From positions 2,848,001 through 2,912,000 of the forward strand of contig OZ241869.1 of NCBI GenBank assembly GCA_965202805.1: a DNA stretch of 64,000 nucleotides. Reading direction: 5' to 3'. Positions 1-64,000 of the stretch are shown here, in pieces (position 1 is the first letter of the stretch; every line of letters starts with the position of its first letter). Source of the stretch: Longimicrobiales bacterium. GTDB lineage: Bacteria; Gemmatimonadota; Gemmatimonadetes; Longimicrobiales; Gaopeijiaceae. The notes under the pieces were generated by a model. That model worked only from the letters and a program-made list of their open reading frames with translations. It searched no databases and was not told the origin of the DNA. A program made the position numbers and the translations under genes.

Positions 1-1419
1 ATCCGGGGCGGAGAGATCCGGGAGCCAGAGGAAGGAGACGCCGCGAAGCTCGATGGTATTCTGGAACACGAAGAAGAGGGTGATGAGCACCGGGAAGGGG
101 ATGAGCATGGGCACGCATCCGGCCAGCGGATTGAAGCCATGTTCCTTGTACAGCCTCATCATCTCCTTCTGCTGCCGCTCGGGATCGTTCTTGTACTTGG
201 CCTGGATCTCCTTGACCATGGGCGCGACGGCGGTGTTCCTCAGCTGCGCGCGCATGGCCTTCTGGTTCAGCGGAAAGAGGACGACCCGCATCATGACCCC
301 GAACAGGATCAACACCCATCCATAGCCCCAGCCCAGCTGGTTGTGCAGGTAGATGAGGATCGTGGTGATGATCGCCGCAAACGGCTGGATGACGGGCCGC
401 AGCCACCTCCAGCCGACCGGGTTCACATCTTCGAGGTCACCGCCGATCGTCGTCAGCCGGGTGAAGTCCTGCGGCCCCAGATAGACCCGATACGCGAACG
501 AGTCGTCGGGCAGGAGGCTCTGCGCGGCGGTTACCGATACCCGCGGCTCCTCCCCGCCGTACAGGTCGACCGGGCGCCGCGCGAACACACCACCCAGGAA
601 GCGCTCCGCCTCCCAGTCCTCTCCGGCCAGCAGCGCCGCCAGGAAGTACTTGCTCTTGAGCGCCACCCACAGCAGCGGGCCGTCCTCGACCCGATCGTCC
701 TCGAAATTCCTGAGCGGCCGCTGCCGGATCCCGTCCTGGGTGTGGTTGACCACGTAGGCGAGCGCCTGTTCGTCATCGGCGGGGCGCGCCTCGTTGAACG
801 CCAGTCCCTGGCCCAGGTCGGTAAGCAGAAGACCTCGATCGACCCCGAGAACACGCCCGCGGACGTCGATCAGATATGAGTCCGGGTCAAAACGGTATCG
901 GATTTCGAAACCGGTCGCCCCGTCGGGACTCCGGAAGGCAAAGCCGAGCTCCTGCGGGTCACCGCCCTCGGCCAGCGTAAGTCCTTCCGCAGGAGACACT
1001 TCGAACGGCATTGCGGAGAAGTCGAGGGTGTCTCCGGCGACTGCGACCCGGTTGCCGAACGCCCCCGGTCCGTCGCGCAGGAGAAGCTGTACCGGGCCAT
1101 CGTCCGCGAACGACCTGAATCCCGGCAGGACCGCGGACTGCAACTGCGCCCCGTAGTTGCTGAACTCGAACTCGTAGAGCGGTCCCCGCACGCGGATCCG
1201 GCGCTCGGGCACCACCGGCGCATCCGGCGCGGGCACGACGCCGATCCCGACGCTCGTCGTTACCGCGGACTCGGGCGGCTCTTCGGTTTGAGGTTCGCCT
1301 TCCACGGCCGCGGGCGTGGGCGGCTCCGGGGTCGGGGGAGGCGGGAAGAGCAGGTTGGTCCCGAACAGGACGCCGATCATCAGAAAGATGGCGAGGACGA
1401 AGCGAAGTTCCGGCCTCAT
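1..1419 (-). CDS. yidC: Membrane protein insertase YidC (3' end runs off the window)
   Basis: ATG at 1419 overlaps the yidD stop (ATGA) and reads [25 protein letters not shown]. Near the window edge it reads [43 protein letters not shown]...[17 protein letters not shown], the YidC hallmark. Canonical rpmH-rnpA-yidD-yidC order. Confidence 0.95.
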
Positions 1420-1637
1420 CGCGCGCGTCCTCGAGGCACCGGGTCAAAGCCCTTCCCTCCGAGGGGATGGCACCGGCAGAGCCGCCGCAGAGTCAGCCAG
1501 CAGCCGCGAAGGGTTCCGTGCCGTTCGAGCGCCTCCAGCGCATAGGACGAACAGCTGGGCACGAAGCGACAGGCAGGCGGCGTCAACGGAGAGATGGCCG
1601 CGCGATAGAATCGAATGCCGCTCAGCAAGAACTTCAG
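1416..1637 (-). CDS. yidD: Membrane protein insertion efficiency factor YidD
   Basis: [53 protein letters not shown] motif. Start inferred at CTG 1637, which overlaps the rnpA TGA and has GAGGAG 5 nt upstream. Confidence 0.92.
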
Positions 1638-2020
1638 AGTAGCTCCTCGGTCAGCTTCACCAGTTGACTCCTGAGCTGCTGGAACGACACGCCGTACGCC
1701 TCCCGCCTCGTTCTGACCAGGAAGTCCAGTTCCCGGGGAAGGGTGTCGAGCCGCGGCAGCACCTCGATTCGGCCGATTTCCCGCAGCCGACGCCTCAAGC
1801 GGTTGCGATCCACGATGGTGTGCCCGTACTTGGGCACGATCACACCGAAGCGGGCACAGGAAGCGGCGGAAGCCGCGAGGAAGACGTCGAGTTCGGACGT
1901 CCGCCGTCGCTTCCCCCGCCTTAGCAGGCTCCGGATCTCGCCGGACCGCCGAATGCGTCTCACGGGCGGAAAGCATACTTCGGTTGGAGGCCCCGGCTCG
2001 TCGGCGGCTGCGCCGTCTAC
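1634..2020 (-). CDS. rnpA: Ribonuclease P protein component (start uncertain)
   Basis: [13 protein letters not shown]...[25 protein letters not shown] (RNR motif), lying between rpmH and yidD. No ATG/GTG/TTG occurs between the rpmH stop and the conserved N-terminal motif. Confidence 0.9.
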
Positions 2021-2166
2021 TTCGAGCCGACCTCCACGACCAGCCTGCGGCGCCCCTTCCTCCTCCGCCTCGACAGTGTCTTGCGGCCTGCCCGAGTGCT
2101 CATTCTGGCGCGGAATCCGTGGGTGTTCTTTCTCTTTCGATTCCGTGGTCTGTATGTCGGTTTCAT
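2017..2166 (-). CDS. rpmH: 50S ribosomal protein L34
   Basis: [42 protein letters not shown]. Confidence 0.97.
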
Positions 2167-2174
2167 GTGGAACG
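2159..2174. promoter_or_regulatory. parS-like centromere site
   Basis: GGTTTCATGTGGAACG matches the parS pattern nGTTnCAnnTGnAACn and lies within 2 kb of oriC. Confidence 0.55.
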
Positions 2175-2343
2175 TTCGTGAAAGGGACCACCCGCATCCT
2201 GTCGAGCCACTCGCACCAACCACCAGACGAACGCGGGACGGGCGAGGAACCTACCGGAAATCCGCGCGGACCGTCAACCCCGCCCTGCACCGCCATGCCC
2301 GCTCGACCGGCGTCGCCCCGGGGCGCAGGCCCGCCTTCGGCGA

Positions 2344-2372
2344 TTGACTTTTCCACACTCCAGGGGTACCGT
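2344..2372 (+). promoter_or_regulatory. sigma70-type dnaA promoter with an embedded DnaA box
   Basis: TTGACT-17 nt-TACCGT. TTTTCCACA (fits TTWTNCACA) at 2349-2357 overlaps the -35 and spacer. Confidence 0.65.
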
Positions 2373-2445
2373 TGCATCCTTCGGTTCTCCGGGGGCTTTC
2401 CGCGCAAGCCCCGGCCCTTGAATCTCCTCCCCCAGTCCTTCCTCG

Positions 2446-3834
2446 ATGGAACTCTCTGCTTCCGAAATCTGGGCTCACGCCCTGGCTGCCGCGCGGACCT
2501 ACCTGCCGGAGCAGAGTTTCCAGACCTGGCTCTCCGGCACCGAGGCGGTCGGCTTCTCCGATGGAGAGCTTCTCGTCGAGGCCCCCAGCCAATTCCACGT
2601 GGAGTGGATCGAGGACAAGTACGGCGCGCTGCTCCGCAGAAGCATCGAGCAGAGGCTGGGACGTCCGTTGTCGATCTCCTACCGTTCATCGGCTTCACAC
2701 GCCGCGCCGGCAGCCTTCGACCTGGCTGCGGACACTCCTTCCTACGCCACGACCGCGTACAGGTCCAGCATATCCGAGTCCAGGCCCCCGGTGTCCTCCG
2801 ACAAGCTGAACGAGCGCTACACCTTCGACCGCTTCGTCGTGGGCAACAACAACCAGCTGGCCGTCGCAGCCTGCCGTGCCGTCGCCGAGAAACCGGCCCG
2901 CATGTACAATCCGCTCTTCGTGTACGGCGGGGTGGGACTCGGAAAGACCCATCTCATGCATGCGATCGGCAACTACCTGCAGCAGCACGCTCCCCAGACG
3001 CACATCGCATACGTTCCCACCGAGCAATTCACCAACGAGCTGGTCACATCCATCCAGGAGGGAGCCACGCCCGGCTTCCGCCGGCGCTATAGGCATATCG
3101 ATCTGCTGCTCGTAGACGACATCCACTTCCTCGAAGGCAAGGAACGCACACAGGAAGAGTTTTTTCACACCTTCAACGCCCTTTACGACGCGCAGAAGCA
3201 GATTGTTCTGACCAGCGACCGCGCACCCAGCAGCCTGTCCGGGCTCGAGCAGCGTCTGGTGTCGCGTTTCGCGTGGGGTCTGGTGGCCGACATCAAGCCG
3301 CCGGACTACGAAACCCGGATTGCGATCGTCCGGAAGAAGTCGGCCGCCGACGGGCTCTTCCTGGAGGATGACGTGATCGACCTCGTGGCCCGGTCGTGCA
3401 CCTCGTCGGTCCGGGAGATGGAAGGCGCGATCATCAAGCTGCTCGCCTTTTCGTCCCTCACGAATCAGGAGATTACGCTCAAGCTCGCGCACGAGGCCCT
3501 GCAGGAATCCCGAATCCCGAGCGACATCCCGTCCCCGCCCATTTCGATGACCGACATCCTGAACGCGGCCGCTGCAGCATGGCGGGTGGAACCCGCAGGC
3601 CTCGTCTCGAAGCGGCGTACTCGTGACGTGACCGTGCCCCGGCAGGTCGCCATGTTCCTGATCAAGGAGATTCTCGATCCGCCCCTGACCCGGATCGGCG
3701 CGGCCTTCGGGGGGCGCGATCACTCCACGGTCATCCACTCGATCCGAAAGGTGGATCGTGACATGCAGACGGACGAGGAGTTCGCCGGGCGCGTGTCCCG
3801 GCTGCGGGATCAGATTCTCGCGGGAGGAGCGTGA
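2446..3834 (+). CDS. dnaA: Chromosomal replication initiator DnaA
   Basis: YTFDRFVVGNNN, YNPLFVYGGVGLGKTHL, DLLLVDDIHFL, QEEFFHTFN, FGGRDHSTVIHS. Confidence 0.99.
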   Translation: MELSASEIWAHALAAARTYLPEQSFQTWLSGTEAVGFSDGELLVEAPSQFHVEWIEDKYGALLRRSIEQRLGRPLSISYRSSASHAAPAAFDLAADTPSYATTAYRSSISESRPPVSSDKLNERYTFDRFVVGNNNQLAVAACRAVAEKPARMYNPLFVYGGVGLGKTHLMHAIGNYLQQHAPQTHIAYVPTEQFTNELVTSIQEGATPGFRRRYRHIDLLLVDDIHFLEGKERTQEEFFHTFNALYDAQKQIVLTSDRAPSSLSGLEQRLVSRFAWGLVADIKPPDYETRIAIVRKKSAADGLFLEDDVIDLVARSCTSSVREMEGAIIKLLAFSSLTNQEITLKLAHEALQESRIPSDIPSPPISMTDILNAAAAAWRVEPAGLVSKRRTRDVTVPRQVAMFLIKEILDPPLTRIGAAFGGRDHSTVIHSIRKVDRDMQTDEEFAGRVSRLRDQILAGGA

Positions 3835-4129
3835 AATCCATGTTCAAACCGATGGGGAGAACCGGGGAAACCTCGAGGCCTGCTCCACTCGCGACGTCCC
3901 GGCTGTGGATTCATGGAAAACCGGATGCCCTTATGCAACCGGATTCCACGGCATCCTGCCATTCCCGAGGTCGTTGGGATGAAGCAGGTTACCCGGACGC
4001 GGACGAGACGTTATCGACAACCCCACAGCCCCTACTACTACTACTTTTTACCTGTCCAAGGGTAGAACTCGAACTTCCTCTCGTGGATTCGCCCAAGAGC
4101 GCAACTCAATTACCCAGGACCCGATCCAC
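3835..4129. other. Replication origin oriC (dnaA-dnaN intergenic)
   Basis: Degenerate DnaA boxes (TGTGGATTC 3904, TTATCGACA 4011, GATCCACA before dnaN) and a GC-spacer/CTA-trio/T-run unwinding element at 4011-4050. Confidence 0.85.
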
Positions 4130-5245
4130 ATGAAACTTGCCCTGACTCGGCAGAACCTGTACCAGGGACTCTCGGCAGTCTCCCAGTCCGTCCCGGCCCG
4201 AACCACGCTGCCGGTTCTCTCCAACATTCTCTTCGATGCGACCGAAGAGGGCCTCTGGATCACGGCCACGGATCTGGATGTCACGGTTCGAACCCGCGTC
4301 CCCGCGGAGGTTCAGGAGGCAGGTTCGTTGACCGTCCCCGGGAAGAAGATCCAGGAGATCGTGCGGGCTCTTCCCGACCGTCCGGTGCTGGCGGGCACGC
4401 TGGGCAGCCAGATGGAGCTGGTCTGCGGCAAGAGCCGGTTCAAGCTCAACGGGCTGCCTGCAGATGATTTCCCGTCGTCGCCCCACCTGGACTTCGACCA
4501 GGCATGGACTACCTCCGGGGCCGACCTTCTGTCGCTCATCCGCAATACCTCCTTCGCGGTTTCGAGCGAGGAGAGCCGGCCGATCCTGAGCGGAGTGCTC
4601 TGGGAACTGCGGGGAAACGAGATGAGAATGGTGGCGACCAACGGCCACAGGCTCGCGAGGAGGGCGGTCAAGACCGAGTCGTCCGGGCCCGCGGCCTCGA
4701 ACCTCATCGTTCCCCCCTCGGCGTTGAAGCTGGTTCAGCGGCTCTTCGGTGAAGGGGATGACCTCGAGTTGGGCCGGGACGGCAACTTTCTCGGTTTTCG
4801 CTCGGGGGCAACCGAGGTGTTTACCCGGCTGATCGACGGCACCTACCCCAACTACAAGCAGGTGATTCCCAAGGACAACGACAAGTTTGCGGTGGTCGAC
4901 AAGAACAGCCTGCTTGCCGCCGTGAAGCGGATGGACGTTGTCGCGAGCGACCAGACGCACCGGATCAAGCTCAGATTTTCGGGTAGCCGGATGAACCTGA
5001 GCGTGAGCACGCCCGATCTGGGTGAGGGGTACGATGAGGTGGATCTCGGATACGAGGGCGACGACCTCGAAATCGGGTTCAACGCCAGCTATCTGATCGA
5101 GGTGCTCCAGCACATGCCCACGGATGATGTGCGGCTGGGATTCAAGGCGCCGGAGCGTGCGGCGACCGTCGAGCCGGTGCCAGCGGAGGACGCGGACGCG
5201 ATCGATTACCTCTGCCTGGTGATGCCCCTTCGGTTGCTCGACTGA
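4130..5245 (+). CDS. dnaN: DNA polymerase III beta sliding clamp
   Basis: TLPVLSNIL, ATDLD, SRPILSGV, VATNGHRL, LIDGTYPNYKQVIP, IGFNASYLIEVL, LVMPLRL. Confidence 0.98.
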   Translation: MKLALTRQNLYQGLSAVSQSVPARTTLPVLSNILFDATEEGLWITATDLDVTVRTRVPAEVQEAGSLTVPGKKIQEIVRALPDRPVLAGTLGSQMELVCGKSRFKLNGLPADDFPSSPHLDFDQAWTTSGADLLSLIRNTSFAVSSEESRPILSGVLWELRGNEMRMVATNGHRLARRAVKTESSGPAASNLIVPPSALKLVQRLFGEGDDLELGRDGNFLGFRSGATEVFTRLIDGTYPNYKQVIPKDNDKFAVVDKNSLLAAVKRMDVVASDQTHRIKLRFSGSRMNLSVSTPDLGEGYDEVDLGYEGDDLEIGFNASYLIEVLQHMPTDDVRLGFKAPERAATVEPVPAEDADAIDYLCLVMPLRLLD

Positions 5246-5793
5246 ACCGCGGCAAGGAGTTCACTCGCGGGGAACACGGTTGTCACCGCGTACCCTTCGG
5301 CCGTGATACGCTCACCGGCCCCTTCCTCCCGATCTACGAGCGCCAGGACGGCGAGCACCCGGGCACCGTGCTCCTCGACAGCCCGGATCGCCTTGAGGGT
5401 GCTGCGGCCGGTGGTCATCGCATCCTCGATGACCACCACGCATGCATCCGCGGGAAGACCACCCTCGATCCTGCGCCGGGTGCCGTACTCCTTCGCGTCC
5501 TTGCGGACGGAAAACGCATCGACGGGACGGCCCTCCTCCCAGCTCTGGCGGGCGATGGCGTAGGAGATCGGGTCGGCGCCCAACGTCAGCCCGCCGACGT
5601 GGGTGGGATCCAGATCGGCGCGCCGGAGGTAACTCAGGCATACGCGGCCAACGAGCGCCTGTCCCTCGGCGGTCATGGTCGTCGCTCGCGCGTCGACGTA
5701 GTACGTGGAACGGGTGCCGCTGGCGAGCGTGAACCCGCCTAGCCGGAGAGATCGCTTGATGAGCAGGGCGAGCAGGCGGTCGCGGCTGTCCAT
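5206..5793 (-). CDS. pyrE: Orotate phosphoribosyltransferase
   Basis: GGFTLASGTRSTYYVDAR, GGLTLGADPI, VRKDAKEYGT, PRT motif VVIEDAMTTGRS. Confidence 0.95.
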   Translation of the reverse strand: MDSRDRLLALLIKRSLRLGGFTLASGTRSTYYVDARATTMTAEGQALVGRVCLSYLRRADLDPTHVGGLTLGADPISYAIARQSWEEGRPVDAFSVRKDAKEYGTRRRIEGGLPADACVVVIEDAMTTGRSTLKAIRAVEEHGARVLAVLALVDREEGAGERITAEGYAVTTVFPASELLAAVQSSNRRGITRQR

Positions 5794-5934
5794 GCGGGTC
5801 CTCGGCGCGGGAGAACGATAACGCGCCCCGCGCGCAGCGCCGGGGCAAAACAGGACGGAAAGCGGGTAGCGCGGTATATTGATATCCGAGTTCCGCATCG
5901 TCAAACGAGGCAAGGGGCCGGCAAAGGTATCGGT

Positions 5935-6978
5935 GTGACAAGGAGGTTCGGGCTTCCGTGGATCCGGGTGGCCATCTTGACGGCCGCGGTTTCCGCATGC
6001 GAGGAGAACGGCGTGGAGCCGCCCACGCTGCGCTTCGGCCAATCCGGTCAGTTGGTCGTGGAGGTCGTGACTCCGCGATTGTCGCTCCTGTCACCGCTCC
6101 AGCCACCCGGCATGGGAGAGTTGCGCCAGACACTCACCTGGAGGTCGACCGGCGCCTGGCAGTTGGTCGAGTCGATCGCCTACCGGGGGGTGGTGGGGAG
6201 CGAGACCACCACGCGAAGTCCGGGACTCCCGGGGACGTTCGCCGCAGCCTACGCCACGCTGGTCGCTCAGATCCAGGGGGGGACCCAACTGGATCTCTTC
6301 ACCGGCGATCTCAATCCGGACCTTGGCCGGATTTGTCCCCCCGAGGATCCGGCCCGCGATACGCTGACAACCCGCGTAACGCTGCGAATTCAGGATGAGA
6401 TTCGGGGTGAGGAGAGAGGCTGGACGCGGTGTGCGAAGGGCCCGCTTGGATCACTGAATCCGGCCGGGTCCGGGTCCAGGGCCGATCCACACGCCAGTCG
6501 GGTGATCCAGGTCTCCAGGCTCGTGCACAACCGCACCCTTGGAGAATCCGCCACCAGCGTCTACAGCCGAAGCATCCCGTTCGCGACCCTCGACCAGGGG
6601 GCAAAGCCCGGTGAACGGGGACTGGTCTCCCAGGTGTTCTTCGGAGGACCCGCCGCGGGCGATGCACCGGCCGACTGGGGGGACTTCTGGGGATGGCACG
6701 CCGGTGGGGCTTCCCCTCCGGACATCGACTGGTCGGCGGACATGGTGGTGGTCGCGGCGGACGGCCCTCGCGAGGAGGCGGGGAGCGAACTGGAGATCAG
6801 GGAGATCAGTGCCATAGGCGAGGGTGCGATCATTCAGATCGTGGAGTTCGCCCCGGGTGATTTCTGTTCGCCTGCGGCGGTGGTCCAGACTCCCTTCCAC
6901 CTCGTCATCGCGCCACGGACGGGATCGGCGATCCAATTCAGGGAAGTTGTCCGCGAGCGGGTGCCCTGTGGGCTGTGA
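5935..6978 (+). CDS. Lipoprotein with C-terminal PrcB-like domain
   Basis: Signal peptide with lipobox VSAC. C-terminus PDIDWSADMVVVA..G......LEIREI...C....VVQTPFHLV resembles PrcB_C. Confidence 0.65.
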   Translation: MTRRFGLPWIRVAILTAAVSACEENGVEPPTLRFGQSGQLVVEVVTPRLSLLSPLQPPGMGELRQTLTWRSTGAWQLVESIAYRGVVGSETTTRSPGLPGTFAAAYATLVAQIQGGTQLDLFTGDLNPDLGRICPPEDPARDTLTTRVTLRIQDEIRGEERGWTRCAKGPLGSLNPAGSGSRADPHASRVIQVSRLVHNRTLGESATSVYSRSIPFATLDQGAKPGERGLVSQVFFGGPAAGDAPADWGDFWGWHAGGASPPDIDWSADMVVVAADGPREEAGSELEIREISAIGEGAIIQIVEFAPGDFCSPAAVVQTPFHLVIAPRTGSAIQFREVVRERVPCGL

Positions 6979-7054
6979 ACCGGGGCCACCGGCCGGACGA
7001 AACCGGAGAGCGTGCTCCTGAGCCGGAGCCAAACCGCAAACGGAGATCGCGACA

Positions 7055-8560
7055 GTGCCGCTTCGACGCCTGTACGTGCTGGTCCTGGTCGCCTTCGCGG
7101 TCATCTTCACGGCGACGAGCAGCTGGATGGCCTTCTCGGTCACCGACCGGGCGCTGGAGAGCGAGCTGGACGACAAGCTCCAGGTGACCGCGGGCGTGGC
7201 GGCGGAGACCGGCCTGGACGCGGGCAACCTGCTCCTGCTCAGCCGCGGCGCCGAAGGGAATCCGTTCTGGACCGACGCCTACGAGCGCCTGCGCAGTCTG
7301 GTCGACCGCGGATATGTGGACGCCGCCTGGATCATCCGCCGCGAAAGCCCGGCCTCTCCCGGAGAAGGCACGGTGCCCGGGGGAGAAGGAACCGTCGATC
7401 GTGTGCCCTCCTATACGGCCATCGTTTCGACCGAGTCGGCCGCCTCCGTTCCGATCATCGGGAACGACGTCTTCATCTTTTCCGGCTACGACCTGAGCGG
7501 ACTCTGGGAGGACGGATCGGCAACCTCGCCCAGCTTCGAGGGCACCGACGACGGTCGCTACTACAAGTACGGTTTCGCGCGGCTGGAGGACTCCGACCTC
7601 GCCCTCGCCGTGCTGATGCGCGCGGACTACCTCGCTCCCCTGACAAGGCTGCGAAGGTCGGTCTTCATCGCTTCCGCGATCACGGTCGTGTTGTCCGTTC
7701 TCGTGGCAATCGGCCTGGCCGCCCGCATCGCCGAGCCTCTGGAGCGGCTCAGCAGGGTGGCGCTTCGCATCCAGCGGGGCCGGATCACCCGGCCGGTAGA
7801 GGTGGAGGCGGGCGTCGAGATCGGCCGCCTCTCGCGGGCGATGGAACGAATGCGGCTGGGGATCATTCAGCGGGACGAGCAGCTCCGGCTCATGCTCGCT
7901 CAGGTCGCGCACGAAATCCGGAATCCGCTGGGCGGACTGAAGCTCTTCTCGGCCATCGCGGCCGACAGCGCCGATCGCAGGGAGCGGGCCCAGCTCTTCC
8001 GCAAGATCCAGGCGGAAGTAGACGCCCTCAACAGCATCATCACGGACTTTCTGGTGTACGCCCGCCCCCGGGCGCCCCAGCCGACGCTGCACGACATACG
8101 GGCTCCGCTCAAGGAGGCGGCCGAACTGGTTGCGACGGAGCTCGAGTCGAGGGGAGGCAGCCTCAAGGTCGATCTGCCGGATGCGCAGCTGGAGGTCGTG
8201 GCCGATTCGGGGCAGGTCAAACGCATGATTCTGAACCTGTTGCGCAACGCGGCCGACGCCGGTGACCGGGTGTGGCTCAAGGGGACCTTCAGCAACGGCG
8301 AAGTCATCGTGTCCGTGCGCGACAACGGGCCGGGCGTGCCCGAATCGTTGCGGGGGCGAATCTTCCAGCCCTTCGTTACCAGCAAGGAACGGGGCGCAGG
8401 CCTGGGACTCGCGATCGTGGCCGGCGTCGCACGAGCCCACGACGGCAGGGTCGAGCTGGTCTCCGGCGACGGCGCTGCTGGGAATGGCGCCGAGTTCCGT
8501 CTATATTTGCCGGGCTCGGAGGTGTTCCCGGTTGCGCGAAGCGAAGCGAATGCCCGCTAG
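7055..8560 (+). CDS. HAMP-domain sensor histidine kinase
   Basis: Two TM segments, HAMP, H-box AQVAHEIRNPL, N-box NLLRNA, DNGPG, GAGLGLAIV. Confidence 0.95.
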   Translation: MPLRRLYVLVLVAFAVIFTATSSWMAFSVTDRALESELDDKLQVTAGVAAETGLDAGNLLLLSRGAEGNPFWTDAYERLRSLVDRGYVDAAWIIRRESPASPGEGTVPGGEGTVDRVPSYTAIVSTESAASVPIIGNDVFIFSGYDLSGLWEDGSATSPSFEGTDDGRYYKYGFARLEDSDLALAVLMRADYLAPLTRLRRSVFIASAITVVLSVLVAIGLAARIAEPLERLSRVALRIQRGRITRPVEVEAGVEIGRLSRAMERMRLGIIQRDEQLRLMLAQVAHEIRNPLGGLKLFSAIAADSADRRERAQLFRKIQAEVDALNSIITDFLVYARPRAPQPTLHDIRAPLKEAAELVATELESRGGSLKVDLPDAQLEVVADSGQVKRMILNLLRNAADAGDRVWLKGTFSNGEVIVSVRDNGPGVPESLRGRIFQPFVTSKERGAGLGLAIVAGVARAHDGRVELVSGDGAAGNGAEFRLYLPGSEVFPVARSEANAR

Positions 8561-8707
8561 CGCCCCTGCCTGGTGCCTGCCTGCCGCCCGTTCGCCCGGG
8601 GATCGAGCGGCGCGCGCATCCCGGACTGCGCGCCATCCGTGCCTCCGGGCTCCAGCCCGTGTTCGCCTTCCTTCCACCGCCCCCTGCGGGCCCGATTATC
8701 TGGTGCC

Positions 8708-10096
8708 ATGGCGCGAGTGCTGATCATCGACGATCACGATACCATCCGTGAGGGCCTCGAGTTGCTGCTGCGCAAGCACGGCCACCGGACCTATTCGGCC
8801 GAGAACGGCAGGCAGGGGCTGGATCTGCTCAGCGAGCACGGCGCCGAGCTGGTGGTCACCGACCTCAGAATGGCGGGCATGGACGGCATCGAGGTGCTCC
8901 GGCAGGTCCGGGCGCAGGCGCCGGAGACCGATGTGTTGATGATCACGGCTTTCGGCACCGTGGACAGGGCCGTGGAGGCGATGAAGCTGGGGGCGGTCGA
9001 CTTCATCACCAAACCGTTTTCTCCGGAGGAGTTCGCGGTAAAGGTGGGCCGTCTGCTGCGCGAGCGGGAGGAGCGCGACGAGCTGCGCCGCGAGAACGTG
9101 GCGCTACGGATCGAGAACACGTCGCTGAAGGAGCAGACCGAAGCCCGCTACGGGCAGATCATCGGTGAGGCTCCCGCGATGGAGCAGGTGTTCGAATGGA
9201 TCACGCGGGTGGCTCCCAGCGAGTCGACGGTCATGATCTACGGAGAATCCGGCACGGGCAAGGAGCTGGTGGCCCGGGCCATTCACGCCAGCTCAACGCG
9301 CAGGGACGGCCCCTTCGTCCGCGTGAACTGCGGAGCCCTCGCCGAGAGCCTGCTGGACTCCGAGCTGTTCGGGCACGAAAAGGGAGCGTTCACCGGCGCG
9401 GACCGGAGGCGCCGGGGGCGCTTCGAGCTCGCAGACGGCGGGACCATCTTTCTCGACGAGATCTCCACCATTTCCACCATGACGCAGGTCAGGCTCCTGC
9501 GCGTGATCCAGGAACGCGAGCTCGAGCGCGTGGGGGGAGAGAAAACGATCCCCGTGGATGTGCGCATCATCGCCGCAACCAATACCCCCGCCGACGAGCT
9601 CCTGGCCAGCGAGGAATTCCGCAAGGACCTCTTCTACCGCCTGCATGTCGTCCCGATCGTGCTGCCACCGCTGAGGAGCCGTGCCGAAGACATCCCGCTC
9701 CTTGTGGACCACTTCATCGCAAAGCTGCGCAAACGCACCAACTCCGCGGTCCGCGGGGTCGAAGGGAAGGCGATGGACAGGCTGTCCGGCTACGCGTGGC
9801 CCGGCAATGTTCGCGAGCTCGAGAACGTGATCGAACGGGCACTCCTGCTCGCGGACGGTCCCATGATCGACGCAGGCGACCTGCCTGCCATGAACGCCGG
9901 GGACCTCGTGCCCCGAACGCACGACCTGCCCGAAGGCGGAAAGAACCTGAACGACGTGATCGAGGGTATTGAGGAGAGGCTCCTGAGGCAGGCGCTCGAG
10001 CAGGCGGGAGGCGTCAAGGCGGAGGCGGCCAGGCGGCTGGGAATCAAGTCGAGCGCCTTCTACTACAAGCTCGAAAAATACGGCATCGAAGCGTAA
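8708..10096 (+). CDS. Sigma54-dependent response regulator (NtrC/AtoC family)
   Basis: Receiver (MARVLIIDD), GESGTGKELVA, GAFTGA, WPGNVRELEN, Fis-type HTH. Confidence 0.96.
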   Translation: MARVLIIDDHDTIREGLELLLRKHGHRTYSAENGRQGLDLLSEHGAELVVTDLRMAGMDGIEVLRQVRAQAPETDVLMITAFGTVDRAVEAMKLGAVDFITKPFSPEEFAVKVGRLLREREERDELRRENVALRIENTSLKEQTEARYGQIIGEAPAMEQVFEWITRVAPSESTVMIYGESGTGKELVARAIHASSTRRDGPFVRVNCGALAESLLDSELFGHEKGAFTGADRRRRGRFELADGGTIFLDEISTISTMTQVRLLRVIQERELERVGGEKTIPVDVRIIAATNTPADELLASEEFRKDLFYRLHVVPIVLPPLRSRAEDIPLLVDHFIAKLRKRTNSAVRGVEGKAMDRLSGYAWPGNVRELENVIERALLLADGPMIDAGDLPAMNAGDLVPRTHDLPEGGKNLNDVIEGIEERLLRQALEQAGGVKAEAARRLGIKSSAFYYKLEKYGIEA

Positions 10097-10109
10097 ACCG
10101 AGGCGGGTC

Positions 10110-11003
10110 ATGACCCTATCGGCCGCACAGGGCAACGGACGGAAGCCGGCGGGCCTGCTCCGCCTGGTGGCCCTGGCCGCAGGTGTGTGCGCGGTCCTTC
10201 CCTCGGGCGCGGCATCGCAGGATGTGGAGCAATCCGCGTATCGCGCGGCGGAGAGTGCCTACACCGCCGCGCTCAGTGCCCGCGATCTTGCGCGCGACCT
10301 TCTCGACGACGCCCTCGACGAGGTGACCGAGGCGCGGCAGTCCGGCGATCAGGCACGGTACGAGCGCGCCCTGGCGATCTATCAGGAGCAGGCGCGGGAG
10401 CTGGAACAGAGGAACAGGAATCTCGATGACGCCGGGGGCCGGCTGGACGAAGCCCGGCGCACCTACCAGTTGAGCGTGCTGGACGCGCTGGACGAATTGT
10501 ACGAGGAACTGTCCCAGATCCCGGATGCGCGCGAGCGAGACCTCATTGGTCGCCGGATCGCCGTCCTGATCGACCAGGCCGACCAGCTTGAACGCCCCAT
10601 CGAGATCGACGACGATCCGTTCCCTGAAATCAATATCGAGCCCGGGGACACGCGAGACGACATTCAGGCCAAGGCGGACCTGCTGGAGCTGTATGCGAGG
10701 AGCCATGACCTGCTGTTGCTCGACATCGACGCCCAGATCGAGTTGCTCGAACAGCGGCAGCGTCATGCCCGCATGGTGCGCGACTTCGGAGCGGATCTTT
10801 CCCGCTTCGGCGACCTCCGGGTGCCCGTGGGACGACCGGATGCGACATCGGGCAACGCGGAGGACCTGATCGGCACCGAGGAGTTGTCGCAGCGCCTCGA
10901 GGAACTGCAGCAGTCCAGGGAGTTCGTGATCGAGAGACGGGACATCGCCATGGCGCGAGCGCAGGAGTTTCGCCGGCGGATCGGGGGGGAGCAGACCGCA
11001 TGA
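10110..11003 (+). CDS. Secreted acidic coiled-coil hypothetical protein
   Basis: Signal peptide ending AAS-Q, then heptad-like E/L/R/Q-rich helices; ATGA overlap with the next gene. Confidence 0.7.
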   Translation: MTLSAAQGNGRKPAGLLRLVALAAGVCAVLPSGAASQDVEQSAYRAAESAYTAALSARDLARDLLDDALDEVTEARQSGDQARYERALAIYQEQARELEQRNRNLDDAGGRLDEARRTYQLSVLDALDELYEELSQIPDARERDLIGRRIAVLIDQADQLERPIEIDDDPFPEINIEPGDTRDDIQAKADLLELYARSHDLLLLDIDAQIELLEQRQRHARMVRDFGADLSRFGDLRVPVGRPDATSGNAEDLIGTEELSQRLEELQQSREFVIERRDIAMARAQEFRRRIGGEQTA

Positions 11004-12154
11004 GCCGCTCCATCCACGTCGCGGCGGTACTCCTGCTGATGAGTTCAGGATGGGCTACGGCGCTCTCCGCTCAGGCGCGGCTGACGGACCTGGTCTTCAG
11101 CGGAGGGTTGGCCGTCGAGCAGTATCGCGGCGGAATACCGTCCGTGACGCTTCCCGTGGTCGACAGCGTGGACGAGGCTTCGGCGGTGAGCGTCGAATTC
11201 GGGGCCCGAGCCGTCCTGAACACCAACCCCAACGGGTTCGACGGTCTAACCCTCACGGTGGATGGCGGCGTCCGGCAGTTCGACGCCTATGGCTTCAAGC
11301 TGCGCGACTATGCGCCCCGTGTCTCAAGCGGGGTCCTCGACGCCGTTTTCCGCAGAACCACGAACCACGGCGTCCTGCAGTTCAGCGGACGGGCGGGAGG
11401 CCGCGAGGTGGTTGACCGCACGCCTACTCCCCTGTTCCTGGAGCCGGGCTACGCGAACTACGAGGGGTCGGCGCTCTTCCAGACGCGGGAGATCGGGGGG
11501 ACCTACTGGGATGCGAGCATCGAGGGCGGCCGTTCCGACTACAACGCGCAGGACATCGTGCCGCAGCTCGACCTGCTCGACCGCAACAAGATCGGCTTCA
11601 GGCTGGGTGCCTCGCAGGGACGGATGTGGAACGCGGCGAGGATGACGATGCGTTTCTACGGATCGTTTACGGAGTTCCGGTATCCGAAACAGGGCACTTC
11701 CTATCCCCCCGATCCCTTCCGCCGGGACCGGGCCTACCAGCTGGGTGCGCTCTGGCAGTATGACGGGCTCGAGTCGTCGGACGGGTTCGAGTCGCCGGGC
11801 ATCACCGCGGAGGTCGGCATCCGGGGCACGATCAACAGGTCCAACGCGAGCCGGACCGAATACAATGCAGTTTCGATGGACGCCGAAGTGTCGACTCCCC
11901 TTCCCGCGGACATGAGGCTCAACGTCACGGCGGTGCTGACCGCGAAGGACTATCTGACCGAAACCGAGTTCATCCGTCTGATTCCGGGCGAAGAGGCGGA
12001 CAATGCGTCGCGGGTTTTCGTGGGTGTCAGCAAGTACCTCACCGACGCCATCAACGCCCTCCTCCAAGTCGGCTGGACCCGGGCGGAGACGGAGATCGGT
12101 GACGCCTACTTCGAGCGCTACAGCGGGCGCTTCCTGGTACACTACCGGCCCTGA
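11000..12154 (+). CDS. Putative outer-membrane beta-barrel protein
   Basis: Signal peptide, alternating amphipathic strands, aromatic C-terminal strand RYSGRFLVHYRP. Confidence 0.6.
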   Translation: MSRSIHVAAVLLLMSSGWATALSAQARLTDLVFSGGLAVEQYRGGIPSVTLPVVDSVDEASAVSVEFGARAVLNTNPNGFDGLTLTVDGGVRQFDAYGFKLRDYAPRVSSGVLDAVFRRTTNHGVLQFSGRAGGREVVDRTPTPLFLEPGYANYEGSALFQTREIGGTYWDASIEGGRSDYNAQDIVPQLDLLDRNKIGFRLGASQGRMWNAARMTMRFYGSFTEFRYPKQGTSYPPDPFRRDRAYQLGALWQYDGLESSDGFESPGITAEVGIRGTINRSNASRTEYNAVSMDAEVSTPLPADMRLNVTAVLTAKDYLTETEFIRLIPGEEADNASRVFVGVSKYLTDAINALLQVGWTRAETEIGDAYFERYSGRFLVHYRP

Positions 12155-12257
12155 AGGCCGCGCGGGCCCGGTCGCTGCCGCGTCCGTCGCGGGGATCTGC
12201 TCCGCCGGCCCACGGTTCGACCAACGCCACACGCCGGCCCGCCGGAGCCGGACATGA

Positions 12258-12293
12258 CGAGGCCCCGGAAGGCAGTCGCCCTCCGGGGCCTCG
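12258..12293. terminator. GC-rich hairpin between convergent units
   Basis: CGAGGCCCCGGA...TCCGGGGCCTCG inverted repeat; no clear U-tract. Confidence 0.5.
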
Positions 12294-12336
12294 CGTGAAC
12301 GGGGACACACCCCGTATCAGCCTGGAGAAACTCCAG

Positions 12337-12409
<73 letters not shown>

Positions 12410-12433
12410 AAAACCGCCCGCTGCAGGGAGCAA

Positions 12434-12462
12434 ACCGTACCGTAAGCCCGTAAGCGTGTCAA
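12434..12462 (-). promoter_or_regulatory. sigma70 promoter of tRNA-Asn
   Basis: TTGACA-17 nt-TACGGT on the minus strand, about 25 nt upstream of the tRNA. Confidence 0.7.
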
Positions 12463-13007
12463 GTTGCCCGCTCGGCGGCCTCGAAGACGCCGCGCAGCGC
12501 CGGGCCGATGTCGTGCGCCAGGTCCCACATCTCCTGAAACCGCGCCCGCACGGCGTCGCCCTGCCCGCCCCTGTGAACCACGGCGAGCGCCGGACCGCGC
12601 GATGGGTAGGGAATCTGGAACCAGTGGACACCGAGGAGCAGATCGCAGCGTCCCCGCGGACCGACGAAGACGGAAAAGTTGGGCGCCCAGTCCAGGAGGG
12701 GCGCGCAGCGAACCCGGAGGCGCTCTTCGGCGAGCAGGCGCACGACCACGCGCAGGTTGTCGCCGCGTTGGGGATCCGCCAGAATCGCCTCGGCCTCGAA
12801 CTTGAGCGCCGCCGCATTGATCTCGGTGATGAGCACGCGCAGCTCTTCCACGGAGGCCAGCTCCTCGTAGGCGAGATCGATGCCGGAGAGCCGGATCCGA
12901 TCTACCGCCGCATCGATGCGGCGGGCCTCGCGGGCGAGGTCGCGGTAGACCGTACGGAGGCTCCGGCGGGAGCGGTCGTGGATCAGTTCGCTGGGCGTCA
13001 ACTGCAT
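12459..13007 (-). CDS. Hypothetical protein, possibly PLD/TrmB-C-like fold
   Basis: MQLTPSELIHDRS...; C-terminal RARFQEMWDLA resembles the end of PLD-like domains; no HKD motif. Confidence 0.6.
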   Translation of the reverse strand: MQLTPSELIHDRSRRSLRTVYRDLAREARRIDAAVDRIRLSGIDLAYEELASVEELRVLITEINAAALKFEAEAILADPQRGDNLRVVVRLLAEERLRVRCAPLLDWAPNFSVFVGPRGRCDLLLGVHWFQIPYPSRGPALAVVHRGGQGDAVRARFQEMWDLAHDIGPALRGVFEAAERAT

Positions 13008-13105
13008 GGTACAAAGCAAGCGAAGGACCCGGGGCGGCGGAATGGCGGGATGGGACGACAGCGCCGACCCGCACGGGGCGGAGGCCCCCGGGCGGGCTGC
13101 GGATG

Positions 13106-16100
13106 TCAGCCCGGCATGCCACGTCGGCGGGCTCGTTCCTGTGCCGCTTTCAGGGCCGTTATCCGGCGGTCGATGCCCAGGTCGCTTGCGGCGTCCGCCG
13201 CCGTCCGGGCAATCTCGTCCCGCTGCGGAAGCGAATGCCGCAGCCGCAGGAGCGCCTCTTCGAACTTGAGCCGCGCCCAGTTTGCGGGCTGAGACGCCTC
13301 GATTTGATCCGCGATAACGCTTACCGCGTCCGCCCCGTCTCCCGTGACGCCCCGCAACTCGCACAGGTGCGCCTGGAACAAAGCGAACACCCAGGGATCC
13401 TCGAACCAGCGCGCGGGCGGTCTGGAGATGTGGCCTGCCATCTCGCGGGCCCGCGACAGTTCTCCCATTCGAAGCGCGGTGAGGCCGACGCCCGAATGAC
13501 TGATGATGCCCAGATGGCGACCCATTCCGGGCTGCCAGAGTCGCCGGGCGCGGGCAAAGTGCGCGGCTGCCTCGCCCAGCTCCCTCTCCTCCAACTCCAG
13601 CTCCCCCAGCTTGCATTCCAGAAAAACATGCGATTCCCAGGTCCTGACGTTGGCAAGCACCTCTCCGGCCCTGACAAACCAGCTCCTGGCCTGGTCGAGA
13701 TGCCCGACCGCGCGGTATCCGCCACCTGCGCTGACGAGCAGGTTGTAGTGTTCCACGAAATCGTCAAGGTCCCTGGCAAGCGACTCCGCCTCTTCCACGG
13801 CCGACGAGGTCTCCGGGTCGGTCATGAGCCCCCTTGCGCCCTGAATCGCGACGAGGCATGCCAGAGCCCGCAGGAGTTCATCCGGCGAGCGGTTCCGGCG
13901 AGCGATGGCGATCGCTTCGCGCGCGTGGCCGAGACCCTCGCCGAAGTCGCCTTGATGATGGAGCGCAAGGCTGGCATGAATGGCACCGCGCGACTCTGGT
14001 TCGACCTGATCCAGCAGCTTGCGCGCGTGCGCGGCCAGCGCGTCCGCCTCAAGGCCCTCTCCTTCCCTCCTGTGGATGTGGAGCTCCAGGTCGATGGCCC
14101 TGGCGGCCGCCTTCCAGTGCTTCGCCAGCTCGGCGGTGTGTCCGAGTTCGCGGATGAAGGCCAGGGCCTCCTGCGGAGAACAGGCGCCGCTGCTTGCGAG
14201 GAGATCGACGCGCTGGATGTCCGCGACAAGCGCGCTCTGGTGGCGATGGACCTTGCGAAGCTCATGCGCTGCCTCGGCCAACCGCTCCGGGCCGTCCTCG
14301 ATGTCCCGGCGCACGTAGTGAAGGCGAGCAAGGCGTTCAGCCACCCGGGCGTGAGTCCGGGGATCGTGAGTGTATCGCCGGGCGAGCGCGAAGAGCCTCG
14401 TCGCCTCCGCGAGGGCACCGGACTTCTCGGCGGCACTGGCTCCGGCCAGCACGTACCGCAGAGCCTTGATCGGAATCCCGGCATGAAGGTAGTGAATCGC
14501 CAGTTCGGCGGGAGTTGCCGAGGTGTTCGCGTCATCAAGATGACTTGCCACGCGACCGTGGACCCAGGTCCGGCGCGGGACGCTCATGCGATCGTAGACC
14601 GCATGACGGATCAGTTCGTAGCGCACGGCAAACCCGCTCGCAGCCCTCCTGACCAGCCGGGACTGCTGCAGGATGTCAAGTGCGTCCACACACGAATCGC
14701 GTGATCGGTCGCTCAGTTTCGACAGGGTTCCGACGCCGAGGGGACGCCCCATGACACTGAGAAGCTGGAGTGTACGCTCAGTATCATCATCCAGTTCCGC
14801 CAGGCGCCCCGAAAAGACATCCGATATGGATTGGGGGACGGACACGAAGTCGTCCGGATCCAGGTTCGGCAGGCGCGACCCCGCCAGGCTCAGTTTTGAG
14901 AGCTTCAGGAGGAACAGCGGGTTCTGATCGCTCAACTCGACGATCCGGTCCCGTTCTCCCTCCTCGATGCGACCTTCCGCAACGGTGTCCACCAGCTCTG
15001 CGGCCGCACCCCGGGTGAGTTCATCGAGGGTAAACTCGGCGACCTTGCACTCGAGGAGCGAATCACCGAGCAGCCGAATGAACGGATCCTTCTCGCGGAC
15101 GCCCTCCGTCCCGATTGCGAGCGTGACCGCCAGCCGCGGCGAGGGCCACCGCTGGACCAGGTAAAGGAGAACCTCGGCGAACTCCTCGTCCACCCGGTGG
15201 CAATCGTCAATGACGAAGATAATGGGCTCATTCCCGGCCACCGCGACAAGCGCCTGACGGATGATGTCAACATATCGCTGGTGGCCCTGGTCGGGTTCGA
15301 CCGCGGGCGGCTCGAAGGGGAGTGCGGTCCCCGCATGCGGCTCCGCAAGGAGGTCCAGCATCGTCGCGTGCCACGGTGCCGTGAGCCCGCTCAAGTCAGA
15401 GTCGGCGTTCGAGGATGCCAGGGTACCGAGAACCGAGTTGAGGAAGGCGCGCCGTTCGGTCTTCGAGGTCGGGTAGCGCAACACCGGGATACCGTTCAGG
15501 AGGTCGGTGGCCAGGGATTCCTCCAGAAGCCGGGTCTTGCCGGTGCCCCGCTCTCCCCGGATGACAACCAGGCGCAACCCGTCTCCGGGCCGGGGGAGCA
15601 TCGCGGTCGAGAGTTCGTCGAGCTCGTCGGAGCGCCCGATCAGTGGAGACCTGTCCAGCGCTTGTGCGGCGAACTTCGTGCTGACTCCAAAAGGCAGGTC
15701 GCGTATTTCGTCGACCAGCGACAGCGTCTCGGCTTGCGGGACCCAGTCCCGTTTATCCGATTCGGAACGCTCCACGAAACTGTCGAAGACTGCCTTGGCC
15801 TCGCCTACCCTTCCGGCCATCGCCTCCGCGCGCATCAACATGCGAAGAGCCCCTTCGTCATAGACGTTCAACGCAAGAAGAACCCGAGCCGCTTCGACAG
15901 CCTGCGTCCATCGGCTCCGGTCCATCAGGCGGGTCCATTTCCCGGCGGCATCCCGTCGGACCCGGTCTCGCAGCTTGAGCTTCGTCCTGTCCAGCCATTC
16001 CAGGAATGCCTCAGAAGGAGGTTCGGCCAGCTGCGAGAGAAAACCGCGGCTCAATAATGCCTCGGCTTCCATCAACCGACCATTCAGCATCGCCGCCTCG

Positions 16101-16453
16101 AACTGCTGGTAATCCGTCACGACCGTTCTGCTCAGGTAGAGACGGTGACGGTGCCTCACGACCACTTTCTCGGGGAGCTCCCGGTTAAGGGCATAGATCA
16201 GCTGACTGATCCGGTGTCTCAACCGACTGGAAGGCCCAGGCTTCCAGAGCAAGTCGATGACGTGTGCCGTCGACAGGCCGTCATCCGGTTCGGTCGCGAG
16301 CAAGCCGAGCAGGGCCGCTCTCAGAGGAGACAACGCAAAGGTTGAGGTGCGGGCCATCAACGCGGGACCGCCGAAGGTCATGAGCCGAAGTGTTGGGCGG
16401 GTATTATCCTGGTGGGCTTCCGTGCTTCCCGTCCCGAAAGGCCAATCTGACAT
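13106..16453 (-). CDS. BTAD/SARP-domain STAND-type AAA ATPase transcriptional regulator with TPR-like C-terminus
   Basis: LRLMTFGGP wHTH start, BTAD (LSRGFLSQL..FLEWL..YDEGALRMLMRA), PLIGRSDEL, Walker A GERGTGKT, Walker B VIDDCH, NPLFL. Confidence 0.85.
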   Translation of the reverse strand: MSDWPFGTGSTEAHQDNTRPTLRLMTFGGPALMARTSTFALSPLRAALLGLLATEPDDGLSTAHVIDLLWKPGPSSRLRHRISQLIYALNRELPEKVVVRHRHRLYLSRTVVTDYQQFEAAMLNGRLMEAEALLSRGFLSQLAEPPSEAFLEWLDRTKLKLRDRVRRDAAGKWTRLMDRSRWTQAVEAARVLLALNVYDEGALRMLMRAEAMAGRVGEAKAVFDSFVERSESDKRDWVPQAETLSLVDEIRDLPFGVSTKFAAQALDRSPLIGRSDELDELSTAMLPRPGDGLRLVVIRGERGTGKTRLLEESLATDLLNGIPVLRYPTSKTERRAFLNSVLGTLASSNADSDLSGLTAPWHATMLDLLAEPHAGTALPFEPPAVEPDQGHQRYVDIIRQALVAVAGNEPIIFVIDDCHRVDEEFAEVLLYLVQRWPSPRLAVTLAIGTEGVREKDPFIRLLGDSLLECKVAEFTLDELTRGAAAELVDTVAEGRIEEGERDRIVELSDQNPLFLLKLSKLSLAGSRLPNLDPDDFVSVPQSISDVFSGRLAELDDDTERTLQLLSVMGRPLGVGTLSKLSDRSRDSCVDALDILQQSRLVRRAASGFAVRYELIRHAVYDRMSVPRRTWVHGRVASHLDDANTSATPAELAIHYLHAGIPIKALRYVLAGASAAEKSGALAEATRLFALARRYTHDPRTHARVAERLARLHYVRRDIEDGPERLAEAAHELRKVHRHQSALVADIQRVDLLASSGACSPQEALAFIRELGHTAELAKHWKAAARAIDLELHIHRREGEGLEADALAAHARKLLDQVEPESRGAIHASLALHHQGDFGEGLGHAREAIAIARRNRSPDELLRALACLVAIQGARGLMTDPETSSAVEEAESLARDLDDFVEHYNLLVSAGGGYRAVGHLDQARSWFVRAGEVLANVRTWESHVFLECKLGELELEERELGEAAAHFARARRLWQPGMGRHLGIISHSGVGLTALRMGELSRAREMAGHISRPPARWFEDPWVFALFQAHLCELRGVTGDGADAVSVIADQIEASQPANWARLKFEEALLRLRHSLPQRDEIARTAADAASDLGIDRRITALKAAQERARRRGMPG

Positions 16454-16483
16454 CTCTCACTGTTGCTGGAGTCACTTGGAGGT

Positions 16484-17356
16484 CTATTGTCGAACTGCCA
16501 GCTTCCTCGCTCGTCGGGCCGCATCTCGAGGGGGCCGGAATACGCGCGGGGGTCCGGCGCCCGGGCCGATCCGGCGCAGATCATGGGCCAAGGCTCCGAT
16601 CGCCTTCTCCCTCTGCAACCAGCACTCGATCAGCCACTCCCAACCCAGACACCGTCGGGCGGTCGAGGGCCTGACTCCGATCAGCCGGTTCATCTGGTTG
16701 CTCAGAGCGAAGCCGTCGGGATAGCCCAGACCACAGGCGACGGAGTGCAGGCTCTGCGAGGAGTTCTGAAGACGAAGGACCGCGTGAAGAATCCGGGAGA
16801 ACTGCAACCAGTGGGAAGGCACCGGCAGTCCCCTTGACACGAAGCGGCGGCCCAGTGCACGCCGCGACAGGTAGATCGTCCGCGACAGGCTGGCGATGGT
16901 GGTGAGCTGTGTTGCCAACCTGACCGTGCGGCGAATGATGTCGCGCGTCCCGCGGTCGACATGCAGTCCCCTCCACGCCAGGTACTCGGTGAACTCGACC
17001 GGGAGGTCGGTCGGCGGCCGGCGAATGAGAGACTTCATGTCTTCCGGGTCGATATCCTCGTGGTGGGGAACGATGGCTGTGGGCCTGCATCGCCCGATTA
17101 CGTGGAGGAGATCGGTCTCAGCCGTCAGCGAAGATGCGGGCGGAAGAACGAGGATGAGGACGATCCCCGCCGGTCGTCGTCGCGCGATCCTCAGGTTGTG
17201 GGCCAGTTCCCCCGTCCTCAGACGCCAGATCACAGCCGACCCCTTGAGCCCTCTCTCCCGCTCGATGAGTTCGGCCAGCGTCGTCAATGGAACAAGGTGC
17301 CGGTAGGGGACGGACAGGAGCAGAAACGGTGACTGCGGTCGCTTCTTGCCGGGCAT
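16484..17356 (-). CDS. AraC-family transcriptional regulator
   Basis: C-terminal double HTH: LSRRALGRRF..GLPVPSHWL...SLHSVACGLGYPDGFALSNQMNRLIGVRPS. Confidence 0.85.
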   Translation of the reverse strand: MPGKKRPQSPFLLLSVPYRHLVPLTTLAELIERERGLKGSAVIWRLRTGELAHNLRIARRRPAGIVLILVLPPASSLTAETDLLHVIGRCRPTAIVPHHEDIDPEDMKSLIRRPPTDLPVEFTEYLAWRGLHVDRGTRDIIRRTVRLATQLTTIASLSRTIYLSRRALGRRFVSRGLPVPSHWLQFSRILHAVLRLQNSSQSLHSVACGLGYPDGFALSNQMNRLIGVRPSTARRCLGWEWLIECWLQREKAIGALAHDLRRIGPGAGPPRVFRPPRDAARRARKLAVRQ

Positions 17357-17724
17357 GGGGCGTCCTCGGTGTGGTGAAGGTGACGCACAACACTAGTAGC
17401 CCGCGATCAGCGTCCTATCAGCAAGGCGTGGATGCCACTCGTCAGAAGGGGTTCCAGAGGCTGCCGTCCGGTCTCGTCACGATGCGCCCGTCCTCCCACC
17501 AGCGGGTGGCGCAGATGCTCCCAGCGGGGTGGCGCGGATTGCTCCCCGATCAGTCAGGCGAGAGAGTGATTACACAAATTACGTAAAATACGTAAACCAA
17601 GACCCCGGTCCGCCTCGCGGCTGGCGCGACGGGGTCCGAGGCCGAATGATTCCAGTCCGGGTTGCCCGCCAGCCCGGCCACCCATCCCGAAACCACGAAG
17701 CGGACGATGTCCAGGAGGTCGCAG

Positions 17725-18615
17725 ATGAACCGCAGCACAACCGTGATCGCGATTGCGTTCGCCCTCGCCCTGGGGGGCGCGGGAGAAGCGGCGTCGACGC
17801 CCCTGGGGGCCCAGGAGGTGGGTCCCGCCAACGGCTCGCTGGTGGTTGTCGGGGGCGCCATGCAGGATCTGGGCATCGTGCGCCGCTTCATCGACCTGGC
17901 GGGCGGCGCCGACGCCCCCATCGTCGTCATCCCGACCGCGGGCGGCGCGGCGGAGTACGACCAGTTCTACCCCGGCCTGCGCCAGTTCCGGGCGGCGGGC
18001 GCGACCAACCTGACGGTGATCCACACCAACGACCGCGCCGAGGCCGACAGCGAGGCCTTCGTGGCGCCGATCCGGGAGGCCGGCGGGGTCTGGTTCCCGG
18101 GCGGGCGGCAGTGGCGCATCGCCGATTCCTATCTGGACACGCGCACCGAGGAGGAGCTACACCGCGTGCTCGAGCGCGGCGGCGTCATCGGCGGTTCCTC
18201 GGCCGGCGCCTCGATCCAGGGATCGTACCTCATCCGCGGCGACACGCAGACCAACACCATCATGATGGGGGACCACGAGGAGGGCTTCGGCTTCCTGCGC
18301 AACGTGGGCGTCGACCAGCACCTGCTGCGCCGCAACCGCCAGTTCGACATGCTCGAGGTGATGGAGGCGATGCCCGGGCTGCTGGGCATCGGGATCGACG
18401 AGAACACCGCGATCGTGGTTCAGGGCGACGAATTCGAGGTGATCGGCGAGAGCTACGTCGTCATCTACGACACCGGGGCGCGGATCGACACCGGCGGCGA
18501 CTTCTACTTCCTGGCCCCGGGAGACCGGTTCAACATGGCCACCCGGGAAGCCCGGCGGCCGGCGAACATCGCGCGCCCGCTCGACCGCGTGCAGCGGCGG
18601 CCGGGAGGCCGGTAG
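17725..18615 (+). CDS. Secreted cyanophycinase-like peptidase (S51)
   Basis: AGGAGG SD, signal peptide, GSLVVVGG, IPTAG, GVWFPGGRQ, GGSSAGAS (catalytic Ser), DQHLLRRNR, GIDENTA. Confidence 0.88.
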   Translation: MNRSTTVIAIAFALALGGAGEAASTPLGAQEVGPANGSLVVVGGAMQDLGIVRRFIDLAGGADAPIVVIPTAGGAAEYDQFYPGLRQFRAAGATNLTVIHTNDRAEADSEAFVAPIREAGGVWFPGGRQWRIADSYLDTRTEEELHRVLERGGVIGGSSAGASIQGSYLIRGDTQTNTIMMGDHEEGFGFLRNVGVDQHLLRRNRQFDMLEVMEAMPGLLGIGIDENTAIVVQGDEFEVIGESYVVIYDTGARIDTGGDFYFLAPGDRFNMATREARRPANIARPLDRVQRRPGGR

Positions 18616-18624
18616 GCCCGAGGT

Positions 18625-21582
18625 TCAGAACACGAACCGCAGCACGAACGTGACGGTGGTCGGCGCGGGCACGCGGTCGGAGGTGCCGACGCCGTCGCCG
18701 TTCGCGCCGTCGTTCCCGGGGATCTCGACGTCCCACCATGGGATCTCCCGGTACCAGGTGAACGCGTTCGAGAGGGTGACGGTGAGCAGGGGGTCGCGGA
18801 TGCGGTCGGGGAGCGCGAAGCCGACGGGGATGGTGGCGGCGAGGCTCCGAAGCTTGAAGTAGTCGCCGTCGAACCAGTAGTCGTCGGCCCCGGCCGGCGT
18901 GCACCGCTCCCGCCAGAGATCGGGCGTGTCGGCCCTCAGGTCCAGCGAAGCCGACGGGTCGACGTAGTACGGCAGGCAGAGCGGCGAGACGACGCCCCTC
19001 GACACCGCGACGGGATTGACGAACCGGACGTTGCCGCCCCGGTACTCGCCGAGGGCCGCGACCGCGATCCCGCCCGGGATGCGGGCCGAGATCGAGGAAG
19101 CCAGAAATCGGGTCGGAAGCTGCGGACCGAGCGGCTGCCGCGCGTTGCCCTCCGCGTCGGTCAGGTAGCGGTCGGAGCTCCACGGCCCGTTGACGGCGTC
19201 CGGATCCGCGACCCGCCGGCCCCGGCTCAGGGGCGCCGGGTGCCCGACCACGAAGCGGGATTCCCGCTCGTTGAACGTGTCCGCGCCGCCCAGGTCGAGC
19301 ACCTTCGAGTGGTTCGTGCCGATCCCGAGCCCGACATCGACCGCCCAGTCCGCGGTGCTCAGAATCGCGGCGTCCAACTGAAGCTCGGTCCCCCGGTTGC
19401 GAATCCCGCCGATGTTGAGGAGCTCGCGGCGCTGGGGGATCGACTCGGCGTCGACGGTCACCGGCACCAGGGCGTCCGTGGTCGTCTGGACGTAGCGGGT
19501 GAAGGCGATGGTGAGGCGGCCGTCCAGCAAGTCCGCGTCCAGCCCGGCCTCCCACTCGGCGTTCGACTCGGGTTCCAGCACGCCGCCCGGCGCGGCGTTT
19601 GCCGGCGCGGCACCGCCCCAATACCGGACGGCCTGCAGGAACGGGCTCAGCGCGGTGCTCGAGTGCCCCCAGGCGGCGCGCAGCCGCAGCGCGCCCAGCG
19701 CCTCGGGCCAGAACGCCTCGTCGCTCGCCACCCACGCCAGCCCCACGCGCGGGTCGAGATGGAAGGAGGCGTCCCCCCGGGCCTCATGGCGGTCGACGCG
19801 CAGCCCCGTGGTGAGGAAATAGCGGTCCCGTAGCGCGAGCACGTTCTGTGCGAAGACGCCGGCGGTCGAAGCGCTGCCCGTCAGGTCGAGGGTCTCGACG
19901 TCGCCGGCCTCTCCCGTCGCCGGCAGGTCGTCGAACAGGCCCGCCCGGGACCGCGTCGTCCACCCGAGGTCGTCGGTCACGAGCTGGGCGCCGAACGACA
20001 GGGTCGAGCGCGTCTCGCCGCGCGTGAACGCCTTGACGCCGAGGTAGTCCAGCGTCCACAGGCGGCGGTCCCAGTCCCGCGTCGTGGTCGCGCCTTCCGG
20101 ACGAAAGGACCCGGGCAGGTACACGGATCGCAGGTCCTGGCGCGAGAAGTCGTAGCCCAGCGACAGGCGATGGGACGCGAGCGCGCTCCGGCTGAACGTC
20201 GTGCTGAGCCCCCCCGTGAAGCGGTCGATCCACTGGTCGTTGTGGTTGCCGAGCAGCCTCGCGATGTCGCGCGGGTCGGACGAGCCCAGGAGGTTGCGGT
20301 CCTGGCGCATCGTGCTCAGGAGGATGCTCTCCGTGCTCCGGCCCGACGCCGTGTTCGATGTCCGGAAGCTGGTGTAGGCCGCCCGGACGCGCGCTTCCAG
20401 GCTCGGCGTGAGGGCCAGCCCCAGGTTGCTCCGGAACGCGTAGCGCTCGAGCCGGTCGAGCGGGAGGGCGTAGGTGTCGTCCTGGTATTCGGCCGACGCG
20501 AAGTAGTCCACGGTCCGGGAGCCCCCGTCGACCGCGAGCCGGTACTTCCGGTACCACTGGCTCCCCGGCCAGCTGCAGCCCCCGTCGGCCGACCCGTTGG
20601 CGTCCTCCCAGCGGGGGTCGTCCGTGACGCAGTCCCCGGACGCGGCGCCTCCCTCGTAGCCTCCGCCCCACCAGGCGTCGCGCAGGAAGTGCTCGACGTG
20701 CAGGTAGTCCACCCCGTTGACCCCGAACCGCGGGACCCAGCCCGTGCCCTGCGACACCTCGGCGGTCCAGCGCGGAGGACCCCTCACGCCGCGCCTGGTG
20801 AAGATCCGGATGACGCCGTTCGACGATCCGGTCCCGAAGAGGGTGGTCGCCGCCGGCCCCTTGATCACCTCGATGCGCTCGATGTCCCCCACGCTGACCA
20901 GATCCAGCGGGCTGGTCGTGACGTTGGCGCCCCCGGGGAGCCCGACGCCGGGGCGGTCGAAGACCTCCGACGGGAAGGCGCCCTCCATCATGCGCACCCC
21001 GTCGATGTAGACCAGCGGGTGGCTGGACAGGACCATGCTGCCGTTGCCCCGCAGCCGGATCTGCCTGCCCTGGCCCGCCTCCGCGCTGCCGCCCGTGACC
21101 TCCACGCCGACGGCGGCGCCCTGCAGAAAGTCCGACAGGGTCGGCGGGCGGTCCAGCACTTCATCGATCTCGAGCCGGGCCACGGTATTGCCGACCTCGC
21201 GCCCCCGCCGGATCCCCGCCTCGCTCGTGACGACGATCTCGTCCATCGCGACCGGCTCCGGCGTCAGCGCGAAGTCCACGACCACGGCGCCGTCCTCCGG
21301 CACGCTCACCGGCCGCCGGAGCGGGCGGTAGCCGATGAGCTCGACCCGGAGGACATGGTCACCGGACGGCACCGCAAGGAGCATGAACCGTCCGTCGTCG
21401 CCGGAAAGGCCGGTGGCGGCCGAGCCTTCCAGGATCAACTGTGCACCCGGAAGCGCCGCTTGCGACTGGACGTCGCTCACGCTGCCCATGACGGTCCCGG
21501 TCTGGGCGGAAAGGCCCGGGGCCACGCTCGCCGCCAGCAGCAGCGCCGAGGCAGTCGAGGTCAGGGTACGCGGACCCTTCAA
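18625..21582 (-). CDS. SusC/RagA-like TonB-dependent outer-membrane receptor
   Basis: TTG start overlaps the upstream TGA. Signal peptide, carboxypeptidase-regulatory-like N-domain, plug IRLRG..PLVYIDGV..DIERIEVIKGPAATTLFG..NGVI, LEPE..EWEAG, N.G.IRNRG.E, C-terminal Phe. Confidence 0.92.
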   Translation of the reverse strand: MKGPRTLTSTASALLLAASVAPGLSAQTGTVMGSVSDVQSQAALPGAQLILEGSAATGLSGDDGRFMLLAVPSGDHVLRVELIGYRPLRRPVSVPEDGAVVVDFALTPEPVAMDEIVVTSEAGIRRGREVGNTVARLEIDEVLDRPPTLSDFLQGAAVGVEVTGGSAEAGQGRQIRLRGNGSMVLSSHPLVYIDGVRMMEGAFPSEVFDRPGVGLPGGANVTTSPLDLVSVGDIERIEVIKGPAATTLFGTGSSNGVIRIFTRRGVRGPPRWTAEVSQGTGWVPRFGVNGVDYLHVEHFLRDAWWGGGYEGGAASGDCVTDDPRWEDANGSADGGCSWPGSQWYRKYRLAVDGGSRTVDYFASAEYQDDTYALPLDRLERYAFRSNLGLALTPSLEARVRAAYTSFRTSNTASGRSTESILLSTMRQDRNLLGSSDPRDIARLLGNHNDQWIDRFTGGLSTTFSRSALASHRLSLGYDFSRQDLRSVYLPGSFRPEGATTTRDWDRRLWTLDYLGVKAFTRGETRSTLSFGAQLVTDDLGWTTRSRAGLFDDLPATGEAGDVETLDLTGSASTAGVFAQNVLALRDRYFLTTGLRVDRHEARGDASFHLDPRVGLAWVASDEAFWPEALGALRLRAAWGHSSTALSPFLQAVRYWGGAAPANAAPGGVLEPESNAEWEAGLDADLLDGRLTIAFTRYVQTTTDALVPVTVDAESIPQRRELLNIGGIRNRGTELQLDAAILSTADWAVDVGLGIGTNHSKVLDLGGADTFNERESRFVVGHPAPLSRGRRVADPDAVNGPWSSDRYLTDAEGNARQPLGPQLPTRFLASSISARIPGGIAVAALGEYRGGNVRFVNPVAVSRGVVSPLCLPYYVDPSASLDLRADTPDLWRERCTPAGADDYWFDGDYFKLRSLAATIPVGFALPDRIRDPLLTVTLSNAFTWYREIPWWDVEIPGNDGANGDGVGTSDRVPAPTTVTFVLRFVF

Positions 21583-23174
21583 CCGCCGGCCCGCCCGGAA
21601 TTGGCTCGGTCGCCGCGCTGCGTCGGCCAGGGCGAGCCGGCATAGCCACCGTTCGCCGACTCCGTCTCGACGATCCCGTGTACGGTCCCCCCATCCGAAC
21701 GGGAGGAGGCGGCGGCGATGATCGTGCCATCGACACCGATGGCGGGCGATGTGCGGACGCGGACATCCGAGACGACGTCGCCGCCCGGCTGATAGTCCCA
21801 AAGGAGCCTGCCCCGGGCGTCGAGCGCCGTGACGCCGCGGCCCGAGCCGACATAGACGTTGCCGTCCGCCCCCAGGATCGGCGTGGTCCGGTACCCGGAC
21901 GTGCTTGTATGGAAGTGCCAGCGAATCGAGCCGTCGGGATTGATGGCGAACAGGCCCCTGCCCAGAACATAGATCGCGCCGTCCGGACCGATCGAAGGCG
22001 GCGAGTTGACCTGTACACGAGAGCTCTCGTTGCCCTCGATGGGGCGCCTCACCACGACGCTCCATCGCTCGCTTCCGTCGGGGTCAACCGCGTAGAGCCG
22101 TCCGTCGTAGGAGGCGACGTAGATCGTCCCGTCCGCGCCGATCGAAGGCGGCGCCCTGATCAGGTCCCCCGTCTGGAACGTCCACCGCGGCGAGCCGTCG
22201 TGGTTGATCGCATGCAAGGCATGATCGTCTCCGCCGACGTAGATCGTGCCGTCGCGCGCGACCGCGGGCGAGGAAAAGGTGAAGGTTCTGACGGGGGTCT
22301 CGTAGGTCCACCGGATCTCGCCTTGGGGATCCACCGCGTAGACGTGGTGCCCCCGGGCCACGTGGATGGTCCCGTCCAGTCCGAGAGCGGGAGACGACGA
22401 GATTCGGTCGAGGCCGTCCAGTATCCAGCGAATGGATCCGCCGGGATCCACGGCGACGAGGGCGCCGCCGGAGCCGATTGTGGAGCCGAAATACAGCGTC
22501 CCGTCCGCCCCGATGGCGGGCGTCGACCGGGTGGTGAGCCCAGGCAGATCCACGGTCCAGAGAATGCCTCCCTGAGGCGAGAGGGCGTACCAATGACTTC
22601 GTTCGCCAGGGTTGTCATCCCACCCGACGTAGATTGTGCCGTCGGCTCCGATCGCGACGCCGGCCCTGACCGATCCTCCCCTGCTCCCTTCCGGAAAGGA
22701 CCAGGCGAGCGGAAAGGACCAGGCGACGCGCGCCCGCTCCCGCACCGTGACCGTCAGCCTGCCCGTCACCCCCTGACTGGTCGCGGTGATGGTCGCCGTG
22801 CCGTCGCTCAAGCCGGTGACGGACCGAGTGGACCCGCCATTGCTCAGAATGCTGTCCCCGCTCACGGACGCGATCTCGGGCGCGGAGGACGCCCACGCAA
22901 AACGGTCGGGATCAAAGGCCGTGCGGTACAGCGTGGTGCCGTCCGCGGCCAGCGCCTCCGCAAATGGGCGGAACCGGGTGCCGAGGAAACCGATGGTTCG
23001 TTCGGATGGCGTGATCCGGATCGAGGCGACGACCGTGTCGGGGCCGGATGGAGCGACCGTGTCAGGGGCCGTGGGACCGACCGGCGCGGCGCGCTCTCCG
23101 CCGCACCCGCCGACCGACAGCCACAGGCACGCGCTCGCGGCGGGCAGGATCCACGCCCGGCACAGGGGGATCAT
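21579..23174 (-). CDS. Ig-like (Big_2) + PQQ-type beta-propeller lipoprotein, paralog P6
   Basis: Lipobox VGGC, Big_2 motif W.SSAPEIASV..GTATITATS, repeated SPAIG.DGTIYVG..LYA.DPDG..RW blades. Confidence 0.88.
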   Translation of the reverse strand: MIPLCRAWILPAASACLWLSVGGCGGERAAPVGPTAPDTVAPSGPDTVVASIRITPSERTIGFLGTRFRPFAEALAADGTTLYRTAFDPDRFAWASSAPEIASVSGDSILSNGGSTRSVTGLSDGTATITATSQGVTGRLTVTVRERARVAWSFPLAWSFPEGSRGGSVRAGVAIGADGTIYVGWDDNPGERSHWYALSPQGGILWTVDLPGLTTRSTPAIGADGTLYFGSTIGSGGALVAVDPGGSIRWILDGLDRISSSPALGLDGTIHVARGHHVYAVDPQGEIRWTYETPVRTFTFSSPAVARDGTIYVGGDDHALHAINHDGSPRWTFQTGDLIRAPPSIGADGTIYVASYDGRLYAVDPDGSERWSVVVRRPIEGNESSRVQVNSPPSIGPDGAIYVLGRGLFAINPDGSIRWHFHTSTSGYRTTPILGADGNVYVGSGRGVTALDARGRLLWDYQPGGDVVSDVRVRTSPAIGVDGTIIAAASSRSDGGTVHGIVETESANGGYAGSPWPTQRGDRANSGRAGG

Positions 23175-24763
23175 CCGCCCGTCCGCCCCGTATTGGCTCG
23201 ATTGCCGCGCTGCGTCGGCCAGGGCGAGCCGGCATGGCCGCCGTTCGCCGACTCCGTCTCGATGATCCCGTGTATGGTGCCCCCGTCCGTTTCGGAGACG
23301 GACGCCGCGATGATCGTGCCATCGACGCCGATGGCGGGCGATGCAAGGAAGTGGTCATCCCAGGGGACGCTACCCGGCTCGTAATCCCACAGCAGCCTGC
23401 CCTGGGCGTCGAGCGCCGTGACAGCAGGGCCCGAAGCAAGATAGACGCTGCCGTCCGCCCCCAGGATCGGCGTGGTCCTGTACCCGGACGTCCGTGAATG
23501 GAAGTGCCAGCGAATCGAGCCGTCGGGATTGATGGCGAACAGGCCGTCGCCTAGGAGATAGATCGCGCCGTCCAGACCGATCGAAGGCGGCGAGTTGACA
23601 CTTACAGAGGAGCCCCCGAAGCCCTCGGGGGTGCGCCTCACCACGACGCTCCATCGTTCACTCCCATCGGGGTCAACCGCGTAGAGCCGTCCGTCGTAGG
23701 AGGCGACGTAGATCGTGCCGTCCGCCCCGATCGAAGGCGGCGCCCTGATCAGGTCCCCCGTCATGAACGTCCACCGCGGCGAGCCGTCGCGGCTGATCGC
23801 ATGCAAGGCATGATCGTCCCCCCCGACGTAGATCGTGCCGTCGCTCGCGACCGCAGGCGAGGAAAAGGTGAAGGTTCTGACGGGGGTCTCGTAAGTCCAC
23901 CGGATCTCGCCCCGGGGATCGACCGCGTGGACGTGGCGGCCGCCGGCCACGTGGATGGTCCCGCCCGGTCCGAGAGCGGGAGACGACGAGATTCGGCCGA
24001 GGCCGCTCAGTATCCACCGAATGGACCCGCCGGGATCCACGGCGACGAGGCTGCCGGCGGAGTCGATGCGGGAACCGAAATACAGCGTCCCGTCAGCCCC
24101 GATGGCGGGCATCCCCCAGAAGGTGAGCCCGGGCACGTCCACGGTCCACAGAATGCCTCCCTGAGGTGAGAGGGCGTACCAATGGCTTGTTTGCGCGGGG
24201 TAGTCATTCCACCCAACGTAGATCGTGCCGTCCGCTCCGATCGCGACACCGCCCCCGATCAATATTTCCGCGGTCGCTTCCGGAAACGACCATTCGAGCG
24301 GAACGGACCAGGCGAGCCGCGCCCGTTCCCGCACCGTGACCGTCAGCCTGCCCGTCACCCCCTGACTGGTCGCCGTGATCGTCGCCGTGCCGTCGCCCAA
24401 CCCCGTGACGGTGCGAGTGGACCCGCCGTTGCTCAGAATGCTGTCCCCGCTCACGGACGCGATCTCGGGCGCGGAGGACGACCACGCAAAACGGCCGGGA
24501 TCGTGACCCGTGTGGTACAGCGTGGTGCCGTCCGCGGCCAGCGCGTCTGCAAATGGGTAGAACCGGGTGCCGAGGAAGCCGATGGTCCGTTCGGATGGCG
24601 TGATCCGGATCGACGCGACGACCGTGTCCGGGACCGAGGGAGCGACTGTGTCCGGGACCGAGGGAGCGACCGGCGCGGCGCGCTCTCCGCCGCACCCGCC
24701 GAGAACCAGCGACAGGCACGCGCTCGCGGCGGGCAGGACCCGCGCCCGGCACAGCCGGATCAT
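23171..24763 (-). CDS. Ig-like + PQQ-type beta-propeller lipoprotein, paralog P5
   Basis: Same architecture; start MIRLCRARV at 24763 in an ATGA overlap. Confidence 0.88.
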   Translation of the reverse strand: MIRLCRARVLPAASACLSLVLGGCGGERAAPVAPSVPDTVAPSVPDTVVASIRITPSERTIGFLGTRFYPFADALAADGTTLYHTGHDPGRFAWSSSAPEIASVSGDSILSNGGSTRTVTGLGDGTATITATSQGVTGRLTVTVRERARLAWSVPLEWSFPEATAEILIGGGVAIGADGTIYVGWNDYPAQTSHWYALSPQGGILWTVDVPGLTFWGMPAIGADGTLYFGSRIDSAGSLVAVDPGGSIRWILSGLGRISSSPALGPGGTIHVAGGRHVHAVDPRGEIRWTYETPVRTFTFSSPAVASDGTIYVGGDDHALHAISRDGSPRWTFMTGDLIRAPPSIGADGTIYVASYDGRLYAVDPDGSERWSVVVRRTPEGFGGSSVSVNSPPSIGLDGAIYLLGDGLFAINPDGSIRWHFHSRTSGYRTTPILGADGSVYLASGPAVTALDAQGRLLWDYEPGSVPWDDHFLASPAIGVDGTIIAASVSETDGGTIHGIIETESANGGHAGSPWPTQRGNRANTGRTGG

Positions 24764-26355
24764 CGGCCCGCCCGCCCGGTATTCGCGCGATTGCCGCGTT
24801 GCGTCGGCCAGGGCGAGCCGGCGTAACCGCCGTTCGCCGACTCCGTCTCGACGATCCCGTGTATCGCGCCCCCGTGCCGATCGGAGGAGGAGGTCGCGAT
24901 GATCGTGCCATCGACACCGATGGCGGGCGAACCGAGGACATGGACACCCGAGAAGCCGTAGCCACCACCGGGCTGGTAGTCCCACAGGAGCCTGCCCTGG
25001 GAGTCGAGTGCCGTGACGGAGAGGCCCGAACCGATATAGACGTTGCCGTCCGCTCCCAGGATCGGCGTGGTCCACCACGAGGACGCATTCGTATCGAAGT
25101 GCCAGCGAATCGTGCCGTCGGGATTGATGACGAACAGGCCGTCGCCCAGGACATAGATTGCGCCGGCCGGCCCGATCGAAGGCGCCGAGTTGACATCTGC
25201 AGAGCCCTCGAGGCCCTCGGGGAGGCGCATCACCTCGACACTCCATCGCTCGCTCCCGTCGGGGTCAACCGCGTAGAGCCGTCCGTCGTAGGAGGGGACG
25301 TAGATCGTGCCGTCCGTGCCGATCGAAGGCGGCGCCCTGATCAGGTCCCCTGTCTGGAACGTCCACCGCGGCGAGCCGTCGCGGCCGATCGCATGCAAGG
25401 CATGATCGTCCCCGCCGACGTAGATCGTCCCGTCGCTCGCGACCGCGGGCGAGGAAAAGGAGAAGGTTCTGCCGGGGGTCTCGTAGGTCCACCGGATCTC
25501 GCCCCGGGGATCGACTGCGTGGACGTGGTGGCCGCCGGCCACGTAGATGGTCCCGTCCGGTCCGAGCGCCGGAGACGACAGGATTCCGTCAAGGTCGTCC
25601 AGCACCCACCGAATGGAGCCGCCGGGATCCACGGCGACGAGGCTGCCGGTCAAGCCGATTCTGGATCCGAGATACAGCGTCCCGTCCGCCCCGATGGCGG
25701 GCGTTGACCATTTGGTACTGGGGAGATCGACGGTCCAAAGTATGCTACCCTGCGGCGAGAGGGCGGACCAATGGCTTCGTTGCGTAGATGAGTCATTCCA
25801 CCCGACGTAGATCGTGCCGTCGGCTCCGATCGCGACGCCGGCCCAGATCGATCCTGTTCCGGCCCTTTCCGCAAAAGACCATTCGAGCGGAACGGACCAG
25901 GCGAGACGCGCCCGTTCCTGCACCGTGACCGTCAGCCTGCCCGTCACCCCCTGACTGGTCGCCGTGATGGTCGCCGTGCCATCGCTCAACCCTGTGATGG
26001 AAGGAGTGGACCCGCCGTTGCTCAAAGTGCTGTCCTCGCTCACGGCCGCGATCTCGGGCGCGGAGGACGACCACGCAAAACGGCCGGGATCAAAAGCGGT
26101 GCGGTACAGCGTCGTGCCGTCCGCGGCCAGCGCCTCTGCAGATGGGCGGAACCGGGTGCCGAGAAAGCCGATGGTTCGTTCGGATGGCGTGATCCGGATT
26201 GACGCGACGACCGTGTCGGGCGCGGTAGAAACGACCGTGTCAGGGACCGAGGGAGCGACCGGCGCGGCGCGCTCTCCGCCGCACCCTCCGAGAACAACCA
26301 GCCACAGGAACGCGCTCGCGGCGGGCAGGACCCGCGACCGGCACAGTCGGATCAT
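24760..26355 (-). CDS. Ig-like + PQQ-type beta-propeller lipoprotein, paralog P4
   Basis: Same architecture; start MIRLCRSRV at 26355 in an ATGA overlap. Confidence 0.88.
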   Translation of the reverse strand: MIRLCRSRVLPAASAFLWLVVLGGCGGERAAPVAPSVPDTVVSTAPDTVVASIRITPSERTIGFLGTRFRPSAEALAADGTTLYRTAFDPGRFAWSSSAPEIAAVSEDSTLSNGGSTPSITGLSDGTATITATSQGVTGRLTVTVQERARLAWSVPLEWSFAERAGTGSIWAGVAIGADGTIYVGWNDSSTQRSHWSALSPQGSILWTVDLPSTKWSTPAIGADGTLYLGSRIGLTGSLVAVDPGGSIRWVLDDLDGILSSPALGPDGTIYVAGGHHVHAVDPRGEIRWTYETPGRTFSFSSPAVASDGTIYVGGDDHALHAIGRDGSPRWTFQTGDLIRAPPSIGTDGTIYVPSYDGRLYAVDPDGSERWSVEVMRLPEGLEGSADVNSAPSIGPAGAIYVLGDGLFVINPDGTIRWHFDTNASSWWTTPILGADGNVYIGSGLSVTALDSQGRLLWDYQPGGGYGFSGVHVLGSPAIGVDGTIIATSSSDRHGGAIHGIVETESANGGYAGSPWPTQRGNRANTGRAGR

Positions 26356-27953
26356 CCGCCCGCCCGCCCGGTATTGGCTCGGTTGCCGCGCTGCGTTGGC
26401 CAGGGCGAGCCGGCGTAGCCCCCGTTCGTCGACTCCGTCTCGACGATCCCGTGTATGGTGCCCCCGTCCGTGTAGGAGACGGAGGTCGCGATGATCGTGC
26501 CATCGACACCGATGGCGGGCGATGCGAGGACGTAGACTCCCGAGAAGCCGTAGCCACCGGGCTGGTAGTCCCAAAGGTGCCTGCCTTGGGCGTCGAGCGC
26601 CGTGACGGTACCGCCCGAGCCGATGTAGACGTTGCCGTCCGCCCCCAGGATCGGCGTGCTCCTGAACCCGGACGTCCCTGAATGGAAGTGCCAGCGAATC
26701 GAGCCGTCGGGATTGATGGCGAACAGGCCCATGCCGAGGACATAGATCGCGCCGTCCGGACCGATCGAAGGCGGCGAGTTGACCTGTCCAGAGAAGCCCT
26801 CGTAGGTGCGCATCACCACGACGCTCCATCGCTCGCTCCCGTCGGGGTCAACCGCGTAGAGGCGTCCGTCGTAGGAGGCGACGTAGATCGTGCCGTCCGC
26901 ACCGATCGACGGCGCCGCCCTGATCAGATCCCCCGTCTGGAACGTCCACCGCGGCGAGCCGTCGCGGTCGATCGCATGCAAAGCCATATCCTCCCCGCCG
27001 ACGTAGATCGTGCCGTCGCTCGCAACCGCGGGCGAGGAAAAGGTGAAGGTCCTGACGGGGGTTTCGTAGGTCCATTGGATCTCGCCTTGGGGATCAACCG
27101 CGTGGACCTGGCGCCCGCCGGCCACGTAGATGGTCCCGTCCCGTCCGAGAGCGGGAGACGACGAGATTCGGTCGAGGCCGTCCAGCATCCACCGAATGGA
27201 TCCGCCGGGATCCACGGCGACGAGGCTGCCCCGGGAGCCGCTGTCGGAGCCGAAATACAGCGTCCCGTCAGCCCCGATGGCGGGCATCCCCCACTTGGTG
27301 AGCCCGGGTACGTCCACGGTCCAGAGAACGCCTCCCTGAGGCGAGAGCGCGTACCAATGGCTTGTTTGCGCGGGCTTGTCATTCCATCCGACGTAGATCG
27401 TGCCGTCGGCTCCTATCGCGACACCGGCCCCGATCAATATTGGCCCCACCGCGTCCGGAAAAGACCATTCGAGCGGAACCGACCAGGCGAGACGCGCCCG
27501 CTCCCGCACCGTGACCGTCAGCCTGCCCGTCACCCCCTGACTGGTCGCCGTGATGGTCGCCGTGCCGTCGCTCAACCCTGTGACGGTGCGAGTGGACACG
27601 CCGTTGTCCAGGATGCTGTCCCCGCTCACTGATGCGATCTCGGGCGCGGAGGACGACCACACAAAAAGGCCGGGATCGTGACCGGTGTCGTACAGCGTGG
27701 TGCCGTCCCCGGCCAGCGCCGCCGCTGCCGTGCCGAACCGGGTGCCGAGGAAGCCGATGGTTCGTTCGGAGGGCGTGATCCGGATCGACGCGACGACCGT
27801 GTCGGGGGTCGTGGGAGCGACCGTGTCCGGGACCGAGGGACCGACCGGCGCGGCGCGCTCTCCTCCGCACCCGCCAAGAACCAGCGAAAGGAACGCGCTC
27901 GCGGCGGGCAGGACCCGCGCCCGGCACAACCGGATCATCCGCCGCACGGCCAT
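26352..27953 (-). CDS. Ig-like + PQQ-type beta-propeller lipoprotein, paralog P3
   Basis: Same architecture; start MAVRRMIRLC at 27953 (alternative 27938). Confidence 0.88.
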   Translation of the reverse strand: MAVRRMIRLCRARVLPAASAFLSLVLGGCGGERAAPVGPSVPDTVAPTTPDTVVASIRITPSERTIGFLGTRFGTAAAALAGDGTTLYDTGHDPGLFVWSSSAPEIASVSGDSILDNGVSTRTVTGLSDGTATITATSQGVTGRLTVTVRERARLAWSVPLEWSFPDAVGPILIGAGVAIGADGTIYVGWNDKPAQTSHWYALSPQGGVLWTVDVPGLTKWGMPAIGADGTLYFGSDSGSRGSLVAVDPGGSIRWMLDGLDRISSSPALGRDGTIYVAGGRQVHAVDPQGEIQWTYETPVRTFTFSSPAVASDGTIYVGGEDMALHAIDRDGSPRWTFQTGDLIRAAPSIGADGTIYVASYDGRLYAVDPDGSERWSVVVMRTYEGFSGQVNSPPSIGPDGAIYVLGMGLFAINPDGSIRWHFHSGTSGFRSTPILGADGNVYIGSGGTVTALDAQGRHLWDYQPGGYGFSGVYVLASPAIGVDGTIIATSVSYTDGGTIHGIVETESTNGGYAGSPWPTQRGNRANTGRAGG

Positions 27954-28112
27954 CGGGTACCGCAGGTGTGGCGGCTGAGCTTCATTCAGCTTTCTACCTC
28001 CATCGCTGAGGAGCCGGCGAAGGTGGGTCCGGCGGAGACAACTTAGGTAAACGACCCGCCGGACGACGAGAGGTGCGCACAGGACCTGCAGAAGATGATC
28101 GGCCTCCAAACA

Positions 28113-28169
28113 CCCCGGAACCCGAGGGCCGGAGTTGCTGGCAGTGCAACCCGGCCCTCGGGCTCGGGG
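28113..28169 (-). terminator. Long stem-loop, probable terminator
   Basis: CCCGAGGGCCGG(A)GTTGC-7 nt-GCAACCCGGCCCTCGGG, followed by a short TGTTT on the minus strand. Confidence 0.55.
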
Positions 28170-28194
28170 ACCGACGCCTGTCTGGAAAGGCTAG

Positions 28195-29890
28195 CTAGAT
28201 CTCGTCCATTTTATGGTCGTAAGCGCAACCCTGTCAGGCCTTTAGCGCGGGATTTGGGTGGATTTGCGAGGTGCTGGTGACGTGTAAGAGCGGTGCGGGG
28301 CGTTGTTATCGGTGCCCGCCCGCCCATGGGGGCTGGGAGTCCCTCCGACCCGCTCGAGTCGGTCTCGAAGAGGAGCCATCGAGTCGCCCCGGCGCTTAGG
28401 ACGGCTTCAGTCTTAGCCGGCTGCGGGCCAGCACCGCCAGATTGTGGGCAAGGATCGCCGACCAGACGTAGGCCCGGAAGTGATCGAGCCCCCGCCAGTG
28501 GCATCGGCGAAGGCCGAAGCACCGCTTGAGATACGAGATCGCCGCCTCGATGCCCGCGCGGAAGCGCCGCAGCTTATCGTAGACGCCGGGTGACGACGCC
28601 ATGTCCGCCACTCGCAACCCCCTCTTCCTCTCGAACACCATGTCGGTGACGCCAAGCGCCCTGGCCTCGTGCAGGTTGCGCTTGCTGGCGTAGCCGGCGT
28701 CGCAGGCGACTTGTTCCGGCACCGAACCGTAGATCTCCGCATGACGCTCGATCATCGCGAGACACCGGCTGCTGTCGGCCGGATTGCCCCGCTCGACCAC
28801 CGCATCGAGCACGAGTCCGCTCGCGCCCGTGCTGAGATTGACCTTGTGTCCGTACTGAACCTGCCGCCCGCCCTTGACGATGATGTCCGTGTGGGGCTCG
28901 AACAGACTCGCCACCTTCTCCTGCGCGGGGACCTTCTCGCCCCGCAGCACCCTGCGCTCGGTCTGGTCGACCACCCGCCCCAGCAACTCCCCGTATTGCA
29001 ACGCCTTAGACGGCCAGTCCCGCAGCGCCGGGGCCTCGCGCTCCTCGGCCGCCGCCAGCGCACCGTGCAGATACCCGAGCGTCCTTCGCGCCAGCCCCAG
29101 CAACTCCCGGTACGCCGCCACGCGCCGCTTCCCGCGACGCCGCGACGCTCTCAGCGCCCAACGCTTCGCCGCCCGGCGATGATTGTGGAACGGGAAGGCC
29201 TCGGCCCCCAGCTCGTCGCGCGCCCTAACCAGAAGCCGAGTGAGCACCCGCACCCCGTCGCAGAGCAGCTGGCTGTCGGTCGGCTTGCGGATGTGCGTCT
29301 CCGTCACCGTGCTGTCGATGCGCACCGTCCGACCCCTCTCGACCCTGCCGCCGCGGGCCTCCTCCATCAGCACCCGGTTGATGCGCTCCCACACCTCGGC
29401 CCGAACCGCACCGATGCATTTCTGCAGCGCCGACTTCTTCGGCGGCCGCAACGGATTCACCCGGGCGAAGTGCTTCGCAGACGCGGAGTCGAGCAGTGCG
29501 AACTCCAGATCCCGGTATTCCACCTGCCACAGCTGCTTCAGGATCCCGCACCGAAGGATCACCTCGCAGGGCAGCCCCGCCCGGCCTCTCCTCGACCGCC
29601 GCCCGCGGTCGACATCGGCCGCGATCCAGTCCAGGAACTCCGGATGCGCGTCCAGGAGCGCCGAGATCCGCTCCAGAGCGCGGCCCATCTCATGGTTGGG
29701 GTATCCCACGTCGAAGAAACTGCGCTGAGGAGCACGTTTTGCGCGCATCCACGGCCTCCAGGGGCTTGAAAAACCAGTCTTTCACCCCCAAAATAACCCT
29801 CCAACAGCCGCAACGCAGCAAAACTAGCCCTCTCGTAGTTCCGTTACCTCAATAACAACAGCGACTTACGAGATTACGGACGAGAACTAG
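28195..29890. mobile_element. Insertion sequence (IS5/ISNCY-like), about 1.7 kb
   Basis: Imperfect terminal inverted repeats CTAG-ATCTCGTCC...TCGTAAG (left) and CTAG-TTCTCGTCC...TCGTAAG (right, reverse complement). CTAG on both sides is a probable target duplication. Single transposase. Confidence 0.85.
28396..29748 (-). CDS. DDE transposase (IS5/ISNCY-type)
   Basis: RIDSTVTETHIRKPTDSQLL, KVASLFEPHTDIIVKG, CDAGYAS, RAGIEAAISYLKRCFGLRRC. Confidence 0.93.
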   Translation of the reverse strand: MRAKRAPQRSFFDVGYPNHEMGRALERISALLDAHPEFLDWIAADVDRGRRSRRGRAGLPCEVILRCGILKQLWQVEYRDLEFALLDSASAKHFARVNPLRPPKKSALQKCIGAVRAEVWERINRVLMEEARGGRVERGRTVRIDSTVTETHIRKPTDSQLLCDGVRVLTRLLVRARDELGAEAFPFHNHRRAAKRWALRASRRRGKRRVAAYRELLGLARRTLGYLHGALAAAEEREAPALRDWPSKALQYGELLGRVVDQTERRVLRGEKVPAQEKVASLFEPHTDIIVKGGRQVQYGHKVNLSTGASGLVLDAVVERGNPADSSRCLAMIERHAEIYGSVPEQVACDAGYASKRNLHEARALGVTDMVFERKRGLRVADMASSPGVYDKLRRFRAGIEAAISYLKRCFGLRRCHWRGLDHFRAYVWSAILAHNLAVLARSRLRLKPS

Positions 29891-29895
29891 CTAAG

Positions 29896-30360
29896 CTACC
29901 CTTCGCAGTCAGGATTGTACTCATCCGTCCCAAAATAGGCGGTAACGGCAAAGCCATATTTTGTAGGCTGACCGGAGTCTGCGACCGTAAATGTCAAGGT
30001 GCCATCGCCGGAGAAGTAGGCACCAGCGATCTGGTTTGACCCTAACGGACCGTCCCAGGTATCGAGTCCCCCTCCTCCCCAATAAAAGCTGTAGGGCGGT
30101 GTGCCGCCCCACGCGAGGCCATACGCCACGCAGTACTGTCCATTCTGCACTTCTCTCGGGAAGCTGATGAAGGCGGGCAAGAGCTCGTCGGCATTGACGT
30201 CCGTGGCGATCTCCGCGTCCGTGTGAACCGGACCGGCGGGGGCCCACTCCACCTGAGCGCGCGATGGCAGCATCCACGCGCCGATGACCAGCGCCGTCAC
30301 GGCGACGCCGATGACCTTGAGTCCCTTCGCTCCTCTGTTCTGCCCGGTGACCGTTTTCAT
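29896..30360 (-). CDS. Small secreted Ig/PKD-like protein
   Basis: GGAGG SD, signal peptide, GGTPPYSFYW and TLTFTVADS motifs typical of Ig/PKD-like beta sandwiches; lower GC than the flanks. Confidence 0.7.
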   Translation of the reverse strand: MKTVTGQNRGAKGLKVIGVAVTALVIGAWMLPSRAQVEWAPAGPVHTDAEIATDVNADELLPAFISFPREVQNGQYCVAYGLAWGGTPPYSFYWGGGGLDTWDGPLGSNQIAGAYFSGDGTLTFTVADSGQPTKYGFAVTAYFGTDEYNPDCEG

Positions 30361-30470
30361 GGTCTGCCTCCCTGATTCTGGGCCGATTCCTTATGAAGCG
30401 GCCCGTGTTCGGTTGGCCGAACCGGCTCGTCCGATCCGACGATCCGAGTATCGCAACGCATGTCAGCGCT

Positions 30471-30619
30471 CCATAGAGGGAAACCCCCTGATTTCATAGG
30501 GGAAAACCCCTGAATTCATAGAGGGAAATCCCTCACTTCCATAGAGGGAAATCCCTCACTCCATAGAGGGAAAACCCTCAGGCCATAGGGGGAAACCCCT
30601 CAGGCCGGGAAATCCCCCA
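30471..30619. repeat. Tandem array of ~22-23 bp palindromic repeats (6 full + 1 partial)
   Basis: Units CATAGAGGGAAAT/ACCCTCA.. start at 30472, 30495, 30517, 30540, 30562 and 30584; core GAGGG-N4-CCCTC. Confidence 0.92.
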
Positions 30620-30759
30620 CCACCGAAGCGCGAGCGTGACGCTTGCATCGGCCAGTTCCGGACGGGTCGAGCGCTACCGACGGCGTGGACACCATGGGGC
30701 GGCCCGTACGGTGCTGGTACGGGCGGGTGGGCTTGCGCCGCTCCTGTGCGGTGGAGGCG

Positions 30760-30990
30760 CTAGCGTTCGCGCTCGGCCCGCAGGAGCTCTGTCTCCAGGG
30801 CGAAGCGCACGGTGTCGCGCCGCGTGTGCAAGTCCAGCTTGGCCTTCGCGCGCGTGAGATGGCCCTCAACCGTCTTGGGGCTCAGGGACATCTCCCGCCC
30901 ATCTCTCTGGCCGAAAAGCCGCTCGCGTACAGCTCGATCGCCGTACGCTCGCGCGACGAGAGCACCTCGAGGGCTGACCCGTCATTCTGA
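30760..30990 (-). pseudogene. Truncated, frameshifted NarL/LuxR-family HTH regulator
   Basis: LEVLSSRERTAIELYASGFSARE-[1-nt frameshift near 30901]-GREMSLSPKTVEGHLTRAKAKLDLHTRRDTVRFALETELL; no receiver domain upstream. Confidence 0.82.
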
Positions 30991-31043
30991 CTTGGAGGGA
31001 CTGCTAGTACCAGGACTCCGCGGCCGCGGCCAGCGCCGCCCGT

Positions 31044-32648
31044 TCATCCTCCGACCCGCCCGGTATTCGCTCGGTTGCCGCGCTGCGTCGGCCACGGCGA
31101 GCCGGCGTAGCCGCCGTTCGCCGACTCCGTTTCGACGATCCCGTGGATGGTGCCCCCGTCCGTGAAGGAGAATGAGGTCGCGACGATCCTGCCATCGACA
31201 CCGATGGCGGGTGATGCGAGGACGCGACGCCTGGCGGGGGACAAATCCCACGCATCGCCCGGGGTGTAGTCCCACAGGACCCTGCCTTGGGCGTCGAGCG
31301 CCGTGACGGTAACGCCCGCGCTGAGATAGACGTTGCCGTCCGCCCCCAGGATCGGCGTGGTCCGGGTACCGGACGAACCTGCATGGAAGTGCCAGCGAAT
31401 CGAGCCGTCCGGATTGATGACGAACAGGCCCCCGCCCAGGACATAGATTGCGCCGTCCGGCCCGATCGAGGGCGGCGAGGCGACACGTGCATCGGAGCCC
31501 TCGTAGCCCTCGGGAGGGCGCCTCACCACGACGCTCCATCGCTCGCTCCCGTCGGGGTCAACCGCGTAGAGCCGTCCGTCGTAGGAGGGGACGTAGATCG
31601 TGCCGTCCGGGCCGATCGCCGCCGCCGACCTGATCAGGTCCCCCGTCCGGAACGTCCACTGCGGCGAGCCGTCGCGGTTGATCGCGTGCAAGGCATGATC
31701 GCCCCCGCCGATGTAGATCGTGCCGTCGCTCGCGACCGCGGGCGAGGAAAAGGCGAAGGTCGTGACGGGGGTCTCGTAGGTCCACCGGATCTCGCCCCGG
31801 GGATCGACCGCGTGGACGTGGCGCCCGGCGGCCACGTGGATGGTCCCGTCCGGTCCGAGAGCGGGAGACGACGAGATTCGTTCGAGGCCGTCCAGTATCC
31901 AACGAATGGATCCGCCGGGATCGACGGCGACGAGGGCGCCGCCAGAGCCGATTGTGGAGCCGAAGTACAGCGTCCCGTCCGCCCCGGTGCCGGGCATCCC
32001 CCGGATGGTGAACCCGGGCAGGTCCAAGGTCCAGAGAATGCCTCCCTGAGGCGAGAGGGTGTACCAATGGCTTGTTTGCGCGGGGTAGTCATTCCACCCG
32101 ACGTAGATTGTGCCGTCGGCTCCGATCGCGACGCCGGCCGTGATCGATCCTCCCCTGCTCCCTTCCGGGAAGGACCAGTCTAGCGGAACGGTCCAGGCGA
32201 CGCGCGCCTGCTCCCGCACCGTGACCGTCAGCCTGCCCGTAATCCCCTGACTGGTTGCCGTGATGGTCGCCGTGCCATCGCTCAACGCCGTGACGGAACG
32301 GGTCGCCCCGCCGTCGCTCAGAAGGCTGTCCCCACTCACGGATGCGATCTCGGGCGCGGAAGACGACCACGCAAAAAGGCCGGGATCGTTACGCGTGTCG
32401 TACAGCGTGGTGCCGTCCGCGGCCAGCGCGTCCGCTCCCGTGCGGAACCGGGTGCCGAGGAAGCCGATGGTTCGTTCGGATGGCGTTATCCGGATCGACG
32501 CGACGACCGTGTCGGGGGCCGTGGGCGCGACCGTGTCGGAGGCCGATGGGCCGACCGGCGCGGCGCGCTCGCCGCCGCACCCGCCGACAACCAGCGACAG
32601 GAACGCGCTCGCGGCGCGCAGTACCCGCGCCCGGCACAGCCGGATCAT
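31044..32648 (-). CDS. Ig-like + PQQ-type beta-propeller lipoprotein, paralog P2
   Basis: Same architecture; ATG at 32648 in an ATGA overlap with P1. Confidence 0.88.
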   Translation of the reverse strand: MIRLCRARVLRAASAFLSLVVGGCGGERAAPVGPSASDTVAPTAPDTVVASIRITPSERTIGFLGTRFRTGADALAADGTTLYDTRNDPGLFAWSSSAPEIASVSGDSLLSDGGATRSVTALSDGTATITATSQGITGRLTVTVREQARVAWTVPLDWSFPEGSRGGSITAGVAIGADGTIYVGWNDYPAQTSHWYTLSPQGGILWTLDLPGFTIRGMPGTGADGTLYFGSTIGSGGALVAVDPGGSIRWILDGLERISSSPALGPDGTIHVAAGRHVHAVDPRGEIRWTYETPVTTFAFSSPAVASDGTIYIGGGDHALHAINRDGSPQWTFRTGDLIRSAAAIGPDGTIYVPSYDGRLYAVDPDGSERWSVVVRRPPEGYEGSDARVASPPSIGPDGAIYVLGGGLFVINPDGSIRWHFHAGSSGTRTTPILGADGNVYLSAGVTVTALDAQGRVLWDYTPGDAWDLSPARRRVLASPAIGVDGRIVATSFSFTDGGTIHGIVETESANGGYAGSPWPTQRGNRANTGRVGG

Positions 32649-34264
32649 CCGCCCGCCCGCCCGGAATTCGCTCGGTTGCCGCGCTGCGTTGGCCAGGGCG
32701 AGCCGGCGTAGCCGCCGTTCGCCGACTCCGTCTCGACGATCCCGTGGATGGTGCCCCCGTCTGTTTCGGAGAAGGAGGTGGCGATGATCGTGCCATCGAC
32801 ACCAATGGCGGGCGATGCGAGGACGTGAAGCCTGGCGGGCGACGAATCCCTCGCATCGCCCGGGTTGTAGTCCCACAGGAGCCTGCCGTGGGCGTCGAGC
32901 GCCGTAACGGCAACGCCCGAGCCGAGATAGACGTTGCCGTCCGCCCCCAGGATCGGCGTCGTCCTGTACCCGGATGTCCCTGAATGGAAGTGCCAGCGAA
33001 TCGAGCCGTCGGGATTGATGGCGAACAGGCCCCTGCCCAGGACATAGATCGCGCCGTCCGGACCGATCGAAGGCGGCGAGTCGACTGCTGCACGGGAGTC
33101 CTCGAAGCCTGGGGGAGGGCGCATCACCACGACGCTCCATCGCTCGCTCCCGTCGCGATTCACCGCGTAGAGCCGTCCGTCGTGGGAAGGGACGTAGATC
33201 GTGCCGTCCGCGCCGATCGAAGGCGGCGCCCTGATCAGGTTTTCCGTCTTGAACGTCCACCGCGGCGAGCCGTGGCGGTCGATCGCATGCAGGGAATGAT
33301 CGTCCCCGCCGACGTAGATCGTGCCGTCGCTCGCAACGGCCGGCGAGGAAATGAAGAAGTTCCTGACGGGGGTCTCGTAGCTCCACCGGATCTCGCCCTG
33401 GGGATCGACCGCGTAGACGTGGCGCCCGCCGGCCACGTGGATGGTCCCGTCCGGCCCCAGGGCCGGAGACGAATTGATCGCATCGAGGTCGTCGAGTATC
33501 CACTGAATGGACCCGCCGGGATCCACTGCGATGAGACTGCCCCGGGAGCCGCTGTCGGAGCCGAAATACAGCGTCCCGTCGGTCCCGATGGCGGGCATCC
33601 CCCAGCCGGTGAGCCCGGGCACGTCCACGGTCCAGAGAATGCCTCCCTGAGGCGAGAGGGCGTACCAATGGCTTGTTTGCGCGGGGCTGTCATTCCACCC
33701 GACGTAGATCGTGCCGTCGGCTCCGATCGCGACACCGGCCCGTATCGATGCTTGCACCCCACCTTCCGCAAAAGACCATTCGAGCGGAACGGACCAGGCG
33801 AGACGCGCCCGTTCCCGCACCGTGACCGTCAGCCTCCCCGTCACTCCCTGACTGGTCGCCGTGATGGTCGCCGTGCCGTCGCTCATGCCCGTGACGGAAC
33901 GAGTGGACGCGCCGTTCCTCAGGATGCTGTCCCCGCTCACGGACGCGATCTCGGGCGCGGAGGACGACCACGCAAAACGGCCGGGATCAAAAGCGGTGCG
34001 GTACAGCATCGTGCCGTCCGCGGCCAGCGCGTCTGCAGATGGGCGGAACCGGGTGCCGAGGAAGCCGATGGTTCGTTCGGATGGCGTTATCCGGATCGAC
34101 GCCACGACCGTGTCGGGGCCGGATGGAGCGACCGTGTCAGGGGCCGTGGGACCGGCCGGCGCGGCGCGCTCTCCGCCGCACCCGCCGGTCGCGAGCCACA
34201 GGCACGCGCTCGCGGTGGACAGGATCCCCACTCCGCGCGGCAGGATCATCCGCCGCACCGTCAT
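32645..34264 (-). CDS. Ig-like + PQQ-type beta-propeller lipoprotein, paralog P1
   Basis: Same architecture; start MTVRRMILP at 34264 (alternative 34249); lipobox TGGC. Confidence 0.88.
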   Translation of the reverse strand: MTVRRMILPRGVGILSTASACLWLATGGCGGERAAPAGPTAPDTVAPSGPDTVVASIRITPSERTIGFLGTRFRPSADALAADGTMLYRTAFDPGRFAWSSSAPEIASVSGDSILRNGASTRSVTGMSDGTATITATSQGVTGRLTVTVRERARLAWSVPLEWSFAEGGVQASIRAGVAIGADGTIYVGWNDSPAQTSHWYALSPQGGILWTVDVPGLTGWGMPAIGTDGTLYFGSDSGSRGSLIAVDPGGSIQWILDDLDAINSSPALGPDGTIHVAGGRHVYAVDPQGEIRWSYETPVRNFFISSPAVASDGTIYVGGDDHSLHAIDRHGSPRWTFKTENLIRAPPSIGADGTIYVPSHDGRLYAVNRDGSERWSVVVMRPPPGFEDSRAAVDSPPSIGPDGAIYVLGRGLFAINPDGSIRWHFHSGTSGYRTTPILGADGNVYLGSGVAVTALDAHGRLLWDYNPGDARDSSPARLHVLASPAIGVDGTIIATSFSETDGGTIHGIVETESANGGYAGSPWPTQRGNRANSGRAGG

Positions 34265-34287
34265 CGGGTCCCCCAGGTGTGGGACTG

Positions 34288-35055
34288 CTAGTTCCCGGAC
34301 TCCGCGGCCTCGGCCAGCGCCGCCAGCTCGTTGTCCAGGATGTCGCGGAAGAGCTGGGTGGGAAGAGCTCCCTGGACCGGGAATCCGTTGATCAGGAAGC
34401 TCGGCGTTCCGCGCAGGCCGAGCGCGCGGGCGGCCCGTCCCCCGTCGGCGATGCGGTCTCCCGGCCGCTCCTCCACGATGCACGACTCGAACTGTTCGGA
34501 GTTCAGGCCCAGCTCGGCGGCGTAGCCGAGGAAATGAGGCATGGGATCGCCGCTGCCCTTCCACGTCCCCTGGTCCTCGAACAGCCGCACCATCATCCCC
34601 TCGAAGTCGCCCTGCTCTCCCGCGCACTCTCCCGCGAGCGCCGACATGTTGCCGTGGGGAAACATCCCGGTCACGATCGGGATGTATTTCCACAGGACCG
34701 TTCCGGCGTCCATGTACTCCTCCTGGAGCGCGGGAAAGGTCTCTTCGTGGAACTTGCGGCAGAAGCCGCAGCCGAAGTCGCTGAGTTCGGCGATGCGAAG
34801 CGTCGCGTCCGGGCTTCCGAAGTCGAAGCCAAGGCTCGGGAAGTCGATCTCTTCCCCGGGGAGCGTTTCGGGAGGAGTGGTGAAGAGGCTCCGGGTGAGG
34901 GGCTGCGCGGAATCTTCCTCCGCCGGAGGATTTGCGTCGCCTTCTCCACTCGCGCAGCCGGTCGCCAGCGCGAGAACGAGCGGGAGCAGGGCCCGGCATC
35001 GAAACCGTGCGGCGAGCCGATTCCCGGCAGGCGGCGTGGGGTGCTGTAGCTTCAT
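34288..35055 (-). CDS. DsbA-family thioredoxin-fold lipoprotein
   Basis: Lipobox ATGC, GSPDA..I.E.SDFGCGFC, GTPSFLING. Confidence 0.9.
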   Translation of the reverse strand: MKLQHPTPPAGNRLAARFRCRALLPLVLALATGCASGEGDANPPAEEDSAQPLTRSLFTTPPETLPGEEIDFPSLGFDFGSPDATLRIAELSDFGCGFCRKFHEETFPALQEEYMDAGTVLWKYIPIVTGMFPHGNMSALAGECAGEQGDFEGMMVRLFEDQGTWKGSGDPMPHFLGYAAELGLNSEQFESCIVEERPGDRIADGGRAARALGLRGTPSFLINGFPVQGALPTQLFRDILDNELAALAEAAESGN

Positions 35056-35101
35056 CGTCAGGTACCGATTCGTCCGAAGTGGGTGTGGAAAGGTAACGCC
35101 G

Positions 35102-35500
35102 TCACCGGCGGCGCAGGAGGCTCACGATCAGCACCCCCGCCACCACCCCCAGGAGCAGGGAACCGGCCACCGTTCGCCCGCTCCAGCGGCGGGGCTCGCG
35201 GACTGCCGCCAGCTCCGGGTCGTGCGCGACGAGCGCCGGGGACGGGACCAGGTCCGTCGGCTCGCCGACGACGGAACAGGGGACGCATTCGGCAAGCCCG
35301 CGGTCGCGCGCCGTCCGGTTGCCGAAGCTCAGGAGGGAGCTGCAATCGGGGCAGGTGCGGTCGGCGGGCGCCGGCTCGATCATGCCGTAGAGGGCGCCCT
35401 TGGAGAGATCGAGTCGCTCGGCGATCCGGTTGACGCTCTCGTCGGAGTCCCAGTACATGCGGTTTACCCGCTTCGCCAACTCGGCCTGTCCGACGGTCAT
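35102..35500 (-). CDS. Hypothetical HTH + CxxC/CxxC zinc ribbon + C-terminal TM protein
   Basis: SVNRIAERLDLSKGALY, CPDC...CVPC, C-terminal VAGSLLLGVVAGVLIVSLLRRR. Confidence 0.7.
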   Translation of the reverse strand: MTVGQAELAKRVNRMYWDSDESVNRIAERLDLSKGALYGMIEPAPADRTCPDCSSLLSFGNRTARDRGLAECVPCSVVGEPTDLVPSPALVAHDPELAAVREPRRWSGRTVAGSLLLGVVAGVLIVSLLRRR

Positions 35501-35571
35501 CGATCCTGGTCCTCCGGCTGCCCTTGACCCGGTTCGCGGCAGGCGGACAGAATAGCTCCGCCCCGATCGAC

Positions 35572-36270
35572 ATGCGAACAAAACGGTTCCCCATGCCCCC
35601 TGCACCGAAGGGAGGCTTCCTCCCGATACCCGTCGCGCACGGCCTGCTGGAGGCTGTGCTGCGCCAGCCGCCGGAGGCTCCGCGCGGAGCCGCGGTCATG
35701 TGCCACCCGCATCCGCTGCATGGGGGCACGATGCATACCAAGGCCGTGTACCGCGCGGCCCAGGCCATGACCGAGGCCGGGCTGGCCGCGCTCCGATTCA
35801 ACTTTCGCGGCGTGGGGCGCAGCACCGGCTCCTACGACGGGGGATTCGGCGAGACCGAGGATGCGCGCGCCGCGCTGCGGCATGTCGAGCGTCTCTTTCC
35901 CGGCCTGCCGCTGGCGGCGGGCGGGTTCTCGTTCGGGTCGCTGGTCGCGCTGAGGGCGGGCGTCGGCCACGCGCGGGTTGCGGCCATGGTCGGCGTCGGG
36001 CTCGCCTTCGACCGCCACGACTACTCGTTCCTCGCGGACGCGCGCTGCCCGGTGCTCATCGTTCAGGGCGAGCGCGACGAGTTCGGCTCGGGAGCCCGGG
36101 CCGCGGAGTTCGCCCGGCGGCTGGGGGATCCGGTGCAGGCGGTCGTCATCCCGGGAGCGGACCACTACTTTCACGGGCACTTCGACGAACTGCGCCGCGG
36201 CATACGGGACTTCCTCACCCGGCCGGCGGTCGTCCGGGCGCTGGAACGGAGGCGGGTCGAGACGGGATGA
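35572..36270 (+). CDS. Alpha/beta hydrolase
   Basis: CHPHPLHGGTM, LRFNFRGVGRSTG, GFSFG, QGERDE, ADHYF. Confidence 0.92.
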   Translation: MRTKRFPMPPAPKGGFLPIPVAHGLLEAVLRQPPEAPRGAAVMCHPHPLHGGTMHTKAVYRAAQAMTEAGLAALRFNFRGVGRSTGSYDGGFGETEDARAALRHVERLFPGLPLAAGGFSFGSLVALRAGVGHARVAAMVGVGLAFDRHDYSFLADARCPVLIVQGERDEFGSGARAAEFARRLGDPVQAVVIPGADHYFHGHFDELRRGIRDFLTRPAVVRALERRRVETG

Positions 36271-36518
36271 GAGATCGCAGCCGCATCGTGGGCAATCTGG
36301 AGGCCATCTACACCAGCGCCTTCAGCAAGGCCGAACGCGAGAACGACCGCGCCGAGATGGATCGGCTGGACTTCGCCTTCCAGCGCGACCAGCTCTACCT
36401 GGAAACGCTGCTCGACATCCGGGACCTCCTCCTCCCCGAAGCCGAGGGCGCCGTGGACAAGGCCACGAGCCTGATCGACAAGGCGAAGGTCATCAGGAGG
36501 GCCGTTAAGCTCAGGTAG
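36267..36518 (+). CDS. Small helical hypothetical protein
   Basis: ATGA overlap; MRDRSRIVGNLEAIY...RDQLYLETLLDIRDLL. Confidence 0.7.
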   Translation: MRDRSRIVGNLEAIYTSAFSKAERENDRAEMDRLDFAFQRDQLYLETLLDIRDLLLPEAEGAVDKATSLIDKAKVIRRAVKLR

Positions 36519-36576
36519 CCGGCCGGTCTCGTCCCGCAGCGGGGCGAACTCGTGCACGGACCTGCGATGGATGCCC

Positions 36577-37128
36577 ATGAAGATCTACACCAGACGAGGG
36601 GACGAGGGAGAAACCGGCCTGCTGGGGGGCGGGCGGGTGGCCAAGGATCATCCCCGCCTGCACGCGTATGGCACGGTGGACGAACTGAGTTCCTGTCTCG
36701 GCCTCGCCCGCAGCCGGACCGGGGTGCCGGCGACCGCCGCCCGGCTGGTCCGGATCCAGCGCGATCTCTTCGCCATCGGCGCCTCCCTCGCCCTGGCGCC
36801 GGCAGCGGGGGGGCGCAAACGGCCGCCGGTGCCGGAGGTGCCGGTCGAGCGGGTCGGCGAGATGGAGGAGTGGATGGACGAAGCGGACGCCGACCTGCCC
36901 CCACTGCGCAACTTCATCGTGCCGGGTGGCGCGCCGGCCGCCGCGACGCTGCACCTCGCCCGCTCCGTTTGCCGCCGGGCCGAGCGGGCCACCGTGTCGC
37001 TCGCCGCGGCGGAAGCGGTCGACGAGGGAATCCTCCCCTACCTCAACCGGCTGTCGGACCTCCTCTTCGTGCTGGCGCGGCTCGAGAACCACGCTGCCGG
37101 AGTCGCGGACGAGACGTGGGAGCAGTGA
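36577..37128 (+). CDS. pduO: ATP:cob(I)alamin adenosyltransferase (PduO type)
   Basis: MKIYTRRGDEGETGL, AYGTVDEL, FIVPGG, LHLARSVCRRAER, YLNRLSDLLF. Confidence 0.95.
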   Translation: MKIYTRRGDEGETGLLGGGRVAKDHPRLHAYGTVDELSSCLGLARSRTGVPATAARLVRIQRDLFAIGASLALAPAAGGRKRPPVPEVPVERVGEMEEWMDEADADLPPLRNFIVPGGAPAAATLHLARSVCRRAERATVSLAAAEAVDEGILPYLNRLSDLLFVLARLENHAAGVADETWEQ

Positions 37129-37328
37129 GCCGGTCCGAGGGTAGGGTTCACAAGCGCAACGGCCGGGCACCAGCGCGTCCCCGGCGAGAGGCGTGGTCCT
37201 TGCAACCCCCATCGGCTTCCTGCATCATTTAGCGCGATATCGAGCCGGAAACACGCTCGGCGGGTCCGCGGGGGAAGGAGGGCGGCAATGCGCCATGCCC
37301 GGGGACGATCCGAGTCTCAGGAGGGACC

Positions 37329-37562
37329 ATGACATACATCATCACGGAGCCATGCATCGGGACCAAGGACGCCAGTTGCGTCGAGGTGTGTCCGGTGGAC
37401 TGCATCTACGAAACCGAGGATCAATACCTAATCCACCCGGATGAGTGCATTGATTGCGGAGCGTGCGAGCCCGAGTGCCCTGTACAGGCCATCTTCCCGG
37501 ACACGGATGTCCCCGAGGAGTGGACGAACTACATCGAGAAAAACACGGACTACTTCAGCTGA
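37329..37562 (+). CDS. fdxA: Ferredoxin (FdxA-like dicluster)
   Basis: MTYIITEPCIGTKDASCVEVCPVDCIY...IHPDECIDCGACEPECPVQAIF. Confidence 0.93.
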   Translation: MTYIITEPCIGTKDASCVEVCPVDCIYETEDQYLIHPDECIDCGACEPECPVQAIFPDTDVPEEWTNYIEKNTDYFS

Positions 37563-37583
37563 TCACGGACTACTTCGGCTGAT
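37544..37583 (+). repeat. 20-bp tandem duplication of the ferredoxin 3' end
   Basis: CACGGACTACTTCAGCTGAT followed by CACGGACTACTTCGGCTGAT. Confidence 0.85.
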
Positions 37584-37672
37584 CGCGCCGGACGGCCGAT
37601 CGGGGCCGAATGGTCACCCCTCCCGGCGGGCGCACGAGCGAAACCCGCCGCGGAATCGGGGCGTCAGACCGA

Positions 37673-37822
37673 TCAGATGCCCAGTCCCCGCACCTGCTCC
37701 GGGGTGAGCGCCCTCCGGTAGGCGTCCCGAGCCCGCGTGCGGTGGCGGGTCCGGGTGCCGACGAGGATAAGGGTAGCCACGGCAGCGGCACCCAGCAGGC
37801 CAACGGTAAAGGCTCGGATGAT
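37673..37822 (-). CDS. Putative 49-aa single-TM small protein (non-canonical ATC start)
   Basis: IIRAFTVGLLGAAAVATLILVGTRTRHRTRARDAYRRALTPEQVRGLGI*; GGAGG directly upstream; sigma54 motif upstream. Confidence 0.5.
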   Translation of the reverse strand: MIRAFTVGLLGAAAVATLILVGTRTRHRTRARDAYRRALTPEQVRGLGI

Positions 37823-37874
37823 CCCCTCCCCATGTTGCAGATCCCGTTTTCCAACCAGCCTTCGCCGCCTTTAC

Positions 37875-37890
37875 AGCAGGAACCGTGCCC
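37875..37890 (-). promoter_or_regulatory. sigma54 (-24/-12) promoter
   Basis: GGGCACGGTTCCTGCT = GG-N10-GC with GGCACG core. Confidence 0.6.
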
Positions 37891-38062
37891 CGCGGAACGA
37901 GAGCCTCAAACCTCGCTCGGAGGCGGCAATTCCGGTACCTGAGGCGCGCTCTCGCGAATCAGGGCCGACGCGCGGGAACGGAAAACCGGGAATGACCGTT
38001 CCGGAGCCACTGAAAACTGATGCCGTCCGGGCTCATGCTCCGCCCCCGGGCGGGAGGCCCGG

Positions 38063-39238
38063 ATGACCCCGCGGAAGAGCGTGCGCAGCCGTGCGCGGGA
38101 AGGCGATGCGCTCGCGCTGGCGCGACTCCTGGTGGCCGTGCCATCCGTCAATCCGCGGATCGAGGCCTCCGGAAGCGGAGAAGCGGAGATCGCCGCCTGC
38201 TCGGCCGAGCTGCTCGAGGGCTGGGGATTCGACGTTTCGCTGACGGAACCGGAGCCGGGCCGCCCCAACGTGGTCGGACGCATGGGCGAGGGGCCTCGGA
38301 GCCTCATGTTCAACGGGCACCTGGACACGGTCGGGGTGGAGGGCATGACCATCGACCCGTTCGGCGCGGAAGTTCGGGACGGACGCCTGTGGGGACGCGG
38401 GTCGTGCGACATGAAGGGTGGGGTGGCGGCCCTGTTGAGCGCGGCGGCCGCGCTGGCGCGGTGGGGTCCGCCGAATGAGCTCATCGTTGCGTTGACCGCC
38501 GACGAGGAGCACGCGAGCACCGGAATGGCCGGGCTCACCGAGGCGGGGGTGCGGGCCGATGCCGCCGTCGTATGCGAGCCGACCGGGCTCGCGGTCATGC
38601 CCGCCCACAAGGGGTTCGTGTGGGTCGAGGCCGGCTTCTCGGGGCGCGCCGCGCATGGGTCTCGGCCCGATCAGGGGGTGGACGCGATTCTGCACGCCGC
38701 CGAGTTCCTCGTCGCCATGGCGGAATACGAGGAAAGCCTGTTCGAGCGGGCGCCGCATCCGCTGCTGGGCTGGGGGTCGATCCACGCGGGAACCATCTCC
38801 GGCGGGGCCGCCCCGTCGGTCTATCCGGAGCACTGCGAGGTCGTGGTGGAACGGCGCACCCTGCCCGAAGAGTCGCCCGAAGCCGTGATGCGGGAGCTCG
38901 CCGCCGTGGTGGCGGGGCTGGGGGAGGAGGCACGGTCCGGCGCCGCCCTGAGGATGACCCTGGAGCGTCCGGGGACGGAAGTCGCGGAGGCGTCGCCTCT
39001 GGTGCAGGGTCTGCTCACGGCGATCGCCGCCGCCGGACGGGACCCGACCATCGAGGGCATGACCGCCTGGGTCGACGCCGCCTTCCTGAACCAATGCGGG
39101 ACTCCGGCCGTATGTTTCGGTCCCGGGTCGATCGCGCAGGCGCACTCCGCCGACGAGTGGATCGCCATCGACGAGATCGAGTCGTGCGCGCGCATCCTGG
39201 AAGGGTTCGGCCGCGAGTTTCTGGCCGGAGGGAGGTAG
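38063..39238 (+). CDS. ArgE/DapE-family M20 deacylase
   Basis: FNGHLDTV, GRGSCDMKGG, ADEEH, CEPT, AHSADE. Confidence 0.93.
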   Translation: MTPRKSVRSRAREGDALALARLLVAVPSVNPRIEASGSGEAEIAACSAELLEGWGFDVSLTEPEPGRPNVVGRMGEGPRSLMFNGHLDTVGVEGMTIDPFGAEVRDGRLWGRGSCDMKGGVAALLSAAAALARWGPPNELIVALTADEEHASTGMAGLTEAGVRADAAVVCEPTGLAVMPAHKGFVWVEAGFSGRAAHGSRPDQGVDAILHAAEFLVAMAEYEESLFERAPHPLLGWGSIHAGTISGGAAPSVYPEHCEVVVERRTLPEESPEAVMRELAAVVAGLGEEARSGAALRMTLERPGTEVAEASPLVQGLLTAIAAAGRDPTIEGMTAWVDAAFLNQCGTPAVCFGPGSIAQAHSADEWIAIDEIESCARILEGFGREFLAGGR

Positions 39239-39955
39239 ATGAAGGGCAATCCGGAGGCCGGTGACGAAGCGCTGAGCAAGGTGCGCCAGGCCACCATCGA
39301 CCGGCTGTGCGAGCGGTTTGCCGAGGATCGCCTGTCGATGGACGACTTCGAGCGCCGTCTCGATCTTGCGCACCGGGCGACCAAGACCAGCCAGCTCAGG
39401 TCGCTGGTCGCCGGTTTCCCTCCCATGACCCCGCAGCGGGCCGGCGGCAGCCCCGCCCCGTCGACTCCCCCGGGCCCGGCCTTCCCCGCCGAGACCGTTC
39501 CTCCGGAGCGGGTGCCGGCCCGGCAGTTCATGGCGGGCATTCTGGGAGCGAGCACGCGCGGGGGGGTCTGGGTGGCGCCCCGCGAGATGTACGCCGTCGC
39601 GCTGATGGGCGGGGTGGAACTCGACTTTCGGGAGGCCGGGTTCGGGCCGGGCGTTACAGAGGTGACCGTGTTCGCCATGTGGGGCGGCGTGGACGTCATC
39701 GTCCCCCCGGACCTCCAGGTCGAATGCAACGGCGCGGGCATCCTGGGAGGCTTCGAACGCACACCCGACGAGCTCGCGGTTGCATCCGCAGGTTCCGCCG
39801 GTCCGGAATCTCCCGTCTTGAGGGTGAACGGGGTGGCCGTGATGGGCGGCGTTACCGTAAGCACGCGGCTCCCCGGAGAACGGGAGAAGGACGCGGCCCG
39901 CCGCCGCAAGCTGGCGCGGAAGGCGCGCCGCAAGCAGCTCCGGGAGAGATGGTGA
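39239..39955 (+). CDS. DUF1707 (SHOCT-like) + LiaF-C-like domain protein
   Basis: TIDRLCERFAEDRLSMDDFERRLDLA; ALMGGVELDFREA; AMWGGVDVIVPP. Confidence 0.8.
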   Translation: MKGNPEAGDEALSKVRQATIDRLCERFAEDRLSMDDFERRLDLAHRATKTSQLRSLVAGFPPMTPQRAGGSPAPSTPPGPAFPAETVPPERVPARQFMAGILGASTRGGVWVAPREMYAVALMGGVELDFREAGFGPGVTEVTVFAMWGGVDVIVPPDLQVECNGAGILGGFERTPDELAVASAGSAGPESPVLRVNGVAVMGGVTVSTRLPGEREKDAARRRKLARKARRKQLRERW

Positions 39956-40860
39956 AGGAGCTGGCGCTGGTGTCGGTGCAGATGGACCTCGGCGCCGGGC
40001 GGCGCGGCGTGGACATGGGACCGTCCGCGATGCGCATCGCCGGTCTGCGGAATACGCTGGAAGGACTGGACTACCGCGTTCGCGAGATGGGAACCGTGGT
40101 GGCGACCGATCCCGAACGTTCCGAGCAGCAGGATCTCAACGCGCGCTACCTGCCCGAGGTCGAGTCCGTATGCCGCCGCGCCCGGGACATGGTCGAGGAT
40201 GCGCTGGTGCGGGGGTGCATGCCCCTCGTGCTGGGCGGAGACCACAGCATCGCCATGGGATCGGTGGCGGGGGTGAGCCGCTTCTGCGCGCGCAGCCGCG
40301 AGAGGGTCGGGCTCATCTGGGTGGATGCGCACTCGGACATGAACACGCCGGAGACCAGCCCGTCGGGCAACGTGCACGGGATGCCGCTGGCGGTGCTCAC
40401 CGGCCACGGGCCGAAGGTGCTGAGGTCGCTGGCGGACCGGCACCCGGCAGTGCGCCCGGAGAACGTGAGCATGATCGGCGTGCGCGAAATCGACGCCGCC
40501 GAGCGGGAGGTGGTCGTCTCATCCGGCGTGCGCGTGTTCACCATGTCGGAAGTCGACGAGCGCGGCATCGCCCCCTGTGTGGACGAGGCAATCGCCAGAG
40601 CGTGCGCGGGCACCGCCGGGTTCCACCTCTCCTACGACCTGGACAGCCTCGACCCCATGATCGCGCCGGGGGTGGGCACGCCGGTTCCCGGCGGGCTGAC
40701 CTTCCGCGAAGGCCACCTGATCTGCGAGAAGGTGGCCCGCTCGGGACGGCTCCTCAGCCTGGAAGTGGTGGAGCTCAACCCCGTGCTGGACGCCCGCAAC
40801 CGCACCGCGCAGATGGCGGTGGGGCTGATCGCCTCCGCGCTGGGACAGACGATACTCTGA
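39949..40860 (+). CDS. rocF: Arginase
   Basis: RRGVDMGPSA, LGGDHSIA, WVDAHSDMNT, SGNVHGMP, SYDLDSLDP, GTPVPGG, VELNP. Confidence 0.95.
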   Translation: MVKELALVSVQMDLGAGRRGVDMGPSAMRIAGLRNTLEGLDYRVREMGTVVATDPERSEQQDLNARYLPEVESVCRRARDMVEDALVRGCMPLVLGGDHSIAMGSVAGVSRFCARSRERVGLIWVDAHSDMNTPETSPSGNVHGMPLAVLTGHGPKVLRSLADRHPAVRPENVSMIGVREIDAAEREVVVSSGVRVFTMSEVDERGIAPCVDEAIARACAGTAGFHLSYDLDSLDPMIAPGVGTPVPGGLTFREGHLICEKVARSGRLLSLEVVELNPVLDARNRTAQMAVGLIASALGQTIL

Positions 40861-40971
40861 GGGCGCGCCGGCCGGCCGTCAGCCGCGCCGGTGGCCGTGC
40901 TGCGCAGGGCGACGCGATCCGGCGCGCATGCGTCGCCGCTCGAATGTCGGGGGGAGTTCGTCCGCGGGCTG

Positions 40972-41391
40972 TCAGGCGCAGTGCTGGTCGAACGCGCTTC
41001 CCAGGTCGGCGGCGATCTGGTAGGCGGAATGCCCCTCGATCTGGTGGCGCTCCATCATGTACACGAGCTCGCCGTCCTTGAACAGCGCGACCGACGGCGA
41101 CGACGGCGGGTAGCCGGCGATGTACTCGCGCGCCTTGGCGGTGGCGTCCATGTCCTGACCCGCGAAGACGGTGGTCAGGATCTCGGGGCGGTTCTCGTGC
41201 TCCATCGCCAGCGCGACCCCGGGCCGCATGGCTCCCGCCGCGCAACCGCAGATCGAGTTCACGACCAGCAGCAGGGTGCGGTCTTCACCGTCCACGACCG
41301 CGTCCACCTGGTCGGCCGTGCGCAGCTCCTGAAAGCCCATGCGGACCAGTTCCGCGCGCATGGGGGCAACGATCATCTCGGGGTATGGCAT
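40972..41391 (-). CDS. BrxA/BrxB-family bacilliredoxin
   Basis: PMRAEL..GF.ELRT, VVNSICGCAAG, TVFAGQD, PPSSPS.ALFKDG. Confidence 0.92.
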   Translation of the reverse strand: MPYPEMIVAPMRAELVRMGFQELRTADQVDAVVDGEDRTLLLVVNSICGCAAGAMRPGVALAMEHENRPEILTTVFAGQDMDATAKAREYIAGYPPSSPSVALFKDGELVYMMERHQIEGHSAYQIAADLGSAFDQHCA

Positions 41392-41681
41392 CGCGAATCA
41401 CTCCGGTCGCTGGGGATAGCCTGGAACGGGATGGGGGCGGCGATGGCGTTTGCCGGATCGCCGCGGCCGACATCCTTTAGTGGGCGGAAAGTAACGCGGA
41501 GCGAACTGTCCCCTCAAGTCCTGGTACTATTGCCTGCAGGGCAGCCGCGGATCCAGGTTTCCCGAGCCCTCGCAGGGCCCCCCGGGGCTTCCGCGAAGGC
41601 GCCCCCTCCCGGGCGTCGGCTGCCGTTGCGCCTCTTTCGCCCAGGAAATCGCACACGGAAGCGGGAGGCCGCCGGACTCGC

Positions 41682-42206
41682 ATGGTGAAGGCCACGACCT
41701 GCATCGTTCATCTGCGCGTGAACGGAGACGACTACGCACCGGGCGTCCCCTCGCACTACACGCTGCTCGAGACGCTGCGCTACGTCATCGGGCTCACGGG
41801 CTCCAAGCAGGGCTGCGACAAGGGCGACTGCGGCGCATGCACGGTCATCCTCGATGGAGAGCCCCATCTGTCGTGCATCACCCCGGTCCTCGCGGCGGAG
41901 GGGCGCGAGATTCGTACCGTCGAGGGGCTCGCCGCCGCGGGACGGCCGCACCCGGTGCAGCACGCCTTCGATCTCAACGGGGCGGCGCAGTGCGGCTTCT
42001 GCACGCCCGGCATCCTCTGTTCGGCGGTCGCCCTCCTGGAGCGCAACGATGCCCCGAGCCGGACGGAGATCCGGGAAGCGCTCGCCGGCAATCTCTGCCG
42101 CTGCACCGGCTACACCAAGATCTACGATGCGGTCGAATCGGCGGCCGCGGTGTTGCGAATGGAATCCGGCGGAATGGAGACCGGCGGCGAGGAGACCGGC
42201 GAATGA
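41682..42206 (+). CDS. (2Fe-2S) subunit of a xanthine-oxidase-family enzyme (HcrC/CoxS-like)
   Basis: GSKQGCDKGDCGACTV, QCGFCTPG, GNLCRCTGY. Confidence 0.95.
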   Translation: MVKATTCIVHLRVNGDDYAPGVPSHYTLLETLRYVIGLTGSKQGCDKGDCGACTVILDGEPHLSCITPVLAAEGREIRTVEGLAAAGRPHPVQHAFDLNGAAQCGFCTPGILCSAVALLERNDAPSRTEIREALAGNLCRCTGYTKIYDAVESAAAVLRMESGGMETGGEETGE

Positions 42207-44713
42207 GCGATCGTCCGGGAGGTGGCCCGATGGGCGGCCCGGTCCTGGGGGATCTTCCCCTGTGGGATGCAAGGGGCGACGCGTCCGAGCCGGGTACCGG
42301 GACGGGGTCCGGCTTCACGGTCGTAGGCAAGCCGCAGCGCAAGGTGGACGGGCTGGCCAAGGCCACGGGCAAGGCGGCGTACACCGACGACATCTCGCTC
42401 CCGGGGATGCTGCACGGGAAGATCCTGCGGAGTCCGCACCCACACGCCCGCATCCTCTCCATCGATGCCTCCCGGGCGCTCGCGCTGGAGGGCGTGCACG
42501 CCGTGATCACGGGCCGGGACATGCCGGTCCGCTACGGCATCATTCCCTGGACACCCGACGAATACCCGCTGTGCGTGGAGCGGGTGCGCTACATCGGGGA
42601 CGGGGTCGCGGCGGTGGCGGCGGTGGACGAGGACACCGCGATCCGGGCGCTCGCGCTGATCCGCGTCGAGTACGAGGAACTGCCCGCCTGCCTCGATCCG
42701 GCGGAGGCGCTCGCGGCGGATGGCAGCGCGGAGCGTCCCTTCATCCACGAGCCTCGCCGGGAGGGGCGGAACGGCAACGTCACCAAGCGGGTGCGGCTCA
42801 GCTTCGGCGAAGTGGACGAGGGCATGGCGGAAGCGGACGTGGTGGTGGAGGGCGAGTACTTCTTCGAGGGCAGCACCCACACCCCCATCGAGCCGCACTG
42901 CGCCATCGGCCGCTACGACGAGAGCGGGCGCCTGACGGTGTGGTCGGCCACCCAGGTGCCCCACTACCTGCACCGCGAGCTGGGCTCGGTCCTGGGCCTG
43001 GATCCCGCGACCATACGCGTCATCCAGCCGCCCGTGGGCGGGGCGTTCGGCGGCAAGTCCGAGCCCTTCGACCTGGAGTTCTGCGTCGCCCGCCTGGCCA
43101 TGGTGACGGGGCGCCCGGTCAAGATCCTCTACACCCGCGAAGAGGTGTTCTACGCCCACCGCGGGCGGCATCCCTTCCACATGAAGTACCGGACCGGCGC
43201 CGACGGGGAGGGCAGGCTGCGGGCGGTGGACGCCGAGGTGGTGCTGGACGGGGGCGCCTACGCGTCCTTCGGGCTCGTGACCACGTATTACGCCGGCCAG
43301 TTGCTCACCGCGCCCTACGCCATGCCCGCGTACCGCTTCGATTCCACGCGCGTCTACACCAACAAGCCCGCATGCGGCCCGAAACGCGGCCACGGTTCGG
43401 TGCAGCCGCGCTTCGCCTTCGAAGTGCAGCTGGACAAGCTGGCCGAGAGACTGGGGATGGACCCCATCGAGCTCCGGCGCGTCAACTTCATGGGCAGCAA
43501 CACGCGCACGGTCAACGAGCTGCGCGTCACCTCGAACGGCTTCCTCGAGTGTCTGGAGGCCGTGGAGCGGGCCAGCGGCTGGCGGGAGCGCTTCCGCCGG
43601 CTGCCCCCGGGACGGGGACTCGGGGTGGCCGGATCGTGCTACATCTCCGGGACCAACTACCCTGTCTATCCGAACGAGATGCCGCAGTCGGCGATCCAGC
43701 TGCAGGTGGACAGGTCGGGGCGGGTGGCGGTGCTGAGCGGCGCGTCGGAGATCGGGCAGGGCTGCGATTCCATGGTGGCGTACATCACCGCCGAGGAGCT
43801 GGGCGTGCCGCTCGAGTACGTGCGCGTGCTGGCCGGCGACACCGACTTCACCCCGGTGGACCTGGGCGCCTATTCGTCGCGCATCACCTTCATGCTTGGC
43901 AACGCCTGCATCGACGCCGCGCGCAAGCTGCGGAGGAAGGTGCAGGAGGCCGTGGCCGAGGACTGGGATTGTCGGCCGGGCCAGGTTCAGCTGGCGGGCG
44001 GATGGGCGTACTTCGCGCCCGACACCGGGCGCCGGATGCGGATCGCGGAGGCGTTCAACCTGGCCGAGGCGCGCTTCGGCACGCTGGGAGCCACGGGCTG
44101 GTACAACACCCCGCGCGACAATCACGGCGACTATCGGGGCGGGACCATCGGCGCCTCGCCCGCGTACTCCTTCACGGCCCATGTGGCCGAGGTCGACGTG
44201 GATGTCGAGACCGGGGTCGTGGACGTGGTCCGGATCTGGGTGGCGCACGACTGCGGGCGCGCCCTGAATCCGTTGCTCGTGGAGGGCCAGATGGAGGGGT
44301 CCGTCTACATGGGCTTCGCCGAGGCGCTCATGGAGGAGCAGATCTTCAAGTCCGCCTCGCAGGGGCGCGCCGGGCTCCACAATGCGCCCTCGCTCCTCGA
44401 CTACCGCATCCCCACGAGCCTGGACACCCCGGAAATCGAGTCGCTGATCGTCGAGTCGATCGATCCGGAGGGGCCCTACGGCGCCAAGGAGGCGGGCGAG
44501 GGCCCGCTCCACTCCTCGATCCCGGCGATCGCCAACGCCATCTACGACGCAACCGGAGTGCGCATGGACCGTCTGCCCTTCTCGCCGCCGAATGTGTGGA
44601 AGGCCATACAGGAGGCCGGGGGCCCGAAGGCGCTGGAGCCGCCCCGGCGACGGGTGGCCGCGGCGCGAGAATCCGCGCGGCCCGACCGGGCGGCGGTGGG
44701 GGTGGGCGGATGA
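42203..44713 (+). CDS. Molybdopterin-binding subunit, 4-hydroxybenzoyl-CoA reductase alpha (HcrA)-like
   Basis: ILRSPHPHARI, TQVPHYLH, VGGAFGGK, RGHG, LGAYSSRITFM.GNA, GPYGAKEAGEG. Confidence 0.9.
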   Translation: MSDRPGGGPMGGPVLGDLPLWDARGDASEPGTGTGSGFTVVGKPQRKVDGLAKATGKAAYTDDISLPGMLHGKILRSPHPHARILSIDASRALALEGVHAVITGRDMPVRYGIIPWTPDEYPLCVERVRYIGDGVAAVAAVDEDTAIRALALIRVEYEELPACLDPAEALAADGSAERPFIHEPRREGRNGNVTKRVRLSFGEVDEGMAEADVVVEGEYFFEGSTHTPIEPHCAIGRYDESGRLTVWSATQVPHYLHRELGSVLGLDPATIRVIQPPVGGAFGGKSEPFDLEFCVARLAMVTGRPVKILYTREEVFYAHRGRHPFHMKYRTGADGEGRLRAVDAEVVLDGGAYASFGLVTTYYAGQLLTAPYAMPAYRFDSTRVYTNKPACGPKRGHGSVQPRFAFEVQLDKLAERLGMDPIELRRVNFMGSNTRTVNELRVTSNGFLECLEAVERASGWRERFRRLPPGRGLGVAGSCYISGTNYPVYPNEMPQSAIQLQVDRSGRVAVLSGASEIGQGCDSMVAYITAEELGVPLEYVRVLAGDTDFTPVDLGAYSSRITFMLGNACIDAARKLRRKVQEAVAEDWDCRPGQVQLAGGWAYFAPDTGRRMRIAEAFNLAEARFGTLGATGWYNTPRDNHGDYRGGTIGASPAYSFTAHVAEVDVDVETGVVDVVRIWVAHDCGRALNPLLVEGQMEGSVYMGFAEALMEEQIFKSASQGRAGLHNAPSLLDYRIPTSLDTPEIESLIVESIDPEGPYGAKEAGEGPLHSSIPAIANAIYDATGVRMDRLPFSPPNVWKAIQEAGGPKALEPPRRRVAAARESARPDRAAVGVGG

Positions 44714-45720
44714 GCGCAACTGCACGGCGGGGAGCGCCGGCGCACGTAATACAGGCGTATTACAGGCTTCTGGCGCGCCCCTTGGCGGCCATCGTCGCGC
44801 TTCTGGCCCTTGCCTCGTGTGATTCGGGATCTGCCGCCGAAGAGGCCCGCCTGCTGGCGATGTCCGAGGGGACGGCGGAGGACTGGGACATCGTGAGCTC
44901 CACCCTGGCCCGCGCCTGGGACGAAGAGCTGCACCTCCTCCCGCTGGGCGAGACCATGGCGCGCATCGGGGTGAGCTTCGTGGGCACCGCGTATGTGCCC
45001 GCGACGCTGGAGGTGGAGGGTCCCGAGCGGCTGGTCGTCAACCTGAGGCAACTCGACTGCGTCACCTTCGTCGAGAACGTGCTCGCGCTGGGCCGCTTCG
45101 TTCATCTCCACGACCCGTCCGTGCTCGAGGACGAGGAGCGGCTGCGCGACGAGTACCGGCGCCTGCTCACCGGGATCCGGTACCGGGGAGGGAAGCTCGA
45201 GGGCTATCCGAGCCGGCTTCACTACTTCTCGGAGTGGATCGCCGACAACGAGATGCGCGGGCTCGTGCGCGACGTCTCCCGGGAGTTGGGCGGGGCGCCC
45301 GACGACACCCCGATCGACTTCATGTCGACGCACCCGGACGCCTACCGGCAGCTTTCCGAACCCGGCGTGGTCGACGAGATCGCGCGCACGGAGGCGCGGC
45401 TGAGCGCGCGGCCGCGCTACTACATCGGCGAGGAGCACATCGAGGCAGCGGCTCACGGCATCGCCGACGGCGACATCATCGCCGCCACGTCCACCGTTGC
45501 GGGCCTCGACATCGCGCACACCGGGCTGGCGCTGGTGCGGGACGGCAGCGTGTTCCTGCTGCACGCGCCCCTGGTCGGGTCCGAGGTCCAGATCAGCGAG
45601 GTTCCGCTCTCGGAGCGCGTGCGGCGCATCGGAGGCCAGGACGGGATCATGGTTGCGAGGCCGCTGGATCCGGGCGGTGCGGACGAAGAGCCCGCCAATG
45701 CGCCCGCAAGAGATCGCTGA
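44710..45720 (+). CDS. DUF1460 (AmiA-like N-acetylmuramoyl-L-alanine amidase) lipoprotein
   Basis: Lipobox LASC, FVGTAYVPATLE..ERLVVNLRQLDCVTFVE, RLHYFSEWI, GLDIAHTG, LLHA. Confidence 0.88.
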   Translation: MSATARRGAPAHVIQAYYRLLARPLAAIVALLALASCDSGSAAEEARLLAMSEGTAEDWDIVSSTLARAWDEELHLLPLGETMARIGVSFVGTAYVPATLEVEGPERLVVNLRQLDCVTFVENVLALGRFVHLHDPSVLEDEERLRDEYRRLLTGIRYRGGKLEGYPSRLHYFSEWIADNEMRGLVRDVSRELGGAPDDTPIDFMSTHPDAYRQLSEPGVVDEIARTEARLSARPRYYIGEEHIEAAAHGIADGDIIAATSTVAGLDIAHTGLALVRDGSVFLLHAPLVGSEVQISEVPLSERVRRIGGQDGIMVARPLDPGGADEEPANAPARDR

Positions 45721-46716
45721 ATGCTGCGCCTGCCCCCGTTCCGCTATCACCGGCCCCGAACGGTCGACGAAGCCGTGGGGCTGCTGGACCGCTGGGGGAG
45801 CCGGGCGCTTCCGGTCTCCGGGGGCACCGACCTCATCCCCAACATGAAGCACCGGCTGTTCACTCCCGACCACCTGGTCGCGCTCAGGCAGATCCCCGGC
45901 ATGAGAGGGGTCCGGCGCGAAGGCAGCGCCCTCGTGATCGGCGGGGCGGAGACGCTGGCGTCGGTGGCGCGGCATCCGGAGGTGCGGCGGCGGTTCCCGT
46001 CGCTGGCCGCGGCCGCCGGGCAGGTGGCGGGGCCGCAGTTGCGCAACATGGGCACCCTGGGAGGCAACATCTGCCTGGACACCCGCTGCACCTACTACAA
46101 CCAGACGGAGTTCTGGCGGGATGCCCTCGGGTACTGCCTGAAGAAGGATGGAGACGTCTGCCACGTCACCCGCGTGGGGAAGAAGTGCGTGGCCGCGCAC
46201 TCGGCGGATACCCCGCCCGTGCTCATGACCCTGGGCGCGAGCGTGGAGCTGGCCGGGCCGGAAGGGCGCCGGGCAGTGGGGCTGAACGACTTCTTCCTGG
46301 CCGACGGCATCTGGAACAGTCGCAGGAAACCGGGCGAGATCGTGACCCGGGTGCGCATTCCGTTTCCCTCGCGCGACAGCCGCGCGGCGTACACCAAGCT
46401 GCGCCAGCGCCGCTCGATCGACTTCCCGCTGCTCTCGGTGGCGGTCTCCGCCGACTTCCAGCGCTCCGGAAGGGTCTGCCAGATCATGGGCGTGGTGACC
46501 GCGCTGGGGGCCCGTCCGCGGCTGCTGACGGGGTGGGCCCGCATCGCCCTGGGCCGCACGCTCTCAACCGAGGTGATCGAGACCCTCGCGGAGCGGGCCC
46601 ACCGCCAGTGTCATCCGCTGGAGAACGCGATCGTCGATGCGGACTGGCGGCGGGCGATGGTGCCGGTTCAGGTTCGTCTTGCACTCGGGGCGCTGCGGGA
46701 GCGGGGCGGCGCCTGA
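45721..46716 (+). CDS. FAD-binding subunit with [4Fe-4S] insert, HcrB-like
   Basis: SGGTDLIPNMK, RNMGTLGGNICLDTRCTYYNQ..WR..LGYCLKKDGDVCHV....KC. Confidence 0.9.
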   Translation: MLRLPPFRYHRPRTVDEAVGLLDRWGSRALPVSGGTDLIPNMKHRLFTPDHLVALRQIPGMRGVRREGSALVIGGAETLASVARHPEVRRRFPSLAAAAGQVAGPQLRNMGTLGGNICLDTRCTYYNQTEFWRDALGYCLKKDGDVCHVTRVGKKCVAAHSADTPPVLMTLGASVELAGPEGRRAVGLNDFFLADGIWNSRRKPGEIVTRVRIPFPSRDSRAAYTKLRQRRSIDFPLLSVAVSADFQRSGRVCQIMGVVTALGARPRLLTGWARIALGRTLSTEVIETLAERAHRQCHPLENAIVDADWRRAMVPVQVRLALGALRERGGA

Positions 46717-46763
46717 GTCAATCCAACCCGACCCGACCAACCGAAACCACACCGAGCAACCAT

Positions 46764-48008
46764 ATGCGCGCCGTCCGTTTTCACGTTTCCATTCCCGGTT
46801 ACCTGATTGCCAAGTCCCTCGGCCGGGTGACCGACTGGGCGCTCTTCGGGGCCGCCGGGGGCGTCAAGCTGGAGGAGTTGCCTGCCCCCGCGCTGCCGGG
46901 GCCGTCGTGGGTGGGGCTGGAGGTGCTGCAGAGCGGCATCTGCGGCTCGGACATCAGCAACGTGACCTATGCCGCCAGCCCGTCGATGGAGCCCTTCGGC
47001 TCCTTCCCGGCGGTGCTCGGACACGAGGTTCTCGCCCGGGTGGCGGAGACCGGGCCGCAGGTGCGCGGGCTGGAGGTGGGCCAGCGGGTGGTGGTGGACC
47101 CGATGATCTCCTGCACCACCCGGGGCTTTGGCGCGGCGGACGACTGCCGCTCCTGCGACGCGGGGCTCCACTCCACGTGCGAGCGGGCGGGGGAGGAGGG
47201 CCCCGCGCGCGAGGACGGCAGCCGCCTGGGGCGCGGGCTCACCATCGGCTACCACGGCGATCTGCCGGGAGGCTGGGCGGAGCGCATGCTGGCGCACGAG
47301 AGCCAGTTGTTTCCGGTTCCGGACGCCATCCCCGACCGCCGCGCGGTCCTGACCGAACCGGTCTCCATCGGGTTGCACGGCGCGCTCCGCAGCCCCCCGC
47401 ACCCGGACGAGCCCGTGCTCGTGATCGGCAGCGGCCCCATCGCGCTGGGCACCATCTGGGCCTTGCGCGCGCTGGGCTTCGACGGGTTTCTGCTGGGGCA
47501 GACCAAGCGCCGGCACGAAGCGGAGCTGGCGCGCGCCTTCGGCGCCTCCGACGTGGTGTCGCCAGGTCTGGAGGCGCGCAACGCGCTGGTCGACACCGGA
47601 GCCGTGGCCTATCAGCCCATCGTGGGCCCCGAAGTCTTCGAGCGGGGAGGGTTTCCGCTGATCTTCGACTGCGTGGGCAGCGCGGGAAGCCTTTCCCAGG
47701 CGCTGAGCTTCGCCGCCCCGCGGGGACGCGTGGTGATGCTGGGATGCGCGGGCCGGACCACGCTCGACCTGACGGCGATGTGGGCCCGGGAGCTCGACCT
47801 GAAGGGCTACGTGGGCTACGGCCAGGAGCGCTGGCGGGGCGGGACCCGCCACACCATGGCGATCGCGCACGAACTGATGGAAGAGACGGGCACGCCTCTG
47901 GAGAAGATGGTGACCCACGTCTTCCCGCTGGCACAGTTCCGCACGGCGCTGGGCGCCGCCGCCAACCATCGCGCGAGCGGGGCGGTGAAGGTGGTGCTGG
48001 AGCCGTGA
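46764..48008 (+). CDS. Zinc-binding (MDR) dehydrogenase
   Basis: SGICGSD, LGHEV, C..C..C..C structural Zn, GSGPIAL, DCVG, KVVL. Confidence 0.9.
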   Translation: MRAVRFHVSIPGYLIAKSLGRVTDWALFGAAGGVKLEELPAPALPGPSWVGLEVLQSGICGSDISNVTYAASPSMEPFGSFPAVLGHEVLARVAETGPQVRGLEVGQRVVVDPMISCTTRGFGAADDCRSCDAGLHSTCERAGEEGPAREDGSRLGRGLTIGYHGDLPGGWAERMLAHESQLFPVPDAIPDRRAVLTEPVSIGLHGALRSPPHPDEPVLVIGSGPIALGTIWALRALGFDGFLLGQTKRRHEAELARAFGASDVVSPGLEARNALVDTGAVAYQPIVGPEVFERGGFPLIFDCVGSAGSLSQALSFAAPRGRVVMLGCAGRTTLDLTAMWARELDLKGYVGYGQERWRGGTRHTMAIAHELMEETGTPLEKMVTHVFPLAQFRTALGAAANHRASGAVKVVLEP

Positions 48009-48070
48009 GGTCCGGTAAGCGGGGATTCCGGGGGGCGGGCGCGCCGCCACCGGGCGCTATAATGTTCGGC

Positions 48071-49666
48071 ATGCGCAAGTTCAACACCGAAGGGCCGGTC
48101 GTCACTCGCCGGCACTATTGCGTCCCGCCGCTCGAGCGCGTCGACCTCGCCGGGATTCTGGGGCTGATCCGGGACGAACGTTATTTCGTGTTGCACGCAC
48201 CTCGCCAGACCGGCAAGACCTCGACTCTGCTGGCGCTGCGCGACCTGCTCAACAGCGGCGCGGAGGGCAACTTCCGGTGCGTCTACGCCAACGTGGAAGT
48301 CGCTCAGACCGCGCGTGAAGACGTCGGACGCGCCATGCGGGCCATCCTGAGCAGGATGTCCAACGGGGCACTGGAGATCGGCGACGAATACCTCGCCCGG
48401 AATGCCCGCGGCATTCTTGAGGATGCCGGCCCGGATGACGCCCTCACCACGGCGCTGACCCGCTGGAGCCTGGCCGATTCCCGGCCGCTCGTGCTGTTCA
48501 TCGACGAGATCGACTCGCTGATCGGTGACAGTCTGATCGCCGTCCTGCGCCAGCTGCGCGCCGGATACCATCAACGGCCCCGGAGCTTCCCGCAGAGCGT
48601 GGTGTTGTGCGGGGTGCGGGACGTGCGCGACTACCGCATCCGTTCGAACTCGGAGAACGCCGTAATCGCGGGGGGCAGCGCGTTCAACGTCCGGGCCGGG
48701 TCGCTCCGCCTGGGGGACTTCACCCGGGCCGAGGTGCGCGCGCTGCTCGCTCAGCACACCACCGAGACCGGCCAGGCGTTCGAGCGGGAGGCTCTCGATG
48801 CGGTGTGGACCGGAACCCGCGGCCAGCCGTGGCTGGTGAACGCGCTCTGCCGGCGGGCCTGCTTCGACACTGCGGGCGGGCGCGACCGCTCGCGGGCTAT
48901 CGATGTCGGCGACATCCTCGACGCCCGGGAGTACCTGATCGAGAGCCGGCAGGTGCATCTGGACCAGCTCGCCGACAAGCTGCGCGAGGACCGCGTGCGG
49001 CGCGTGATCGAGCCGCTGCTGAGCGGCGGCGGGGAGAGCGACGCCTCGGCCCGGGACCTGGATTACGTCCGCGATCTCGGTCTCATCGCGCGGGACGGCC
49101 CGCCGCGCATTGCGAACCCGGTCTATGCGGAGGTGGTGCCGCGCGAACTCACGTACGCGGTGCAGGCGACGCTCCTCCAGGATCCGGCCTGGTACGTGGA
49201 TGCCCGGGGCGGGCTGGATGCCGACGCGCTCCTGGCAGCCTTTCAGGGCTTTTTCCGCGAGCACTCGGAGCACTGGGTGGGGCGTTTCGACTACCGGGAG
49301 GCGGGGCCGCAGTTGCTGCTGCAGGCGTTCCTGCAGCGGGTCGTGAACGGCGGCGGGCGCATCGAGCGCGAATACGGGCTGGGCCGGGGGCGCACCGATC
49401 TGCTCCTGATGTGGCCGCGGGGCGGCGCGCAGGGGCCCGGCGTTCCGTTCGACCGGTTCGCGGTCGAGTGCAAGGTGCTGCGCGGGAGCCTTGAGCGCAC
49501 GATCACCGAAGGGCTCGCGCAGACGGCGGGCTACATGGACCGCTGCGCCGCGCGCGCCGGGCATCTGGTGATCTTCGACCGCCGCGAGGGGAAGGCCTGG
49601 GACGAGAAGATCTTCCGGCGCGAGGAATCCGCGAGCGGACGCAGGATCGTAGTCTGGGGAATGTAG
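48071..49666 (+). CDS. AAA-like P-loop ATPase with C-terminal PD-(D/E)XK-like domain
   Basis: FNTEGP, Walker A APRQTGKT, Walker B LFIDEID, GQPWLVN, REYGLGRGRTDL...FAVECK...Q.AGY. Confidence 0.85.
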   Translation: MRKFNTEGPVVTRRHYCVPPLERVDLAGILGLIRDERYFVLHAPRQTGKTSTLLALRDLLNSGAEGNFRCVYANVEVAQTAREDVGRAMRAILSRMSNGALEIGDEYLARNARGILEDAGPDDALTTALTRWSLADSRPLVLFIDEIDSLIGDSLIAVLRQLRAGYHQRPRSFPQSVVLCGVRDVRDYRIRSNSENAVIAGGSAFNVRAGSLRLGDFTRAEVRALLAQHTTETGQAFEREALDAVWTGTRGQPWLVNALCRRACFDTAGGRDRSRAIDVGDILDAREYLIESRQVHLDQLADKLREDRVRRVIEPLLSGGGESDASARDLDYVRDLGLIARDGPPRIANPVYAEVVPRELTYAVQATLLQDPAWYVDARGGLDADALLAAFQGFFREHSEHWVGRFDYREAGPQLLLQAFLQRVVNGGGRIEREYGLGRGRTDLLLMWPRGGAQGPGVPFDRFAVECKVLRGSLERTITEGLAQTAGYMDRCAARAGHLVIFDRREGKAWDEKIFRREESASGRRIVVWGM

Positions 49667-49706
49667 GGGCGACGTCGGCCCGATTCCAGGCTGTCAGATG
49701 TTCGCG

Positions 49707-50168
49707 CTATGACGGACGCTGGCGCCTTTCTTCGCGCCCGGCCATGAACAGCCCAAGAAAGTAAGCGGCGACCGCCACCGTGAGCGTTCCTGCCGACACG
49801 AGTGATCGCGTCCGAGCTGTTTCGGCGGGTTGGAGATCAGGGCCGCCACCGATCTGGCCCCGAAGCACCCGGGCGCTGTCCAGAATCTCTCTTGCCCTCT
49901 GCATCGCAACCGAGTCCAGAGTTCCCTCGCCCGCCGCCAGGACCGCGTCCAACGTGTCCGTTATCGCTGTAAGCCGACGGTCTGCGGACTGGAATCGCGC
50001 CGATGCGGCTCGGGCATCTTCGAGGTCGATCACCGCCATGGCTGCGGCGACCGATACCGCGCACCACCCTACGAGGAGCAACGCAGCCGTCCATTTTGGC
50101 AGAACCGCGTATGCGCGGCGAGTCTGGTCCACTGCGGACGGCTCTTCGTTGGGGCGGGACGGTTCCAT
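49707..50168 (-). CDS. Hypothetical two-TM membrane protein
   Basis: Two hydrophobic segments flanking a helical region; GAGG SD; immediately downstream of sufU. Confidence 0.6.
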   Translation of the reverse strand: MEPSRPNEEPSAVDQTRRAYAVLPKWTAALLLVGWCAVSVAAAMAVIDLEDARAASARFQSADRRLTAITDTLDAVLAAGEGTLDSVAMQRAREILDSARVLRGQIGGGPDLQPAETARTRSLVSAGTLTVAVAAYFLGLFMAGREERRQRPS

Positions 50169-50177
50169 TCGGTCCTC

Positions 50178-50645
50178 TCAGTCTCCCGTCGAGCCATCGG
50201 CCTGGCCCCGGACCCGCTTCGCGGCCTCCTGCAGCGCGTCGAAGCCGAGCAGCGCGCACTTGATGCGCACCGGGAACTTGCTCACCCCCTGAAGCGCGCG
50301 CAGTTCGCCCAGCGTCCTGTCGCGGGCGGCTTCCTTGCTCCCGTGCATCATCTCGGTGAAGCGCTCGGCGAGCACCAGGCCCTCGGCGAGGGTCTTCCCC
50401 TTCAGGCGAACGGTCATCATCGACACCGAGGCCTGCGAGATGGAGCAGCCGTGGCCGAGGAAGGTGGCGGCGGTCACCCGCTGCTCGGCATCCACCGCCA
50501 GGTACAACTGGATATCGTCGCCGCAGACGGGGTTGTTCATGTGCACGACCACCGTCGCGACGGGCAGCCGGCCCTTGTTTCGCGGCTTGCGGTAGTGCTC
50601 GAGGATGAGCTGCTGGTAGAGCGAACTCAGGGCGATCTGGGTCAT
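50178..50645 (-). CDS. sufU: SUF system NifU-like scaffold/sulfur transfer protein
   Basis: LYQQLILEHYRKPRNKG, NPVCGD, GCSISQAS, FPVRIKCA. Confidence 0.95.
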   Translation of the reverse strand: MTQIALSSLYQQLILEHYRKPRNKGRLPVATVVVHMNNPVCGDDIQLYLAVDAEQRVTAATFLGHGCSISQASVSMMTVRLKGKTLAEGLVLAERFTEMMHGSKEAARDRTLGELRALQGVSKFPVRIKCALLGFDALQEAAKRVRGQADGSTGD

Positions 50646-50670
50646 GGTGCGGTTTCCGCGGTCGGTCGCC

Positions 50671-51948
50671 TCAGCCGAAGATGGCTCTCACCCGGTCCAG
50701 CCCCTCGACCAGCCGGTCCACGTCTTCGGTGCCGTTATAGAAGTAGAACGACGCGCGTGAGGTGGCGTGCACGCCGAAGTGCTTCATGACCAGTTGGGCG
50801 CAGTGGTGGCCCGCCCGCACGGCCACCCCTTCCGTGTCCAGGATGGTCGACACGTCGTGGGCGTGGGCATGGTCGAGCAGGAAGGACACCACCCCGCAGC
50901 GCTCGTCGGCGGGCGGCCCGAAAAGGCGGATGCCCCTGACGGTCGCCAGCCGCTCGAGCGCGTACTCGAGCACGGTGCGCTCGTGTTCGGCGAGCGCGGC
51001 GTGCCCGATGCCCGTCAGGTAGTCGGCGGCCGCCCCCATCCCCACCGCGCCGGCCACGTTGGGGGTGCCTGCCTCGAACTTGTGCGGCACCTCGGCCCAG
51101 GTGCTGTAGTCGCGCTCGACCACCGAGATCATCTCGCCGCCGCCCTGGTAGGGCTCCATCCGGTCGAGCAGCTCGCGCCGTCCCCAAAGGACGCCGATTC
51201 CGGTGGGCCCGCACATCTTGTGGCCCGAGGCGGCGTAGAAGTCGCATCCGAGCGCCGCCACGTCGACGGGGAGGTGGGGGGCGCCCTGCGCGCCGTCCAC
51301 GAGCAGGAGGGCGCCGCCGGCGTGGACCTGCTCGGCGATCTCCGCCACCGGGTTGACCGTCCCCAGCGCGTTGGACACGTGGGAGAGCGCCACCATGCGG
51401 GTGCGCGGCGAGAGCAGTCCCGGGAGCTGGTCGAGCCGGAGCCGGCCCTCGTCGTCGAGCTCCAGGTAGCGCAGGCGGGCTCCGGCGCGGGCGGCGGCGA
51501 GCTGCCACGGCACCAGGTTGGAGTGGTGCTCCTGGGTCGACAGCACGATCTCGTCGCCCTCGCCGAGGAAGGTGTGGCCCCAGGCGCTCGCCACCAGGTT
51601 GATCGCCTCGGTGGTGCCGCGCGTCCAGACCACCTCGGAGGCATCGGCGGCGCCCAGGAAGCGGGCCACCTTCCGGCGCGCGCCCTCGTAGGCCTCGGTC
51701 GCCCGGCGCGCCAGCTCGTGGATGCCCCGGTGCACGTTCGCGTGGTCGTGCCGGTAGTAGCGCGCGATGGCATCGATGACCGCGTCGGGCTTCTGGGTGG
51801 AGGCGGCGTTGTCGAGGTAGACCAGCGGCTTGCCGTGGACTTCCTGCCGGAGGGCCGGGAAGTCGCGCCGGGCCGCGGCGGCGAAGGCGTTCGCGCGCGA
51901 ACGCCGGTCGCTGGCGCGGGCCCCGGCCGGCGCCGCCGGGCCGTTCAT
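50671..51948 (-). CDS. sufS: Cysteine desulfurase
   Basis: LVYLDNAASTQKP, EHHSNLVPWQ, SGHKMCGPTG, RAGHHCAQ. Confidence 0.96.
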   Translation of the reverse strand: MNGPAAPAGARASDRRSRANAFAAAARRDFPALRQEVHGKPLVYLDNAASTQKPDAVIDAIARYYRHDHANVHRGIHELARRATEAYEGARRKVARFLGAADASEVVWTRGTTEAINLVASAWGHTFLGEGDEIVLSTQEHHSNLVPWQLAAARAGARLRYLELDDEGRLRLDQLPGLLSPRTRMVALSHVSNALGTVNPVAEIAEQVHAGGALLLVDGAQGAPHLPVDVAALGCDFYAASGHKMCGPTGIGVLWGRRELLDRMEPYQGGGEMISVVERDYSTWAEVPHKFEAGTPNVAGAVGMGAAADYLTGIGHAALAEHERTVLEYALERLATVRGIRLFGPPADERCGVVSFLLDHAHAHDVSTILDTEGVAVRAGHHCAQLVMKHFGVHATSRASFYFYNGTEDVDRLVEGLDRVRAIFG

Positions 51949-52271
51949 TTTCCCGCCAGCACGAACACCGCCGAGTCCCTCACCTCGGTCGGGTAGGAGC
52001 GGACCGGCCGGATCGCGGGCAGGCAGCGGGGACGCCCGCTGGCCAGGTCGAAGCGGGCCCCGTGGTACATGCACTCGACCTGGTCGCCCTCCAGCGTCCC
52101 GTCGGAGAGCGGGTAGTCGGCGTGGGAGCAGCGGTCGCGCAACGCGTAGAACGTGCCGTCCACGTTGGCCAGCACCACCGGGGTCTCTCCGGCCATGACC
52201 GCGAGCAGCGATCCCGGAGGGCACGATTCCACATCGGCCACGCAATGCCACTCGGGTTTCTTCCTAAACAC
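51945..52271 (-). CDS. Rieske-type ferredoxin
   Basis: CSH...CMYHGARFD; GTG start with SD; ATGA overlap with sufS. Confidence 0.9.
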   Translation of the reverse strand: MFRKKPEWHCVADVESCPPGSLLAVMAGETPVVLANVDGTFYALRDRCSHADYPLSDGTLEGDQVECMYHGARFDLASGRPRCLPAIRPVRSYPTEVRDSAVFVLAGK

Positions 52272-52345
52272 CGGCCCTTCCCTCCCCGGGCGCGCGGCCT
52301 CCCTCCCGCAGCGAGGACGCCTTCGCGCCGCCGGCCCTCGGCCTG

Positions 52346-53707
52346 CTAGTGGGCACGGAGCTTCTCCTCGATGGCGCGCGTCACCTTCTCGGTCACGCTT
52401 CCCGGCGGCCGCCGCTGCAGGACGTCCTGAAGGAAGCCACGCACCACCAGGCGTTCCGCCCGCCGGCGCGAGAGTCCGCGGCTCTGAAGGTAGAAGAGGG
52501 CCTCCTCCTCCAGCTGGCCCACCGTGGCCCCGTGGGAACAACGGACATCGTCCGCTTCGATTTCGAGGTTGGGCAGCGCATGCGCCGAAGCCTCTTCCGA
52601 GAGCAGGAGGTTGCGGTTGGTCTGGTATGCGTCGGTGCGCTGGGCGCCGGGAGAGACCCGGATGATGCCGCGGAACACCGACCCGGAGGCGTCGTCGAGC
52701 GCTCCCTTGTAGAGCAGATCGCTGGTGGCGTGGGGGGCCGCGTGGTTCTGGCTGGTGCAGTGGTCGAAGTGCTGGTTCTCGTTGCCGAAATAGAGCCCCA
52801 GGATGTGGCTGTGCGCCCCGGGCGCGGCCAGCTCCGAGTTCAGATCCAGCCGCGCGGTGCTCGCCCCCAGGGTCACGTGCAGCGAATCCGTGCGCGCGTC
52901 GCGCCCGACCAGCGAGCGGTAGAGCGCCATGTGAAACGCGCCGAGTCCCATTCTCTGCACGGAAGCGTAATGGGTGGTGCTGTTGTCCCCGCCCAGCACT
53001 TCCGTCGCGGACAGGAAAAAGGCCTGCTCGTCAAAGCTCGGCGAGAGGATCTCCTCCACGACCGAAAGCGTGGATCCACTCTCGCCCACCACCAGGGTGC
53101 GGGTGAAGTATGCGGCCGCCGGATCCGACACCCAGCGGGTGATGCGCACGGGCAGCGGCAGAGTGAGGTTGCGCGGCACGAACAGCACGGCGCCATCGGT
53201 CCAGAGCGCAGCGTTGAGCGCCGAAAACTTCCCCTGGTCCGGGGGGATCGCCTCGACCGCCAGGTGCTCGCGCAGCAGGTCCTCGTGGCTGGCGACCGCA
53301 TCCGCGAGCGACATCAGCACCACGCCCTGGGCCGCCAGTTCGGGCAGGAGGTCGGTGTGCACCACCCGGCCGTCGATCTCGACGATGTGCCCGGCAGCGT
53401 CCCAGTCCTGGCGCATGGCCTGGCGCAGCTCGGGAGGCCAGTCGTCGGCGGAGATCGGGGTTCCGGGGGCGGCGGGACGCAGGGCGTCCAGGCCGAGGGT
53501 GCGCGACAGGTCGGTGTAGCGCCACTCCTCGAGCCGGGTCGTGGGCAGAGGCATCCGCTCGTAGGCCTCCCAGGCCCGCCAGCGCCGTGCGGCCAGCCAG
53601 TCCGGCTCGCCCGCGGCCAGGCGCTCCACGGCCGCCGCGTTGATGGTCGCCGTCACTCCTTCCAGCGGCCCCGCGGCGGGAGCCTGTAATGTCGATGTCC
53701 GGGACAT
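52346..53707 (-). CDS. sufD: Fe-S cluster assembly protein SufD
   Basis: EEWRYTD, YKGAL, AQRTDAYQTNRNLLLS, PNLEIEADDVRCSHGATVG, FYLQSRG. Confidence 0.95.
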   Translation of the reverse strand: MSRTSTLQAPAAGPLEGVTATINAAAVERLAAGEPDWLAARRWRAWEAYERMPLPTTRLEEWRYTDLSRTLGLDALRPAAPGTPISADDWPPELRQAMRQDWDAAGHIVEIDGRVVHTDLLPELAAQGVVLMSLADAVASHEDLLREHLAVEAIPPDQGKFSALNAALWTDGAVLFVPRNLTLPLPVRITRWVSDPAAAYFTRTLVVGESGSTLSVVEEILSPSFDEQAFFLSATEVLGGDNSTTHYASVQRMGLGAFHMALYRSLVGRDARTDSLHVTLGASTARLDLNSELAAPGAHSHILGLYFGNENQHFDHCTSQNHAAPHATSDLLYKGALDDASGSVFRGIIRVSPGAQRTDAYQTNRNLLLSEEASAHALPNLEIEADDVRCSHGATVGQLEEEALFYLQSRGLSRRRAERLVVRGFLQDVLQRRPPGSVTEKVTRAIEEKLRAH

Positions 53708-53773
53708 GCCGTGGCTTCTATGCTCAGCGCCCGCGGGCGGACGCGGATGTGCGTGTGATCCTGACGCTCCCCT

Positions 53774-55189
53774 CTATCCTACCGACCCCTCCATCTCCAG
53801 CTCGATCAGCCGGTTCAACTCCACCGCGTACTCGAGGGGCAGCTGGCGGGCGATGGGCTCGATGAAGCCGCGCACGATCAGCGCCATGGCCTCCTCTTCC
53901 GGCATCCCCCGGCTCATCAGGTAGAAGAGCTGCTCCTCCCCCACCTTGGAGACGCGGGCCTCGTGCCCGACCGTGGACTGGTTCTCGTCGATCTCGATGT
54001 AGGGATAGGTGTCGGTGCGCGCCGCCTCGTCGATGAGAAGGGCATCGCATTCCACGTTCGACCTGGCGTCCGTGGATCCCTCGTAGACCTTGCACAGCCC
54101 CCGGTAGCTCGCCCGTCCGCTCCCCTTGGAGATGGACTTGGAGACGATCGACGAGCTCGTGCGGGGCGCCGCGTGCACGACCTTGCCGCCGGTGTCCTGG
54201 TGCTGGCCGTTGCCCGCGTAGGCGATCGACAGGATCGAGCCGTGCGCCCTCTCGCCCACCAGGAAGCAGGACGGATACTTCATGGTGAGCTTGGATCCGA
54301 GATTCCCGTCGAGCCATTCCATGGTCGCGTTCTCGTGCACCAGCGAGCGCTGGGTCACGAGGTTGTACATGTTGTTGGACCAGTTCTGAATGGTGGTGTA
54401 GCGGAAGTGCGCGCCGGGCTTGACCACGATCTCGATCACGCCGGAGTGGAAGGACTCGGTCGAGTAGACCGGGGCGGTGCAGCCCTCGATGTAGTGCGCG
54501 CGCGAGCCCTCGTCGGCGATGATGAGGGTGCGCTCGAACTGCCCCATCTGCTCCTGGTTCACTCGGAAATACGCCTGCAGCGGGGTCTCGAGCTCGACGC
54601 CGGGCGGGATGTAGACGAAGGATCCCCCGGACCACACGGCCGAGTTCATGGCCGCGAACTTGTTGTCGCCGGGGGGCACCACGGTTGCGAAGTGCTCGCG
54701 GAAGAGCTCCGGGTGGTTGCGCAGTCCGTCCTCGATGGAGTCGAAGATGACGCCCTGGGCCTCCCACTCCTCCTTGAGGGAATGGTAGACCATCTCCGAT
54801 TCGTACTGGGCGCCGACCCCGGCCAGGATGTCGCGCTCCGCCTCGGGGATGCCCAGTCGGTCGAAGGTCTCCTTGATGTTCGCCGGGACGTCGTCCCACG
54901 ATCGCTCCATGCGCTCCTGGGGGCGCACGTAGAAGAAGATTTCTCCCAGCACCGACTCCAGTTGGGATAGGTCGCCGCCCCAGGTGGGCATCGGCTTGGC
55001 GTTGTAGATGCCGAGCGACTTGAGGCGGAAGTCGAGCATCCACTCCGGCTCGCCCTTCTGCGCCGAGATCTCGCGCACGACCTTCTCGTTCAGGCCGCGC
55101 CCGCTGCGGAAGACGGGTTCGTCCTCGGTGATGAAGTGGTATTTGTAGTCGTCGAGCCCGATGTCCTGGACGGCTTCGTTTGTGGGCAT
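53774..55189 (-). CDS. sufB: Fe-S cluster assembly protein SufB
   Basis: [54 protein letters not shown]. Confidence 0.97.
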
Positions 55190-55217
55190 TTTGACCTCGC
55201 GGGTTGGCCGTTCGCCG

Positions 55218-56003
<786 letters not shown>

Positions 56004-56092
56004 TGCTGTCGATGATCGGGGATGCCGGCCCGCGCAGGGGCGGGAGCCCATGGGTGGGAGAAGACTGAGGGCTCCCGTTGGAGCCCTGTAAT

Positions 56093-56107
56093 CAAGAATG
56101 ATTCTCG
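56093..56107. promoter_or_regulatory. Fur-box-like inverted repeat upstream of the suf operon
   Basis: CAAGAAT-G-ATTCTCG (AGAAT-n-ATTCT core) in an AT-rich patch about 90 nt upstream of sufC. Confidence 0.5.
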
Positions 56108-56267
56108 GTTTCAGGAATCTAGAATTGGCCGTCCGAAGGGTCAAGCAGATGACGCCGTGCCGCAGTGTCGCGATGCAGGATCGTTACCGGAGGCCGGCGC
56201 CCGGGCGAGGCCTCGTCCGAAGGGGCCTGTGCGAGGGGGCCTGTGCGAGGGGGCTGGCTGGTGCGGC

Positions 56268-57263
56268 TCAGCCGGTCTGCAGGCGCGCGATCTCGGCTTC
56301 CGCCGCGATATGGCCGAAGCCGGCCCAGCCCGAGCCCTCGAGGATGCGGCGGTACATTTCTGCCGCCTGCTCCTCGCGCCCGTTGTAGAGGTGCCAGGTC
56401 GCCACGCCGTAGGCGATAGCCACGCCGGACGGGTCGTCCTGCTCCGGATCCCACAGTTCGTCGGCTTCGATCTCGCCCTTGTACATCAGCAGGAGTTGGT
56501 GGTAGGAGGTGTTTTCGATCACGTCGAGGCCCGCGGTCACGGGCTCGAGGACGGCCGCGGCCTCTTCGTCGCGACCCAGGCGGCGGAGCGCCATGTACCA
56601 CCAGTGCGAGATCGCGACCAGCTGGTCCGGGTTGTCGGTGACGGCGATGTAGTCCTCGTAGGCCGGGACGGCGGCCTCGAAGTCGCCCTTCAGGTAGTGC
56701 GCCAGCGCCAGGTGGTAGTGGATGTTGGACTGGAGGGTGCTGGTGGGGATGCCGCGTTCGTTGGGCTGGCCGTCCGGCTCCACCTCGTCGGGCTCGCCTT
56801 CCTCCAGGGCGGCTGCATGGGAGAGGTCGTCGATGGCCCGGTCGAATTCGCGCACGCTGATCCAGCGATGGCCCCGGTGGCGATACATGCGGGCGTCCGC
56901 GGGGTGCTTTTCGATCCCTTCGCTGAAGACGTCGATGGCCTCCCGATAGAGCCCCGTGTAGCCGATGCGGCGGCCCAGCCAGATGATGGCGTCGGCGTCG
57001 TTCGGGTCGGCTTCGTAGTCGGCGCGGGCCGCATCGATGTCCGCGGCCTGCTGCGCCGCGATGTCGGGCGGCGCCGGGTTGGGGTACAGGGGCTCGCCGA
57101 GGAGGGAGATGGCCTGGGCGCCTTCGGGGAGCGGGCGGGACGCTTCGGCGGCGGGGTCGTCCGGCGGGGCGTTCCCGGGGTCGGGGGCGTCCCGGGTGCA
57201 GCCGGAGAGGGCCGGTAGCGCGAGGAGAACGCCGATGCCGGCGAGAGGTCGATGGTGCTTCAT
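56268..57263 (-). CDS. TPR-repeat lipoprotein
   Basis: Lipobox LSGC; TPR-like helices (IWLGRRIGY.G.YREAI..., YHLALAHYLKGDF). Confidence 0.85.
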   Translation of the reverse strand: MKHHRPLAGIGVLLALPALSGCTRDAPDPGNAPPDDPAAEASRPLPEGAQAISLLGEPLYPNPAPPDIAAQQAADIDAARADYEADPNDADAIIWLGRRIGYTGLYREAIDVFSEGIEKHPADARMYRHRGHRWISVREFDRAIDDLSHAAALEEGEPDEVEPDGQPNERGIPTSTLQSNIHYHLALAHYLKGDFEAAVPAYEDYIAVTDNPDQLVAISHWWYMALRRLGRDEEAAAVLEPVTAGLDVIENTSYHQLLLMYKGEIEADELWDPEQDDPSGVAIAYGVATWHLYNGREEQAAEMYRRILEGSGWAGFGHIAAEAEIARLQTG

Positions 57264-57279
57264 GGCGCTGTCCTGGTGA

Positions 57280-58503
57280 TCAAGAGTGATGTGTTGTGGA
57301 GAGGTCGCGGAGCGCTTCCGCGAGCGTCTCGATTTCGGCGCGGGTGTTGTAGTAGTGGGGAGAGACGCGCAGGGTGCTCTCGACGCCCTTGGCGTCCAGG
57401 TCGATCAGGGCGTAGTCGTGCGGCGTGGCGGAGGTGTTGATGCCCCGCTCGCGCAGCGCGGGGACGAGCGCGGCGGGGTCGCGGCCCGCCAGGTGCACCG
57501 AGACGATGGCGGAGCGGACCCGCCCCTGGTCCAGGACCGTCACGCCGTCCAGCGCGCCCAGGGTGTCGCGCGCGAAATCCGCCAGAGCCCACGCGCGCTC
57601 GCGGATGTTGTCGAGTCCCAGCCGGTTCGCGTAGCGCACCGCTTCGCCGGTCGCCAGCACCAGCGCGTAGGCGAACTCCCAGTTCTCGAACCGGGTGGCG
57701 TCCGGGGCCGGCTGGTAGAGGTCCGTGTCGATCCAGTGGGCGCCCCGCAGGTCCGGCAGCAGGGGTTCGAGGTCCATGTCCAGGACGCGGTCGGAGACGT
57801 AGAGGAAGCCCGCCCCGCGCGGGCCGCGCAGGAACTTGCGGGCGGTGGCCGAGAGGAAGTCGCAGCCGATGGCGCGCGCGTCCACCGGCATCTGGCCCAC
57901 CGACTGGCAGGCGTCGACCAGGTAGAGGACGCCGCGCTCGCGGCAGGCCTGCCCCACCTCCTCGACCGCCTGCACCAGCCCGGAGCTGGTGGGCACGTGG
58001 GTGAGCGCAACCAGGCGCGCGCCCCGCCGGTGGATGATGCGCGCCACCGCGGCCGGGTCGACGCCTCCCTCGGGCAGGTCGGGCGCCCGCACCACCTCCA
58101 CCCCCAGGCGGGCCTGCAGGGACAGGTAGGCGATCTGGTTGGAGACGTAGTCGTTGGTGCTGGTGACCAGCACGTCCCCCCGCTGGAAGGGGATGCACGA
58201 GAGCGCCTGGTTGAAGGCCGCGGTGGCGTTCTCCATGAAGGCGATGTTGGCGGGCGCCACCCCGAGCAGCCCGGCGACCGCGTCGTAGGCGGCGGCGACC
58301 CGGTCGGCGCGCGCATCGGCGGCCTCGTAGCCGCCGATGCGGGCCTCGAGTTCCAGGTGGTCGCGAGCGGCACGCAACGCGGGCGCCGGCATGAGGCCGG
58401 CGCCCGCGTTGTTCAGGTGGACCCGCTCCCGGCAGCCGGGGGTGTCCGCGCGCAGCCGGCCGATGTCAAGGGCCGGGTGGTGTTCCGGGGCACCGGACAT
58501 CAT
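57280..58503 (-). CDS. Class V PLP-dependent aminotransferase/C-S lyase-like
   Basis: HLNNAGAGL, VDACQSVGQ, ARKFLRGPRG.G, LRVSPHYYN. Confidence 0.9.
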   Translation of the reverse strand: MMSGAPEHHPALDIGRLRADTPGCRERVHLNNAGAGLMPAPALRAARDHLELEARIGGYEAADARADRVAAAYDAVAGLLGVAPANIAFMENATAAFNQALSCIPFQRGDVLVTSTNDYVSNQIAYLSLQARLGVEVVRAPDLPEGGVDPAAVARIIHRRGARLVALTHVPTSSGLVQAVEEVGQACRERGVLYLVDACQSVGQMPVDARAIGCDFLSATARKFLRGPRGAGFLYVSDRVLDMDLEPLLPDLRGAHWIDTDLYQPAPDATRFENWEFAYALVLATGEAVRYANRLGLDNIRERAWALADFARDTLGALDGVTVLDQGRVRSAIVSVHLAGRDPAALVPALRERGINTSATPHDYALIDLDAKGVESTLRVSPHYYNTRAEIETLAEALRDLSTTHHS

Positions 58504-58611
58504 CGCGCGCGGTGCTGCCACGTGCGCGGAGCCATCGGTGGACCTGGCTGGCCGGAGGGCCTCCTGCGCTCGCGCACGCGACCGTCGCTTCCGGTGCAGT
58601 TGCGCGGCGCC

Positions 58612-60258
58612 CTACCGGCTGGACTCGTCCGAGACCGCCGCCCGCTCGGCCTTCGCCTGCCGCACCATCTCCCTCACGTCCTCCAGCAGCTGCTGGGCGT
58701 CGTAGATGATGCCGTCCTTGATCGTGTACTTGATTCCCCCGACGCGCCCGGGCACTCCGGTTTCGTCGTCCAGCTTGGGCGCGCCGTTGCCGTACAGCAC
58801 CTTGAGGTTCTCGAGCGGGTTCTCGTCGACAAGCACCAGGTCGGCGCGCCTGTTCGGGCGGATGATGCCGAAATCGGGGGGCGCGTCGTCGTACTTGGTG
58901 AGCATCCGCGCCGGGTACAGGGTCGCGGAGCGGATGACCTCGACGGGATGGAAGCCCGCCTCGCGCAGCAGCTCGAACTCGCGAATGTAGTCGAAGCCGT
59001 AGAGCTTGTAGATGAAGCCCGAGTCCGAGCCCGTGGTCACGATCCCGCCCGCGTTCTTGTAATCGTTCAGGAAGTGCATCCACTTCTGGTAGAACCTGCG
59101 CCAGTGGTACTCGTCCTCGGTGGTCCAGTAGAACCAGTAGGAGCCGTGCGCCACCCGGCTGGGCTGGTAGAACTCTTCCTGCGACGGAAGCGTGTACTCG
59201 TCGTGGTAGTCCGCTTCGCGGGCGCGCATGACGTCGCGGCTGGCCTCGTAGATGGTCATCGTCGGGTCGAGCCCGAAGCCCAGCTCCAGGAACTCGTCGA
59301 TGAGCTGTTCCCACTGTTCGCTGCCCGGTTCGGCGGCCTGATACCAGAGCCGCCCCACGTTGCCGAAGCGGTGCTGCTCGTCGTTGTAGTTGTAGTCGAG
59401 GGGCCAGTCCTGGACCGAATAGTCGGTGAGCATGGACTCCATGAGGCCGTAGTAATGCGTCATCATGTCCAGTCCGGCGCGCGCCGCCTCGACCGCCGTC
59501 ATGCGCGCCATGCCCATCTGGTCGAGGTGGGCGACGGTCTCCAGGTCGAAGCGATGCGCCTCATCGATGAGCGCGGCCATGATCTCGGGGTCGTAGGCGC
59601 CCAGCTTGAGGCCGTCGATGGTCTGGCCCTCGATTTCCTGGGACGCCGCCCAGCGCACCCACTCGCGTGCATCTTCGGGAGTGATGATCAGGCGTCCGCC
59701 CCAGCCCAGGCCGCTCCCTGGGCGCGCGTACGAGTACATGTGGGGCGCGACGATGGTGTTTTGGGCCGCCAGCGCCTTCTCGCGCAGCTGCCACTCGAAG
59801 TTCCCGTGGGGCACGCCGCGGGACGTGGTGATCCCGTGCCCCAGCCAGAGCTTGTAGACGTATTCGCCCTGCGGGGCCTTGGGAACGCCCCCCGTGTGCG
59901 CGTGCATGTCCACGAAGCCGGGGAGCAGGAACATCCCCTCGCCATCGATCTCGTGGTCGCCCGCCTCCGGGCGGCGCTGCTCGTTGATGTCAACCAGCGG
60001 GTAGCCCACCGACGCCACCTCGACGATGCGGTCGTTCTCGATAACCACGTCCATGGGCCCCCGCGGCGGCGAGCCGGTGCCGTCGATGACGGTCACGCCG
60101 CGGATGACCAGGCGATCGAAGGGGCCCTCGCCCTCGTCGGCGCCGCGGGGGGTGGTGGGCTCCATCTGAGCCTGGGTGGGGGCGGGGAGCAGGATCGCGG
60201 CAAGGACGCAGGTCACCAGAATGGGCAGAACGCCTCGGGATGTCTGAGGGCGGGGCAT
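58612..60258 (-). CDS. Secreted amidohydrolase-family protein
   Basis: Signal peptide, VIDGTG, LPGFVDMHAH, GSDSG, ADLVLVDENPL. Confidence 0.88.
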   Translation of the reverse strand: MPRPQTSRGVLPILVTCVLAAILLPAPTQAQMEPTTPRGADEGEGPFDRLVIRGVTVIDGTGSPPRGPMDVVIENDRIVEVASVGYPLVDINEQRRPEAGDHEIDGEGMFLLPGFVDMHAHTGGVPKAPQGEYVYKLWLGHGITTSRGVPHGNFEWQLREKALAAQNTIVAPHMYSYARPGSGLGWGGRLIITPEDAREWVRWAASQEIEGQTIDGLKLGAYDPEIMAALIDEAHRFDLETVAHLDQMGMARMTAVEAARAGLDMMTHYYGLMESMLTDYSVQDWPLDYNYNDEQHRFGNVGRLWYQAAEPGSEQWEQLIDEFLELGFGLDPTMTIYEASRDVMRAREADYHDEYTLPSQEEFYQPSRVAHGSYWFYWTTEDEYHWRRFYQKWMHFLNDYKNAGGIVTTGSDSGFIYKLYGFDYIREFELLREAGFHPVEVIRSATLYPARMLTKYDDAPPDFGIIRPNRRADLVLVDENPLENLKVLYGNGAPKLDDETGVPGRVGGIKYTIKDGIIYDAQQLLEDVREMVRQAKAERAAVSDESSR

Positions 60259-60386
60259 GGGTCCTCCGGGATGAACGGATCGGGCGTGATTGGGGAAATC
60301 TAGGCGAAGCGGGGCAGAGGGGCGAACGGCTACCCCTGCGCGGGTCGCGACGCGATGGACGCGGATCCCCGGTGACATGGGCGCGA

Positions 60387-60812
60387 TCAATCGGCGTGGC
60401 GCGCGACCCAGGCCTCCGGAGTGACCGCGCCTGCCCGGTCGACCAGTTCCTCGTCCCATGAGACGATCTCACCGCCCACCGCCTCCGCGACAGCGGCGTA
60501 GAGGGCATCGCCGGAGCGAAGAAACCGACGGGTGCCGACCGCCACGGCCCGCCGGACCATGCGCCGGGTCAGCGAGTGCCAGGTGATCATTGGGAAGTCC
60601 AGTGCCTGGCGCGCAATCAGGCGGCCCCGCCCGGTGTCGCGCAGGCGCCGGGACAGCGCGCACGCAACCTCGATCTCGGCGTACTCGGGGAGTGCGATCG
60701 GGTGCCGACGTGCACCGACGGCCCCGAGGAAGGCACGCGACGCATCCGACCGCACCTCTGTGGGATCCAGGGCCGACACCCAGACATTGGCGTCAACGAC
60801 CAGAGGTCTCAC
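60387..60812 (-). CDS. vapC: VapC-family PIN-domain toxin
   Basis: LVVDANV, E.ACAL.R, LRSGDALYAAVA, IVSWD; GTGA overlap with the antitoxin stop. Confidence 0.88.
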   Translation of the reverse strand: MRPLVVDANVWVSALDPTEVRSDASRAFLGAVGARRHPIALPEYAEIEVACALSRRLRDTGRGRLIARQALDFPMITWHSLTRRMVRRAVAVGTRRFLRSGDALYAAVAEAVGGEIVSWDEELVDRAGAVTPEAWVARHAD

Positions 60813-61075
60813 AGAGGTTCGAGCCGGTTCCGGTCGGATTGCAGATGTTCCAACGCGGTGGGCCCCGGTGGAGCGCTCCTCATCGCTTCGTCCGCCGCTC
60901 GGAACCAGGAGTGGGGCCAATCCGTCCGGTTCGATTCATCTGTCCTCGGCTCTTCCTCGCTGAGCCAGCGCTGGTAGAGCCGCGTGGTCACTTCGCGGAT
61001 GGTAAGCCCTCTCAGGGCGGCCTCCGCCTTGACCCTTCGGTACAGGTCGTCCGGGATGTTGATGGTCGCCTTCAT
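60809..61075 (-). CDS. Ribbon-helix-helix antitoxin (VapB-like)
   Basis: MKATINIPDDLYRRVKAEAALRGLTIREV; upstream of and coupled to the PIN toxin. Confidence 0.85.
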   Translation of the reverse strand: MKATINIPDDLYRRVKAEAALRGLTIREVTTRLYQRWLSEEEPRTDESNRTDWPHSWFRAADEAMRSAPPGPTALEHLQSDRNRLEPL

Positions 61076-61081
61076 GTGACC

Positions 61082-61110
61082 ATGCTAGCTGTATTGCCGT
61101 ATCGCCGCAA
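61082..61110 (-). promoter_or_regulatory. Leaderless sigma70 promoter of vapBC
   Basis: TTGCGG-17 nt-TAGCAT ends 6 nt before the antitoxin ATG; ATACGGC/ATACAGC direct repeat in the spacer. Confidence 0.6.
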
Positions 61111-61121
61111 GAACGGTCGCC

Positions 61122-62039
61122 TCAGTCCCCGAACGCGGCTTCAGCCAGCCGCTTCTTGTACCACTCGGGGAACCCCCTGGTGACCGCGCCGTCGAAGCGC
61201 CTCTCGAAGTGCTTCCACAGACGGTCCTTGAGGTCGTCCAGGCATTCCTCGCGCACGTCCTCGCGGATGTGGCGGATGATCCTGCCGATCTCGACCGGGG
61301 TGCCGCCTTCGATCAGTCCCTCGGCCAGCAGTCCGGTCACCACCTTCTCCCAACGGGCCGGGCCGGAAACCGATTCCGCCAGGACCTTCAGGAACTCGGT
61401 CTGCCTGAGGCGCTTCCAGTCCGGGTTGCGGGCGTGGGCCTCCTTGAACTTCTCGGAAACGAACTTGGCCCGGAGCGGAAGACCATCCTCGCCGAAGAGG
61501 GGAACCTGGTGGGCACGCTTGATGACCACGCCCTCGATCCTGGCCCCGCCCAGGAACGACTCCAGTTCCAGCAGCTTCTCCAGCCGGGCTGTGCTCGACA
61601 GCATCCCCTCGAAGAGGAGGGGCACCGCCTCGATCCCCAGCCGGGTCGCCACCTGGGCCTTCTCCTCGTAGCCGAGGTAGTCCTGGGTGCCGACGTCGAC
61701 ATCGAAGAGAGCGATGTGGCCCAGCGGCACACGGCCATAGGTGAGCGTGTTGTGGCGCGGCCGGCCCACCGCTTCCCCGCGATACACGACGCCCGGCGAC
61801 AGCAGGCCGTCTTCCGCCATCCGCCGGATCGACGCGACCGACGGGGCGAAGAGGTTCGGCGGCTCGTCCAGATCGAGCGTGAGCCGCTTGGAGCGGGCCG
61901 ACAGGCGCGGCGGCTCGCCGACCAGGCCCCAGCTGATCTGCGAGCCGTCCACCTTCTCTTCCACGACGACGGGCTTGTCGAGCAGTCCCTTCGTCGCACG
62001 GTGGCCGAGGGCGAATATCTTTCCGTAGCGTCCCGGCAT
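61122..62039 (-). CDS. ATP-dependent RNA ligase (Rnl2-like nucleotidyltransferase)
   Basis: Motif I EEKVDGSQ, III YRGEA, IIIa LFDV, VPLLF, IV IEGVVIK, V AKFVSEKFKE; helical C-domain IGRIIRHIREDVREE. Confidence 0.82.
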   Translation of the reverse strand: MPGRYGKIFALGHRATKGLLDKPVVVEEKVDGSQISWGLVGEPPRLSARSKRLTLDLDEPPNLFAPSVASIRRMAEDGLLSPGVVYRGEAVGRPRHNTLTYGRVPLGHIALFDVDVGTQDYLGYEEKAQVATRLGIEAVPLLFEGMLSSTARLEKLLELESFLGGARIEGVVIKRAHQVPLFGEDGLPLRAKFVSEKFKEAHARNPDWKRLRQTEFLKVLAESVSGPARWEKVVTGLLAEGLIEGGTPVEIGRIIRHIREDVREECLDDLKDRLWKHFERRFDGAVTRGFPEWYKKRLAEAAFGD

Positions 62040-62456
62040 GGTCTCATCCGCGTGGAGGTCCGGCTCTCAACAGAGTGTCGAGAGCTTCTCGCGGCGCGAG
62101 AACCGGGATCGGCGGCCGAAGGAAGTCGGCTGTGGCTTCGCGTGATGATGCGCCGGGCTGCAGCGTGGCGGAAAGGAAGTACGCCGACTCCCGCCGGTCA
62201 AGGGGGCCATCGGCGCTGGAAACCCGTTCCCCGCCCCGTGATACTATCGCGAGAGAGCGGATAGTATCATGGCGGGCGCGGACGGCGGGGACGGGTTCGG
62301 AACGGTGATCCCCGACCCGCGCCGGCTACGCGGCGAGTCCTCCCGGAGCGTGGCAATGGCGTTGAGGTTATCGTTGTGTCATTCGTCATCGACGGCGGGC
62401 ACAATCCATGTCCAGACCAGCCCGAGGAGCCTCCCTGACCCCTTGAGAACCAGGAC

Positions 62457-64000
62457 GTGACCGCAACCGAGGGGGAAGTTCGGCGCAGAGCCGACCGCCT
62501 GCGCGCCGAGATCAGGCGCCACGACCACCTCTACCATGTCGAGAACCGGCCGGAGATCTCGGACGGCGCCTACGACAAGCTGTTTCGGGAGCTCCAGGCC
62601 ATCGAGGAGGCGTTTCCGCACCTCCTGACGCCCGACTCGCCCACCCAGCGGGTCGGGGCGGACCCGCTTGCAGAGCTGCCGGTGGTGCCGCATGTGGTGC
62701 CGATGCTCTCGCTTGACTCGTCGGAGGAATCGGAGGATCTACACCGTTTTGACGAGCGGGTGCGCAAGGCGGTGGACGGGCCGGTCGAGTATCTCGTGGA
62801 GCCCAAGCTGGATGGATCGTCACTTGAGGTAGTCTACGTAGACGGTGTCCTGAACAGGGCGGTTACCCGCGGCAACGGAAGGGAGGGCGAAGGCGTCACC
62901 GAGAACGCCCGTACCATCCCTTCGGTGCCGCTGCGGTTGAGGTCGGCAGAGGAGCCGGCGACGCTCGATTCCTCGGATGGTGATCCGTCGGAGGCGGCCG
63001 ATGCCCTCCCCATCCCATCCCTGCTCGCCGTCCGGGGCGAGGTGCTCATGTACCTCTCTTCCTTCGAGGAATTGAACCGGACCCGTGTCGAAGCCGGTCT
63101 CGAGCCCTACGCCAACCCGCGCAATGCGGCGGCGGGGGCGCTGCGCCAACTGGACTCGCGCATCACCCGGACACGACCCCTGGAGTTCTTCGCCTACGAC
63201 ATCCTCGACGTCAGATGGCGGGACGATTCGCGGCCTGCGGGGGACGCTGGCGAGGGGGCGGCCTTCGACACCAACCCGGGGGCGGCCTTCGGGACCGACG
63301 AGGAAGCGGCCGAGGCTCTGCACGGGTGGGGGCTGAGGCTGCCGGACCGAACCCGCAAGGTGGCGGACATCGAGGAAGCCATCGCCTACCACGCCGAGTT
63401 CGCGAGCGACCGGGACGACCTCGACTACGAGATCGACGGAGTGGTGCTGAAGCTGAACGCGCTGGCTCCGCGCGCCGCGCTCGGGAGCACGTCGCACCAC
63501 CCGCGGTGGGCGTTCGCATTCAAGTTTGCCCCCCGGCAGGAGGTGACCCGCCTGGAGCGCATCACCGTACAGGTCGGCCGTACAGGAAAACTGACTCCGC
63601 TGGCCCTGCTGCGCCCCGTGGAGGTTGGGGGCGTGACGGTGTCGCGCGCCTCGCTGCACAATCGCGAGGAGCTGGAGCGCAGGGATGTGCGCGAGGGCGA
63701 CCTGGTGCGCATTCAGCGCGCGGGCGATGTCATTCCGCAGGTGGTCGAGCGGGTGGAGGAACCCGGCCGGGCGCGCGGCGACCCCTTTCGGATGCCCGAG
63801 GAGTGTCCCCGGTGCTGCGCGGCCGTGGTGGAAGAGGGGCCGTTCGTGGTTTGTTCGAACCGCCTGGGTTGCCCGGCGCAACTGGAGCGCGGCATCGAGC
63901 ACTTCGTGTCGCGGGGCGGGCTCGACATCGAGGGCCTTGGCTCGGAGACGGTCGCGCTGCTGGTGGGTAGGGGCCTGGTGCGCCAGCCTGCCGACCTCTT
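62457..64000 (+). CDS. ligA: NAD-dependent DNA ligase (3' end runs off the window)
   Basis: GTG start; HDHLYH...ISDGAYD, PDSPTQRVG, PMLSLD, EPKLDG, TRGNG.EGE, NPRNAAAG, DGVVLK, PRWAFAFKF, VGRTG, ASLHN, RAGDVIP. Confidence 0.97.
   Translation, partial: MTATEGEVRRRADRLRAEIRRHDHLYHVENRPEISDGAYDKLFRELQAIEEAFPHLLTPDSPTQRVGADPLAELPVVPHVVPMLSLDSSEESEDLHRFDERVRKAVDGPVEYLVEPKLDGSSLEVVYVDGVLNRAVTRGNGREGEGVTENARTIPSVPLRLRSAEEPATLDSSDGDPSEAADALPIPSLLAVRGEVLMYLSSFEELNRTRVEAGLEPYANPRNAAAGALRQLDSRITRTRPLEFFAYDILDVRWRDDSRPAGDAGEGAAFDTNPGAAFGTDEEAAEALHGWGLRLPDRTRKVADIEEAIAYHAEFASDRDDLDYEIDGVVLKLNALAPRAALGSTSHHPRWAFAFKFAPRQEVTRLERITVQVGRTGKLTPLALLRPVEVGGVTVSRASLHNREELERRDVREGDLVRIQRAGDVIPQVVERVEEPGRARGDPFRMPEECPRCCAAVVEEGPFVVCSNRLGCPAQLERGIEHFVSRGGLDIEGLGSETVALLVGRGLVRQPADL

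Follow-up and report, generated by a model that had tools for sequence, protein, structure and literature searches.

Six full-length paralogs of a propeller lipoprotein gene lie directly upstream of a gene for a SusC-like TonB-dependent transporter (TBDT) in a bacterium of the Gemmatimonadota. This bacterium is sponge-associated, and the stretch of its DNA that was analyzed (the window) is 64,000 nucleotides long. Variation among the copies is concentrated in loops on one face of the propeller and has been redistributed among them by recombination. We favor, with moderate confidence, the interpretation that these are tandemly amplified, recombination-diversified outer-membrane lipoproteins that partner the SusC-like TBDT as alternative ligand-capture proteins. 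Gene order implies that the array probably serves the adjoining TBDT, and suggests that the lipoproteins may be surface exposed and may physically bind this transporter. Overall, the observation made in an earlier, sequence-only reading of the window was confirmed, but its interpretation was supported only in part.

Array layout and coupling to the transporter gene

The paralogs are six complete minus-strand ORFs of ~530 aa each at 21579-34264, as the sequence-only reading had described, and are 77.5-86.3% identical in protein and 84.4-89.0% identical in DNA in pairwise comparisons. Their order on the minus strand is F, E, a 3.1 kb insert, D, C, B, and A (P1 to P6, respectively, of the earlier reading). 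Copy F (32645..34264), the first gene of the upstream block, has a lipobox and matches Pfam PQQ_2 (8e-29) and Big_2 (1.1e-07). It starts at the ATG at 34264 (MTVRR...), and the start codons of the internal copies line up with a second ATG, inside the gene, at 34249. Its product is the same sequence as collection protein P0008 (539 aa). The ATG of copy E (31044..32648; 534 aa) overlaps the F stop codon (ATGA). Copy D (26352..27953; 533 aa from the ATG at 27953) opens the downstream block and matches cluster member P0137 in length and sequence class; it is followed by copies C (24760..26355; 531 aa), B (23171..24763; 530 aa), and A (21579..23174; 531 aa), each with an ATGA overlap with the preceding gene. 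Adjacent genes in F-E and in D-C-B-A share these 4 nt. A DsbA/thioredoxin-like gene (34288..35055, minus strand; Pfam Thioredoxin_4, 1.5e-18), which is syntenic in the relative G016, ends 23 nt upstream of F. Three more full-length copies (G, H, and I) lie ~440 kb away at a second locus of the same genome, which is a single closed contig of 4.02 Mb. The earlier statement that all copies are intact holds for the six and for all nine genomic copies, each of which is full length with a start codon, lipobox, and tail.

Contrary to the earlier reading, the array is interrupted. Copies E and D are set apart by 3105 bp that contain a small ORF and an IS element. ORF X (29896..30360, minus strand) encodes 154 aa with a hydrophobic segment at the N-terminus and has no Pfam or NCBIfam match; a paralog that is 61% identical sits between copies G and H. 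The IS element (28199..29886; 1688 bp), whose ends were read directly, is bounded by short terminal inverted repeats, is flanked by CTAG on either side, and is present once in the genome. It encodes an ISNCY-family DDE transposase (28396-29748, minus strand; NCBIfam NF033593, 448 bits versus a cut-off of 325; Pfam DDE_Tnp_1) and is polymorphic, since the empty site is seen as a joint of 28198 to 29887 in two other runs (X1 and X17). The claim that neither a reverse transcriptase nor a recombinase is present stood genome-wide for the former, yet a DDE transposase gene lies within the array.

Copy D is preceded by a conserved 5' leader (27954..28182, minus strand) with a GGAGG-like site ahead of the ATG and a hairpin with 19-nt arms, an inverted repeat, at 28114-28169. 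Alignment of upstream regions placed relatives of this leader upstream of G, H, and I, and only its final ~30 nt before F; likewise, blastn matched 28054-28182 to the region upstream of H. In a blastn search of the insert against the genome, the second locus was the sole match and no template repeat was found. Rfam detected no riboswitch in the window at the gathering score, or at E ≤ 1 in 27800-36600; its matches overall were a tRNA (12337-12409) and, below threshold, LOOT. Promoter and terminator predictions across 18000-35600 were close in number to those expected by chance (3 promoters versus 1.1; 8 terminators versus 6.3).

The TBDT gene (18625..21582, minus strand) encodes a SusC/RagA-like protein of 985 aa with an N-terminal CarboxypepD_reg domain, and its TTG start overlaps the stop codon of copy A (TTGA). 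Judged by these overlapping codons, the array is translationally coupled to the TBDT. The sequence-only reading had overlooked this coupling, which is the key context of the array, along with the three distant copies and the polymorphic IS. The protein has the domain set of SusC/RagA proteins, with their N-terminal domain, plug, and 22-strand barrel (CarbopepD_reg_2, PF13715; Plug, PF07715; TonB_dep_Rec_b-barrel, PF00593). It scored 231.6 bits over its full length against TIGR04056 (cut-off 368.25) and 31.1 bits against TIGR04057 (cut-off 46.2), and because both NCBIfam cut-offs were missed, we call it SusC-like rather than a certified SusC/RagA member. A complex prediction for TBDT residues 140-985 with the conserved lipoprotein tail (496-531) alone gave scores of 0.01 and 0.00 versus a mark of 0.32, which speaks neither for nor against a partnership.

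One or more propeller genes were immediately upstream in 6 of the 6 TBDT ortholog loci examined, source window included. The G002 locus encodes a TBDT that is 92% identical and four propeller copies, one of them split into two frames, and the G016 locus encodes a TBDT that is 89% identical and one propeller copy, with syntenic flanks; TBDT identity was 87%, 70%, and 65% at the paired loci of L025, L029, and L030, respectively. In the 30 relatives searched, TBDT orthologs of at least 89% identity occurred only in G002 and G016, which are the two with adjacent propellers. These loci indicate that the TBDT-propeller pairing is conserved in distant Gemmatimonadota, and the copy numbers elsewhere (three in L028, two in L029, four in G002, and one in G016) indicate that amplification arose in several lineages. 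Between species, the TBDT is 89-92% identical and the propeller copies are 79-83% identical. One source labels relatives "BamB". The family is missing from 14 of the 18 other genomes of the genus (E ≤ 1e-50). The lipoprotein can persist without an adjacent transporter, because G, H, and I lie beside only a truncated TBDT (a 206-aa stub), and G001 and G011 have single propeller copies without a TBDT, where G001 has kept a 24-aa TBDT remnant.

Fold class and location of the variable residues

In each copy, a lipobox with Cys24 is followed by a Pro/Thr-rich linker, then a Big_2 Ig domain that forms a stalk, an eight-bladed PQQ/BamB-type propeller, and an invariant WPTxRG tail at the C-terminus. 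The lipobox motif read from the sequence is L-x-G-G-C, in which Cys24 is invariant in all six copies and at least 90% conserved across 105 homologs; a signal peptide that ends in a lipobox with an invariant Cys predicts that the copies are bacterial lipoproteins. Matches to PQQ_2 (PF13360; 101.4 and 92.8 bits) were above the gathering score of 27.6, and eight "xDGT-IYV" repeats per propeller correspond to eight four-stranded blades. An AlphaFold2 model of copy A (pLDDT 84.4, pTM 0.82) had the eight-bladed Cake8 as its closest structural match (Z 43.9, rmsd 1.4 Å, 316 of 320 residues). BamB was also among the structural matches (Foldseek E ~1e-15, Z ~34) and was outranked by designed propellers and YxaL. 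Identity as BamB was rejected, because the NCBIfam cut-offs were missed (TIGR03300, 54.4 versus 285.2 bits; NF008351, 33.3 versus 423 bits). BtuG and XusB were absent among 35 PDB sequence matches, and were absent from the 50 structural matches listed and the listed Foldseek rows, although some similarity to them may exist.

The copies differ mainly in their D-A and B-C loops, and blade topology puts both sets of loops on one common face, bearing out the expectation that variable residues would share a face. The face was assigned from DSSP and blade topology rather than 3D coordinates, with strand borders drawn manually after the alignment had been seen, and the same topology places it opposite the Ig stalk and tail, on the side away from the anchor. 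The Ig domain, blade strands, A-B and C-D turns, and tail are the constant parts, but "near-identical" was too strong a term for this scaffold, since the six differ at 53 of 188 strand columns and at 29 of 97 columns of the Ig domain. What had been drawn as constant versus hypervariable parts amounts to a ~4-5 fold difference in dN between loops and scaffold. Nine columns of the six-copy alignment contain gaps. Eight were classed within the propeller, in D-A loops, except that two of these are empty in all six copies and persist from the alignment of nine; the remaining gap column reflects a single-residue indel in the signal peptide. Loop indels are in frame.

In the top loops (D-A and B-C; 114 columns), dN was 0.328 and dS was 0.311, for a ratio of 1.06, compared to 0.27 in strands, 0.39 in bottom loops, and 0.15 in the tail; the remainder of the protein, at ~0.3, is under purifying selection. 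A loop ratio of ~1 would fit neutral drift as well as selection. Five close ortholog pairs gave loop ratios of 0.62-1.18, where one exceeded 1 at p=0.026, uncorrected, and two were below 1 (0.62 and 0.81). As evidence for positive selection, this single nominal excess in five pairs is not robust.

Recombination between copies and stability across strains

Every loop allele listed in the sequence-only reading was found by alignment in the copies named there: LYRTAFDP in F, C, and A; TGHDP in D and B; SFPEGSRGGS and FGSTIGSGGAL in E and A; FGSDSGSRGSL in F and D; WNDYPAQTSH in E and B; VPGLTxWGMP in F, D, and B; LDDLD in F and C; GGYGFSGV in D and C; and PGDAxDxSPAR in F and E. The accompanying claim that no single tree explains the copies also held. 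The 112 biallelic informative sites display 24 of the 25 splits that six sequences allow, and these splits cluster along the gene. The PHI statistic was 0.389 compared to 0.509 ± 0.012 after permutation (z=-10; 0 of 5000 permutations as low) and remained low when each codon contributed a single site (z=-4.9; 0 of 5000); on synonymous sites in codons with invariant amino acids, of which there are only 25, it was not significant (477 of 5000). In AU tests, quarter 1 of the alignment rejected both the global tree (p=0.0025) and those of the other quarters (p<1e-5), quarter 2 rejected all other trees (p=0.016 down to 1e-16), and quarter 4 rejected those of quarter 1 (p=0.003) and quarter 2 (p=0.0004). 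The protein tree of 20 rows was mostly unresolved, with 8 of its 17 inner branches left open, a result to be expected under recombination.

The copies form a multigene family with interparalog gene conversion, and the tracts within the source genome are short and old. The longest identical run between copies in the genome is 76 nt. A GENECONV-like longest-run test of 36 pairs detected no long recent tract; its minimum p of 0.001, in 1 of 36 pairs, was marginal once corrected, and 9 of 36 pairs had p<0.05. A search of the 4.02 Mb genome for RVT_1 gave no matches, where the control was positive in 3 of 14 genomes. The absence of a reverse transcriptase from the genome leaves ordinary homologous recombination as the likely engine, as had been proposed. 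A diversity-generating retroelement was rejected for lack of RVT_1 in the genome and of a template repeat nearby, and cassette-type antigenic variation was rejected because all nine copies are full length with start codons, with no silent truncated cassettes.

Each paralog has orthologs that are 95-100% identical in other assemblies, and therefore nothing is hypermutating and each paralog is a stable lineage. Against this background, a G-type block is present in A-orthologs of three assemblies and a C-type block in F-orthologs of three assemblies; a single E-ortholog and a single D-ortholog contain a C-type and an F-type block, respectively. Moreover, 273 of 369 unique strain differences bring in a residue present in another paralog, compared to ~36 expected under a crude uniform null. 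The proteins compared between strains come from other metagenome assemblies, in which some paralogs may have been joined into chimeras; as read from these sequences, block swaps between paralogs occur at the strain level. Together with the PHI and AU results, these donor-matched differences support recombination between paralogs as the source of the mosaics. Contig joints of 23150 to 27930, 30987 to 34281, and 34344 to 24768 are hints only of copy-number variants, because their sides are short (21-64 nt) and were placed at 93% likeness. Contigs from public runs are fragmented inside the array, and runs of other studies contain 220-470 nt contig pieces that match it without differences. An active, "antibody-like" repertoire was an overstatement, given stable orthologs at 95-100%, identical runs of at most 76 nt, and p=0.001 in only 1 of 36 pairs.

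Proposed mechanism, alternatives, and known systems

In the interpretation that we favor, the ancestral unit would have been one propeller lipoprotein gene followed by a TBDT gene, of which the lipoprotein gene would have multiplied repeatedly, giving one copy in a syntenic relative, four in another, and six plus three here. The array and the TBDT gene would act as a single transcription and translation unit. Gene conversion or unequal crossing-over through short tracts of the ~87% identical copies has scrambled the loops, and the same recombination still shifts blocks among strains and may alter copy number. The copies would be alternative ligand-capture proteins that pass substrates to one conserved transporter, where constant parts would dock on the constant TBDT and the loops of the variable face may bind differing ligands, so that their diversity could be adaptive. 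A stronger version, in which one SusC-like transporter is served by a combinatorial repertoire of interchangeable, recombining propellers (six within the operon plus a reserve of three) whose distal face is reshuffled on population time scales, seems rather unlikely. If it were true, a sponge symbiont of the Gemmatimonadota would gain combinatorial ligand capture. No other lipoprotein-assisted TonB-dependent uptake system would precede it outside Bacteroidota, and it would also be the first in which one barrel has many alternative binders.

Plain birth-and-death of tandem duplicates, where copies are redundant or affect dosage, loops drift unconstrained, recombination is a by-product, and no repertoire is maintained, is a possible though doubtful alternative. 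The loop dN/dS of ~1.06, not clearly above 1, would be expected of such duplicates, as would the single nominal excess among ortholog pairs (0.62-1.18), the absence of the family (E ≤ 1e-50) from 14 of 18 congeneric genomes, the split G002 copy, and the polymorphic IS in the array. However, 9 of 9 copies are intact with lipobox and tail, loop indels are in frame, every paralog is kept at 95-100% across assemblies, amplification occurred in several lineages (three copies in L028, two in L029, and four in G002), and the non-loop protein is under purifying selection (~0.3). Assembly chimeras, or programmed diversification by a dedicated mutator such as a retroelement or cassette system, are scarcely credible: the genome assembled into a single closed contig of 4.02 Mb, paralogs recur at 99-100% identity in independent assemblies, and the contig pieces of 220-470 nt with 0 differences exceed the longest interparalog identical run (76 nt), although such repeats can mislead assemblers and public contigs are broken inside the array. 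The genome has 0 RVT_1 matches and no truncated silent cassettes, which argues against a mutator.

We regard it as improbable that the copies form a variable surface coat against the sponge host or phages, independent of transport, in which variation on the exposed face would alter what host, predators, or phages encounter. This reading leaves the conserved translational coupling to the TBDT unexplained, there is no phase-variation device and every copy has its own start, and the gene pair also occurs in relatives whose records are titled as soil and sediment genomes, which implies that it is not sponge-specific. It draws support from the sponge-metagenome label on 13 of 20 listed runs that share words with the window (7 hold at least one-third of the words), from coverage of 30 of 30 bins of the window in 4 runs from 4 studies, from the position of the variable face opposite the anchor side, and from the survival of copies without a neighboring TBDT. 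In addition, the excerpts available of two papers count PQQ and Big domains among the "eukaryotic-like" proteins of sponge symbionts (PMC9944714, PMC6374434). Periplasm-facing, BamB-like accessory lipoproteins that fold or stabilize the neighboring barrel protein are highly improbable. BamB is an eight-bladed PQQ-type propeller lipoprotein and a structural match (E ~1e-15, Z ~34), but the equivalog score was 54 bits versus a cut-off of 285, designed propellers and YxaL match better, and an extra Ig stalk and several fast-evolving copies are ill-suited to a housekeeping chaperone.

As proposed here, the array resembles TbpB-, SGBP-, or XusB-type accessory lipoproteins. According to the portions available of two papers, BtuG and XusB are propeller lipoproteins that serve TBDTs, encoded next to the TBDT gene in the BtuB-BtuG and XusA-XusB systems of Bacteroides, and their loop differences alter ligand specificity (PMC10404256, PMC13142918). 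XusA and the array TBDT both have an N-terminal carboxypeptidase-like domain, and loop differences among XusB homologues track different ligands, in the available part of PMC13142918. Capping of TBDTs by lipoproteins seems exclusive to Bacteroidetes, according to the corresponding part of PMC10404256. BtuG and XusB have seven blades and belong to other families, whereas the array propellers have eight blades of PQQ/BamB type and an added Big_2 stalk; unlike BtuG and XusB, the array has its lipoprotein gene upstream of the TBDT gene, in six plus three copies, in a member of the Gemmatimonadota. A BtuG/XusB-type lid (seven-bladed BtuG or DUF4374 family) was therefore rejected, as was cobalamin regulation as for BtuG, given that Rfam found no riboswitch in the window. 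A variable face opposite the anchor would suit an accessory binder better than a lid that contacts the barrel through its binding face.

Our literature search found no paper on this propeller lipoprotein family. A conserved propeller-lipoprotein-then-TBDT pair in Gemmatimonadota would widen a picture drawn from structural work on Bacteroidota, if the proteins cooperate. Six or nine copies varying on one face would be a natural experiment in which binding specificity is distributed among paralogs and rearranged by ordinary recombination, with no dedicated diversifier, and would give a testable role to the "PQQ" and "Big" domains, which are mere tallies so far in the excerpted sponge-symbiont papers.

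The array shares its fold class (eight-bladed PQQ-type) with BamB and YxaL, and BamB is also a lipoprotein, but the array proteins also have a conserved tail and an Ig domain, occur in several copies coupled to a TBDT, and score far under the BamB cut-off. Like pilE/pilS, vlsE, tprK, and diversity-generating retroelements, the array has a constant scaffold with variable patches drawn from other copies; it does not belong to that class, because it has no lone expression site with silent cassettes and no reverse transcriptase, and its orthologs are stable. In Helicobacter, bab and other outer-membrane paralogs are expressed full-length copies that trade short tracts, resulting in mosaic genes and incongruent trees. 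By comparison, the array consists of transporter-coupled propeller lipoproteins whose exchanges are mostly old and short. In Neisseria, tbpB-tbpA, lbpB-lbpA, and hpuA-hpuB each place a lipoprotein gene directly upstream of a TBDT gene in one operon, and in these single-copy bipartite receptors, host immunity drives a variable, recombining lipoprotein beside a conserved transporter. The array has this gene order and this pattern of variable lipoprotein and conserved TBDT in common with the Neisseria receptors, but differs in lipoprotein fold, in its many copies, and in its environmental or symbiotic host.

Gene arrangement of the array and its transporter

The genome that contains the window (as bases 2,848,001-2,912,000) is a closed single contig of 4.02 Mb (G+C ~68%). 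Between 21579 and 34264 on the minus strand, we found six paralogous propeller lipoprotein genes, F (32645-34264), E (31044-32648), D (26352-27953), C (24760-26355), B (23171-24763), and A (21579-23174), which are P1 through P6, respectively, of the sequence-only reading; the array that it reported is real. ATGA start/stop overlaps join neighbors inside both the F-E and the D-C-B-A block. Three further full-length copies (G, H, and I), each with its own leader, lie ~440 kb away in the same genome (G000:C1:3313103-3320401), at a locus that ends in a TonB-dependent transporter (TBDT) paralog stub of 206 residues (88% identity). Copies D and G are sisters in the tree.

The 3105-bp gap from E to D contains a small ORF of 154 aa (29896-30360, minus strand) with an N-terminal hydrophobic segment and without a Pfam or NCBIfam match. 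The G-H interval of the second locus retains a paralog of this ORF (61% identity), which implies that the ORF is part of the duplicated unit. The gap also contains a 1688-bp ISNCY-family insertion sequence (28199-29886), present once in the genome; its inverted ends are of the TCTCGTCC type, and CTAG flanks it on each side. The uninterrupted site occurs in contigs of two other public sequencing runs (X1 and X17), and the insertion is therefore recent and polymorphic. A sigma-70-like site, CTGACA-18-TAAAAT (10/12; 28237-28208, minus strand), is directed from the end of the element to copy D. A conserved non-coding leader, which matches no Rfam family, precedes each first-in-block copy (27954-28182 and 34265-34287) as well as G, H, and I; its features are a GGAGG-like site preceding the ATG and a hairpin with 19-nt arms at 28114-28169.

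Overlapping the stop of copy A with its TTG start (TTGA) is a TBDT gene (18625-21582, minus strand) that encodes 985 aa with CarboxypepD_reg, Plug, and barrel domains (Pfam). The product matches TIGR04056 over its full length at 231.6 bits, under the cut-off of 368, and is classed by sequence as SusC/RagA-like, though below the SusC/RagA cut-offs. The lipoprotein family and a conserved TBDT thus form, as judged from gene order, one operon, a pairing that the sequence-only reading overlooked. The syntenic locus of relative G016 has one propeller gene and a TBDT at 89% identity, flanked by AraC and S51 peptidase genes on one side and DsbA-like and hydrolase genes on the other. Relative G002 has four copies, one of them split, followed by a TBDT at 92%; the broken copy lies at L020 (G002:C1) 6066-7564, in two pieces in different reading frames. 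The same gene order recurs in more distant Gemmatimonadota, with two copies and a TBDT at 87% (L025), two copies at 70% (L029), and one copy at 65% (L030); another such locus (L028) has three tandem copies and then the contig end. TBDT orthologs of at least 89% identity were found in G002 and G016 only among the 30 relatives searched, and the next best matches were 45% paralogs. At E<=1e-50, searches detected the propeller family in 4 of the 18 further genomes of the genus that were examined, compared to 0 of 12 genomes representing two additional families of the same order. In relative G001, a lone propeller copy is followed by a 24-aa TBDT remnant.

Several other features of the region were recorded. 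A DsbA/thioredoxin-like gene (34288-35055, minus strand), syntenic in G016, ends 23 nt before copy F. The TBDT has four cysteines (C318, C336, C869, and C894) that are invariant in 66 homologs, and the mature lipoproteins have no Cys besides the lipobox Cys. Also nearby (13106-17356, minus strand; 36571-37128, plus strand) are genes for a large AAA_16/MalT-TPR (STAND-like) regulator, for an AraC-type HTH protein, and for a cobalamin adenosyltransferase; a search for a cobalamin riboswitch around the array found none.

Distribution of variation on the propeller

Each copy consists of a signal peptide terminating in L-x-G-G-C (Cys24), a Pro/Thr/Asp-rich linker, a Big_2 Ig domain, a PQQ_2-type propeller (domains by Pfam), and a C-terminal tail. 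The AlphaFold2 model of copy A (pLDDT 84.4, pTM 0.82) has the Ig domain at residues 51-144 and an eight-bladed propeller at 148-503. The best structural matches of the model are eight-bladed PQQ-type propellers, namely Cake8 (Z 43.9, rmsd 1.4 A over 316 residues), YxaL (Z 37.5), and BamB (Z ~34). Identity with BamB was ruled out by the NCBIfam equivalog score of 54 bits, far under the cut-off of 285. The tail (SPWPTQRGNRANTGR...) comprises 28 residues, 504-531 in every copy (e.g. window 21579-21665), and is disordered or without confident placement in the model. It has 7 invariant residues in an alignment of 105 homologs with identity down to 53%, and is under strong purifying selection (dN/dS 0.15 with normal dS), making it a candidate docking motif for a putative partner.

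The six copies vary at 504 of 1605 nucleotide columns, with a whole-gene dN of 0.120, dS of 0.236, and dN/dS ratio of 0.51. Residues were assigned to strands A-D and four kinds of connection from the DSSP of the model and the eight 'xDGT-IYV' repeats, with strand borders drawn by hand after the alignment had been seen. Established propeller topology puts the D-A and B-C connections of a four-stranded antiparallel blade on one face and its A-B and C-D turns on the opposite one. The D-A and B-C loops (top loops) were variable in 80 of 114 columns (dN 0.328, dS 0.311, ratio 1.06), compared to 53 of 188 in the strands (ratio 0.27), 17 of 59 in the A-B and C-D turns (0.39), 29 of 97 in the Ig domain (0.41), and 6 of 28 in the tail (0.15). 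Real gap columns numbered nine, of which eight fell in D-A loops and one is a one-residue indel of the signal peptide (extra in C). Variation had the same distribution when all nine copies were analyzed. By DSSP and blade topology, the variable loops are thus predicted to lie on one face, as had been proposed, and the Ig entry and tail exit would lie on the opposite face. The proposed "near-identical" scaffold was overstated, given the variable columns of the strands and Ig domain.

In close pairs, the top-loop ratio was 0.62 (F and G002_c), 0.81 (D and G), 1.11 (B and G002_a), 2.13 (B and G002_d), and 2.59 (G002_a and G002_d), and only the last of the five pairs reached nominal significance (one-sided Fisher p=0.026, uncorrected). 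A loop ratio near 1 is equally compatible with unconstrained loops and with loops in which some sites are under selection and others are constrained.

Recombination among the copies

One tree cannot fit the six copies. The 112 biallelic informative sites include 24 of the 25 splits that six sequences allow, clustered in runs over the length of the gene, and every loop allele listed in the sequence-only reading was found in the copies named. PHI was 0.389 compared to 0.509 +/- 0.012 after permutation (z=-10; 0/5000 permutations), and the neighbor similarity score was 0.677 compared to 0.495 (0/5000). PHI with one site per codon gave z=-4.9 (0/5000); synonymous sites of invariant codons, at 25 too small a set to be decisive, gave 477/5000. 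For AU tests, the alignment was divided into four equal quarters fixed beforehand. Quarter 1 rejected the whole-gene tree (p=0.0025) and the trees of the other quarters (p<1e-5), quarter 2 rejected all other trees (p=0.016 down to 1e-16), and quarter 4 rejected the quarter 1 tree (p=0.003) and the quarter 2 tree (p=0.0004); quarter 3 was uninformative. The longest identical run in any pair of the six was 76 nt, and when all nine copies were compared by a longest-run test, 9 of the 36 pairs had p<0.05 (minimum 0.001). The exchanged tracts are short and old.

Orthologs of each paralog are 95-100% identical in other assemblies, and therefore the paralog lineages predate the strains and there is no hypermutation. 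Differences between strains are largely block-wise and donor-matched. In three assemblies, A-orthologs carry a stretch elsewhere unique to G; in three, F-orthologs carry a C-type stretch; one E-ortholog has a C-type block; one D-ortholog has an F-type block of ~200 residues; and N-terminal leader forms are swapped. Of 369 unique ortholog substitutions, 273 bring in the residue of another paralog at that column, compared to ~36 expected under a crude uniform null. Together with the PHI and AU results, these blocks bear out the proposed shuffling by recombination between copies. No reverse transcriptase was found in the genome by an RVT_1 search, in agreement with the sequence-only reading. Its term "antibody-like repertoire" overreaches, given the stable orthologs, the lack of hypermutation, and the short, old tracts.

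Assembly chimeras would also produce mosaics, and are unlikely here: the genome assembly is closed, independent assemblies reproduce the mosaics, and contig pieces of 220-470 nt that match the window with zero differences exceed the runs shared between copies. All 30 bins into which 21000-35000 was divided are covered by contigs from four runs, which come from four studies. Some contig joints, with short sides, hint at arrays with fewer copies. Among the runs listed, those with the stretch are mostly labeled sponge metagenome.

Proposed role and comparison with known systems

We infer that the copies may be alternative ligand-capture proteins serving one TBDT, with putative surface exposure and binding. 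The conserved regions would engage the conserved TBDT, and the variable face would contact differing ligands. This role is proposed because the copies are in an operon with a conserved TBDT, vary away from the anchor, conserve the other face, Ig domain, and tail, and recombine with each other. The main interest lies in a conserved TBDT pairing outside Bacteroidota and in repeated amplification of the lipoprotein partner.

In operons of the tbpB-tbpA type, a variable lipoprotein gene stands ahead of a conserved transporter gene, and the array resembles these in having lipoprotein genes that precede a conserved transporter gene. BtuG and XusB of Bacteroides are described as propeller lipoproteins on TBDTs (PMC10404256, PMC13142918), and loop differences among XusB homologues accompany different siderophores (PMC13142918). 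The array is like these in pairing a propeller lipoprotein with a TBDT. Its eight-bladed copies are not members of the BtuG or XusB families, as those propellers are seven-bladed and fall into different families. The array can be seen as a variant of two kinds of system that are already known, propeller lipoproteins associated with TBDTs and multigene families whose members have been remodeled by gene conversion.
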